A DNA stretch of 64,000 bases. It comes from Eutreptiella sp. 'Long Island Sound 2002' (Eukaryota > Protista > Euglenida). The position numbers and the translations under genes were made by a program. The stretch covers positions 24,862,001-24,926,000 of the forward strand of contig OZ038378.1 of the NCBI GenBank assembly GCA_964036045.1, given 5' to 3'. The notes under the pieces were generated by a model, which was given only the letters and a program-made list of their open reading frames with translations, was not told the DNA's origin and searched no databases. The first letter of the stretch is position 1. Each line of letters opens with the position of its first letter. Below, one piece after another: positions 1 through 64,000 of this stretch.

Positions 1-261
1 CCCTCTGCCTCACAAAGAATCCGAGGTCAAGTGGCTCAGCTGTCATAGCACATGAAGCCTGACAAAGAGATACTGAGTCCCAGATGGGGCTAAGTCGTCT
101 GAGGCGCGAGGGTGTCCTCAGTGACTCCATGCCGGAAGGGACTAATAATGGTGCGCTGGTGCTCGGAGACCATCCGGGTGTCCTAACTCTACCTCCGCCT
201 CTCTGCCCTTAGCCCATTCGCTGTACCTACACCAGCGAATCTCACACCCCATGTACCGTGC

Positions 262-530
262 ATAGCAAAGCCCTGTTGGTATCCCCTGTGCTTTGCCTTA
301 ACACAACCTGACCCCCACCTGCTGTGCTCTGCCTCCCAAAGCCTTTGCTCATGGCCCCTGTGCTGTGCGCAAAAGCCCTGCCCATACCCCATGTGCCATG
401 TGCCCTGTGCCCTATCCATGCCCCATCCTGTGTGTACCAAAGCCCTGCCCAGAACCAGCAAAGCCCTGCCACCCCCCCCTGTGCTTTGCCTTCCAAAGCG
501 AACCCCTGCCCAAAGCCCCTTTTTTGCACT
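262..530 (-). repeat. Degenerate low-complexity repeat (CAAAGCCCTG / CCCCTGTGCTTTGCC motifs); minus strand reads as G(Y/F)xQGF peptide repeats
   Basis: Recurring AAAGCCC motifs at irregular spacing. Minus-strand translations give KRGFGQGFA, MGYGQGFCAQHRG and KHRGYQQGFA in different frames. Confidence 0.4.
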
Positions 531-1232
531 GTGGCTCCCAGCTATCCGGATGGGGCTTCCCGGATCACATAAGCGTTGACGTGCTGACAGGAATGTTTCA
601 TTTGCCACCACCTTTCCTACGATACAACGTTATGCACATGTTGTTGGACCTGGAATTGCTTTGCCCGTTGGATGTACTTCTCAGTTTCTACAGTTTCCAT
701 TTTGCGAGTGCCTGCGTCCGTTTGGCTGGGCCTCTCAGTTTCATTGGGCTCTAGTCACTGTTTTCCTGAGCAGCTGATGTTCCTTTCCATTGGCATGCCT
801 CCTGATGTGTTTGGTGATCCCAAGTAATAGGGAGAAAATAATGACAAAAAAAATTGGCAAAGAAATGGTCTGGGCCAAATGCTACGTGTTATCAGGCACG
901 CAGTTGTCAATGGTGTGCTTCAGATGACAGTTACATCTGTGGTGTGCTATGCAAGCGTGTACCACGAAAACTCACTGCGTGCTCAGTCAAGGTGCCATCC
1001 CACTGTTGCAGTCATTGAAACACATTGTTCCTGGACATCAAAGCATCTGCAAATAATTGTGAAGCATCCAGTATATATGCGAACCAGCTTTAGTGTGGCA
1101 CGGGGGCTTTGCCAGGCGCTCTGAGCCCACAATAACCAAGAGAGGTTGTCAAAGAGATGGCATACTTAACCAAAAAAATGTAGACAATATTGATGGAGCC
1201 TTAGATTATGTTCAGAGACTGAAGGGTGTCTG

Positions 1233-3503
1233 TCAATACCTCCTATCACCAAAGGTCGTATAAATGAACAGTTTGAGCATGTCACTAACATGAAGGGGTC
1301 CACGAAGTTGCTGTTGGTTGCCGAAAAATTTTGCTACCCCAAAGCCGTGGTCCATGTTCATCTCCTCTCTCCGCACACACTCTGCCCGGGTGGTGATGTA
1401 GGCAGCCACACTGTCTCCGAAATTGGAGGTAGACGTCCACAGAGTCTGCAGATTGTCTAAGACATCGTCTAGTATGTGTTGTGGGATGGTAGGCGAGGAA
1501 CTGGTCAAATCTTCACTACTTGAGGAACTCGGCAAATCCGGCAAGCAGTCCGTGTCAGGGGTATTGTGTTGGGTCCAAATCCGTGACCGAAGCCCATGAT
1601 ATTGTGTGGGAGACTTTGAACGGTGGTCTGTTATGCACGGTCCCAGCAGTAGTCCTTGAGATCTCAGAAAATTAGCCAAGAAAGTCTCTTGAAATCTGAA
1701 AGGATCCAAAATCATTCCGAATGTGTCTGAGTTGAGCGATGCCATTTTGCACGAAGCGGCGCTGAACGGTTTATCGTGTTGGTGGAGTTTCATGGCCACT
1801 GCCATAACACGTCGCGAGGGTGTCAAGTGTCCCGGTCCTAGGGTCCCCCTCCCCCCCTTGTCCAAGCACAGCCAATGTAAAAAAAAACAACGCCCACACG
1901 GGATCTTCGTGCTTGGATAAGCCTGTGCTTGCGCACAACACACAACACAAAACGACACTACACTGAGAAAACATGCCTTTTCCCCACACCAAGCACAATT
2001 CTCATCTGTTTTGCTGTGGTTTCCAGCCATGAATAAAGTTGCTATCGCTGGCTTGGGTGTCACTTACATCCAATGCACTGGTGAGCATGCACCTGCCACC
2101 ATTGTTGGTTCTTCTACGCGTGGCGATGACTTCATTCATTTGAAAGACACAAGGAATGGGCATGAGCTTGAGCATCATGCCCCTTTTGATCGTGTTTGCT
2201 TCCCAATTCATATCCCATCCCCATCACCATTAGAGGCAGGTTCGGAGGCCTCACCAACACGAGGGCGGCACAACCTGCAGCCAAGCTTGCTCCCGAAGCC
2301 TGCCCCAAAGGGGAAGCATGTGCAACTGCCTAAGATGAAGCACAGGGGGGGCGACCCCTCGGTTCTGGACGCCAACTACCCCCCCAAGTAACTGTCGGCC
2401 GGAGGCCCCCTTTGGGGGGGGGGGGGGGGCTTGGGAGGGGGGGGGTTCTGGGAGGGCTGTTGATGGGTAGTAACTACACTAGGACCATGCAGAATTTTGC
2501 CTACACATTGTGTTCTAGTGCCAGGGTTGCGGTACAAATCAGAATAATGTTGTGAGTAAGAGGAACCATCACAAACATGACCTAGCCCCTGGCACCCTCT
2601 ACAATCAGCACACAATCACCAAGCATTGAAATTCTGACCATCAAAACCACGGTCTGAAAAAACCATCAAAACAATGGTCATACGGGGTCTTCGTGCTTGG
2701 AAAAGCATATGTTTGGGGAGGGTGGTATAATGACGGCTATCTTGATCAAGCTCAATGAGTTGTTTGGTCGCTTCCTTACCATCTTTGGCCAAGATTTATA
2801 GCAAAGAGGAGCAGGAGTAAATTGATCGTCGTAGGATATCCTCGTGTTGGGCCTCGGATGAACGACAGTGGGTTTTAGTCGAAGGAGCTGTACCTTGTTG
2901 TACTAGACAGTGTCGGTTCATGGCTTCTTGTTCCAAGTGCCAGAAACGAAACTGCTCGGTGTCATGGAACTGCTTCTGCAACTGCAGTCGTTGTCCCCCC
3001 TCCTCGAACATCAAGTGTTGAACGGCGAGGAAGCAGCGGGCGTCCACGGCTTCACAAAGTATGTTGCACCTGACACTGGACAAACGGGCTTTGAATGCCT
3101 TGATGTAGCCCAAATTCTTGTAAAACTTGGCAGTTTCTATCTTTCTTGTTTTTTTTTTCTGGAAGACATTGTTGTGTGCAAAGGTGACTTGCGTACTTGT
3201 GAAAATGGTACTTGGAAATGATGGTAGCCCCCAAGACAACCATGGTTGTTGCACCAAATTTGCGGAACAATTTAGTGCTAGTTGGCTGCATGCCACAAGG
3301 TTCCCCACAACATTCGTACCATGCCGTGTTCCGTGAGGGTGGGGTTGGGAGATTGAGGGCTGTAAGGGTCCTGTAGGGGCCGGCCTTGTGGGGGGGGAGG
3401 GGGAGGCTTGGGGTCTGGATTGAACTGCGAGAGGTGTGCAATCCGCGTTGAGGGGTTTTGGGGAGGGGGGCATTTTGGTTGACTGAACATGTTCCAACAA
3501 CAC
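1233..3503 (-). pseudogene. Decayed Cys/His-rich coding relic, possibly a gag/ORF1-like region of an old retroelement
   Basis: Fragments 2796-3503, 2376-2615 and 1233-2063. Peptide PSTK(T/I) recurs three times. CRGCQGLGHVCDGS resembles a CX2CX4HX4C knuckle, and there is a CAWC...CVVC...CGRCFFLHWLC cluster. Broken by stops and frameshifts. Confidence 0.3.
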
Positions 3504-3933
3504 CGCAACCCAAACGGCTAACTAGGACAGTCCTCTTGTTCTTGCACACTCACACCACTACCGCATCAAGGTCTCCAATAGCAGAGACCACCAAGAATGG
3601 CTACTGAATCCTCACCGCATTGGGGTTCCTAAAAGTGGAGAGGAGCAAATGGCTATAGAACCCTGAACATAGCATACATATATGGTATATGTAATCCCCC
3701 CCCCGTCCCTACCTCCCCCCATCCCCCCCCCCGGGGGGTCTATGGGCCTACACGGGGGCGAAGGCCCCGAAAATGCAAGAATAACATCCCTTAACACCAT
3801 ATGCCACCCTTTCACCCGTTTACCCCTCCCCTTTTCGCGTGGATCAAAAGAATTGTAGACGGTGATTTGTAGACACTGCTTGCCCCATGTGGACACATTC
3901 TGCCCATTGTAGACACCGTCGGCATGTTGTAGA

Positions 3934-4100
3934 AGGCGGTACACACACAAGGCGGCACATACACAAGGCGGTGCACACACACGGCGGTCTGTAGCCACCG
4001 TTGTTATTTAAGTGGGGGATGCAGAGGTTGGCCCCCCGCGTCGAGCGCAGCAAGCCATAGCGTGGTAAGGATTAGCGGTGCACACACAAGGCGGTGCATA
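3934..4100. repeat. ~16-bp minisatellite-like motif (ACACACAAGGCGGTGC)
   Basis: About 4 copies at 3934-3990 and about 1.5 more at 4076-4100. Confidence 0.6.
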
Positions 4101-4319
4101 CAAACCTGCTAATATTCGGGCCGGGGGGCCCTGTCCAGAACACGGGATGCTCAGGGCGTTTACCCGTGCTAAAAGAAGGCGCGCGTGCGCGCACACACAC
4201 ACACGCACATCCTCTAATCTACACCCCTCTCCCCAACCCTCGGTGGCTCCACAATATGGCTCTAGGGTACGTGCGAAGTGTACAACTTGGTGCATACATG
4301 TGGCGGAAGGGGCTAAAGA

Positions 4320-4720
4320 GGGTCAAAACGGGCTCAAAATGAGCTCATTTCACTTGTTTGTGCACCCCAAATGGTGTAGGATCACTTTTGGAGAAACGCG
4401 TTTTTGACCAAAAACCCATTGTTGGTCCCAAAATGGCCCATTTTCAAGGCATTTTGGGATTTTCAATGGCCCAAAACGCATCACCACGGGCTCAAACCGG
4501 CCTAAAAGCAGTTGTTCGAGCATCCTAAATGGTTCAGGATAACTTTCATAAAACCGCGTCTTTGACCAATTTTTGACCCGTTTTTGCTCCGAAAACAGCC
4601 CATTTTCAAGGCATTTTCAGATTTACAATGGCCCAAAACGTGTCACCACGGGCTCTGAATAGCCTGAAAACACTTGTTTGAGCATCCCAAGTGGTCTAGG
4701 AACAACTTTGGAAAAAACAA
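4320..4720. repeat. ~160-bp degenerate tandem repeat, about 2.5 copies
   Basis: CCCATTTTCAAGGCATTTT at 4437 and 4599. CA(C/G)TTGTT motif at 4351, 4509 and 4671. Confidence 0.7.
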
Positions 4721-5261
4721 CTTCGGCCAAGTTCTTGCACTGCGTGCGCACTGCGTGCATACTGCGCACACAGAGGCTGGGATACTCACCCAAGAATACC
4801 TGTCACTTGTCTAGTAACACAGCGAATCAGCAAAGCCCACATGAGAACAATGAAAGTGCCTTCAAGGGCCTTCAAGGGCGCCAAACATCCACATACAGAA
4901 CTACATGCATCTACACATGCATAAGTTCATCAATGTGTAATTGTACCTTGCCATTTGTGTTTTGGGAGCTGATCATGGCGAGCATCCTCAAAGCTTTCAA
5001 ACATGATTTCCTTGGGGGGTTCTGGGAGGGGGGGTTTTTGGGAGGGGCGCCGGGGAGGGCGGTTGCCCGGGGGGGGGGGGGGTGTCGGGCACCTCCGAAC
5101 AGCTGGGTATGCGGCCCAGGTGTGATCCGACAGTTCGCACCGCCCCTTCCCACAATAGAGGGTAGGGTATCATCGGCTTGGGTATTCCCAGCCGCACTGC
5201 GAACCTCAGGGGGGTGGGCTCCTGAGGCGGCCATGGGATTAGAGTTACACCATGCCACAAG

Positions 5262-9528
<4,267 letters not shown>

Positions 9529-9530
9529 TA

Positions 9531-9566
<36 letters not shown>

Positions 9567-9690
9567 TGTATGTATGTATGTATGTATGTATGTATGTATG
9601 TATGTATGTATGTATGTATGTATGTATGTATGTATGTATGTATGTATGTATGTATGTATGTATGTATGTATGTATGTATGTATGTATGTA
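9529..9690. repeat. (TA)5 followed by (TGTA)38
   Basis: Read directly. The TGTA tract 9539-9690 is 152 bp. Confidence 0.95.
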
Positions 9691-12600
9691 GGGTAGACAG
9701 AAGTAGTAGTCAGGGAAAGGGTTCAGGTATAGTTACAATAATAGGGGCTCCTGCTCCTCTCTCCAAGTAGGTAGGATACCATCCATTACGGTTTCTACTC
9801 CTTTTCAGGTTTCGACAGAATACGATGTCGGAGCGAGACTAGGAGTCAATCGGACGCCTCCCTGCTGGGGGGGCTCAGAGGAGAATCCATCAAGCAGGAG
9901 TTCATCTCCCTGGGGTTCCATCATGGGAATATCAGGTGGTCAAAGGGGTATTCAACCTGGGGTTCTAACTCGGGTACTTACATGGGGATCAGAAGATCAA
10001 AAAGGTGGGGTACAATCAGGGTGGTATCTTGGGATCAAACTGGTATTCCACCTGGGATATGATCGGGGATTCATACTTGGGATCCATCTGGAGCACCCTA
10101 AGAACAACAATCCGGGTTCAATCAGGGGTACAAACTGTGAAGTGTCTGGGAATCGGTCACTTCATCATAGTCACTGAAATAGGCGACGGAGACCAAACCG
10201 CGACCGAGCTGGAGCAATCCCCAGGGGACGGCTCTGCTGAGATGGGCCCGGGGCCTGACACGGCTCCTACCCTCCCTCCACTTCCTCCTTTGGCCTCTGC
10301 CATTGAGAGCGGCGCCGTGTCTCGGGAAGATGCGGGTCAGCTGTGCACGGTGGCGGGGCCTTTGGTTGCTGTGGGGGGGGGGGGCGTGCGGGCCGGGGAC
10401 GGATTTATCACAGGGGTCGCTGGAGGTGAAGACGGCACCGGGGTGACCCCTGCCCCGCCGGCAGACGATGTACAGCACCGCTGGCCTCCCCCCCTGGGAG
10501 CAGCGGTACAACAATGTCGGTTTTTATTTTGTAGCAACATGTCCGCCACACAATGTCGGACTCTGCAGATGAATCTCAGTTATGTTACCCCCTCCTCCCC
10601 TCTCACCCATTGGATCACGGGTCTCCTCCTCCCTTCCTGATCGTTTTGCATCCACAGAGGACTGGGACTCCGGAGTGACAGTTCCATCACGATAGAGGTC
10701 CCCCTGTCATGGGGGGACCCGGAGACTTAGACCATGTGTAGGCAGAAAAGTCCCCTTAACCCCCCACACGCTCTTGACCTCTTCCCCGAGTGAGTATCTC
10801 ACAATTTTTCTATTTTCTGGGGGCCGCAGGCAGCGCCGCTTTGAAACATTTTCTTTTTTATTTTCATCTGGGACCATTATTTCTGAGTTAAAGTGTGCTG
10901 CCTGTAAGCTGGGTGCCCGGGTAGCCAGGGTTCAGTTTCAGCCCTACAGGGGGGGGGAAAGAGGACACCTGGGCAACCAAGAGGTCTGAAAGAGCGTCGT
11001 GGGTTCTAAAAATAAAAAGCTGTAAGATTCTCTCTGCCCTCCCCGCCAGGGCAACCCCCTCCTTGCCTGCCCCCAAGCTTCGGCTTCCACACATTTGACT
11101 GTGACAGGTCAGGGAGTAGATAACAACTCGGAAAATTTTATTTTTTCTGCGAGCTGCTGCACCTATTTCAGACACTGGGAACAGTTTCCAGATTGCTTCT
11201 GGTTTCTCATGCGGTGATGACATAGACAGCGTCAGCCAGAAAAGTCTGTCAGCAGTCAAGGGCACGGGCTGTCACTGTGTTTTGTTTTTCATTTGCGCGA
11301 CTGCCTGATGCGGTTCTTCACACCCTTCAGGAGCCTACGGGCCTATAGCGCTTGGTTTTTCCTCACTTTCATTGTTGGTCGTCAGTTGTCTGCGTCCGCC
11401 GTTAGGCTGTTGGGAGGGCAAGGTAGGGAGGTATGGGACACGAATCAGGAAAGGAGGTAACTAAGAAGTGGGGGCCGTGTGTGATTGAATCATAGACAAG
11501 CCGTTACAATTCTGATTTGTCGTGACGTGCAGATAGTGAGTATCGACGTCCCAGAATGACAAAAGCTGATATCACTCGCAGGGTAATTACATCCGACAAT
11601 GACAGCATCTATGACGCGCAGATAGTGAGTATCGGCGTCTGTGGGAAGTGTGGGGTATGCCAGACAGAGCGCAACTGCCTGAGGCCCAGGGGCATGCAGA
11701 TAGTGAGTATCGGTGCCTGTACCAGTCCCACAGAGGTAATCTTTTTGGTTTTCTCTCCACTCCACATGTTCAGCCCCATGACAACTATTTCTCTGGAGTT
11801 TGGTCACATTCAAAAAGGGGGCACCCCTACAAAATTGCGATGGTTACCCACTCATGGGGACCCTGTAGAAGAACCAGTGGGCCTGTGGGTTCAACCAGAC
11901 AGCGTCAGGGCCAGGATCATGACAATGTGTATTCTGGCCGGGTCCATTGACAACACTGTGTTGGATGAGGTCCTCAAACTGCGTCCCGATATCAAGACTA
12001 ATTCCTGGAGTTCCCTGGTGGACAAGTTGCCGGATGGTGCTGAGAAGGACATCTGCCGCCAGGTTGTCAAATCCAAGAGAGTACCGGAAAGCTTCTCAAA
12101 CATCTCCTCAAAATACTCCCTTTTGGATGCCATGCTGGCCACCATTGCAAAAGTCTCAGACAGACCCATGCTTACCGAGTGTAGCACTGCACGTCTCAAT
12201 GCCAAGTCCGAACTTCGCTCTATCTGGTCAGCCTTTTACAAGGAAATTTTTAGTGAATCAGACGCTCTCTCAGAAGCTCAAGATCAACCCACAGACGTAG
12301 TCCCGCAGGAACAAGGTTCGGAGTCCGCTGATGTCTTGGGTGCTATGTCCCTGGTCAACACCGTTGATGATCTTTCAATCAATGAGGAAGATAAACTTCA
12401 GTCCTTGGTCGCTGAGATGTACAGTGAGGATGTTCCTGTTGAAGTTTTGCTGTTGGCAGCCTCGGGGAGCAGGAGTAATATTTTGCTGAGGTTGAAGTCA
12501 GCCACACCGGTTGAGGGCAGGTTCTGGAAGGGTGTCATGGTAGCGTTGCTCAAGTGGATGCGTCCTCTTAGGCAGGCAGAAGAGGAAGGGCATCGCCTGC

Positions 12601-14387
12601 AAGCCAAACTAGCTGCAGAGGCTAGTAGAAAACGCAACGTTATTTCCAGTCCTTCTTCAGGTGCAGATGCGTCCAAGCCCTCTCCGTCCAAGCCAAAAAA
12701 CTCCAAGAAACCGCGGGTAGAGGGAGTAGTCAGGGCACTAACGCTGGATGAAACGGCTTTCACTGCACAGGGCAGTAACTCCGCTGAGCCACGACAGGCT
12801 AGTGCCTCCATCTCTGATAAAGTTTCACCGCCGGTACAACAATGGCAAGCTGGGTCTGGGCTCGGCAAAGTTATTGTTGAGAAGTTGCAGTCCACCACGG
12901 ATCGTTTAAAACCTATTCTGCTCACTGGGTTTGAACATACTGATGCCCTTGACTCCTTTTTGGGTTGTGAAGCTGCCTTCGGTCAGTTGTCTCTCGACTA
13001 CAGAGTCTATCGGGACATGCTGTCCCAATTTGGTGAGGTTGTCATGTTTGTTCCGTCCAGCAGACTAGATCCCATCCTGGGAGGTAAGTACCGCGACAGC
13101 TTGCGCATCAGAGCATCCAGGGACCCACTGGGCCGCTCAGACCTCATTGAGGTGAAGGAATTACAACTGGTTGAAGGACTGCGAAAAAGTGGCTCTCATA
13201 TTCCTCAGCCTGCGCCTGCCAAAGAGGCTCCAGTGAGTACACCTGTTTCAGGTCTGTTTCTCTCGCCCTCTAAAATGCAATCCCCGGTGTGGTGTCTGTT
13301 TCTGCCCTTCTCCCCCTCTCATGCCTTCATGTCCATGTGGGGTTGGGGCTTTCAACGAGAGTTAGGGGGGATCATTAGATTCCATTCTCCCCCGCCTGGA
13401 ATGCCTGATGAACTCAGGGAGGTTGTGTCTGCTCACGCCATCTGGGGTCTGTCCAAAGTTTACGATGCCGCAGTAAAATATACCATGATAGGAGAGGATG
13501 ACGACTCGCCGGAACACTGGGTCTCGGCTAAGGAGTGTGTAGAACTAGCAGTGAAACACCGAGATCATAGGTTCTACGACGTGCCTGAATGGGCGGCTGA
13601 GGAGTTTTCAAAACGCAAAACGCTTACCAAGGTCAACAAAGTACGTAAGAAGCTAAAAACGGGGGACTACTCTAAAGTGTCCTCAATTGCCCTAGGCCTT
13701 GACGCATCGTGGGGTCGGTTGGCCAGTGACTGGGTTCCCCCTCCTACGGTTGAGCGCAGTGATGCAGAACACCATCGGGATTTGATATGTGGTGATCGAA
13801 AAGTGTCAGTTTGCCGCATCATGAGTCCTCAATGGACAGGCTTAACTAAGAAGGTAGAAACGGTGGGGTCCAGACACGTGGCTTTGCTCGGTGTTCCCTC
13901 ATCACCTGCGGATGCTACCATCGTAAGGTCAGCAACCATGGCGTGTGGCGATACTAAATTTCACATGTGCACCAATGCAGTTGTTTTGGGCCGGATGGGC
14001 CTGTTGGCGGCCCCAGTCCCTATGAATTTTGTTGAACCGGAGTGCGTTCTTCCCCTTTGGGTGGTGGTCATTTCTTTACAATGGGGACGACAGCACCAAG
14101 TGCTAGTCAAGTCAGGAAAGGCAGTGGCAAGACACCGCAAAGAGATTGTGGATGACACTGCTGGGTGGTGGCAGGATGTCTGCAGAGTGACTGAGTGGGA
14201 TCCTCTGTCTCGGGGATGGCGGACAGAAAAAGTTCTGTGTTGATGCGTCCCGCAGGAAAGTGTCATGATGTTACATGTCCGGCTCAATTGGACCCCCCCT
14301 CAGTGGTCGTTGCAGTACTATGAAGTGCAAGCGTGGAGCTCCACTGCTATTCCTGAGTCTGCCACCCCTGTTGCCTTACCGTGGGGC

Positions 14388-15000
14388 TGCCTGTCTGCTA
14401 ATGTTCAGGGGTTAAATAGGTCAGTTGAAATACGCAGGACCAAGTGGGATGAAGTGGTTGAGATGTGTGTCACCTCAGATGCCAAGGTGCTGTTCATTCA
14501 AGAAACCCGGGGCTCAATGAAAAAGCTAGACAGGCGACACATTGATGGCTTTTGGCATCGCTCCTCTGATCACTGCGATGTTGGTAAAGGCCTAGAAGTT
14601 TGGGTTTTGTCATCCTGGGCACAGCTCAAAACTGTTGTTCTGGATACTGACCACTCTTTTCTTGTGGTGGTCCACAATGCCTGGGGCTTGGGGGTCCTGG
14701 GTAGCGTCCACATGGCACAGAGGTCTGACGAACTGTTATACAATCAACAGTTGGTGCATCTGATTTTCGGTCTCCAACGGCTACCAGTGTCGTGGCTCAT
14801 CGTGGGGGGTGACTGGAATAGGGACATCCGCACACATAAATTGTCAGTTGCCCTTCTTAAGTTTCTGGGTGCCCGAGTTGCGTTCATGCAGGGGAGGGTT
14901 CATCTTCCCAAGGACTTTTGCATTATAAAAGGAGTCTCGGGGCAATCCTGCGGTATGTGGCTGAGAGAGGTTGGCGACCACCCAGTTGTTTGGATTCGAG
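14388..15000 (+). other. APE-type (EEP) endonuclease domain of family A
   Basis: Motifs CLSANVQGLN, VLFIQET, WLIVGGDWNRD and VGDHPVV correspond to the NxxG, QET, GDFN and SDH motifs of LINE endonucleases. Confidence 0.85.
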
Positions 15001-15659
15001 GGTGTCAGACAGCAAGGGCAGGAGCCACAGGATCTTTGATGCGCCCAGTTGAACCTCGCAATTGGGACCATGACAGCAGAGTGATTTTTTCCAATCTCAT
15101 GGAAGCCATGAGTCTCGGCATCAGTGATGCGTCTAGCTGGCTGCAGGCCTATAGAGAGTGTATCTCAGTCGTCAACCAAGTGGTGAGTAGTCCTAAATCT
15201 GAAGAGGTCCACTCGGAGCTGAAATCAGTAGTTGCGTCTCTCAAGGCCATCACAGGCGGCCAGGGCTGGAGAGTGCAGCGCTCCCTAGACTTCAGATTGT
15301 CCTCCAAATAATGGTCTACGGTGATTAGTGACTGGAAAGCTGTGTCAGGAACAGGGCTCACGGGGCGAACCATGAAGGTGCTGAAGTTACAAGCAGCAAA
15401 CCCGTTCATTGCGTTACATCAGGTAACGGACACATCCTCTCAATCTCTGGTGATGGGTAGGGACATCCTGCAGGTGTTGCCCAGGGAGTGTGTCCTGAAA
15501 TACCCTGTGCGTTCCACTATTGTTCCTCCTGAGTGGGTTCAGTCTGTCATGCGCCACAGGTATGTGCTGCACCTCACCCCTGTTGCAATCGAGGCCCGCA
15601 GGTACCTGATTCTCTCACAAGTGATGCAGGTCTCAGTAGAGTCCCTGTTGCGTATCCGG

Positions 15660-16620
15660 CACAAACTGACCAGTGCGACGGCAGGGGTTGATGGTTTTAT
15701 ACCAAATCTAGTGAAATGGATGGGGCTGGCGTCCCTCTTCCGAGTGACTCAGATACTCAGACTTCCCTTTGATCAGTGGCCTTTGGAGGTTTTCTCGGCT
15801 CTACACCTTACACTAAAAAAATCTGCGGGTGACAATGTCAATGTCAATACTAGGCCTATTAAACTTCTCTCCGCCCTATTTCGCATACATGCTAAAATGT
15901 ATGCCCCTTTGATTCAGCTGGCCACAGCACCAAGTGAGTCTGGTTGTAGACAGTATGCAGGGTTTAAAGGGTCTTCCGCACATGCTGTGCGCCGCATGCT
16001 ACACACAGTGATCACCCAATCCTTGGCGGTGCGAGGTGATGTTAAGACGATGTTTTTGGATTTCTCTGGTGCCTTTGATGAAATCAACAGGCAAGCCATT
16101 CTGAGGGTTGCTGATATGTATCCGTTTTTACGTGGAGTTGTGCATGAAGTGGTTCATCACTACATGTCCTTCAGGCAATACGTAGTTTCTGCCCTGGGCC
16201 TATCAGAGTCGTATTGTCAAGTGGAGGGTGTCCTTCAAGGGGGGGGTTTGGATCCACTTTTTTACATACTTGCGGTTAATTTGATACATCTTGCCATGCG
16301 TCAACTGGGGGTTGGGGTTCCGGTATGTGTTCCTCCCTCGGTAGAAATGATTGCTTCTCTGGGCTATGTAGACGACAGAGTGGGGTTTTCTAGCATAGAC
16401 GACAGACAGCGAGTGGCCGACCGCCTTCGAGTTATTATTGAGTGCGTCGGACAACGCAACAATAGCTCCAAAATGAACGTTCAAGTACTTCAGGTCAAGC
16501 AAGGCTCAGTCTGCAGTGTCAGCAAATCGGTCGTCCGGGACGACAAGCCAGTGTGGTCCACCAGTAGACACCAACACATAAAATTCCTGGGGGGAAACGC
16601 TAATATTTTAGGAGGGTTCC
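15660..16620 (+). other. Non-LTR reverse transcriptase domain of family A
   Basis: TRPIKLLS, QYAGFKGSS, FLDFSGAFD, GVLQGGGLDPLFY, LGYVDD (16365-16376) and KFLG occur in canonical order. Confidence 0.92.
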
Positions 16621-17124
16621 CTACCATCAAAAAAGTCATTACAAGGTGGTCTCGAACGGTCATCAGCAGGCTGCGAGGGTGGCCCGTGTCGGTGGGTGTG
16701 GCACACACTGTGATAGAAGGACTTGTAGTCAACAGGCTTGTGTTTCGCTGCTGTGTGAATGTGCCAACGGACGTGCAAATCAGTTCAGTGACAGGGTCCA
16801 TATGCAGGGTGTACAGACTGGTCTTTGGGTTGGCTCCCAATACTCCACGTGCCTGCATAGTTTCCATTCTAGGAAGAGCTGCCCCAGATCATGTCCTTTG
16901 GGTCACAGTCATCAATGAACTGTTTAAGTCTCTAAATGGGCCCAACGCCCTGCTGGCCCAATCTGCGTGGGCACACTGGTCGAACCCGTGCCTACATCGC
17001 TTTGACAGCGACTCTCAGCGCATTCAGTCCAGGCTTCAAAGCTTGGGCATTCAGTTTCGCAAACTCGGGACAGGTCAAGGGGCTAAGTGGTGTGTGAAAC
17101 CGCCTCGGGGGGATGCTTTTCCTA

Positions 17125-17555
17125 CGGTTTTGTATGTTTTTGGTGATGCAAGCCTCAAGGATTGTTCGGGGGGAGCGGCAAAAGTTGTGGACGGTCAGGG
17201 TCATGTGTGGCTGGAATACAGTGTATCCCTCTCTGCTTTTGGTCTCAGCACCAAGTTGGTAGAAGCCTCTGTTGTTGTCTCTGCGGTAGTTGCCATTGCC
17301 GAATTTGTCTCCTCCCATGGCGTGTGCTTAAAAGAAATCTGGGTGTGGTCTGACTGTTTGTCAGCTGTGCAGTCGCTGCAGTCCAGAGACATGGCGGACA
17401 AAACTGCATCAATCATGGACAGGGTTGTCGCGCACTTTGTCTTGACGCATCTTCCGGTTCAGATGGGTTGGGTGCCAGCACAGCACGATACGGAACTTGA
17501 TGACTGGATATCATCGTTCAACTCAAAAATGGACTCTGAAGCGAAAGCTGGTGCG
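17125..17555 (+). other. RNase H domain of family A
   Basis: LYVFGDAS, LVEASVV, VWSDCLSA, GWVPAQHD and NSKMDSEAK match the RNase HI D-E-D-D catalytic layout. Confidence 0.8.
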
Positions 17556-17876
17556 CGCGGTGAGCGTCAGGGGGTCTCAGATCTTGATGTATGGCTGGAC
17601 AGAGATTCCATTCTTCCATTCCAAGGTGACAGATTGATTGTCGACCTCAAACGACATTTGCTTAGTCAATCTGATGATGCTCTCCTCAGCGTCTCTTCCT
17701 CTTGCTCACCCGCCCCTCCGGAGAGATCATGGCGCATGGTGCTACCCGAATCGGTCTCAGGGCTCAAGTGCTGGGTGCAGCTGCAGCCATTAGGAATAGA
17801 GCATTGGGGACGCATAAGGGCTTGGAGTGTGTATGTGTCAGCAGACCAGTGGGAGTGGCAGCACAGAGAAGCGGAA

Positions 17877-17933
17877 TGCTCACTGTGCTCCATGTGGTGC
17901 CACTCGGTAACACAGCATAGATTCCACGAATGC
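17877..17933 (+). other. C-terminal CCHC zinc finger of family A
   Basis: CSLCSMWCHSVTQHRFHEC. Deleted in copy A5. Confidence 0.7.
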
Positions 17934-19147
17934 GTATTTACTAAAGTGCGGGTTCTTGCTTGGTCTGGACATGTCTGCGAAATTCTGTGGGCTGCGGGCA
18001 TTCCCCGTGATCGTATCGCTCTTCGATGGGGGGGTGTTGAGATTTTGGGACATCCGGGTCTGTTCATTGTCTGGTGTCATCCTGCGAAGGGAGCTGCCAT
18101 ATCTGATTCCTCGAAATCAGTGAAGCCTGTGTGGCCCATATGGCTGGGGTTAGGCCCAATTAGGGGTATTTCGCTGGTTCTCTCCAAATTGGGTGTCAGT
18201 CAACCACATATCCTTATTTATCAAGTCCTAGAGAGCGCGTATGCCATGGTACACGGTGGGTACAATACAGATAATGTTCGACTTCTGTGCCCTCTGTTTC
18301 ATTCTCAGTGGACTGCAGGAATGAACTCAGGTGTGCTGCTGGGGTTTCAGACGCCAGCTGCACATCTGGCCAGTCACACTCCCTCCAACCTGCTCTGGGT
18401 TCTTTTCTCGTCTGTCAGGGGGGAAGGATACGTAGGGCATGTTCTGGTGAGTGGCAAGGGGACAGTTAAGATGACGGTCTGGCACTCGAAAGTCCCCTCC
18501 GTATGGATCTGCGAATGCCAAGGGAACCTTCATTCTGTCGTCAGAGAGGCAATGAGGAGACGACTGGGGGGGGAGGGTGTGTATTGGTGCCTCCCGGGTG
18601 TGCAATGGCCATGGGAGGGGCTTCGCCAGGATTCGGGACTCCAGCTGTGGCGTTTTATGGTGCGGACAGAGCAGTCGTGTCTGTCACTGGGGTGGGTTAT
18701 TTCTGATGCCTCTCACTCCCGTGGTGTTCCCCCGCCTGTGCTGAAACCTGTTCTAGACATGCAAATTTGGTAACCGTCTCTCTTCAGGGCGTGCGTACAG
18801 GTATCAGCCGAATTCTGGGAGGCACAGATCGACATCGGCTCCCAGCACGACTTATGGGTCAAACCACTATGCCTATTCTGGGGCTAAAGGAAGCAAAGGA
18901 GGATCCATGGGTAAGCAGGGTGGCAAAGGCAAGGGGAAACACATGTACTGAGTCGACATAACACGTGCTTTCAGAAGGGAGTGGCCTGGGTCGACAGTCA
19001 CATCCTTGCTAAGTCACATTGGTTCAGAGATTTGATTTGCTTTGTGTTCGGTGTGTAGGTTGTAGGGGAGGCTTGCTGTGGAACTAGGAAGGGGACTGGT
19101 CCGAACCCAGACAAAGCGGATTTTTCAAATCAAATCAAATCAAATCA

Positions 19148-19241
19148 TGTATGTATGTATGTATGTATGTATTTATGTATGTATGTATGTATGTATGTAT
19201 GTATGTATGTATGTATGTATGTATGTATGTATGTATGTATG

Positions 19242-19271
<30 letters not shown>
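19148..19271. repeat. (TGTA)31 spacer
   Basis: 124 bp with one TTTA variant unit. Confidence 0.97.
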
Positions 19272-19272
<1 letters not shown>

Positions 19273-22200
19273 TCCTTAACCAGTTCCACATCTTCGATGC
19301 CTCACAGGGTAAAGGTAGGAATGTTCATCGATCAACGCCATCAGGGTAGACAGAGGTAGTAGTCAGAGAAAGGGTTCAGGTACACTTTCAATAATAGGGG
19401 CTCCTGCTCCTCTTTCCTTGTAGGTAGGATACCATCCACAACGGTTTCCACTCCTTTTCAGGTTCGATAGAATACGATGTCGGAAGGAGACTAGGAGTCA
19501 GTCGGACGCCTCCCTGCTGGGGGGGCTCAGAGGAGAATCCATCAAGCTGGAGTTCATCTCCCTGGGGTTCCATCATGGGAAAATCAGGTGGTCAATGGGG
19601 TATTCAACCTGGGGTACTAAATGGGGTTCTTCAATGGGGATCAGAAAGTCAAAAAGGTGGGGTACAATCAGGGTGGTGGACAGGTTCCCCTCCCAGATGT
19701 CCGGGTCTGGGCTGGGGACGGATTTATCACAGGGGTCGCTGGAGGTGGAGACGGCACCGGGGTGACCCCTGCCCCGCCGGCAGTCGATGTACAGCACCGC
19801 TGGCCTCCCCCTCTGGGAGCAGCGGTACAGCAATGTCGGTTTTTATTTTGTAGCAACATGTCCGCCACACAATGTCGGACTCTGCAGATGAATCTCAGTT
19901 ATGTTACCCCCTCCTCCCCTCTCACCCATAGGATCACGGGTCTCCTCCTCCCTTCCTGCTCATATTGCATCCACAGAGGATTGGGGCTCCAGAGTGACAG
20001 TCCCATCACGATAGAGGTCCCCCTGTCACGGGGGGACCCGGAGACTTAGACCATGTGTAGGCAGAAAAGTCCCCTTAACCCCCCACACGCTCTTGACCTC
20101 TTCCCCGAGTGAGTATCTCACAATTTTTCTATTTTCTGGGGGCCGCAGGCAGCACCGCTTTGAAAAATTTTCTTTTTTATTTTCATCTGGGACCATTATT
20201 TCTGAGTTAAAGTGTGCTGCCTGTAGGCTGGGTGCCCGGGTAGCCACGGTTCAGTTTCAGCCCTACAAGGGGGGGAAGAGAGGACACCTGGGCAACCAAG
20301 AGGTCTGAAAGAGCGTCGTGGGTTCTAAAAATAAAAAGCTGTAAGATCCTCTCTGCCCTCCCCGCCAGGGCAACCCCCTCCTTGCCTGCCCCCAAGCTTC
20401 GGCTTCCACACATTTGACTGTGACAGGTTAGGGAGTAGATAACAACTCGAAAAATCTTATTTCTTCTGCGAGCTGCTGCACCTATTACAGACACTGGGAA
20501 CAGTTTCCAGATTGCTTCTGGTTTCTCATGCGGTGATGACATAGACAGCGTCAGCCAGAAAAGTCTGTCAGCAGTCAAGGGCACGGGTTGTCACTGTGTT
20601 TGGTTTTTCATTTGCGCGACTGCCTGATGCGGTTCTTCACACCCTTCAGGAGCCTACGGGCCTATAGCGCTTGGTTTTTCCTCACTTTCATTGTTGGTCG
20701 TCGGTTGTCTGCGTCCGCCGTTAGGCTGTTGGGAGGGCAAGGTATGGAGGTATGGGACACGAATCAGGAAAGGAGGTAACTAGGAAGTGGGGGCCGTGTG
20801 TGATTGAATCATAGTCAAGCCGTTACCATTCTGATTTGTCGTGACGTGCAGATAGTGAGTATCGACGTCCCAGAATGACAAAAGCATGACAAAAGCTGAC
20901 ATCACTTGCAGAGTAATTCCACCCGACAATGACAGCATCTATGACGCGCAGATAGTGAGTATCGGCGTCTGTGGGAAGTGTGGGGTATGCCAGACAGAGC
21001 GCAACTGCCTGAGGCCCAGGGGCATGCAGATAGTGAGTATCGGTGCCCGTACCAGTCCCACACAGGTAATCTTTTTGGTTTTCTCTCCACTCCACATGTT
21101 CAGCCCCATGACAACTATTTCTCTGGAGTTTGGTCACATTCAAAAAGGGGGCACCCCTACAAAACTGCGATGGTTACCCACTCATGGGGACCCTGTAGAA
21201 GAACCGGTGGGCCTGTGGGTTCAACCAGACAGCGTCAGGGCTAGGATCATGACAATATGTATTCTGGCCGGGTCCATTGACAACACCGTGTTGGATGAGG
21301 TCCTCAAGCTGCGTCCCGATATCGAGACTAATACCTGGAGTTCCCTGGTGGGCAAGTTACCGGATGGTGCTGAGAAGGACATCTGCCGCCAGGTTGTCAA
21401 ATCCAAGAGAGTACCGGAAAGCTTCTCAAACATCTCCTCAAAATACAACCTTTTGGATGCCATGCTGGCCACCATTGCAAAAGTCTCACACCGACCCATG
21501 CTTACCGAATGGAGCACTGCACGTCTCAATGCCAAGTCCGAACTTCGCTCTATCTGGTCAGCCTTTTAGAAGGAAATTTTTAGTGAATCCGACACTCTCT
21601 CGGAAGCTCCAGATCAACCCACACACGTGGTCCCACAGGAACAGGGTTCGGAGTCCGCTGATGTCTTGGGTGCCATCTCCCTGGTCAACACCGTTGATGA
21701 TCTTTCGATCAATGAGGAAGATAAACTTCAGTCCTTGGTTGCTGAGATGTACAGTGAGGATGTTCCTGTTGAAGTTTTGCTGTTGGCAGCCTCGGGGATC
21801 AGGAGTAATATTTTGTTGAGGTTGAAGTCAGCCACACCGGTTGAGGGCAGGTTCTGGAAGGGTGTCATGGTAGCGTTGCTCAAGTGGATGCGTCCTCTTA
21901 GGCAGGCAGAAGAGGAAGGGCATCGCCTGCAGGCCAAACTAGCTGCAGAGGCTAATAGAAAACACAACGTTATTTCCAGTCCTTCTTCAGGTGCAGATGT
22001 GTCCAAGCCCTCTCCGTCCAAGCCAAAAAACTCCAAGAAACCGCGGGTAGAGGGAGTAGTCAGGGCACTAACGCTGGATGAAACGGCTTCCACTGCACAG
22101 GGCAGTAACTCCGCTGAGCCACGACAGGCTAGTGCCTCCATCTCTGATAAAGTTTCACCGCCGGTACAACAATGGCAAGCTGGGTCTGGGCTGGGCAAAG

Positions 22201-25200
22201 TTATTGTTGACAAGTCGCAGTCCACCACGGATCGTTTGAAACCTATTCTGCTCACTGGGTTTGAACATACTGATGCCCTTGACTCCTTTTTGGGTTGTGA
22301 AGCTGCCTTCGGTCAGTTGTCTCTCGACTACAGAGTCTATCGGGACATGTTGTCCCAATTTGGTGAGGTTGTCATGTTTGTTCCGTCCAGCAGGCTAGAT
22401 CCCATCCTGGGAGGTAAGTACCGCGACAGCTTGCGCATCAGAGCATTCAGGGACCCATTGGGCCGCTCAGACCTCATTGAGGTGAAGGAACTACAACTGG
22501 TTGAAGGACCGCGAAAAATTGGCTCTCATATTCCTCAGCCTGCGCCTGCCAAAGAGGCTCCTGTGAGTACACCTGTTTCAGGTCTGTTTCTCTCGCCGTC
22601 TAAAATGCAATCCCCGGTGTGGTGTCTGTTTCCGCCCTTCTCCCCCTCTCATGCCTTCATATCCATGTGGGGTTGGGGCTTTCAACGAGAGTTAGGGGGG
22701 ATCATTAGATTCCATTCTCCCCCGCCTGGAATGCCTGATGAACTCAGGGAGGTTGTGTCTGCTCACGCCATCTGGGGTCTGTCCAAAGTTTACGATGCCG
22801 CAGTAAAATCCACCGTGATAGGAGAGGATGACGACTCGCCGGAACACTGGGTGTCGGCTAAGGAGTGTGTAGAACTAGCAGTGAAACACCGAGATCATAG
22901 GTTCTACGACGTGCCTGAATGGGCGGCTGAGGAGTTTTCAAAGCGCAAAACGCTTACCAAGGTCAACAAAGTGCGTAAGAAGCTAAAAACGGGGAACTAC
23001 TCTAAAGTGTCCTCAATTGCCCTAGGCCTTGACGCATCGTGGGGTCGGTTGGCCAGTGACGGGGTTCCCCCTCCTACTGTTGAGCGCAGTGATGCTGAAC
23101 ACCATCGGGTTTTGATATGTGGTGATCGAAAAGTGTCAGTTTGCCGCATCATGAGTCCTCAATGGACAGGGTTAACTAAGAAGGTAGAAACGGTGGGGTC
23201 CAGACATGTGGCTTTGCTCGGTGTTCCCTCATCACCTGCGGATGCTACCCTCGTAAGGTCAGCAACCATGGCGTGTGGCGATACTAAATTTCACATGTGT
23301 ACCAATGCAGTTGTTTTGGGCAGAATGGGCTTGTTGGCGGCCCCGAAGCCTGTGAATTTTGTTGAACCGGAGTGTGTTCTTCCCCTTTGGGTGGCGGTCA
23401 TTTCTTTACAATGGGGACGACAGCACCAAGTGCTAGTCAAGTCAGGAAAGGCAGTGGCAAGACACCGCAAAGAGATTGTGGATGACACTGCTGGGTGGTG
23501 GCAGGATGTCTGCAGAGTGACTGAGTGGGATCCTCTGTCTCGGGGATGGCGGACAGAAAAAGTTCTGTGTCGATGCGTCCCGCAGGAATGTGTCATGATG
23601 TTACATGTCTGGCTCAATTGGACCCCCCCTCAGTGGTCGTTGTAGTACTATGAAGTGCAAGCGTGGAGCTCCATTTCTATTCCTGAGTCTGCCAACCCTG
23701 TTGCCTTGCCATGGGGCTGCCTGTCTGCTAATGTTCAGGGGTTAAATAGGTCAGTTGAAATACGCAGGACCAAGTGGGATGAAGTGGTTGAGATGTGTGT
23801 CACCTCAGATGCCAGGGTGCTGTTCATTCAAGAAACCTGGGGCTCAGTGAAAAAGCTAGACAGGCGACACATTGATGGCTTTTGGCATCGCTCCTCTGCT
23901 CACTGCGATGTTGGTAAAGGCCTAGAAGTCTGGGTTTTGTCATCCTGGGCACAATTCAAAACTGTTCTTCTGGATACTGACCACTCTTTTCTTGTGGTGG
24001 TCCACAATGCCTGGGGTTTGGGGGTCCTGGGTAGCGTCCACATGGCACAGAGGTCTGACGAACTGTTATACAATCAACAGTTTGGTGCATCTGATTTTCG
24101 GTCTCCAACACTTACCAGTGTCGTGGCTCATCGTGGGGGGTGACGGGAATAGGGACATCCGCACGCATAAATTGTCAGTTGCCCTTCTTAAGTTCCCGGG
24201 TGCCCGAGTTGCGTTCATGCAGGGGAGGGTTCATCTTCCCAAGGACTTTTGCATTATAAAAGGAGTCTCGGGGCAATCCAGCGGTATGTGGCTGAGACAG
24301 GTTGGCGACCACCCAGTTGTTTGGATTCGAGGGTGTCAGACAGCAAAGGCAGGAGCCACAGGATCTTTGATGCGCCCAGTTGAACCTCGCAATTGGGACC
24401 ATGACAGCAGAGTGATTTTTTCCAATCTCATGGAAGCCATGAGTCTCGGCATCAGTGATGCGTCTAGTTGGCTGCAGGCCTATAGGGACTGTATCTCAGT
24501 CGTCAACCATGTGGTGAGTAGTCCTAAATCTGAAGAGGTCCACTCAGAGCTGAAATCAGTAGTTGCGTCTCTCAAGGCCATTACAGGCGGCCAGGGCTGG
24601 AGAGTGCAACGCTCCCTAGAGTTCAGATTGTCCTCCAAATACTGGTCTACGGCGATTAGTGACTGGAAAGCTGTGTCAGGAACAGGTCTCACGGGGCGAA
24701 CCATGAAGGTGCTGAAGCTACAAGCAGCAAACCCATTCATTGCGTTACGTCAGGTAACGGACACATCCTCTCAATCTCTGGTGACAGGTAGGGACATCCT
24801 ACAGGTGTTGCCCAGGGAGTGTGTCCTGAAATACCCTGTGCGCTCCACTATTGTTCCTCCTGAGTGGGTTCAGTCTGTCATGCGCCACAGGTATGTGCTG
24901 CACCTCACCCCTGTTGCAATCGAGGCCCGCAGGTACCTGATTCTCTCACAAGTGATGCAGGTCTCAGTAGAGTCCCTGTTGCGTATCCGGCACAAACTGA
25001 CCAGTGCGACGGCAGGGGTTGATGGTTTTATACCAAATCTAGTGAAATGGATGGGGCTGGCGTCCCTCTTCCGGGTGACTCAGATACTCAGACTTCCCTT
25101 TGATCAGTGGCCTTTGGAGGTTTTCTCGGCTCTACACCTTACACTAAAAAAATCTGCGGGTGACAATGTCAATGTCAATACTAGGCCTATTAAACTTCTC

Positions 25201-28200
25201 TCAGCCCTATTTCGCATACAGGCTAAATTGTATGCCCCTTTGATTCAGCTGGCCACAACACCAAGTGAGTATGGTTGTAGACAGTATGCAGGGTTTAAAG
25301 GGTCTTCCGCACATGCCCTGCGCCGCGTGCTACACACAGTGATCACCCAATCCCTGGCGGTGCGAGGTGATGTTACGACGATGTTTTTGGATTTCTCTGG
25401 TGCCTTTGATGAAATCAACAGGCAAGCCATTCTGAGGGTTGCTGATATGTATCCGTTTTTACGTGGAGTTGTGCATGAAGTGGTTCATCACTACATGTCC
25501 TTCAGGCAATACGTGGTTTCTGCCCTGGGCCTATCAGAGTCGTATTGTCAAGTGGAGGGTGTCCTTCAAGGGGGGGGTTTAGATCCACTTTTTTACATAC
25601 TTGCGGTTAATTTGATACATCTTGCCATGCGTCAACTGGGGGTTGGGGTTCCGGTATGTGTTCCTCCCTCGGTAGAAATGATTGCTTCTCTGGGCTATGT
25701 AGACGACAGAGTGGGGTTTTCTAGCATAGACGACAGACAGCGAGTGGCCGACCACCTTCGTGTTATTATTGACTGCGTCGGACAACGCAACAATAGGTCC
25801 AAAATGAACGTTCAAGTACTTCAGGTCAAGCAAGGCTCAGTCTGCAGTGTCAGCAAATCGGTCGTCTGGGAGGACAAGCTAGTGTGGTCCACTAGTAGAC
25901 ACCAACACATAAAATTCCTGGGGGGAAACGCTAATATTTTAGGAGGGTTCCCTACCATCAAAAAAGTCATTACAAGGTGGTCTCGAACGGTCATCAGCAG
26001 GCTGCGAGGGTGGCCCGTGTCGGTGGGTGTGGCACACACTGTGATAGAAGGACTTGTAGTCAACAGGCTTGTGTTTCGCTGCTGTGTGAATGTGCCAACG
26101 GACGTGCAAATCAGTTCAGTGACAGGGTCCATATGCAGGGTGTACAGACTGGTCTTTGGGTTGGCTCCCAATACTCCACGTGCCTGCATAGTTTCCATTC
26201 TAGGAAGAGCTGCCCCTGATCATGTCCTTTGGGTCACAGTCATCAATGAGCTGTTTAAGTCTCTAAATGGGCCCAACGCCCTGCTGGCCCAATCTGCGTG
26301 GGCACACTGGTCGAACCCGTGCCTACATCACTTTGACAGCGACTCTCAGCGCATTCAGTCCAGGCTCCAAAGCTTGGGCATTCAGTTTCGCAAACTCGGG
26401 TCAGGTCAAGGGGCTAAGTGGTGTGTGAAACCGCCTCCAGGAGTTGCTTTTCCTACGGTTTTGTATGTTTTTGGTGATGCAAGCCTCAAGGATTGCTGGG
26501 GGGGAGCGGCAAAAGTTGTGGACGGTCAGGGTCATGTGTGGCTGGAATACAGTGTATCCCTCTCTGCTATTGGTCTCAGCACCAAGTTGGTAGAAGCCTC
26601 TGTTGTTGTCTCTGCGGTAGTTGCCATTGCCGAATTTGTCTCCTCCCATGGCGTGTGCTTAAAAGAAATCTGGGTGTGGTCTGACTGTTTGTCAGCTGTG
26701 CAGTCTCTGCAGTCCAGAGACATGGCGGACAAAACTGCATCAATCATGGACAGGGTTGTCGCGCACTTTGTCTTGACGCATCTTCCGGTTCAGATGGGTT
26801 GGGTGCCAGCACAGCACGATACGGAACTTGATGACTGGATATCATCGTTCAACTCAAAAATGGACTCTGAAGCGAAAGCTGGTGCGCGCGGTGAGCGTCA
26901 GGAGGTCTCACTTCTTGATGTATGGCTGGACAGAGATTCCATTCTTCCATTCCAAGGTGACAGATTGATTGTCGACCTCAAACGACATTTGCTTAGTCAA
27001 TATGATAATGCTCTCCTCAGCGTCTCTTCCTCTTGCTCGACCACCCCTCCGGACAGATCATGGCGCATGGTGCTACCCAAATCGGTCTCAGGGCTCAAGT
27101 GCTGGGTGCAGCTGCAGCCATTAGGAATAGAGCATTGGGGACGCATAAGGGCTTGGAGTGTGTATGCGTCCGCAGACTAGTGGGAGTGGCAGCACAGAGA
27201 AGCGGAATGTTCACTGTGCTCCATGTGGTGCCTCTCGGTAACGCAGCATAGATTCCACAAATGCGTATTTACTAAAGTGCGGGTTCTTGCTTGGTCTGGA
27301 CATGTCTGCGAAATTCTGTGGGCTGCGGGCATTCCCCGTGACCGTATCGCTCTTCGATGGGGGGGTGTTGAGATTTTGGGACATCCGGGTCTGTTCATTG
27401 TCTGGTGTCATCCTGCGAAGGGAGCTGCCATATCTGATTCCTCGACATCAGTGAAGCCTGTGTGGCCCATATGGCTGGGGTTAGGCCCAATTAGGGGTAC
27501 TTCGCTGGTTCTCTCCAAATTGGGTGTCAGTCAACCACATATCCTTATTTATCAAGTCCTAGAGAGCGCGTATGCCATGGTACACGGTGGGTACAATACA
27601 GAAAATGTCCGGCTTCCGTGCCCTCTGTTTCATTCTCAGTGGACTGCAGGAATGAACTCAGGTGTGCTGCTGGGGTTTCAGACGCCAGCTGCACATCTGG
27701 ACAGTCACACTCCCTGCAACGTGCTCTGGGTTCTTTTCTCGTCTGTCAGGGGGAAAGGATACGTAGGGCATGTTCTGGTGAGTTGCAAGGGGACGGTTAA
27801 GATGACGGTCTGGCACTCGAAAGTCCCTCCGTATGGATCTGCGAATGCCAAGGGAACCTTCATTCTGTCGTCAGAGAGGCAATGAGGAGACGACTTGGGG
27901 GGGAGGGTGTGTATTGGTGCCTCCTGGGTGTGCAATGGCCATGGGAGGGGCTTCGCCAGGATTCGGGACTCCAGCTGTGGCGTTTTATGGTGCGGACAGA
28001 GCAGCCGTGTCTGTCACTCGGGTGGGTTATTTCTGATGCCTCTCACTCCCGTGGTGATCCCCCACCTGTGCTGAAACCTGTTCTAGATATGCAAATTTGG
28101 TAACCGTCTCTCTTCAGGGCGTGCGAACAGGTATCAGCCAGATTGTGGGAGGCACAGATCGACATCGGCTCCCAGCACGACTTATGGGTCATACCACTAT

Positions 28201-28477
28201 GCCTATTCGGGGTCCAAGGGAAGCAAAGGAGGATCCATGGGTAAGCAGGGTGGCAAAGGCAAGGGGAAACACATGTACTAAGTCGACATAACACGTGCCT
28301 TCATAAGGGAGTGGCCTGGGTCGACAGTCACATCCTTGCTAAGTCACATTCGTTCAAAGATTTGATTTGCTTTGTGTTCGGTGTGTAGGTTGTAGGGGAG
28401 GCTTGCTGTGGAACTAGGAAGGGGACTGGTCCGAACCCAGACAAAGCGGATTTTTCAAATCAAATCAAATCAAATCA
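19272..28477 (+). mobile_element. Family A copy A2
   Basis: 5' ATCCTTAACC start and (CAAAT)4CA end. 327-bp 5' deletion relative to A3/A4 and an 11-bp ATGACAAAAGC duplication. Confidence 0.95.
20886..28103 (+). pseudogene. Family A polyprotein, copy A2, disrupted
   Basis: TAG 21567, TAG 23643, +1 T near 24080, TAG 27178, -1 C near 27825. Confidence 0.9.
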
Positions 28478-28677
28478 TGTATGTATGTATGTATGTATGT
28501 ATGTATGTATGTATGTATGTATGTATGTATGTATGTATGTATGTATGTATGTATGTATGTATGTATGTATGTATGTATGTATGTATGTATGTATGTATGT
28601 ATGTATGTATGTATGTATGTATGTATGTATGTATGTATGTATGTATGTATGCATGTATGTATGTATGTATGTATGTA
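28478..28677. repeat. (TGTA)50 spacer
   Basis: 200 bp with one TGCA variant unit. Confidence 0.97.
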
Positions 28678-31600
28678 ATCCTTAACCTGTTCCACATCTT
28701 CGATGCCTCACAGGGTAAAGGTAGGAATGTTCAACAATCAACGACATCAGGGTAGACAGAAGTAGTAGTCAGGGAAAGGGTTCGGGTACAGTTACAATAA
28801 TAGGGGCTCCTGCTCCTCTCTCCAAGTAGGTAGGATACCATCCATTACGGTTTCTTCTCCTTTTCAGGTTGCGACAGAATACGATGTCGGAGGGAGATTA
28901 GGAGTCAGTCGGACGCCTCCCTGCTGGGGGGGCTCAGAGGAGAATCCATCAAGCAGGAGTTCATCTCCCTGGGGTTCCATCATGGGAATATCAGGTGGTC
29001 AATGGGGTATTCAACCTGGGGTTCTAACTGGGGTACTTACATGGGGATCAGAAGATCAAAAAGGTGGGGTACGATCAGGGTGGTATCTTGGGATCATACT
29101 GGTATTCCACCTGGGATATGATCGGGGATTCGTACTTGGGATCCATCTGGAGTACCCTCAGAACATCAATCTGGGTTCAATCAAGGGTACAAACTGTGAA
29201 GTGTCTGGGAATCAGTCACTTCATCATAGTCACTGAAAAAAAAACGCAAAGTCATGGCCTTCGGCCAGGGATCTGCTGTCACGGGGGGCTACCGGTCCTG
29301 CCCTGCGATGCAATGCGGGGCAACCGTGACAGCAGGTCGCACAACCATCACACAACCTAAATAGGAGCAGAGCTGGATGTTCAACCAGACTCATACATCG
29401 ATTCAAATGGTGGACGGGTTCCCCTCCCAGATGTCCGGGTCTGGGCTGGGGACGGATTTATCACAGGGGTCGCTGGAGGTGGAGACGGCACCGGGGTGAC
29501 CCCTGCCCCGCCGGCACACGAAGTACAGCACCGCTGGCCTCCCCCTCCTGGAGCAGCGGTACAACAATGTCGGTTTTTATTTTTTAGCAACATGTCCGCC
29601 ACACAATGTCGGACTCTGCAGATGAATCTCAGTTATGTTTCCCCCTCCTCCCCTCTCACCCATAGGATCACGGCTCTCCTCCTCCCTTCCTGCTCATATT
29701 GCATCCACAGAGGATTGGGGCTCCAGAGTGACAGTCCCATCACGATAGGGGTCCCCCTGTCATGGGGGGACCCGGAGACTTAGACCATGTGTAGGCAAAA
29801 AAGTCCCCTTAACCCCCCACACGCTCTTGACCTCTTCCCCGAATGGCTCTCCCACAATTTTTCTATTTTGTGGGGGCCGCAAGCAGCACCGCTTTGAAAA
29901 ATTTTCGTTTTTATTTTCATCTGGGACCATTATTTCTGAGTTAAAGTGTGCTGCCTGTAGGCTGGGTGCCCGGGTAGCCACGGTTCAGTTTCAGCCCTAC
30001 AAGGGGGGGAAGAGAGGACACCTGGGCAACCAAGAGGTCTGAAAGAGCGTCGTGGGTTCTAAAAATAAAAAGCTGTAAGATCCTCTCTTCCCTCCCCGCC
30101 AGGGCAACCCCCTCCTTGCCTGCCCCCAAGCTTCGGCTTCCACACATTTGACTGTGACAGGTCAGGGAGTAGATAACAACTCGAAAATTCTTATTTCTTC
30201 TGCGAGCTGCTGCACCTATTACAGACACTGGGAACAGTTTCCAGATTGCTTCTGGTTTCTCATGCGGTGATGACATAGACAGCGTCAGCCAGAAAAGTCT
30301 GTCAGCAGTCAAGGGCACGGGTTGTCACTGTGTTTGGTTTTTCTTTTGCGCGACTGCCTGATGCGGTTCTTCACACCCTTCAGGAGCCTACGGGCCTATA
30401 GCGCTCGGTTTTTCCTTACTTTCATTGTTGGTCGTCAGTTGTCTGCGTCTGCCGTTAGGCTGTTGGGAGGGCAAGGTATGGAGGTACGGGACACGAATCA
30501 GGAAAGGAGGTAACTAAGAAGTGGGGGCCGTGTGTGATTGAATCATAGTCAAGCCGTTACCATTCTGATTGTCGTGAGGTGCAGATAGTGAGTATCGGCG
30601 TCCCTGAATGACAAAAGCTGACATCACTCGCAGGGTAATTCCACCCGACAATGTCAACATCTATGACGCGCAGATAGTGAGTATCGGCGTCTGTGGAACG
30701 TGTGGGGTATGCCAGATAGAGCGCAACTGCCTGAGGCCCAAGGGCATGCAAATAGTGAGTATCGGTGCCTTTACCAGTCCCACAGAGGTAATCTTTTTGC
30801 TTTTCTCTGCACCACACATGTTCAGCCCCATGGCAACTATTTTTCTGGAGTTTGGTCACATTCAAAAAGGGGGCACCCCTACAAAACTGCGATGGCTACC
30901 CTCTCATGGGGACCCTGTAGAAGAACCGGTGGGCCTGTGGGTTCAACCAGATAGCGTCAGGGCCAGGATCATGACAATGTGTATTCTGGGCGGGTCCATT
31001 GACAACACTGTGTTGGATGAGGTCCTCAAACTGCGTCCCGATATCGAGACTAATACCTGGAGTTCCCTGGTGGGCAAGTTACCGGATGGTGCTGAGAAGG
31101 AAATCTGCCGCCAGGTTGTCAAATCCAAGAGAGTACCGGAAAGCTTCTCAAACATCTCCTCAAAATACTCCCTTTTGGATGCCATGCTGGCCACCATTGC
31201 AAAAGTCTCGGACAGACCCATGCTTACCGAGTGGAGCACTGCACGTCTCAATGCCAAGTCCGAACTTCGCTCTATCTGGTCAGCCTTTTACAAGGAAATT
31301 TTTAGCGAATCCGACGCTCTCTCAGAAGCTCCAGATCAACCCACACACGTGGTCCCACAGGAATTGGATTCGGAGTCCGCTGATGTCTTGGGTGCCATCT
31401 CCCTGGTCAACACCGTTGATGATCTTATGATCAATGAGGAAGATAAACTTCAGTCCTTGGTTGCTGAGATGTACAGTGAGGATGTTCGTGTTGAAGTTTT
31501 GCTGTTGGCAGCCTCGGGAATCAGGAGTAATATTTTGTTGAGGTTGAAGTCAGCCACACCGGTTGAGGGCAGGTTCTGGAAGGGTGTCATGGTAGCGTTG

Positions 31601-34600
31601 CTCAAGTGGATGCGTCCTCTTAGGCAGGCAGAAGAGGAAGGGCATCGCCTGCAGGCCAAACTAACTGCAGAGGCTAATAGAAAACGCAACGTTATTTCAA
31701 GTCATTCTTCAGGAGCAGATGCGTCCAAGCCCTCTTCGTCCAAACCAAAAAACTCCAAGAAACCGCGGGTAGAGGGAGTAGTCAGGGCACTGACGCTGGA
31801 TGAAACGGCTTCCACTGCACAGGGCAGTAACTCCTCTGAGCCACGGCAGGCTAGTGCCCCCATCTCTGATAATGATGCACCGCCGGTACAGCAATGGCAG
31901 GCTGGGTCTGGGCTGGGTAAAGTTATTGTTGAGAAGTCGCAGTCCACCACGGATCGTTTGAAACCCATTCTGCTCACTGGGTTTGAACATACTGATGCCC
32001 TTGACTCCTTTCTGGGCTGTGAAGCTGCCTTCGGTCAGTTGTCTCTCGACTACAGAGTCTATCGGGACATGCTTTCCCAATTTGGTGAGGTTGTCATGTT
32101 TGTTCCGTCCAGCAGGCTAGATCCCATCCTGGGAGGTAAGTACCGCGACAGCTTGCACATCAGAGCATCCAGGGACCCATTGGGCCGCTCAGACCTCATT
32201 GAGGTGAAGGAATTGCAACTGGTTGAAGGACTGCGAAAAATTGGCTCTCATATTCCTCAGCCTGCGCCTGCCAAACAGGCTCATGTGAGTACACCTGTTT
32301 CAGGTCTGTTTCTCTCGCCATCTAAAATGCGATCCCTGGTGTGGTGTCTGTTTCCGCCCTTCTCCCCCTCTCATGCCTTCATATCCATGTGGGGTTGGGG
32401 CTTTCAACGGGAGTTAGGGAGGACCCTTAGATTCCATTCTCCCCCGCCTGGAATGCCTGATGAACTGAGGGAGGTTGTGTCTGCTCACGCCATCCGGGGT
32501 CTGTCCAGAGTTTACGATGCCGCAGTAAAATCCACTGTGATAGGAGAGGATGACGACTCGCCGGAACACTGGGTCTCGGCTAAGGAGTGTGTCGAACTAG
32601 CAGTGAAACACAGAGATCATAGGTTCTACGACGTGTGTGAATGGGCGGCTGAGGAGTTTTCCAAACGCAAAACGCTTACCGAGGACAACAAAGTGCGTAA
32701 GAAGCTAAAAACGGGGGACTACTCTAAAGTGTCCTCAATTGCCCTAGGTCTTGACGCATCGTGGGGTCGGTTGGCCAGTGACGGGGTTCCCCCTACTACT
32801 GTCGAGCGCTGTGACGCTCGACACCATCGGGTATTGATCTGTGGTGATCGGAAAGTGTCGGTTTGCCGCATCATGAGTCCTCAATGGACAGGCTTCACTA
32901 AGAAGGTAGAAACGGTGGGGTCCAGACATGTGGCTCTGCTCGGTGTTCCCTCCTCACCTTCGGATGCTACCCTCGTAAGGTCAGCAACCATGGCGTGTGG
33001 CGATACTAAATTTCACATGTGTACCAATGCAGTTGTTTTGGGCAGGATGGGCCTGTTGGCGGCTCCAGTCCCTGTGAATTTTGTTGAACCGGAGTGTGTT
33101 CTTCCCCTTTGGGTCGTGGTCCATTCTTTACAATGGGGAAGACAGCACCAAGTGCTAGTCAAGTCAGGAAAGGCAGTGGCAAGACACCGCAATAAGATTG
33201 TGGATGACACCATTGGGTGGTGGCAGGATGTCTGCAGAGTGAGTGACTGAGTAAGATCCTCGGTCTCGGGGATGGCGGACCGAGAAAGGTCTGTGTCGGT
33301 GTGTCCCGCATGAATGTGTCACGATGTTACATGTCTGGCTCAATTGGAACCCCCCTCAGTGGTCGTTACAGTACTATGAAGTGCAAGCGTTGTGCTCCAT
33401 TCCTATTCCTGAGTCTGCCACCAGTGTCGCGTTGAAGTGCGGCTGCTTGTCTGCTAATGTTCAGGGGTTAAATAGGTCGGTTGAAATACACAGGACCAAG
33501 TGGGATGAAGTGGTTGAGATGTGTGTCACCTCAGATGCCAGGGTGCTGTTCATTCAAGAAACCTAGGGCTCAGTGAAAAAGCTAGACAGGCGACACATTG
33601 ATGGCTTTTGGCATCGCTCCTCTGCTCACTGCGATGTTGGTAAAGGCTTAGAAGTCTGGGTTTTGTCATCCTGGGCACAGTTCAAAACTGTTCTTCTGAA
33701 TGCTGATCACTCTTTTCTTGTGGTGGTTCACAATGCCTGGGGTTTGGGGGTCCTTGGTAGCGTCCACATGGCACAGAGGTCTGACGAACTGTTATACAAT
33801 CAACAGTTGGTGCATCTGATTTTCGGTCTCCAACAGCTACCGGTGTCGTGGCTCATGGTAGGGGGTGACTGGAATAGGGACATCCGCACACATAAATTGT
33901 CAGTTGCCCTTCTTAAGTTTCTGGGTGCCAGAGTCGCGTTCATGCAGGGGAGGGTTCATCTTCCCAAGGACTTTTGCATTCTAAAAGGGGTCTCAGGGCA
34001 ATCATGCGGTATGTGGCTGAGAGAGGTTGGCGACCACCCAGTTGTTTGGATTCATGGGTGTCAGACAGCAAAGGCAGGAGCCACAGGATCTTTGATGCGC
34101 CCAGTTGAACCTCGCAATTGGGACCATGACAGCAGAGTGATTTTTTCCAATCTCATGGAAGCCATGAGTCTCGGCATCAGTGATGCGTCTAGCTGGCTGC
34201 AGGCCTATAGAGAGTGTATCACAGTCGTCAACCATGTGGTGAGTAGTCCTAAATCTGAAGAGGTCCACTCAGAGCTGAAATCAATAGTTGCGTCTCTCAA
34301 GGCCATTACAGGCGGCTAGGGCTGGAGAGTGCAACGCTCCCTAGAGTTCAGATTGTCCTCCAAATACTGGTATACGGCGATTAGTGACTGGAAAGCTGTG
34401 TCAGGAACAGGTCTCACGGGGCGAACCATGAAGGTGCTGAAGTTACAGGCAGCAAACCCGTTCATTGCATTACATCAGGTAACGGACAGTTCCTCTCAAT
34501 CTCTGATGACGGGTAGGGACATCCTGCAGGTGTTGCTTAGGGAGTGTGTCCTGAAATACCCTGTGCGTTCCACTATTGTTCCTCCTGAGTGGGTTCAGTC

Positions 34601-37600
34601 TGTCATGCGCCACAGGTATGTGCTGCACCTCACCCCTGTTGCAATCGAGGCCCGCAGGTATCTGATTCTCTCGCAAGAGATGCAGGTCACAATAGAGTCC
34701 CTGTTGCGCATCCGGCACAAACTGACCAGTGCGACGGCAGGGGTTGATGGTTTTATACCAAATCTAGTGAAATGGATGGGGCTGGCGTCCCTCTTCCGAG
34801 TGACTCAGATACTCAGACTTCCTTTTGGTCAGTGGCCTTTGGAGGTTTTCTCGGCTCTTCACCTTACCCTGAAAAAATCTGCGGGTGACAATGCCAATGT
34901 CAATACTAGGCCTATTAAACTTAACTCCGCCCTGTTTCGCATACAGGCTAAACTGTATGCCCCTTTGATTCAGCTGGCCACAGCACCAAGTGAGTTAGGT
35001 TGTAGACAGTATGCAGGGTTTAAAGGGTCTTCCGCACATGCTGTGCGCCGCATGCTACACACAGTGATCACCCAATCCCTGGCGGTGCGTGGTGATGTTC
35101 TGACGATGTTTCTGGATTTCTCTGGTGCCTTTGATGAAATCAACAGGCAAGCCATTCTGAGGGTTGCTGATATATATCCGTTTTTACGTGGAGTTGTGCA
35201 TGAAGTGGTTCATCATTACATGTCCTTCAAGCAATACGTGGTTTCTGCCTTGGGCCTATCAGAGTCATATTGTCAAGTGGAGGGTGTCCTTCAAGGGGGG
35301 GGTTTGGATCCACTTTTTTACATACTTGCGGTTAATTTGATACATCTTGCCATGCGTCAACTGGGGGTTGGAGTTCCGGTATGTGTTCCCCCCTTGGTAG
35401 AAATGATTGCTTCTCTGGGCTATGTTGACGACACAGTGGGGTTTTCTAGCATAGACGCCAGACAGCGAGTGGCCGACCACCTTCGTGTTATCATTGACTC
35501 CGTCGGACAACGCAACAATAGCTCCTAAATGAACGTTCAAGTACTTCAGATCAAGCAAGGTTCGGTCTGCAGTGTCAGCAAATCGGTCGTCTGGGACGAC
35601 AAGCCAGTGTGGTCCACCAGTAGGCACCAACACATAAAATTCCTGGGGGGAAACGCTAATATTCTAGGAGGGTTCCCTACCATCAAAAAAGTCATTACAA
35701 GGTGGTCTCGAACGCTCATCAGCAGGCTGCGAGGGTGGCCCGTGTCAGTGGGTGTGGCACACACTGTGATAGAAGGACTTGTAGTCAACAGGCTTGTGTT
35801 TCGCTGCTGTGTGAATGTGCCAACGGAAGTGCAAATCAGTTCAGTGACAGGGTCCATATGCAGAGTATACAGACTGGTCTTTGGGTTGGCTCCCAATACT
35901 CCACGTGCCTGCATAGTTTCCATTCTAGGAAGAGCTGCCCCAGATCATGTCCTTTGGGTCACAGTCATCAATGAACTGTTTAAGTCTCTAAATGGGCCCA
36001 ACGCCGTGCTGGCCCAATCTGTGTGGGCACACTGGTCGAACCCGTGCCTACATCGCTTTGACAGCGACTCTCAGCGCGATCAGTCCAGGCTCCAAAGCTT
36101 GGGCATTCAGTTTCGCAAACTCGGGTCAGGTCAAGGGGCTAAGTGGTGTGTGAAACCGCCTCGGGGGGTTGCTTTTCCTACGGTTTTGTATGTTTTTGGT
36201 GATGCAAGCCTCAAGGATTGCTGGGGGGGAGCGGCAAAAGTTGTGGACAGTCAGGGCCATGTGTGGCTGGAGTACAGTGTATCCCTCTCTGCTATTGGTC
36301 TCAGCACCAAGTTGGTAGAAGCCTCTGTTGTTGTCTCTGCGGTAATTGCCATTGCCGAATTTGTCTCCTCCCATGGCGTGTGCTTAAAAGAAATTTGGGT
36401 GTGGTCTTACTGTTTGTCAGCAGTGCAGTCTTTGCAGTCCAAAGACATGACGGACAAAACTGCATCAATCATGGACAGGGTTGTCGCGCACTTTGTCTTG
36501 ACGCATCTTCCCGTTCAGATGGGTTGGGTGCCAGCACAGCACGATACGGAACTTGATGACTGGATATCATCGTTCAACTCAAAAATGGACACTGAAGCGA
36601 AAGCTGGTGCGCGCGGTGAGCGTCGGGAGGTCTCAGTTCTTGATGTGTGGCTAGATAGAGATTCCATTCTTCCATTCCAAGGTGACAGATTGATAGTCGA
36701 CCTCAAGCGACATCTGCTTAGTCAATCTGATGATGCTCTCCTCAGCGTCTCTTCCTCCCGCTCACCCACCCCTCCGGAGAGATCATGGCGCATGGTGCTA
36801 CCCGAATCGGTCTCGGGGCTCAAGTGCTGGGTGCAGCTGCAGCCATTAGGAATAGAGCATTGGCGACGCATAAGGGCTTGGAGTGTGTATGCGTCCGCAG
36901 ACCAGTGGGAGTGGCAACACAGAGAAGCGGAATGCTCACTGTGCTCCATGTGGTGTCACTCGGTAACACATCATAGATTCCACGAATGCGTATTTACTAA
37001 AGTGCGGGTTCTTGCATGGTCTGGACATGTCTGCGAAATTCTGCGTGCTACGGGCATTCCCCGTGATCGTATCACTCTTCGATGGGGGGGTGTTGATATT
37101 TTGGGACATCCGGGTCTGTTCATTGTCTGGTGTCATCCTGCGAAGGGTGCTGCCATATCTGATTCCTCAAAATCAATAAAGCCTGTGTGGCTCATATGGC
37201 TGGGGTTAGGCCCAATGAGGGGTATTTCGCTGGTTCTCTCCAAATTAGGTATCATTCAACCGCATATCCTTATATATCAAATCCTAGAGTGCGGGTATTC
37301 CATGGTTCACGGTGGGTACGATACAGATAATGTTCGACTTCTGTGCCCTCTGTTTCATTCTCAGTGGACAGCAAGAATGAACTCTGGTATGCTTCTGGGG
37401 TTTCAGACGCAAGCTGCACATCCGGGGAGACACACTCCCTCCAACCTGCTCTGGGTTCTTTTCTCGTCTATCAGGGGGAAAGCATACGTAGGGCATGTTC
37501 CGGTGAGTTGCAAGGGGAGAATTAAGATGACGGTCTGGCACTCGAAAGTCCCCTCCGTGTGGATCAGCGAGTGCCAAGGGAACCTTCATTCTGTCGTCAA

Positions 37601-38209
37601 AGAGGCAATGAGGAGACGACTGGGGGGGGAGGGTGTGTATTGGTGCCTCCTGGATGTGCAATGGCCATGGGAGGGGCTTCGCCAGGATTCGGGACTCCAG
37701 CTGTGGCATTTTATGGTGCGGACAAAGAAGTCGTGTCTGTCACTGGGGTGGGTTATTTCTGATGCCTCTCACTCCCGTGGTGTTCCCCCGCCTGTGCTCA
37801 AACCTGTTCTAGACATGCAAATTTGGTAACCGTCTCTCTTCGGGACGTGCGAACAGGTGTCAGCCAGATTCTGGGAGGCACAGAATGACATCGGCTCCCA
37901 GCACGACTTATGGGTCACACCACTATGCCTATTCTGGGTCTAAGGGAAGCAAAGGAGGATCCATGGGTAAGCACGGTGGCAAAGGCAGGGGGAAACACAT
38001 GTACTAAGTCGATGCATCACGTGCCTGGTACTACAGAAGAGTGTGGCCTGAGTCGACAGTCACATCCTTGCTAAGTCACATTCGTTCAAAGATTTGATTT
38101 GCTTTGTGTTCGGTGTGTGGGTAGTAGGGGAGGCTTGCTGTGGAACTCAGAAGGGGACTGGTCCGAACCCACACAAAGCGGATTTTTCAAATCAAATCAA
38201 ATCAAATCA
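28678..38209 (+). mobile_element. Family A copy A3 (most divergent coding region by eye)
   Basis: Full 5' end and (CAAAT)4CA end. Confidence 0.95.
30608..37829 (+). pseudogene. Family A polyprotein, copy A3, disrupted
   Basis: +4 GAGT duplication near 33240, TAG 33564, TAG 34317, TAA 35526. Confidence 0.9.
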
Positions 38210-38467
38210 TGTATGTATGTATGTATGTATGTATGTATGTATGTATGTATGTATGTATGTATGTATGTATGTATGTATGTATGTATGTATGTATGTATGT
38301 ATGTATGTATGTATGTATGTATGTATGTATGTATGTATGTATGTATGTATGTATGTATGTATGTATGTATGTATGTATGTATGTATGTATGTATGTATGT
38401 ATGTATGTATGTATGTATGTATGTATGTATGTATGTATGTAGGTATGTATGTATGTATGTATGTATG

Positions 38468-38497
<30 letters not shown>
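38210..38497. repeat. (TGTA)72 spacer
   Basis: 288 bp with one GGTA variant unit. Confidence 0.97.
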
Positions 38498-38498
<1 letters not shown>

Positions 38499-41400
38499 TC
38501 CTTAACCTGTTCCACATCTTCGATGCCTCACAGGGTAAAGGTAGGAATGTTCAACAATCAACGACATCAGGGTAGACAGAAGTAGTAGTCAGGGAAAGGG
38601 TTCGGGTACAGTTACAATAATAGGGGCTCCTGCTCCTCTCTCCAAGTAGGTAGGATACCATCCATTACGGTTTCTTCTCCTTTTCAGGTTGCGACAGAAT
38701 ACGATGTCGGAGGGAGATTAGGAGTCAGTCGGACGCCTCCCTGCTGGGGGGGCTCAGAGGAGAATCCATCAAGCAGGAGTTCATCTCCCTGGGGTTCCAT
38801 CATGGGAATATCAGGTGGTCAATGGGGTATTCAACCTGGGGTTCTAACTGGGGTACTTACATGGGGATCAGAAGATCAAAAAGGTGGGGTACGATCAGGG
38901 TGGTATCTTGGGATCATACTGGTATTCCACCTGGGATATGATCGGGGATTCGTACTTGGGATCCATCTGGAGCACCCTAAGAACAACAATCCGGGTTCAA
39001 TCAGGGGTACAAACTGTGAAGTGTCTGGGAATCAGTCACTTCATCATAGTCACCGAAATAAAGCTGCAAAGTCATGGCCTTCGGCCAGGGATCTGCTGTC
39101 ACGGGGGGCTACCGGTCCTGCCCTGCGATGCAATGCGGGGCAACCGTGACAGCAGGTCGCACAACCATCACACAACCTAAAGAGGAGCAGAGCTGGATGT
39201 TCAACCAGACTCATACATCGATTCAAATGGTGGACGGGTTCCCCTCCCAGATGTCCGGGTCTGGGCTGGGGACGGATTTATCACAGGGGTCGCTGGAGGT
39301 GGAGACGGCACCGGGGTGACCCCTGCCCCGCCGGCAGACGAAGTACAGCACCGCTGGCCTCCCCCTCCGGGAGCAGCGGTACAACAATGTCGGTTTTTAT
39401 TTTGTAGCAACATGTCCGCCACACAATGTCGGACTCTGCAGATGAATCTCAGTTATGTTACCCCCTCCTCCCCTTTCACCCATAGGATCACGGGACTCCT
39501 CCTCCCTTCCTGCTCATTTTGCATCCACAGAGGACTGGGGCTCCAGAGAGTCAGTTCCATCACGATAGAGGTCCCCCTGTCATGGGGGGACCCGGAGACT
39601 TAGACCATGTGTAGGCAGAAATGTCCCCTTAACCCCCCACACGCTCTTGACCTCTTCCCAGAGTGAGTATCTCACAATTTTATTTTTTTTATTTTCTGGG
39701 GGCCGCAGGCAGCGCTGCTTTGAAAAATTTTCGTTTTTATTTTCATCTGGGACCATTATTTCTGAGTTAAAGTGTGCTGCCTGTAGGCTGGGTGCCCGGG
39801 TAGCCAGGGTTCAGTTTCAGCCCTACAGGGGGGGGAAGAGAGGACACCTGGGCAACCAAGAGGTCTGAAAGAGCGTCGTGGGTTCTAAAAATAAAAAGCT
39901 GTAAGATCCTCTCTGCCCTCCCCGCCAGGGCAACCCCCTCCTTGCCTGCCCCCAAGCTTCGGCTTCCACACATTTGACTGTGACAGGTCAGGGAGTAGAT
40001 AACAGCTCGGAAAATCTTATTTCTTCTGCGAGCTGCTGCCCCTGTTACAGACACTGGGAACAGTTACCAGATTGCTTCTGGTTTCTCATGCGGTGATGAA
40101 ATAGACAGCGTCAGCCAGAAAAGTGTGTCGGCAGTCAAGGGCACGGGTTGTCACTGTGTTTGGTTTTTCTTTTGCGCGACTGCCTGATGCGGTTCTTCAC
40201 ACCCTTCAGGAGCCTACGGGCCTATAGCGCTTGGTTTTTCCTCACTTTCATTGTTGGTCGTCAGTTGTCTGCGTCCGCCGTTAGGCTGTTGGGAGGGCAA
40301 GGTATGGAGGTATGGGACACGAATCAGGAAAGGAGGTAACTAGGAAGTGAGGGCCGTGTGTGATTGAATCATGGTCAAGCCGTTACCATTCTGATTTGTC
40401 GTGACGTGCATATAGTGAGTATCGACGTCCCTGAATGACAAAAGCTGACATCACTTGCAGGGTAATTCCACCCGACAATGACAGCATCTATGACGCGCAG
40501 ATAGTGAGTATCGGCGTGTGTGGGAAGTGTGGGGTATGCCAAACAGAGCGAAACTGCCTGAGGCCCAGGGGCATGCAGATAGTGAGTATCGGTGCCTGTA
40601 CCAGTCCCACAGAGGTAATCTTTTTGGTTTTCTCTCCACTCCACATGTTCAGCCCCATGACAACTATTTCTCTCGAGTTTGGTCACATTCAAAAAGGGGG
40701 CACCCCTACAAAATTGCGATGGCTACCCTCTCATGGGGACCCTGTAGAAGAACCGGTGGGCCTGTGGGTTCAACCAGACAGCGTCAGGGCCAGGATCATG
40801 ACAATGTGTATTTTGGCCAGGTCCATTGACAACACTGTGTTGGATGAGGTCCTCAAACTGCGTCCCGATATCGAGACTAATACCTGGAGTTCCCTGGTGG
40901 GCAAATTACCGGATGGTGCTGAGAAGGACATCTGCCGCCAGGTTGTCAAATCCAAGAGAGTACCGGAAAGCTTCTCAAACATCTCCTCAAAATACTCCCT
41001 TTTGGATGCCATGGTGGCCACCATTGCAAAAGTCTCAGACAGACCCATGCTTACCGAATGGAGCACTGCACGTCTCAATGCCAAGTCCGAACTTCGCTCT
41101 ATCTGGTCAGCCTTTTACAAGGAAATTTTTAGTGAATCCAACGCTCTCTCATAAGCTCCAGATCAACCCACAGACGTAGTCCCACAGGAACAGGGTTCGG
41201 AGTCCGCTGATGTCTTGGGTGCCATCTCCCTGGTCAACACCGTTGATGATCTTTCGAACAATGAGGAAGATAAACTTCAGTCCTTGGTTGCTGAGATGTA
41301 CAGTGAGGATGTTCCTGTTGAAGTTTTGCTATTGGCAGCCTCGGGGATCAGGAGTAATATTTTGTTGAGGTTGAAGTCAGCCACACCGGTTGAGGGCAGG

Positions 41401-41573
41401 TTCTGGAAGGGTGTCATGGTAGCGTTGCTCAAGTGGATGCGTCCTCTTAGGCATGCAGAAGAGGAAGGGCATCGCCTGCAGGCCAAACTAGCTGCAGAGG
41501 CTAATAGAAAACGCAACGTTATTTCCAGTCCTTCTTCAGATGCACATGCGTCCAAGCCCTCTCCGTCCAAGCC

Positions 41574-43433
41574 TGTCAGCGGGACCAACACCGCTAGGCA
41601 GCGCCCTGTCGCCTTTGAGAATGGCGTGTCAAACCAAGGGACATGGGCGTAACAGCCACGCGCACCCAGGTGGAAGGGGTGTACAAACGTTGGAACATAC
41701 CGATACCGCTGAAGCCAGGGTGCAGGTGGGCCTGAGGGCGATAGGACGTCTCATAGGGCGTTCCGCGAGCCGGTCGGGGCTAAACACCGCCAGTGTGAGG
41801 GTGAACACCAGGGGAGGGAGCACGGCAAGTGGCAGGTTTAGGGACCTGAGGGTGTGCCTGTTGAGGGTAGGGCAGGGTGTGTATTGCCTGTGTGTTTTCT
41901 CAAAGCGGTCCCGGCGTTACGGTGCCCTCTTCGGGCATTCGGCTAGCCAAGCTGGACTAGCTTCAACACACGGGTCACCAAACACCGCAGTCCCGGCGTT
42001 ACGGTGTCCATCTTGGGCATTCGGCGAGCCAAGCTGGACGTGCTACACGCCACTGACCACCCATCACAGCAGTCCCGGCGTTACGGTGTCCATCTTGGGC
42101 ATTCGGCAAGCCAAGCTGGACGTGCAACACGCCACTGACCACCCATCACAGTAGTCCCGGCGTTACGGTGTCCTTCCAAGGCATTCGGCGAGCCAAGCTG
42201 GACGTGCTACACGCCACTAACCACCCATCACAGCAGTCCCGGCGTTACGGTGTCCATCTTGGGCATTCGGCGAGCCAAGCTGGACGTGCTACACGCCACT
42301 GACCACCCATCACATCAGTCCCGGCGTTACGGTGTCCATCTTGGGCTTTCGGCGACCCAAGCTGGACGTGCTACACGCCACTGACCACCCATCACAGCAG
42401 TCCCGGCGTTACGGTGTCCATCTTGGGCATTCGGCGAGCCAAGCTGGACGTGCTACACGCCACTGACCACCCATCACAGCAGTCCCGGCGTTACGGTGTC
42501 CATCTTGGGCATTCGGCGAGCCAAGCTGGACGTGCTACACGCCACTGACCACCCATCACGGCAGTCCCGGCGTTACGGTGTCCATCTTGGGCATTCGGCG
42601 AGCCAAGCTGGACGTGCTACACGCCACTGACCACCTATCACAGCAGTCCCGGCGTTACGGTGTCCTTCCAGGGCATTCGGCGAGCCAAGCAGGATGTGCA
42701 TCCCGCCACGTGACACCGATCACAGTAGTCCAGGCGGTACGGTGTCCTTCTCGGGCATTCGGCGAGCCAAGCAGGATATTACTACACAACCCACACGTCA
42801 CAGCGGTACCAGTGGTCAATTGGCAGGGACAGGATGAGATGTGCTGCCCAGTGTGCTGTTCTCTGGTCACAGGCTGTTGTCTGAGGCAGGGCTGGGCCTT
42901 CCGGTGTGCAGGCGCTTATTTTACCATGTTTCATTATGACCAGCTTTCCCAGCAGGAACAGGCGGACGCCTTGTTGCCTGCTCATGTGTTCCCTGTCACT
43001 GGTTTCGGGACACTGCCGGAAACGGGGGAGAAGGTGCTCTCCACGAAGCTGGTGGCATGTAGTGCCTGGTGCCACGCTGCCCTGGGTAACGGATCTGTCT
43101 GTGCGCGTGCCACCTCGGGCACTGCGGCGGGGCGGCCAGTACACGTTGCAAGTGCTGTGCTGTGATGTCTTGCGGTGCCAGGCGGCAGAAGCAGGACCGA
43201 AGTACAGGAACGCTTGTGTCGTGTGCCCGTGTGAGCGAGGGGACGCTCCGCACTGGGACTTCTATGCCCTGTATGATACAGTGGCTCTTTACGTATCCCG
43301 CGAATTCACTGTACCGGAGTTGCAGCTGTTTTGATGAGTGTAGTATGATGTAGCGTGCTGTGCCTTGGGACAGGTAGGGATCACGGATACGCTGGAGTTC
43401 GGAGATCGCCCGAGCACTTTACCTTTACCTTTA
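41574..43433 (+). mobile_element. Nested 1860-bp retroposed element, family C (truncated LINE 3' end or non-autonomous retroposon)
   Basis: Flanked by a 17-bp TSD CCCTCTCC(G/C)TCCAAGCC (41557-41573 and 43434-43450). Ends in (CTTTAC)3 (43417-43434). Family A sequence resumes exactly afterwards. Confidence 0.85.
41906..42805 (+). repeat. 82-bp tandem repeat, 11 copies, inside the family C insert
   Basis: The unit anchor recurs exactly every 82 bp from 41909 to 42729. Central copies are near-identical and edge copies are diverged. Confidence 0.95.
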
Positions 43434-46400
43434 CCCTCTCCCTCCAAGCCAAAAAACTCCAACAAACCGCGGGTAGAGGGAGTAGTCAGGGCACTAACGC
43501 TGGATGAAACGGCTTCCGCTGCACAGGGCAGTAACTCCGCTGAGCCACGACAGGCTAGTGCCTTCATCTCTGATAATGTTTCACCGCCGGTGCAACAATA
43601 GCAAGCAGGGTCTGGGCTGGGCAAAGTTATTGTTGAGAAGTCGCAGTCCACCACGGATCGTTTGAAACCTATTCTGCTCACTGGGTTTGAACATACTGAT
43701 GTCCTTGACTCCATTTTGGGTTGTGAAGCTGCCTTCGGTCAGTTGTCTCTCGACTACAGAGTCTATCGGGACATGCTGTCCCAATTTGGTGAGGTTGTCA
43801 TGTTTGTTCCGTCCAGCAGACTAGATCCCATCCTGGGAGGTAAGTACCGCGACAGCTTGCGCATCAGAGCATCCAGGGACCCATTGGGCCGCTCAGACCT
43901 CATTGAGGTGAAGGAATTGCAACTGGTTGAAGGACTGCGAAAAATTGGCTCTCATATTCCTCAGCCTGCGCCTGCCAAAGAGGCTCCTGTGAGTACACCT
44001 GTTTCAGGTCTGTTTCTCTCGCCATCTAAAATGCAATCCCCGGTGTGGTGTCTGTTTCCGCCCTTCTCCCCCTCTCATGCCTTCATGTCCATGTGGGGTT
44101 GGGGCTTTCAACGAGAGTTAGGGGGGATCATTAGATTCCACTCTCCCCCGCCTGGAATGCCTGATGCATTCAGGGAGGTTGTGTCTGCTCACGCCATCTG
44201 GGGTCTGTCCAAAGTTTACGATGCCGCAGTAAAATATACCATGATAGGAGAGGATGACGACTCGCTGGAACACTCGGTCTCGGCTAAGGAGTGTGTAGAA
44301 CTAGCAGTGAAACACAGAGATCATAGGTTCTACGACGTGCCTCAATGGGCGGCTGAGGAGTTTTCAAAACGCAAAACGCTTACCAAGGTCAACAAAGTGC
44401 GTAAGAAGCTAAAAACGGGGGACTACTCTACAGTGTCCTCAATTGCCCTAGGCCTTGACGCATCGTGGGGTCGGTTGGCCAGTGACGGGGTTCCCCCTCC
44501 TACTGTTGAGTGCAGTGATGCTGAACACCATCGGGTTTTGATATGTGGTGAACGACAAGTGTCAGTTTGCCGCATCATGAGTCCTCAATGGACAGGCTTA
44601 ACTAAGAAGGTAGAAACGGTGGGGTCCAGACACGTGGCTTTGCTCGGTGTTCCCTCATCACCTGCGGATGCTACCCTCGTAAGGTCAGCAACCATGGCGT
44701 GTGGCGATACTAAATTTCACATGTGTACCAATGCAGTTGTTTTGGGCAGGATGGGCCTGTTGGCGGCCCCAGTCCCTGTGAATTTTGTTGAACCGGAGTG
44801 TGTTCTTCCCCTTTGGGTGGTGGTCATTTCTTTACAATGGGGACGACAGCACCAAGTGCTAGTCAAGTCACGAAAGGCAGTGGCAAGACATCGCAAAGAG
44901 ATTGTGGATGACACTGCTGGGTGGTGGCAAGATGTCTGCAGAGTGACTGAGTGGGATCCTCTGTCTCGGGGATGGCGGACAGAAAAAGTTCTGTGTCGAT
45001 GCGTCCCGCAGGAAAGTGTCATGATGTTACATGTCTGGCTCAATTGGACCCCCCCTCAGTGGTCGTTGTAGTACTATGAAGTGCAAGCGTGGAGCTCCAT
45101 TTCTATTCCTGAGTCTGCCACCCCTGTTGCCTTGCCATGGGGCTGCCTGTCTGCTAATGTTCAGGGGTTAAATAGGTCAGTTGAAATACGCAGGACCAAG
45201 TGGGATGAAGTGGTTGAGATGTGTGTCACCTCAGATGCCAGGGTGCTGTTCATTCAAGAAACCTGGGGCTCAGTGAAAATACTAGACAGGCGGCACATTG
45301 ATGGCTTTTGGCATCGCTCCTCTGCTCACTGCGATGTTGGTAAAGGCCTAGAAGTCTGGGTTTTGTCATCCTGGGCACAGTCCAAAACTGTTCTTCTGGA
45401 TACTGACCACTCTTTTCTTGTGGTGGTTCACAATGCCTGGGGTTTGGGGGTCCTAGGTAGCGTACACATGGCACAGAGGTCTGACGAACTGTTATACAAT
45501 CAACAGTTGGTGCATCTGGTTTTCGGTCTCCAACAGCTACCAGTGTCATGGCTCATCGTGGGGGGTGAATGGAATAGGGACATCCGCACGCATAAATTGT
45601 CAGTTGCCCTTCTTAAGTTTTTGGGTGCCCCAGTGGCGTTCATGCAGGGGAGGGTTCATCTTCCCAAGGACTTTTGCATTATAAAAGGAGTCTCGGGGCA
45701 GTCGTGCGGTATGTGGCTGAGAGAGGTTGGCGACCACCCAGTTGTTTGGATTCAAGGGTGTCAGACAGCAAAGGCAGGAGCCACAGGATCTTTGATGCGC
45801 CCAGTTGAACCTCGCAATTGGGACCATGACAGCAGAGTGATTTTTTCCAATCTCATGGAAGCCATGAGTCTCGGCATCAGTGATGCGTCTAGTTGGCTGC
45901 AGGCCTATAGAGAGTGTATCTCAGTCGTCAACCGTGTGGTGAGTAGTCCTAAATCTGAAGAGGTCCAGTCGGAGCTGAAATCAGTAGTTGCGTCTCTCAA
46001 GGCCATTGCGGGCGGCCAGGGCTGGAGATTGCAGCGCTCCCTAGAATTCAGATTGTCCTCCAAATACTGGTCTACGGCGATTAGTGACTGGAAAGCTGTG
46101 TCAGGAACAGGTCTCACGGGGCGAACCATGAAGGTGCAGAAGTTGCAAGCAGCAAACCCGTTCATTGCGTTACATCAGGTAACGGACACATCCTCTCAAT
46201 CTCTGGTGACGGGTAGGGACATCCTGCAGGTGTTGCCCAGGGAGTGTGTCCTGAAATACCCTGTGCGTTCCACTATTGTTCCTCCTGAGTGGGTTCAGTC
46301 TGTCATGCGCCACAGGTATGTGCTGCATCTCACCCCTGTTGCAATCGAGGCCCGCAGGTACCTGATTCTCTCACAAGTGATGCAGGTCTCAGTAGAGTCC

Positions 46401-49400
46401 CTGTTGCGTATCCGGCACAAACTGACCAGTGCGACGGCAGGGGTTGATGGTTTTATACCAAATCCAGTGAAATGGATGGGGCTGGCGTCCCTCTTCACAA
46501 TGACTCAGATACTCAGAATTCCCTTTGATCAGTGGCCTTTGGAGGTCTTCTCGGCTCTACACCTTACACTAAAAAAATCTGCGGGTGACAATGTCAATGT
46601 CAATACCAGGCCTATTAAACTTCTCTCAGCCCTATTTCGCATACAGGCTAAACTGTATGCCCCTTTGATTCAGCTGGCCACAACACCAAGTGAGTCTGGG
46701 TGTAGACAGTATGCAGGGTTTAAAGGGTCTTCCGCACATGCCCTACGCCGCATGCTACACACAGTGATCACCCAATCCCTGGCGGTGCGAGGTGATGTTA
46801 CGACGATGTTTTTGGATTTCTCTGGTGCCTTTGATGAAATCAACAGGCAAGCCATTCTGAGGGTTGCTGATATGTATCCGTTTTTACGTGGAGTTGTGCA
46901 TGAAGTGGTTCATCACTACATGTCCTTCAGGCAATACGTGGTTTCTGCCCTGGGCCTATCAGAGTCGTATAGTCAAGTGGAGGGTGTCCTTCAAGGGGGG
47001 GGTTTAGATCCACTTTTTTACATACTTGCGGTTAATTTGATACATCTTGCCATGCGTCAACTGGGGGTTGGGGTTCCGGTATGTGTTCCTCCCTCGGTAG
47101 AAATGATTGCTTCTCTGGGCTATGTAGACGACACAGTGGGGTTTTCTAGCATAGACGCCAGACAGCGAGTGGCCGACCACCTTCGAGTTATTATTGACTG
47201 CGTTGGACAACGCAACAATAGCTCCAAAATGAACGTTCAAGTGCTTCAGGTCAAGCAAGGCTCAGTCTGCAGTGTCAGCAAATCGGTCGTCTGGGACGAC
47301 AAGGCAGTGTGGTCCACCAGTAGACACCAACACATAAAATTCCTGGGGGGAAACGCTAATATTTTAGGAGGGTTCCCTACCATCAAAAATGTCATTACAA
47401 GGTGGTCTCGAACGGTCATCAGCAGGCTGCGAGGGTGGCCCGTGTCTGTGGGTGTGGCACACACTGTGATAGAAGGACTTGTAGTCAACAGGCTTGTGTT
47501 TCGCTGCTGTGTGAATGTGCCAACGGACGTGCAAATCAGTTCGGTGAGAGGGTCCATATGCAGGGTGTACAGACTGGTCTTTGGGTTGGCTCCCAATACT
47601 CCACGTGCCTGCATAGTTTCCGTTCTAGGAAGAGCTGACCCAGATCATGTCCTTTGGGTCACAGTCATCAATGAACTGTTTAAGTCTCTAAATGGGCCCA
47701 ACGCCCTGCTGGCCCAATCTGCGTGGGCACACTGGTCGAACCCGTGTCTACATCGCTTTGACAGCGACTCTCAGCGCATTCCGTCCAGGCTCCAAAGCTT
47801 GGGCATTCAGTTTCGCAAACTCGGGTCAGGTCAAGGGGCTAAGTGGTGTGTGAAACCGCCTCGGGGGGGTGCTTTCCCTACAGTTTTGTATGTTTTTGGT
47901 GATGCAAGCCTCAAGGATTGCTGGGGGGGAGCGGCAAAAGTTGTGGACAGTCAGGGCCATGTGTGGCTGGAGTACAGTGTCTCCCTCTCTGCTATTGGTC
48001 TCAGCACCAAGTTGGTAGAAGCCTCTGTTGTTGTCTGTGCTGTTGTTGCCATTGCCGAATTCGTCTCCTCCCATGGCGTGTGCTTAAAAGAAATCTGGGT
48101 GTGGTCTGACTGTTTGTCAGCTGTGGAGTCTCTGCAGTCCAGAGACATGGCGAACAAAACTGCATCAATCATGGACAGGGTTGTCGCACAGTTTGTCTTG
48201 ACGCATCTTCCGGTTCAGATGGGTTGGGTGCCAGCACAGCACGATACGGAACTTGATGACTGGATATCATCGTTCAACTCCGAAATGAACTCTGAAGCGA
48301 AAGCTGGTGCGCGCGGTGAGCGTCAGGAGGTCTCAGATCTTGATGTATGGTTGGACAGAGATTCCATTCTTCCATTCCAAGGTGACAGATTGATTGTCGA
48401 CCTCAAACGACATTTGCTTAGTCAATCTAATGATGCTCTCCTCAGCGTCTCTTCCTCTTGCTCACCCACCCCTCCGGAGAGATCATGGCGCATGGTGCTA
48501 CCCGAATCGGTCTCAGGGCTCAAGTGCTGGGTGCAGCTAGGAATAGAGCATTGGGGACGCATAAGGGCTTGGAGTGTGTATGCGTCAGCAGACCAGTGGG
48601 AGTGGCAGCACAGAGATGCGGAATGTTCACTGTGCTCCATGTGGTGCCACTCGGTAACACAACATAGATTCCACGAATGCGTATTTACTAAAGTGCGGGT
48701 TCTTGCTTGGTCTGGACATGTCTGCGAAATTTTGTGTGCTGCGGGCATTCCCCGTGACGGTATCGCTCTTCGCTGGGGGGGTGTTGAGATTTTGGAACAT
48801 CCGGGTCTGTTCATTGTCTGGTGTCATCCTGCGAAGGGAGCTGCCATATCTGATTCCTCGAAATCAGTGAAGCCTGTGTGGCCCATATGGCTGGGGTTAG
48901 GCCCAATTAGGGGTATTTCGCTGGTTCTCTCCAAATTGGGTGTCAGTCAACCACATATCCTGATTTATCAAGTCCTAGAGTGCGCGTATGCCATGGTACA
49001 CGGTGGGTACGATACAGAAAATGTTCGACTTCTGTGCCCTCTGTTTCATTCTCAGTGGACTGCAGGAATGTTCTCAGGTGTGCTGCTGGGGTTTCAGACG
49101 CCAGCTGCACATCTGGACAATCACACTCCCTGCAACCTGCTCTGGGTTCTTTTCTCGTCTATCAGGGGGAAAGCATACGTAGGGCATGTTCCGGTGAGTT
49201 GCAAGGGGAGAATTAAGATGACGGTCTGGCACTCGAAAGTCCCCTCCGTATGGATCTGCGAATGCCAAGGGAACCTTCATTCTGTCGTCAGAGAGGCAAT
49301 GAGGAGACGACTGGGGGGGGAGGGTGTGTATTGGTGCCTCCTGGGTGTGCAATGGCCATCGGAGGGGCTTCGCCAGGATTCGGGACTCCAGCTGTGGCGT

Positions 49401-49894
49401 TTTATGGTGCGGACAGAGCAGTCGTGTCTGTCACTGGGGTGGGTTATTTCTGATGCCTCTCACTCCCGTGGTGTTCCCCCACCTGTGCTGAAACCTGTTC
49501 TAGATATGCAGATTTGGTAACCGTCTCTCTTCGGGGGGTGCGAACAAGTATCAGCCAGATTCTGGGAGGCACAGATCGACATCGGCTCCCAGCACGACTT
49601 ATGGGTCATACCACTATGCCTATTCTCGGTCTAAGGGAAGCAAAGGAGGATCCATGGGTAAGCAAGGTGGCAAAGGCAAGGGGAAACACATGTACTAAGT
49701 CGACATAACACGTGCTTTCAGAAGGGAGTGGCCTGGGTCGACAGTCACATCCTTGCTAAGTCACTTTCGTTCAGAAATTTGATTTGCTTTGTGTTCGGTG
49801 TGTAGGTTGTAGGGGAGGCTTGCTTTGGAACTAGGAAGGGGACTGGTCCGAACCCAGACAAAGCGGATTTTTCAAATCAAATCAAATCAAATCA

Positions 49895-49912
49895 TGTATG
49901 TATGTATGTATG

Positions 49913-49942
<30 letters not shown>
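49895..49942. repeat. (TGTA)12 spacer
   Basis: 48 bp. Confidence 0.97.
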
Positions 49943-49943
<1 letters not shown>

Positions 49944-52900
49944 TCCTTAACCAGTTCCACATCTTCGATGCCTCACAGGGTAAAGGTAGGAATGTTCATC
50001 GATCAACGCCATCAGGGTAGACAGAGGTAGTAGTCCGAGAAAGGGTTCAGGTACAGTTTCAATAATAGGGGCTCCTGCTCCTCTTTCCTTGTAGGTAGGA
50101 TACCATCCATTACGGTTTCCACTCCTTTTCAGGTTTCGACAGAATACGATGTCGGAAGGAGACCAGGAGTCAATCGGACGCCTCCCTGCTGGGGGGGCTC
50201 AGAGGAGAATCCATCAAGCTGGAGTTCATCTCCCTGGGGTTCCATCATGGGAATATCAGGTGGTCAATGGGGTATTCAACCTGGGGAACTAAATGGGGTT
50301 CTTCAATGGGGATCAGAAAGTCAAAAAGGTGGGGTACAATCAGGGTGGTGGACAGGTTCCCCTCCCAGATGTCCGGGTCTGGGCTGGGGACGGATTTATC
50401 ACAGGGGTCGCTGGAGGTGGAGACGGCACCGGGGTGACCCCTGCCCCGCCGGCATTCGATGTACAGCACCGCTGGCCTCCCCCTCTGGGAGCAGCGACAC
50501 AGCAATGTCGGTTTTTATTTTGTAGCAACATGTCCGCCACACAATGTCGGACTCTGCAGATGAATCTCAGTTATGTTACCCCCTCCTCCCCTCTCACCCA
50601 TAGGATCACGGGTCTCCTCCTCCCTTCTTGCTCATCGACGTCCCAGAATGACAAAAGCATGACAAAAGCTGACATCACTTGCAGGGTAATTCCACCCGAC
50701 AATGACAGCATCTATGACGCGCAGATAGTGAATATCGGCGTCTGTGGAACGTGTGGGGTATGCCAGACAGAGCGCAACTGCCTGAGGCCCAGGGGCATCC
50801 AGATAGTGAGTATCGGTGCCTGTACCAGTCCCACACAGGTAATCTTTTTGGTTTTCTCTCCACTCCACATGTTCAGCCCCATGACAACTATTTCTCTGGA
50901 GTTTGGTCACATTCAAAAGGGGGGCACCCCTACAAAACTGCGATGGCTACCCTCTCATGGGGACCCTATAGAAGAACCGGTGGGCCTGTGGGTTCAACCA
51001 GATAGCGTCACGGCCAGGATCATGACAATGTGTAATCTGGCCGGGTCCATTGACAACACTGTGTTGGATGAGGTCCTCAAAATGCGTCCCGATATCGAGA
51101 CTAATACCTGGAGTTCCCTGGTGGGCAAGTTACCGGATGGTGCTGAGAAGGACATCTGCCGCCAGGTTGTCAAATCCAAGAGAGTACCGGAAAGCTTCTC
51201 AAACATCTCCTCAAAATACTCCCTTTTGGATGCCATGCTGGCCACCATTGCAAAAGTCTCAGACAGACCCATGCTTACCGAGTGGAGCACTGCACGTCTC
51301 AATGCCAAGTCCGAACTTCGCTCTATCTGGTCAGCCTTTTACAAGGAGATTTTTAGTGAATCCGACGCTCTCTCAGAAGCTCCAGATCAACCCACAGACG
51401 TAGTCCCACAGGAACAGGGTTCGGAGTCCGCTGATGTCTTGGGTGCCATCTCCCCGGTCAACACCGTTGATGATCTTTCGATCAATGAGGAAGATAAACT
51501 TCAGTCCTTGGTTGCTGAGATGTACAGTGAGGATGTTCCTGTTGAAGTTTTGCTGTTGGCAGCCTCGGGGATCAGGAGTAATATTTTGTTGAGGTTGAAG
51601 TCAGCCACACCGGTTATGGGCAGGTTCTGGAAGGGTGTCATGGTAGCGTTGCTCAAGTGGATGCGTCCTCTTAGGCAGGCAGAAGAGGAAGGGCCTCGCC
51701 TGCAGGCCAAACTAGCTGCAGAGGCTAATAGAAAACGCAACGTTATTTCCAGTCCTTCTTCAGGTGCAGATGCGTCCAAGCCCTCTCCGTTCAAGCCGAA
51801 AAACTCCAAGAAACCGCGGGTAGAGGGAGTAGTCAGGGCACTAACGCTGGATGAAACGGCTTCCGCTGCACAGGGCAGTAACTCCGCTGAGCCACGACAG
51901 GCTAGTGCCTCCATCTCTGATAAAGTTTCACCGCCGGTACAACAATGGCAAGCTGGGTCTGGGCTGGGCAAAGTTATTGTTGAGAAGTCGCAGTCCACCG
52001 AGGATAGTTTGAAACCTATTCTGCTCACTGGGTTTGAACATACTGATGCCCTTGACTCCATTTTGGGTTGTGAAGCTGCCTTCGGTCAGTTGCCTCTCGA
52101 CTACAGAGTCTATCGGGACATGCCTGAACGCGACGTGCCTGAATGGGCGGCTGAGGAGTTTTCAAAACGCAAAACGCTTACCAAGGTCAACAAAGTGCGC
52201 AAGAAGCTAAAAACGGGGGACTACTCTAAAGTGTCCTCAATTGCCCTGGGCCTTGACGCATCGTGGGGTCGGTTGGCCAGTGACGGGGTTCCCCCTCCTA
52301 CTGTTGAGCGCAGTGATGCTGAACACCATCGGGTTTTGATATGTGGTGATCGAAAAGTGTCAGTTTGCCGCATCATGAGTCCTCAATGGACAGGCTTAAC
52401 TAAGAAGGTAGAAACGGTGGGGTCCAGACACGTGGCTTTGCTCGGTGTTCCCTCATCACCTGCGGATGCTACCCTCGTAAGGTCAGCAACCATGGCGTGT
52501 GGCGATACTAAATTTCACATGTGTACCAATGCAGTTGTTTTGGGCAGGATGGGCCTGTTGGCGGCCCCAGTCCCTGTGAATTTTGTTGAACCGGAGTGTG
52601 TTCTTCCCCTTTGGGTGGTGGTCATTTCTTTACAATGGGGACGACAGCACCAAGTGCTAGTCAAGTCAGGAAAGGGAGTGGCAAGACACCGCAAAGAGAT
52701 TGTGGATGACACTGCTGGGTGGTGGCAAGATGTCTGCAGAGTGACTGAGTGGGATCCTCTGTCTCGGGGATGGCGGACAGAAAAAGTTCTGTGTCGATGC
52801 GTCCCGCAGGAAAGTGTCATGATGTTACATGTCTGGCTCAATTGGACCCCCCCTCAGTGGTCGTTGCAGTACTATGAAGTGCAAGCGTGGAGCTCCATTG

Positions 52901-55900
52901 CTATTCCTGAGTCTGCCACCCCTGTTGCCTTACCGTGGGGCTGCCTGTCTGCTAATGTTCAGGGGTTAAATAGGTCAGTTGAAATACGCAGGACCAAGTG
53001 GGATGAAGTGGTTGAGATGTGTGTCACCTCAGATGCCAGGGTGCTGTTCATTCAAGAAACCCGGGGCTCAGTGAAAAAGCTAGACAGGCGACAAATTGAT
53101 GGCTTTTGGCATCGCTCCTCTGCTCACTGCGATGTTGGTAAAGGCCTAGAAGTCTGGGTTTTGTCATCCTGGGCACAGTTCAAAACTGTTCTTCTGGATA
53201 CTGACCACTCTTTTCTTGTGGTGGTCCACAATGCCTGGGGTTTGGGGGTCCTAGGTAGCGTACACATGGCACAGAGGTCTGACGAACTGTTATACAATCA
53301 ACAGTTGGTGCATCTGATTTTCGGTCTCCAACAGCTACCAGTGTCGTGGCTCATCGTGGGGGGTGAATGGAATAGGGACATCCGCACGCATAAATTGTAA
53401 GTTGCCCTTCTTAAGTTTCTGGGTGCCCGAGTTGCGTTCATGCAGGGGAGGGTTCATCTTCCCAAGGACTTTTGCATTATAAAAGGAGTCTCGGGGCAAT
53501 CCAGCGGTATGTGGCTAAGAGAGGTTGGCGACCACCCAGTTGTTTGGATTCGAGGGTGTCAGACAGCAAAGGCAGGAGCCACAGGATCCTTGATGCGCCC
53601 GGTTGAACCTCGCAATTGGGACCATGACAGCAGAGCGATTTTTTCCAATCTCATGGAAGCCATGAGTCTCGGCATCAGTGATGCGTCTAGCTGGCTGCAG
53701 GCCTATAGGGAGTGTATCTCAGTCGTCAACCGTGTGGTGAGTAGTCCTAAATCTCACGAGGTCCACTCGGAGCTGAAATCGGTAGTCGCGTCTCTCAAGG
53801 CCATTACAGGCGGGCGGGGCTGGAGAGTGCAGCGCTCCCTAGAGTTCAGATTGTGCTCCAAATACTGGTCTACGGCGATTAGTGACTGGAAAGCTGTGTC
53901 AGGAACAGGTCTCACGGGGCGAACCATGAAGGTGCAGAAGTTGCAAGCAGCAAACCCGTTCATTGCGTTACATCAGGTAACGGACATATCCTGTCAATCT
54001 CTGGTGACAGGTAGGGACATCCTGCAGGTGTTGCCCAGGGAGTGTGTCCTGAAATACCCTGTGCGCTCCACTATTGTTCCTCCTGAGTGGGTTCAGTCTG
54101 TCATGCGCCACAGGTATGTGCTGCACCTCACCCCTGTTGCAATCGAGGCCCGCAGGTACCTGATTCTCTCACAAGTGATGCAGGTCTCAGTAGAGTCCCT
54201 GTTGCGTATCCGGCACAAACTGACCAGTGCGACGGCAGGGGTTGATGGTTTTATACCAAATCTAGTGAAATGGATGGGGCTGGCGTCCCTCTTCCGGGTG
54301 ACTCAGATACTCAGACTTCCCTTTGATCAGTGGCCTTTGGAGGTTTTCTCGGCTCTACACCTTACACTAAAAAAATCTGCGGGTGACAATGTCAATGTCA
54401 ATACTAGGCCTATAAAACTTCTCTCAGCCCTATTTCGCATACAGGCTAAAACTGTATGCCCCTTTGATTCAGCTGGCCACAACACCAAGTGAGTATGGTT
54501 GTAGACAGTATGCAGGGTTTAAAGGGTCTTCCGCACATGCCCTGCGCCGCATGCTACACACAGTGATCACCCAATCCCTGGCGGTGCGAGGTGATGTTAC
54601 GACGATGTTTTTGGATTTCTCTGGTGCCTTTGATGAAATCAACAGGCAAGCCATTCTGAGGGTTGCTGATATGTATCTGTTTTTACGTGGAGTTGTGCAT
54701 GAAGTGGTTCATCACTACATGTCCTTCAGGCAATACGTGGTTTCTGCCCTGGGCCTATCAGAGTCGTATTGTCAAGTGGAGGGTGTCCTTCTAGGGGGGG
54801 GTTTAGATCCACTTTTTTGTATACTTGCGGTTAATTTGATACATCTTGCCATGCGTCAACTGGGAGTTGGGGTTCCGGTATGTGTTCCTCCCTCGGTAGA
54901 AATGATTGCTTCTCTGGGCTATGTAGACGACAGAGTGGGGTTTTCTAGCATAGACGATAGACAGCGAGTGGCCGACCGCCATCGAGTTATGATTGACTGC
55001 GTCGGACAACGCAACAATAGCTCCAAAATGAACGTTCAAGTACTTCAGGTCAAGCAAGGCTCAGTCTGCAGTGTCAGCAAATCGGTCGTCTGGGACGACA
55101 AGCCAGTGTGGTCCACCAGTAGACACCAACACATAAAATTCCTGGGGGGGAACGCTAATATTCTAGGAAGGTTCCCTACCATCAAAAAAGTCATTACAAG
55201 GTCGTCTCGAACGGTCATCAGCAGGCTGCGAGGGTGGCCCGTGTCGGTGGGTGTGGCACACACTGTGATAGAAGGACTTGTAGTCAACAGGCTTGTGTTT
55301 CGCTGCTGTGTGAATGTGCCAACGGATGTGCAAATCAGTTCAGTGACAGGGTCCATATGCAGGGTGTACAGACTGGTCTTTGGGTTGGCTCCCAATACTC
55401 CACGTGCCTGCATAGTTTGCATTCTAGGAAGAGCTGCCCCTGATCATGTCCTTTGGGTCACAGTCATCAATGAACTGTTTAAGTCTCTAAATGGGCCCAA
55501 CGCCCTACTGGCCCAATCTGTGTGGGCACACTGGTCGAACCCGTGCCTACATCACTTTGACAGCGACTCTCAGCGCATTCAGTCCAGGCTCCGAAGCTTG
55601 GGCATTCAGTTTCGCAAACTCGGGACAGGTCAAGGGGCTAAGTGGTGTGTGAAACCGCCTCGGGGGGTTGCTTTTCCTACGGTTTTGTATGTTTTTGGTG
55701 ATGCAAGCCTCAAGGATTGCTGGGGGGGAGCGGCAAAAGTTGTGGACGGTCAGGGTCATGTGTGGCTGGAATACAGTGTATCCCTCTCTGCTATTGGTCT
55801 CAGCACCAAGTTGGTAGAAGCCTCTGTTGTTGTCTCTGCCGTAGGTGCCATTGCGGAATTCGTCTCCTCCGGTGGCGTGTGCTTAAAAGAAATCTGGGTG

Positions 55901-57444
55901 TGGTCTGACTGTTTGTCAGCTGTGCAGTCTCTGCAGTCCAGAGACATGGCGGACAAAACTGCATCAATCATGGACAGGGTTGTCGCGCACTTTGTCTTGA
56001 CGCATCTTCCGGTTCAGATGGGTTGGGTGCCAGCACAACACGATACGGAACTTGATGACTGGATATCATCGTTCGACTCAGAAATGTACTCTGAAGCGAA
56101 AAGTGGTGCGCGCGGTGAGCGTCAGGAGGTCTCAGATCTTGATGTATGGTTGGACAGAGATTCCATTCTTCCATTCCAAGGTGACAGATTGATTGTCGAC
56201 CTCAAACGACATTTGATTAGTCAATCTGATGATGCTCTCCTCAGCGTCTCTTCCTCTTGCTCGCCCACCCCTCCGGAGAGATCATGGCGCATGGTGCTAC
56301 CCCGTGACCGTATCGCTCTTCGATGGGGGGGTGTTGAGATTTTGGGACATCCGGGTCTGTTCATTGTCTGGTGTCATCCTGCGAAGGGAGCTGCCATATC
56401 TGATTCCTCGACATCAGTGAAGCCTGTGTGGCCCATATGGCTGGGGTTAGGCCCAGTTAGGGGTACTTCGCTGGTTCTCTCCAAATTGGGTGTCAGTCAA
56501 CCACATATCCTTATTTATCAAGTCCTAGAGAGCACGTATGCCATGGTACACGGTGGGTACGATACAGATAATGTTCGGCTGCCGTGCCCTCTGTTTCATT
56601 CTCAGTGGACTGCAGGAATGTTCTCAGGTGTGCTGCTGGGGTTTCAGGCGCCAACAGCACATCTGGACAGTCACACTACCTCCAACCTACTCTGGGTTCT
56701 TTTCTCGTCTGTCGGGGGGAAAGGATAAGTAGGGCATGTTCTGGTGAGTTGCAAGAGGACAATTAAGATGACGGTCTAGCACTCGAAAGTCCCCTCCGTA
56801 TGGATCTGCGAATGCCAAGGGAACCTTCATTCTGTCGTCAGAGAGGCAATGAGGAGACGACTGGGGGGGGGGGGTGTGTATTGGTGCCTCCTGGGTGTGC
56901 AATGGCCATGGGAGGGGCTTCGCCAGGATTCGGGACTCCAGCTGTGGCGTTTTATGGTGCGGACAGAGCAGTCGTGTCTGTCACTGGGGTGGGTTGTTTC
57001 TGATGCCTCTCACTCCCGTGGTGTTCCCCCACCTGTGCTGAAACCTGTTCTAGATATGCAGATTTGGTAACCGTCTCTCTTCAAGGCGTGCGAACAGGTA
57101 TCAGCCAGATTCTGGGAGGCACAGATCGACATCGGCTCCCAGCACGACTTATGGGTCATACCACTATGCCTATTCTGGGTCTAAGGGAAGCAAAGAAGGA
57201 TCCATGGGTAAGCAGGGTGGCAAGAGCAAGGGGAAACGCATGTACTAAGTCGACATAACACGTGCCTTCAGAAGGGAGTGGCCTGGGTCGACAGTCACAT
57301 CCTTGCTAAGTCACATTCGTTCAAAGATTTGATTTGCTTTGTGTTCGGTGTGTAGGTTGTAGGGGAGGCTTGCTGTGGAACTAGGAAGGGGACTGGTCCG
57401 AACCCAGACAAAGCGGATTTTTCAAATCAAATCAAATCAAATCA
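49943..57444 (+). mobile_element. Family A copy A5, internally deleted (7502 bp)
   Basis: Full 5' end and (CAAAT)4CA end. Carries the 327-bp deletion shared with A2 plus private deletions at about 50635, 52124 and 56302. Confidence 0.95.
50293..57070 (+). pseudogene. Family A polyprotein, copy A5, upstream ORF fused in frame to ORF1-EN; disrupted
   Basis: 50293-53400 is open across the ORF1/EN boundary. TAA 53398, +1 A near 54450, TAA 56726, TAG 56777. Confidence 0.88.
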
Positions 57445-57698
57445 TGTATGTATGTATGTATGTATGTATGTATGTATGTATGTATGTATGTATGTATGTA
57501 TGTATGTATGTATGTATGTATGTATGTATGTATGTATGTATGTATGTATGTATGTATGTATGTATGTATGTATGTATGTATGTATGTATGTATGTATGTA
57601 TGTATGTATGTATGTATGTATGTATGTATGTATGTATGTATGTATGTATGTATGTATGTATGTATGTATGTATCTATGTATGTATGTATGTATGTATG

Positions 57699-57742
<44 letters not shown>
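57445..57742. repeat. (TGTA)64 followed by about (TA)21
   Basis: TGTA tract 57445-57700, then TA tract to 57742. Right boundary of the cluster. Confidence 0.97.
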
Positions 57743-57745
<3 letters not shown>

Positions 57746-57861
57746 GTTCGAATGCAACTGCAAAAGTGTGGTGATAGCAACTCGGGGCGGTGGCCTCGGA
57801 CCACACCGCCATGATGGTTCATCACCCCTCCCCGCTTACACCACACTTGCACCAGCTTTCT

Positions 57862-58063
57862 CAGAAGTGGCCCACTTGTGGGCATGGTGCCTACAAAACC
57901 CTTGCCGCCTGGGGGATCCCCTCCGCTTCAGAGCGGGGGGCAGAATCAGAAGTGGCCCACTTGTGGGCAAGGTGGCTACATAACCCCTGCCGCCTGGGGG
58001 ATCCCCTCCGCTTCAGAGCGGGGGGCAGAATCAGAAGTGGCCCACAAGTGGCTACATAACCCC
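57862..58063. repeat. 85-bp tandem repeat, about 2.3 copies, palindrome-rich
   Basis: CAGAAGTGGCCCAC at 57862, 57947 and 58032. Confidence 0.85.
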
Positions 58064-59120
58064 ATTGGGCGCCTTTGGCGCCGGGGCGCCTATGGCGCCC
58101 GTCGGCTCCTTGGGCTCATACCTTTGACAACTAACTATTGGCCGGAGGCCCCTGGGGGGGAGGAGGGGTAGTTGGCGTCCTAGGACCCGCGGAGTCCCCC
58201 CCCCCCCCGTGAGATGAAGTGCAAGGTTGGAAAGGGCTTCTATTCGGCATCTAAATGCTTTCCATCTCTTGTCTTGCATGGTGCACCTTGACAATTCAAC
58301 TATGCCACATCCTAAATGCTTAAGAAGCTGAAAAAAACCCCTGGCACGGAACAAAAAACTTGTGAAAAGGGGTCAAAACTAGGGTTCGAGTATTTGTCGA
58401 CATCCAAAACTTCGCAATGTGTGCATGGCGTTCCCTTGTTTCGCCCTAGGGGCCCGGTGAACCCACCGTTGGCCCCCACCGTGTGCGGCCCGTGTTGCCC
58501 TCCGGTTCCACTTAATGACCACTAGTACGGGGGTCTACACGTCTCGTTGGGCGATTGTGAGGGTTGGAAACCACAGAAAGTGGGGGGTTGCGGGTGGACT
58601 AGGTGCCCTCGGAATTCGGTTTTGAACCACGTAGCCCAAGATACCACCCGTTCTTGGTTTGGCAAAAATTGCGCACATTCAACCAATTTTTGGGCCATTT
58701 TTGGGCCGCTTCTCCGACATATCGTGGTGTGAGAGGGCAACAAAGGCCTCTTTGTCACGGGGCAATCAAGGCGCACGTGGAGCATAACAACCATTTCTGT
58801 TTATTTGGCCGTTTTGACTAGGTTCCGGGGCCGTTTCGGGCCAAAAAAACCCGTTTTGGGGCACAAAATGCGCAGTTTTGGGAGGGCACCTCCCGACGTG
58901 GCGCCGCCGCCCCGGGGCGCCACTGGTGATTTTTTGGCTCAAACCTTGCATTTGGCAAGGGCACCACCTAGGCTCTAGGATGGCTAGATTAGATTAGAGC
59001 CCCAAGCGTTGGAACGGAGTAATGGCCAAAACGGAAAGGAGAAGTGTTGCCTACTTGCTTGCGTGCTTGCTTGTTGCTTGTTGCGTGTTGTTAGCTAGAT
59101 GTAAGGGGAGAGGGGAGTAG

Positions 59121-59123
<3 letters not shown>

Positions 59124-59178
<55 letters not shown>

Positions 59179-59195
59179 CGCTCGCTCGCTCGCTC
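59124..59195. repeat. (TC)n-(GCTC)n microsatellite
   Basis: Read directly. Confidence 0.95.
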
Positions 59196-60059
59196 GGGGA
59201 CATTCAGAATATGCCAACTTTCTGGGGCTTGGCACTTTTCGGTAATTTCTACAACTTGTGCTTCCATGTGCAAATATGTCGTCACTTGCGCGGGGGGGGG
59301 GGGGGGGCTAATGTGTATACTTTTTGAAATCTGCAAGAAAACGCCATTTCAGAAGTGTATGGGTTGGGGGAGGAGGGGGGGGGGGGTTGCCATTGTTCAG
59401 CGTAACACGACACATTGGTCGGTGCACACAAACATGGCACTGCACCGTTCGTCCATTTTTATTTAGAATAACGGTCATCGTCAGCATTCCTTTTTTTGGG
59501 GAGGCATTAGGGCAGACATCCCCCTGTTTGCGGACAGGGACATGTTTCTTCAATGTTTGCCAATCCTGCAACCTCCGTGCCTTCACTGGCATCCAACCTT
59601 CGTTAAGGGGCATGTCTTGGGGACGCTGCCGATGATGCCAACTTTCTGGGTTTTCAAGGGTCGGTGCCATTGTTGCCTCATTTGTGCCCACTGAGTGTTC
59701 CGGAGGTAGGGGTATTCGGAAAGCCTTGGAAAAGGGCTACTTGGAACACCGTGGGTCTGCATGCTATACTGACGACATGTTTGAGATTTTTGTCCGTTTC
59801 GGACGGTGCATGTATTGCCTGCTGCCTCTTTTTTTCAATAGTGAGCTGCCATGTCTTCATACAAATTTATGCCACGGGCTGTTGCTTCCCCGGATGCACC
59901 ACAAAAGCCGTTGACGCGCAAAAGGGCTCGCTCTGGGGGTGCATCTACAGCCCCATCCCAGTTATGTATGGCTAAAATCGGGATACAGTGAGGCCATTCC
60001 CTAGCGCAAGGTGGGGTTGATCAAACAACAAAACGTGGGCCTCACAACCGTTCCATCGG

Positions 60060-60061
<2 letters not shown>

Positions 60062-60102
<41 letters not shown>

Positions 60103-60189
60103 ATACAGTTGTATATATTTCTCTGAATGTTTATATATGTATTTATGTATGTGTGTGGGTGTGTGGGTGTGTGTGTGTGTGTGTGTGTG
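60062..60189. repeat. (GA)n and (TG)n microsatellites
   Basis: (GA)n 60062-60097 and (TG)n about 60150-60189. Confidence 0.9.
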
Positions 60190-60199
60190 ACGCCCAATT

Positions 60200-60693
60200 A
60201 AGTTGTACCAATTTTACCAGGTCTCCCGGTTGAGCCCGTATAGGCCACACTGGCGTCCTCGGGTCGCGTCGCTTACCCCATCATAGCAGGCCCACGGTGC
60301 AGGCCAGGGGTGTGAGTGCGTCCCTGTGTTACCCCTCGACCAGTGCGATATGCACTTGGGCCAGAACCTGGCTCGCTGCCCCAGGACCACCCTGGAAGTG
60401 GGGTGGTGGCTCCGTGGCTTCCGCCGTGCCAGCTCCACGGCATGAGTTCGACGAGCCCGTCATCGCCATGTTGCCCCGTGTGTTGTATGTATATTGGGGC
60501 TTCCACAGCTGGTGGTGCTCGCGGCAGCGAGGCGGCCTCCACGGCCTACTCATTTGGCGATTTCCCCAGAAAGGATGCCCTTGACGCACGGCTGCCGCCG
60601 CCCGCCTCCAGACATGCCCGCTCCGGGGGTAGAACCCACGACCTTACGGTTGCGAGACCTACGCTTAGCCCTGTTGAGTGAGCTGGGGATCCT
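60200..60693 (-). mobile_element. tRNA-derived SINE, 494 bp, with a 16-bp TSD
   Basis: TSD TGTGTGACGCCCAATT at 60184-60199 and 60694-60709. Minus-strand head AGGATCCCCAGCTCACTCAAC...AAGGTCGTGGGTTCTACCCCCG has A-box-like (AGCTCA) and B-box-like (GGTTCTACCC) motifs at tRNA spacing. Confidence 0.7.
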
Positions 60694-61107
60694 TGTGTGA
60701 CGCCCAATTCATTCAAATCATGCTCAAACTGCGAGGTTCAACAATGATGCGACTAAACCATGAGTTCTGGTGTTCTGTTGCCCTGCCGCCGGGCATCAGG
60801 AACCGGGTTGAGATGACACACAACATGCAACAAGAGGGAGTGGGGCTTGTGCTCCTACCGCATCCCACATCCCTAGTCCGTGCTCCCGTGCTTCCCTGCG
60901 CGGAGGCCCCACTCGGCGAGTCCGGTGTGCTGTTGGCGGACGCAGGGGTGAGAAACCCACGGGTGCCGCTGGAGCTCATGTGCTGGGAGGGGGTGGAAGG
61001 GGGTGGGGTGGCGACTGGTTCTATGTGACCTGTTTGTCGGTGCTGAACTCATGACCATAAGAAAGCATTGGCTTAATGAGGCCTAGCGGTCCCCAACCAT
61101 GGCTTTT

Positions 61108-61175
61108 GGCCACGTGCCACAGCGGCTGAGCAGCCGGCTGCTGCCCTGAAGACGCCGGTTCGAAGCCCCTCGCCG
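61108..61175 (+). pseudogene. Degenerate tRNA-like sequence (SINE head or tRNA pseudogene)
   Basis: A-box-like TGCCACAGCGG and B-box/T-arm-like CCGGTTCGAAGCCC at tRNA spacing. Stems are imperfect. Confidence 0.35.
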
Positions 61176-61858
61176 AAGGGGAACACGAGGAGAAGACGCG
61201 GCTCCTGTTGGCCGGTGGTACCGGTGACGGGGGGCACTGTTGCAAGTGTGTTGTGCTCGGTGCCTTGCTTTTCTGTGCGCTCTATTGCTCCTCTGCAGTC
61301 TGGACTCGGCAATGACAAAAGTAGAAACTACAGGACGAGACACGCCACCCATCCGTGGGCGGTACCGGTGGTGGAGGGGGCTGCTGAAGGGGGCGGTGGA
61401 GGGGTCCTCGCCAACGGGCCCCTGGGCGGACGGACGGACGAACCGGGGCTCGAACCACCGCGAAGAGTCTGGCTGGCGCGGGGGTTGACCGTGTTTCGAA
61501 CGACGTGGGGGGGGAGGGGGCCTTCCTCTGACATGGCCATGGACCCTATCTTGGCGCTTAGTCCCGCTTCCCGTTCCTGTTGAGTGGAGGTGAAGACCAC
61601 AAACTGCTGCTGTTTCCCGGAATCCAGAACGATCGGCCTACTTAGCTCGTGTGGGGACCCGTGCTTCCATGGTGGACAGTGCGTGGCCCCTGCTAGCATA
61701 TATTACGGATTGCTGTACCTCCACGGACACGCCAGTGCTATGGACACACTTGACACACTCGTCTCATTCAGAACTCCACCCACTATTAAACTCGGCCAGT
61801 GAACACTCGCTTGAGTGTAGCCTAGCCGGGGAGCAGCTGGTTCGCCAGAGAGTGCGCC

Positions 61859-63193
61859 ATGCCCACCGGACGGGGCGGCAGGCTCGCCAGTCAGCTTGGG
61901 AAGCGATTGAGATGGTTCATCCGAGTACTCCCCCCCCCCGGCTCTTGGGGGGGGGGGGGCACACCGCAGAGAGAGGCACAAGCCTGGGAAGCACTGGATA
62001 CACCAGTGTTCAGCCCACTCCCGTACATCCCCTTGGGCAGTGCGGAGGTGGAGAGGATGCTTAGACGGTCGCAGGCGGAAGCTGGGGCGGGGGATGAGCC
62101 AGTTACCCCAGATATCATCCCCCTCCCGTACACCCCCCTAAGCAGTGCGGAGGTCCAGCGCATGCTAAAGAGAGCAAGAAAGCACCCAAGAACGGCCGCT
62201 GAGGTCTTCCAGTAGGCGGGGCCGCAACAATTATGTCAGGTTTGAACCATTTTTGTGTGAGATAGCATAAGAGGCATGGACGGTCTGGTGGTATGCGCCA
62301 TGGGTGGCGCTGGTCGTCGTCGGGTGCAACTGGGCAATAAGCAACTACACCACGTTGTGCGATGCATGGGCAAGTCCGGCCCGGACTGGGTGACGTATCC
62401 GTCCCGTGCGTTGGGGATGGCGCGCGTGGTGTATCACCCCATGGAAGACGAAGAGCCGTCGGACATGCTAAATCACGACTCGGAAACACCATTCTTTGCG
62501 GCCATGAGATATGATGAATTCTTCGGCAAGGAATTCCAAAGCTGCCCGATGGTGTTGCATTGCTACTGGACCGGGCGGAATGATGAACTCAACGCAAAGC
62601 TTTGGTGGATGATCTGCTCTGAGACGCAAAAGCTCATCCCACGAGAGAAGTTCTCCCTGCAGGTTACGTCCCGAAAGAGGGTGAAACTGGGGTTCTCGGA
62701 GGCGTCCCACTACAAGGAATGGCAGCGAGACGCCATGCCGGAGCTCATAGTGCGAGGGCTGAAGTTTATGGACGACCGGACGGATCAGGAGATTGGAGAA
62801 TATGGGGGACTATCGGACACGGACACGTCTATTTCGTCCTCGTGCTCTGAGGGACAAGGAGCAGAGACATTTATCGTGTATGATGTACAGCCTTGGATGA
62901 AAAAAGCAGAGGTGCGGTCCATTTTCAGCGCCACCAAGGCGGCAGAGCCAAAGCGCTTGAGACCCGTGTCCTGGATGCCCGGGGACACGGATTTGGCGGC
63001 ATGGCGCGTACAAAACCCCGGAGTGGAGGCGTCAATCACCAGTGTGAATAGGGATGGTACGACGGGCCAGAATGTTTATGTGATTTCACTCCGACAATAT
63101 AGCTCATGGATTGAACCCTCCAAGTTGTGCCTCGAGCACAATTCGATATCTTTGAGCTCGGTACAAGGGTGGCTGTGCTGGGTCGCCATCTAG
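61859..63193 (+). pseudogene. Fragmented coding region, possibly LINE ORF1-like (RRM-like segment)
   Basis: ORFs 61859-62215 and 62276-63193 have protein-like composition. TFIVYDVQPWMKKAEVRSIF resembles RRM beta1-alpha1. Confidence 0.3.
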
Positions 63194-63687
63194 GCGAGGT
63201 GGCTTATTCCGTGCGACTATATCTCTTTTCTGCGGTTGGACGCCACGACAGCAGTCTTGCAAAGGTGGTACTCTGTGATCCAACTGTGGGGCTCCCTTTC
63301 GCAAGGGGCGCTACCGGCCAGTGTGGTCAAGACCACGTTGCACGCAATGGCGCAGTTCCTTCAAGTCAGACAAAGCTCGGCGGTACTACCAGTTCACAGA
63401 CAGCAACGATATTTCCCATTGGGCTTTTTTCGAGCCACACCAGCGGATCAAACGGAAGAGAGCCTGCCAATTGGTGGCAGCGGCAAACCCCCTTCCCTCT
63501 CGGTATGTACGGCGGCTTTATGTTCCCCATGGGGACCTGTGCCAGGAGGCGCCAGCTTCGGGCACGGCGGCAGGGGAAATTTTCACAGGGTGTTTGAACC
63601 CGACATGTCTCCACTTCAAGGCGAATGTGCGGTGTTGGCACAGGCCCTCAGAGACACACCACAGGATGTTGCCCTACAATTTTCTTG

Positions 63688-64000
63688 TCAAGTGTCGGGG
63701 TTACGGGTGAGTGTGCCTGAAAAGGTGTTACAGGGGTGGACGTCGGAGTGGTCCGCAAGTTCTTTACTTAACGCCCTGAGCTCTGGGAGCGTCATCGCTT
63801 GATTTATTTCCAACAAGAGGTCCAGTCTGCCTAATTTTATCATGGGTGGCACATGCCTATACCATTTCCCCAAGTCAGAGAGCTCCTTCGCATCTGCCAC
63901 CAGCAGTGCATTGAGCCCTTCCTCCTCGTCTGGCAGAAGGGCCCTGATAAACTCCTCCCAACGGCCTGTGAGAGCTTGCCATTGGACCGGCTCGTTTCGT
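63688..64000 (-). pseudogene. Minus-strand ORF entering from beyond the window end, product unknown
   Basis: The frame is open from about 63999 (RNEPVQWQALTGRWEEFIRALLPDEEEG...) to the stop at 63688. Broken protein-like fragments continue to about 63100. Confidence 0.3.

What the first reader, a model, noticed from the sequence alone, without database searches (positions are those of the whole stretch)
9539..57700. Five-copy head-to-tail LINE array built inside a (TGTA)n microsatellite: candidate sequence-specific, microsatellite-targeting retrotransposon
Seen: five same-orientation copies separated only by (TGTA)n. The tracts (152, 124, 200, 288, 48, 256 bp) are all exact multiples of 4. Every 5' junction follows ...TGTA and every 3' junction precedes TGTA.... 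A TGTA tract also lies upstream of the first copy, so it is not simply a 3' tail. The outer structure is (TA)5(TGTA)n...(TGTA)n(TA)n, as expected if a pre-existing compound microsatellite was hit repeatedly. Known: microsatellite targeting exists in APE-type R1-clade elements (Waldo on ACAY, Mino on AC). Inference: family A is a (TGTA/ACAT)n-specific element that piles up at one locus.
Basis: partly seen in the sequence, partly recalled or inferred. Interest (0 to 1): 0.85.

Follow-up and report, generated by a model that had tools for sequence, protein, structure and literature searches.

The report
Jumping gene that targets TGTA repeats
This Euglena genome carries a long jumping gene (a LINE) that lands almost only inside runs of the four letters TGTA, always facing the same way, so copies pile up head-to-tail at the same spots; similar behaviour was reported before only in animal LINEs, in the papers I could search.

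Summary
Five same-strand copies of one APE+RT LINE ("family A", 7.5-11.4 kb, 94-97% alike) are separated only by (TGTA)n tracts whose lengths are all multiples of 4.

One correction: the leftmost tract is not bounded by unique DNA. It follows the 3' end of a sixth, unrelated LINE ("family X", 5409-9528), so the window alone does not prove targeting.

The rest of the genome does:
- All 36 sampled full-length 5' ends outside the window abut TGTA-type repeats. Genome-wide, 69 of 81 exact 5' termini are preceded by TGTR.
- All 25 3' ends examined run (CAAAT)n-C-ATGT.
- Four of eight 5'-truncated copies also start inside the repeat.
- Copies in (TGTGTA)n tracts carry that variant on their flanks yet are scattered on the copy tree, so the flank belongs to the locus, not the element.
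- The five window units are not one clade (AU p 2e-77), which rules out plain tandem duplication.

Best reading (0.75): a strand- and sequence-specific LINE that repeatedly hits (TGTA)n. It converges on the target of insect Waldo (ACAY) but has no detectable kinship to it. Whether the endonuclease or RNA-target pairing sets the specificity is open.

Earlier unchecked scan notes report (CA)n and (TG)n LINE stacks elsewhere in this genome.

The parts
5264..5408 (.). (AT)72 tract holding the 5' junction of the truncated family X copy
5409..9528 (+). Family X LINE, 5'-truncated 3' part, ending in (TATGAC)3. It is the sixth and leftmost member of the stack.
   Evidence: 86-90% identical to L040:3757-8163. 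The L040 upstream ORF has RVT_1, E 1e-18. Only weakly alike to family A RT.
9529..9690 (+). (TA)5(TGTA)38 tract between X and U1
9691..19146 (+). Family A unit U1. It lacks the first 72 bp. Its long frame is interrupted by two in-frame stops.
19147..19271 (+). A + (TGTA)31 tract (one TTTA variant unit)
19272..28476 (+). Family A unit U2, full 5' end, sister of U5 on the tree
28477..28677 (+). A + (TGTA)50 tract
28678..38208 (+). Family A unit U3, the most diverged unit (end branch 0.044)
38209..38497 (+). A + (TGTA)72 tract
38498..49893 (+). Family A unit U4, with a 1.86-kb extra segment (about 41574-43433) that includes an 82-bp x 10.7 tandem repeat. Its nearest relative is a copy on contig C18.
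45081..45830 (+). APE-type endonuclease domain of U4 (motifs SANVQG, QETW, GGEWNRD, DHP)
   Evidence: Pfam Exo_endo_phos E 0.004 on the U1 counterpart. 40-41% identical to P0002 and P0017 with the motifs invariant except the D/E position of GG(D/E)WNRD. Foldseek top hits are L1 EN, TDP2 and TRAS1 EN (model pLDDT 49).
46596..47240 (+). Reverse transcriptase domain of U4
   Evidence: Pfam RVT_1 E 7e-8, residues 506-720 of ORF 45081-49520
49894..49942 (+). A + (TGTA)12 tract
49943..57443 (+). Family A unit U5, with three internal deletions
57444..57742 (+). A + (TGTA)64 followed by (TA)5CA(TA)16; right edge of the stack

Best explanation
Family A is a non-LTR retrotransposon of Euglena. One long reading frame (about 2400 aa) encodes an N-terminal region of unknown function, an APE-type endonuclease, a reverse transcriptase and a long C-terminal region. 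It integrates specifically, and in one orientation, into (TGTA)n.(TACA)n microsatellites and close variants such as (TGTGTA)n. Inferred steps: the endonuclease nicks the (TACA)n strand; the freed 3' end primes reverse transcription exactly at the RNA's own terminus, (CAAAU)4-6CA; and the far end of the cDNA is joined to the upstream part of the tract, for full-length copies nearly always as ...TGTA|ATCC. Each insertion splits the tract and leaves target repeats on both sides, so the locus stays a target. Later hits, by family A and by other LINE families, stack up head-to-tail. The window shows one such stack, a family X copy followed by five family A copies of different lineages and ages. Shown: the junction rules, the orientation rule, the genome-wide distribution, the independence of the units and the locus-specific flank type. 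Inferred: which protein part reads the target, and the exact nick position.
For: 1. 5' side. All 36 sampled full-length 5' ends outside the window abut a TGTA-type tract of 34-616 bp. Genome-wide there are 81 exact 5'-terminal 21-mers, 69 of them preceded by TGTR, and 61 exact (TGTA)3+ATCCTTAACC.
2. 3' side. All 20 sampled loci and all 5 window units read (CAAAT)n-C-ATGT. There are 87 exact junction matches against 101 exact tail starts.
3. 5'-truncated copies, which cannot carry any 5' sequence of their own, also begin in the repeat: U1, L039, L040 and L041.
4. L039 has at least 390 bp of TGTA upstream and only about 10 bp downstream, as expected if the insertion split a tract near its edge.
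5. Copies in (TGTGTA)n have that variant immediately after ...AAATC, with no TGTA spacer. L041 has it on both sides. These copies need 4 changes on the copy tree, and a single clade is rejected (p 2e-7). The flank therefore comes from the locus, not from the element's RNA.
6. In every junction examined the element's sense strand carries TGTA, never TACA.
7. The window units are not one clade (AU p 2e-77). U4 pairs with a copy on contig C18 (99/95). U1 sits among dispersed copies. End branches range from 0.010 to 0.044.
8. An APE-type EN and an RT are present.
9. (TGTA)n is rare in the genome.
Against: Four of eight 5'-truncated copies (L045, L046, L047, L049) lose homology next to non-TGTA sequence. 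I could not show that later insertions or deletions explain this. Most tracts in front of family A copies begin at the 3' end of another LINE (families A, B, X; 21 of 36), and two apparently unique left flanks proved to be repeats as well. I therefore never saw an unquestionably element-free (TGTA)n tract. The tracts may be born as LINE tails, and specificity could rest partly on RNA-target pairing. At least two distantly related LINE families (A and X) sit in front of TGTA, which might reflect a property of the DNA rather than of one endonuclease. There are no empty alleles, no long reads, no biochemistry, and all five window copies are broken. My sample is the best-scoring 36-40 of at least 119-136 candidates.
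Confidence: 0.75

Rival explanations
1. Tail homing instead of endonuclease specificity. (TGTA)n tracts are made as 3' tails, or carried as read-through, by Euglena LINEs. Family A RNA ends in some UGUA units, and insertion is steered to resident tails by pairing of that RNA tail with a nicked (TACA)n strand. The endonuclease itself would be unspecific.
For: In 21 of 36 cases the tract in front of a family A copy starts exactly at another LINE's 3' end. Two further left flanks are repeats, and matches to one of them (L035) end at the tract edge. I estimate a few hundred tracts, a number of the same order as the LINE copies that adjoin them. After ...AAATC both tract types begin ATGT, so up to 4 nt of pairing is possible.
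Against: Family A has its own terminal repeat, (CAAAT)4-6, and family X has (TATGAC)3-6. That is hard to square with TGTA also being element-made. Copies in (TGTGTA)n show no TGTA spacer and are not kin. L039 has almost no downstream tract. Only 76 of 696 family B 3' ends are followed by TGTA.
Confidence: 0.17
2. The array arose at the DNA level, by tandem duplication or unequal crossing-over between TGTA tracts of one original insertion.
For: U2 and U5 are sisters (100/99). The two adjacent units on contig C10 (L043, L051) are sisters too, so local duplication or neighbour-to-neighbour copying may add some units.
Against: A single clade for the five window units is rejected (AU p 2e-77). U4's nearest relative is on another contig. 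The units differ by large indels and by a 5' truncation. U2 and U5 are not adjacent. The first member of the stack belongs to a different family.
Confidence: 0.04
3. Assembly artefact: a repeat-rich region wrongly concatenated.
For: No read spans a junction. Public contigs break at the tract.
Against: Each unit has its own substitutions and indels. The same architecture, with roughly 9-10 kb spacing of ends, recurs at dozens of loci on many contigs.
Confidence: 0.02

Closest known systems
Waldo (WaldoAg1/2, WaldoFs1) and Mino, R1-clade APE-type LINEs of insects that insert into (ACAY)n and (AC)n (review PMC3812793, citing Kojima and Fujiwara 2003)
   Same: APE-type endonuclease plus RT. Sequence-specific insertion into a microsatellite. 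(TGTA)n read on the other strand is (ACAT)n, which is one form of ACAY. The target repeat lies on both sides of the element.
   Different: The host is a euglenid protist, not an arthropod. No detectable kinship: the closest relatives are only euglenid-type fragments and RT similarity to anything else is generic. One long frame of about 2400 aa instead of two ORFs (P0002 has the same fused layout). The element is 9.2-9.5 kb. It has its own (CAAAT)n terminal repeat.
Other microsatellite-specific LINEs: Dong (TAA)n, Kibi (TC)n, Koshi (TTC)n, Togen (TG)n and some HERO families (PMC3812793, PMC4640811)
   Same: The strategy of using a simple repeat as a safe landing site. Tandem insertions at one target are known, for example Utopia in U2 genes (PMC4640811).
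   Different: All of these were reported from animals. Several use a restriction-like rather than an APE-type endonuclease. Their targets differ.
LINEs with RT-made simple-repeat 3' tails (from memory: eel UnaL2 (TGTAA)n, Drosophila I factor (TAA)n)
   Same: A short repeat directly follows the 3' UTR. The variable (CAAAT)4-6 terminus of family A looks like this kind of slippage product.
   Different: In those elements the repeat is on the 3' side only, and the 5' flank is ordinary DNA with a target duplication. Here the 5' flank is the repeat as well, and the repeat type follows the locus.
Telomere-repeat-specific LINEs TRAS/SART of Bombyx (from memory; the TRAS1 EN structure 1WDU is among the fold matches)
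   Same: APE-type endonuclease aimed at a short tandem repeat. Fixed orientation relative to the repeat strand. Head-to-tail accumulation.
   Different: Here the target is an interstitial tetranucleotide repeat at many chromosomal sites, not telomeric repeats.

Membership tests
Microsatellite-specific APE-type LINE (functional class) | Encodes an APE-type endonuclease and a reverse transcriptase | tested here: met
   RVT_1 E 7e-8. Exo_endo_phos E 0.004, below Pfam's cut-off. APE motifs conserved across 40%-identical relatives, with one D/E difference in U4. Foldseek top hits are L1 EN, TDP2 and TRAS1 EN, from a low-confidence model (pLDDT 49).
Microsatellite-specific APE-type LINE (functional class) | The same repeat flanks both ends of independent copies at many loci | tested here: met
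   36 of 36 5' junctions and 25 of 25 3' junctions. Genome-wide counts are 69 of 81, and 87 against 101.
Microsatellite-specific APE-type LINE (functional class) | 5'-truncated copies also start in the target repeat | tested here: inconclusive
   4 of 8 do (U1, L039, L040, L041). The other 4 (L045, L046, L047, L049) adjoin other sequence, cause unresolved.
Microsatellite-specific APE-type LINE (functional class) | Fixed orientation relative to the repeat strand and a precise 3' junction | tested here: met
   Every junction examined has TGTA on the sense strand, and the junction is always ...AAATC-ATGT.
Microsatellite-specific APE-type LINE (functional class) | The flanking repeat is target DNA, not element-borne | tested here: met
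   Copies flanked by (TGTGTA)n are polyphyletic (4 changes; single clade rejected, p 2e-7). L039 shows an asymmetric split of a tract.
Microsatellite-specific APE-type LINE (functional class) | The endonuclease cleaves the repeat specifically; empty target alleles exist | not testable with these tools
   Needs biochemistry, or other strains or haplotypes. Public runs were held only as short contigs.
R1 clade (Waldo/Mino) | RT groups with R1-clade elements in a phylogeny | tested here: inconclusive
   No reference phylogeny could be built. Best non-self hits are short euglenid-type fragments. PDB similarity is weak and to R2 RT (E 5e-4). Named distant hits are uninformative.
R1 clade (Waldo/Mino) | Two ORFs, with a gag-like ORF1 carrying CCHC knuckles (from memory) | tested here: not met
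   The three long open stretches of U1 are in one frame, separated only by two stops. Relative P0002 has the endonuclease at residues 883-1235 of a single 1474-aa protein. No Pfam domain in the N-terminal 895-1035 aa.
LINE with RT-made microsatellite tail only | Repeat on the 3' side only; ordinary DNA and a target duplication on the 5' side | tested here: not met
   The 5' flank is the repeat in 36 of 36 cases.

The most novel reading that the evidence does not exclude
(TGTA)n tracts in Euglena are a shared, self-renewing landing pad for a guild of unrelated LINE families: A, X, part of B, and the elements I call D and E. Every insertion regenerates target on both sides, so a few hundred tracts nucleate multi-family head-to-tail LINE arrays. 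This would be a microsatellite 'safe-haven ecosystem', evolved independently of the animal cases and possibly read out through a DNA-structural feature that several different endonucleases exploit.
Probability: 0.35. Interest if true: 0.65.

Novelty: new variant of a known kind. Interest (0 to 1): 0.55.

Why it matters
Microsatellite-specific LINEs are known only from animals in the reviews I could read (PMC3812793, PMC4640811). No paper in the searchable library describes target-specific LINEs in Euglena.

A euglenid element with the same target motif as insect Waldo, but no detectable kinship, would be a clear case of convergent evolution of a safe-landing strategy, here in a 2.3-Gb, repeat-filled protist genome.

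It also explains a recurrent architecture of this assembly: arrays with roughly 9-10 kb periodicity at dozens of loci. That matters for annotating and validating the genome.

It further supplies a natural enzyme that may recognise a defined tetranucleotide repeat.

Two distant LINE families share the same tracts. This raises a testable question: does the specificity sit in each endonuclease or in the DNA?

Tried and rejected
- **Long-read or independent confirmation of the array.** Only Logan contigs were available, and they break at the tract (49866-49949). No piece bridges a junction. This says nothing either way. It shows only that the family is present at high depth in several independent data sets.
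- **Clade assignment of the RT.** The word-indexed search gave 3 hits. The exhaustive search gave short 40-94% identical fragments and then generic RTs. Their names were uninformative. PDB matches were weak, to R2 RT. The Atlas feature search scored under 0.9. The clade stays unresolved.
- **Endonuclease by sequence.** No PDB hit, either for the single sequence or for a 3-sequence profile. The single-sequence fold failed (pLDDT 34). The 3-sequence model is weak (pLDDT 49) but still retrieves the EEP/APE fold.
- **Pfam.** Nothing on the N-terminal 895-1035 aa, on the C-terminal 579 aa, or on flanking ORFs.
- **Further flanks.** Loci around bare TGTA tracts could not be cut out, so I could not look for element-free tracts.
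- **Family X ORFs against family A ORF2.** No significant similarity beyond a weak RT-core alignment.
- **Considered and rejected.** I considered that the TGTA tract is the 5' part of the element's own RNA. Truncated copies and the precise upstream LINE termini exclude this. I also considered a single-event template-jump concatemer. It is disfavoured by unequal unit divergence, the heterologous first member and the locus-specific flanks.
Full report
**Organism and place.** Earlier notes of this scan call the genome Euglena. I did not verify the species. The window is G000:C1:24862001-24926000 in a 2.28-Gb assembly.

**Observation.** Tandem Repeats Finder and an exact scan find six (TGTA)n tracts at 9539-9690, 19148-19271, 28478-28677, 38210-38497, 49895-49942 and 57445-57700. 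Their lengths are 152, 124, 200, 288, 48 and 256 bp. All are multiples of four, and the only interruptions are substituted units.

Between the tracts lie five same-strand units, U1 to U5, of 9456, 9205, 9531, 11396 and 7501 bp. They are 94-97% identical and differ by large indels:
- U1 lacks the first 72 bp.
- U2 and U5 lack a segment of about 325 bp that U3 and U4 have.
- U4 carries 1.86 kb extra, including an 82-bp tandem repeat.
- U5 has three internal deletions.

Each unit ends ...TTTTTC(AAATC)4 and is followed by A(TGTA)n. U2-U5 begin ATCCTTAACC directly after ...TGTA.

**What the units are.** Pfam finds RVT_1 in the 1479-aa ORF of U4. It also finds a weak Exo_endo_phos match just upstream in U1.
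- The endonuclease region is 40-41% identical to two database proteins (P0002, P0017). The classical APE motifs are conserved: S-x-N-x-QG, QETW, GG(D/E)WNRD (D in P0002 and P0017, E in U4) and DHP.
- A shallow-alignment model is of low confidence (pLDDT 49). It still retrieves L1 endonuclease, TDP2 and TRAS1 endonuclease as best folds.
- In U1 the three long open stretches (905, 355 and 1153 aa) share one frame, separated by two stops. In P0002 the endonuclease sits at residues 883-1235 of a single protein. The element therefore has one long frame of about 2400 aa.
- All five window copies are broken by stops or frameshifts.
- The RT has close relatives only among short fragments and two longer proteins of unknown source. 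Beyond those, similarity is generic. I could not place it in a named LINE clade.

**The left edge of the array.** The sequence upstream of the first tract (window 5409-9528) is 86-90% identical to the DNA upstream of a truncated family A copy on contig C21 (L040). There it continues into an ORF with a clear RVT_1 domain. This is another LINE, family X, whose RT is only marginally alignable to family A's. X ends in (TATGAC)3-6 followed by (TGTA)n (also L002, L014 and L033).

The window's X copy is 5'-truncated, and its 5' junction lies in an (AT)72 tract. The stack is therefore X plus five A copies.

**Genome-wide test.** Both ends of family A have at least 119-136 candidate matches, often spaced about 9-10 kb apart on one strand. 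Arrays are thus the usual form.

- **5' ends.** I fetched 36 full-length 5' ends outside the window. All abut a TGTA-type tract of 34-616 bp. Four of these tracts are (TGTGTA)n and one is (GGATAT)n. By exact pattern, 81 copies of the 5'-terminal 21-mer exist and 69 are preceded by TGTR. Seven of the 12 exceptions were in my sample and lie inside the repeat in another phase.
- **3' ends.** All 20 fetched loci and the five window units read (CAAAT)n-C-ATGT, with n = 4-6. Exact counts are 87 junctions against 101 tail starts. On contig C1, 11 of the 12 tail starts have the junction.
- **Orientation.** In every case the element's sense strand carries TGTA, never TACA.
- **Rarity.** Perfect (TGTA)10 gives 18,074 overlapping hits in 2.28 Gb, by my estimate a few hundred tracts.

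**Is the repeat target or tail?** Four observations point to target.
1. 5'-truncated copies, which cannot bring 5' sequence along, also start in the repeat: U1, L039, L040 and L041.
2. L039 has at least 390 bp of repeat upstream and about 10 bp downstream. This looks like an insertion near a tract's edge.
3. Copies sitting in (TGTGTA)n have that variant immediately after ...AAATC, with no TGTA spacer, and L041 has it on both sides. On a maximum-likelihood tree of the last 3.8 kb (22 copies; L040, L045 and L047 left out as too short or deleted) these five copies need four changes. A single clade is rejected (p 2e-7). The flank therefore follows the locus, not the element lineage.
4. Family A has its own terminal repeat, (CAAAT)n, and X has (TATGAC)n. 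Those look like the real RNA ends.

Three observations keep the tail reading open.
- Four other truncated copies (L045, L046, L047, L049) lose homology next to unrelated sequence.
- In 21 of 36 cases the tract in front of a family A copy starts exactly at the 3' end of another LINE: family B 12, family A 6, family X 3.
- Two seemingly unique left flanks are repeats too.

I therefore never saw an undoubtedly element-free tract. Family B is not tied to TGTA: only 76 of its 696 exact 3' termini are followed by it.

**Independent insertions or DNA duplication?** On the same tree the five window units do not form a clade.
- Forcing them together costs 147 log-likelihood units (AU p 2e-77).
- U4 is sister to a copy on contig C18 (99/95).
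- U2 and U5 are sisters (100/99) but are not neighbours in the array.
- U1 lies among dispersed copies.
- End branches range from 0.010 to 0.044.

Two adjacent units on contig C10 are sisters, so local duplication may contribute in places.

Misassembly is unlikely, given unit-specific differences and the recurrence of the architecture. It could not be tested with reads, because public runs were held as short contigs that break at the tract.

**Mechanism.** Most likely (0.75): strand-specific nicking of the (TACA)n strand, priming at the element's own (CAAAU)nCA end, and joining within the upstream repeat. The tract is split and remains a target, so hits accumulate head-to-tail.
- Shown: the junction, orientation, distribution and phylogenetic patterns.
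- Inferred: that the endonuclease reads the sequence, and where it cuts.
- Main rival (0.17): specificity comes from pairing between a short UGUA-containing RNA end and resident LINE tails.

**Comparison and novelty.** The behaviour matches the known class of microsatellite-specific LINEs: Waldo (ACAY), Mino, Dong, Kibi, Koshi and Togen (PMC3812793, PMC4640811). All of these are from animals. (TGTA)n is (ACAT)n on the other strand, so the target converges on Waldo's.

Membership in the R1 clade is not supported. The layout differs and no kinship was detectable. No paper in the searchable library describes such elements in Euglena.

I rate it a new variant of a known kind, of moderate interest. 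Unchecked notes of this scan report similar (CA)n and (TG)n stacks elsewhere in this genome, which I did not test.

Noticed in passing
window 5409-9528; L040:29-8163: Family X is a second LINE with a clear RVT_1 domain (in L040). It ends in (TATGAC)3-6 followed by (TGTA)n. The window copy is 5'-truncated, with its 5' junction in an (AT)72 tract that is itself preceded by (ACAT)4-5.
   Followed up: partly
L001, L005-L007, L009, L012, L018, L026, L027, L029, L032, L034, L037 (upstream of the TGTA tract): Family B is a long repeat ending ...CTTCGAGGAAGAACCTCGGATTCGCCGGGGGGGACTCCGC. Its 3'-terminal 26-mer occurs 696 times, but only 76 are followed by TA(T/G)ATGTA. It is the commonest upstream neighbour of family A (12 of 36). 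What follows the other 620 ends is unknown.
   Followed up: partly
L038, L040 (after the 3' tract) and L047:1607 onward: A further repeat ('D') begins (TTG)n-TGAGGGCACCCAGCACGTGCCGG directly after TGTA tracts at three loci, as if its 5' end also lands in TGTA. L045 and L048 share yet another downstream neighbour (TTGTG.CATTGTGTAACTCTAATCCCATGACCGC).
   Followed up: no
window 41574-43433 (tandem repeat 41900-42776): U4 carries 1.86 kb absent from the other units, including an 82-bp G+C-rich unit repeated 10.7 times at 92% identity.
   Followed up: no
L025 (G000:C12:17104166-17105166): One full-length family A 5' end sits in a 474-bp (GGATAT)n tract rather than TGTA or TGTGTA. This suggests looser target requirements or tract mutation.
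   Followed up: no
L039, L042, L056 versus the window units: The terminal (CAAAT) repeat is not invariant. Copies have 4 to 6 units, as expected from RT slippage at initiation.
   Followed up: partly
L043 and L051 (G000:C10:41.96-41.98 Mb): Two adjacent units of one array in (TGTGTA)n are each other's closest relatives (100/99). This indicates local duplication or insertion from the neighbouring copy.
   Followed up: no
G000:C20:12667226 (-) and 12667348 (+): Two family A 5' termini face each other about 100 bp apart in opposite orientation. The tract between them would have to switch strand sense.
   Followed up: no
window 57861-58045: An 85-bp unit repeated 2.2 times at 96% identity lies just right of the array. 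(TCTC)18, (GA)18 and (TG)22 tracts follow at 59.1-60.2 kb.
   Followed up: no
L016, L021, L047 (upstream sequences): A G+C-rich minisatellite (GGGGCGCAGC-like units) adjoins TGTA tracts or truncated family A copies at three loci.
   Followed up: no
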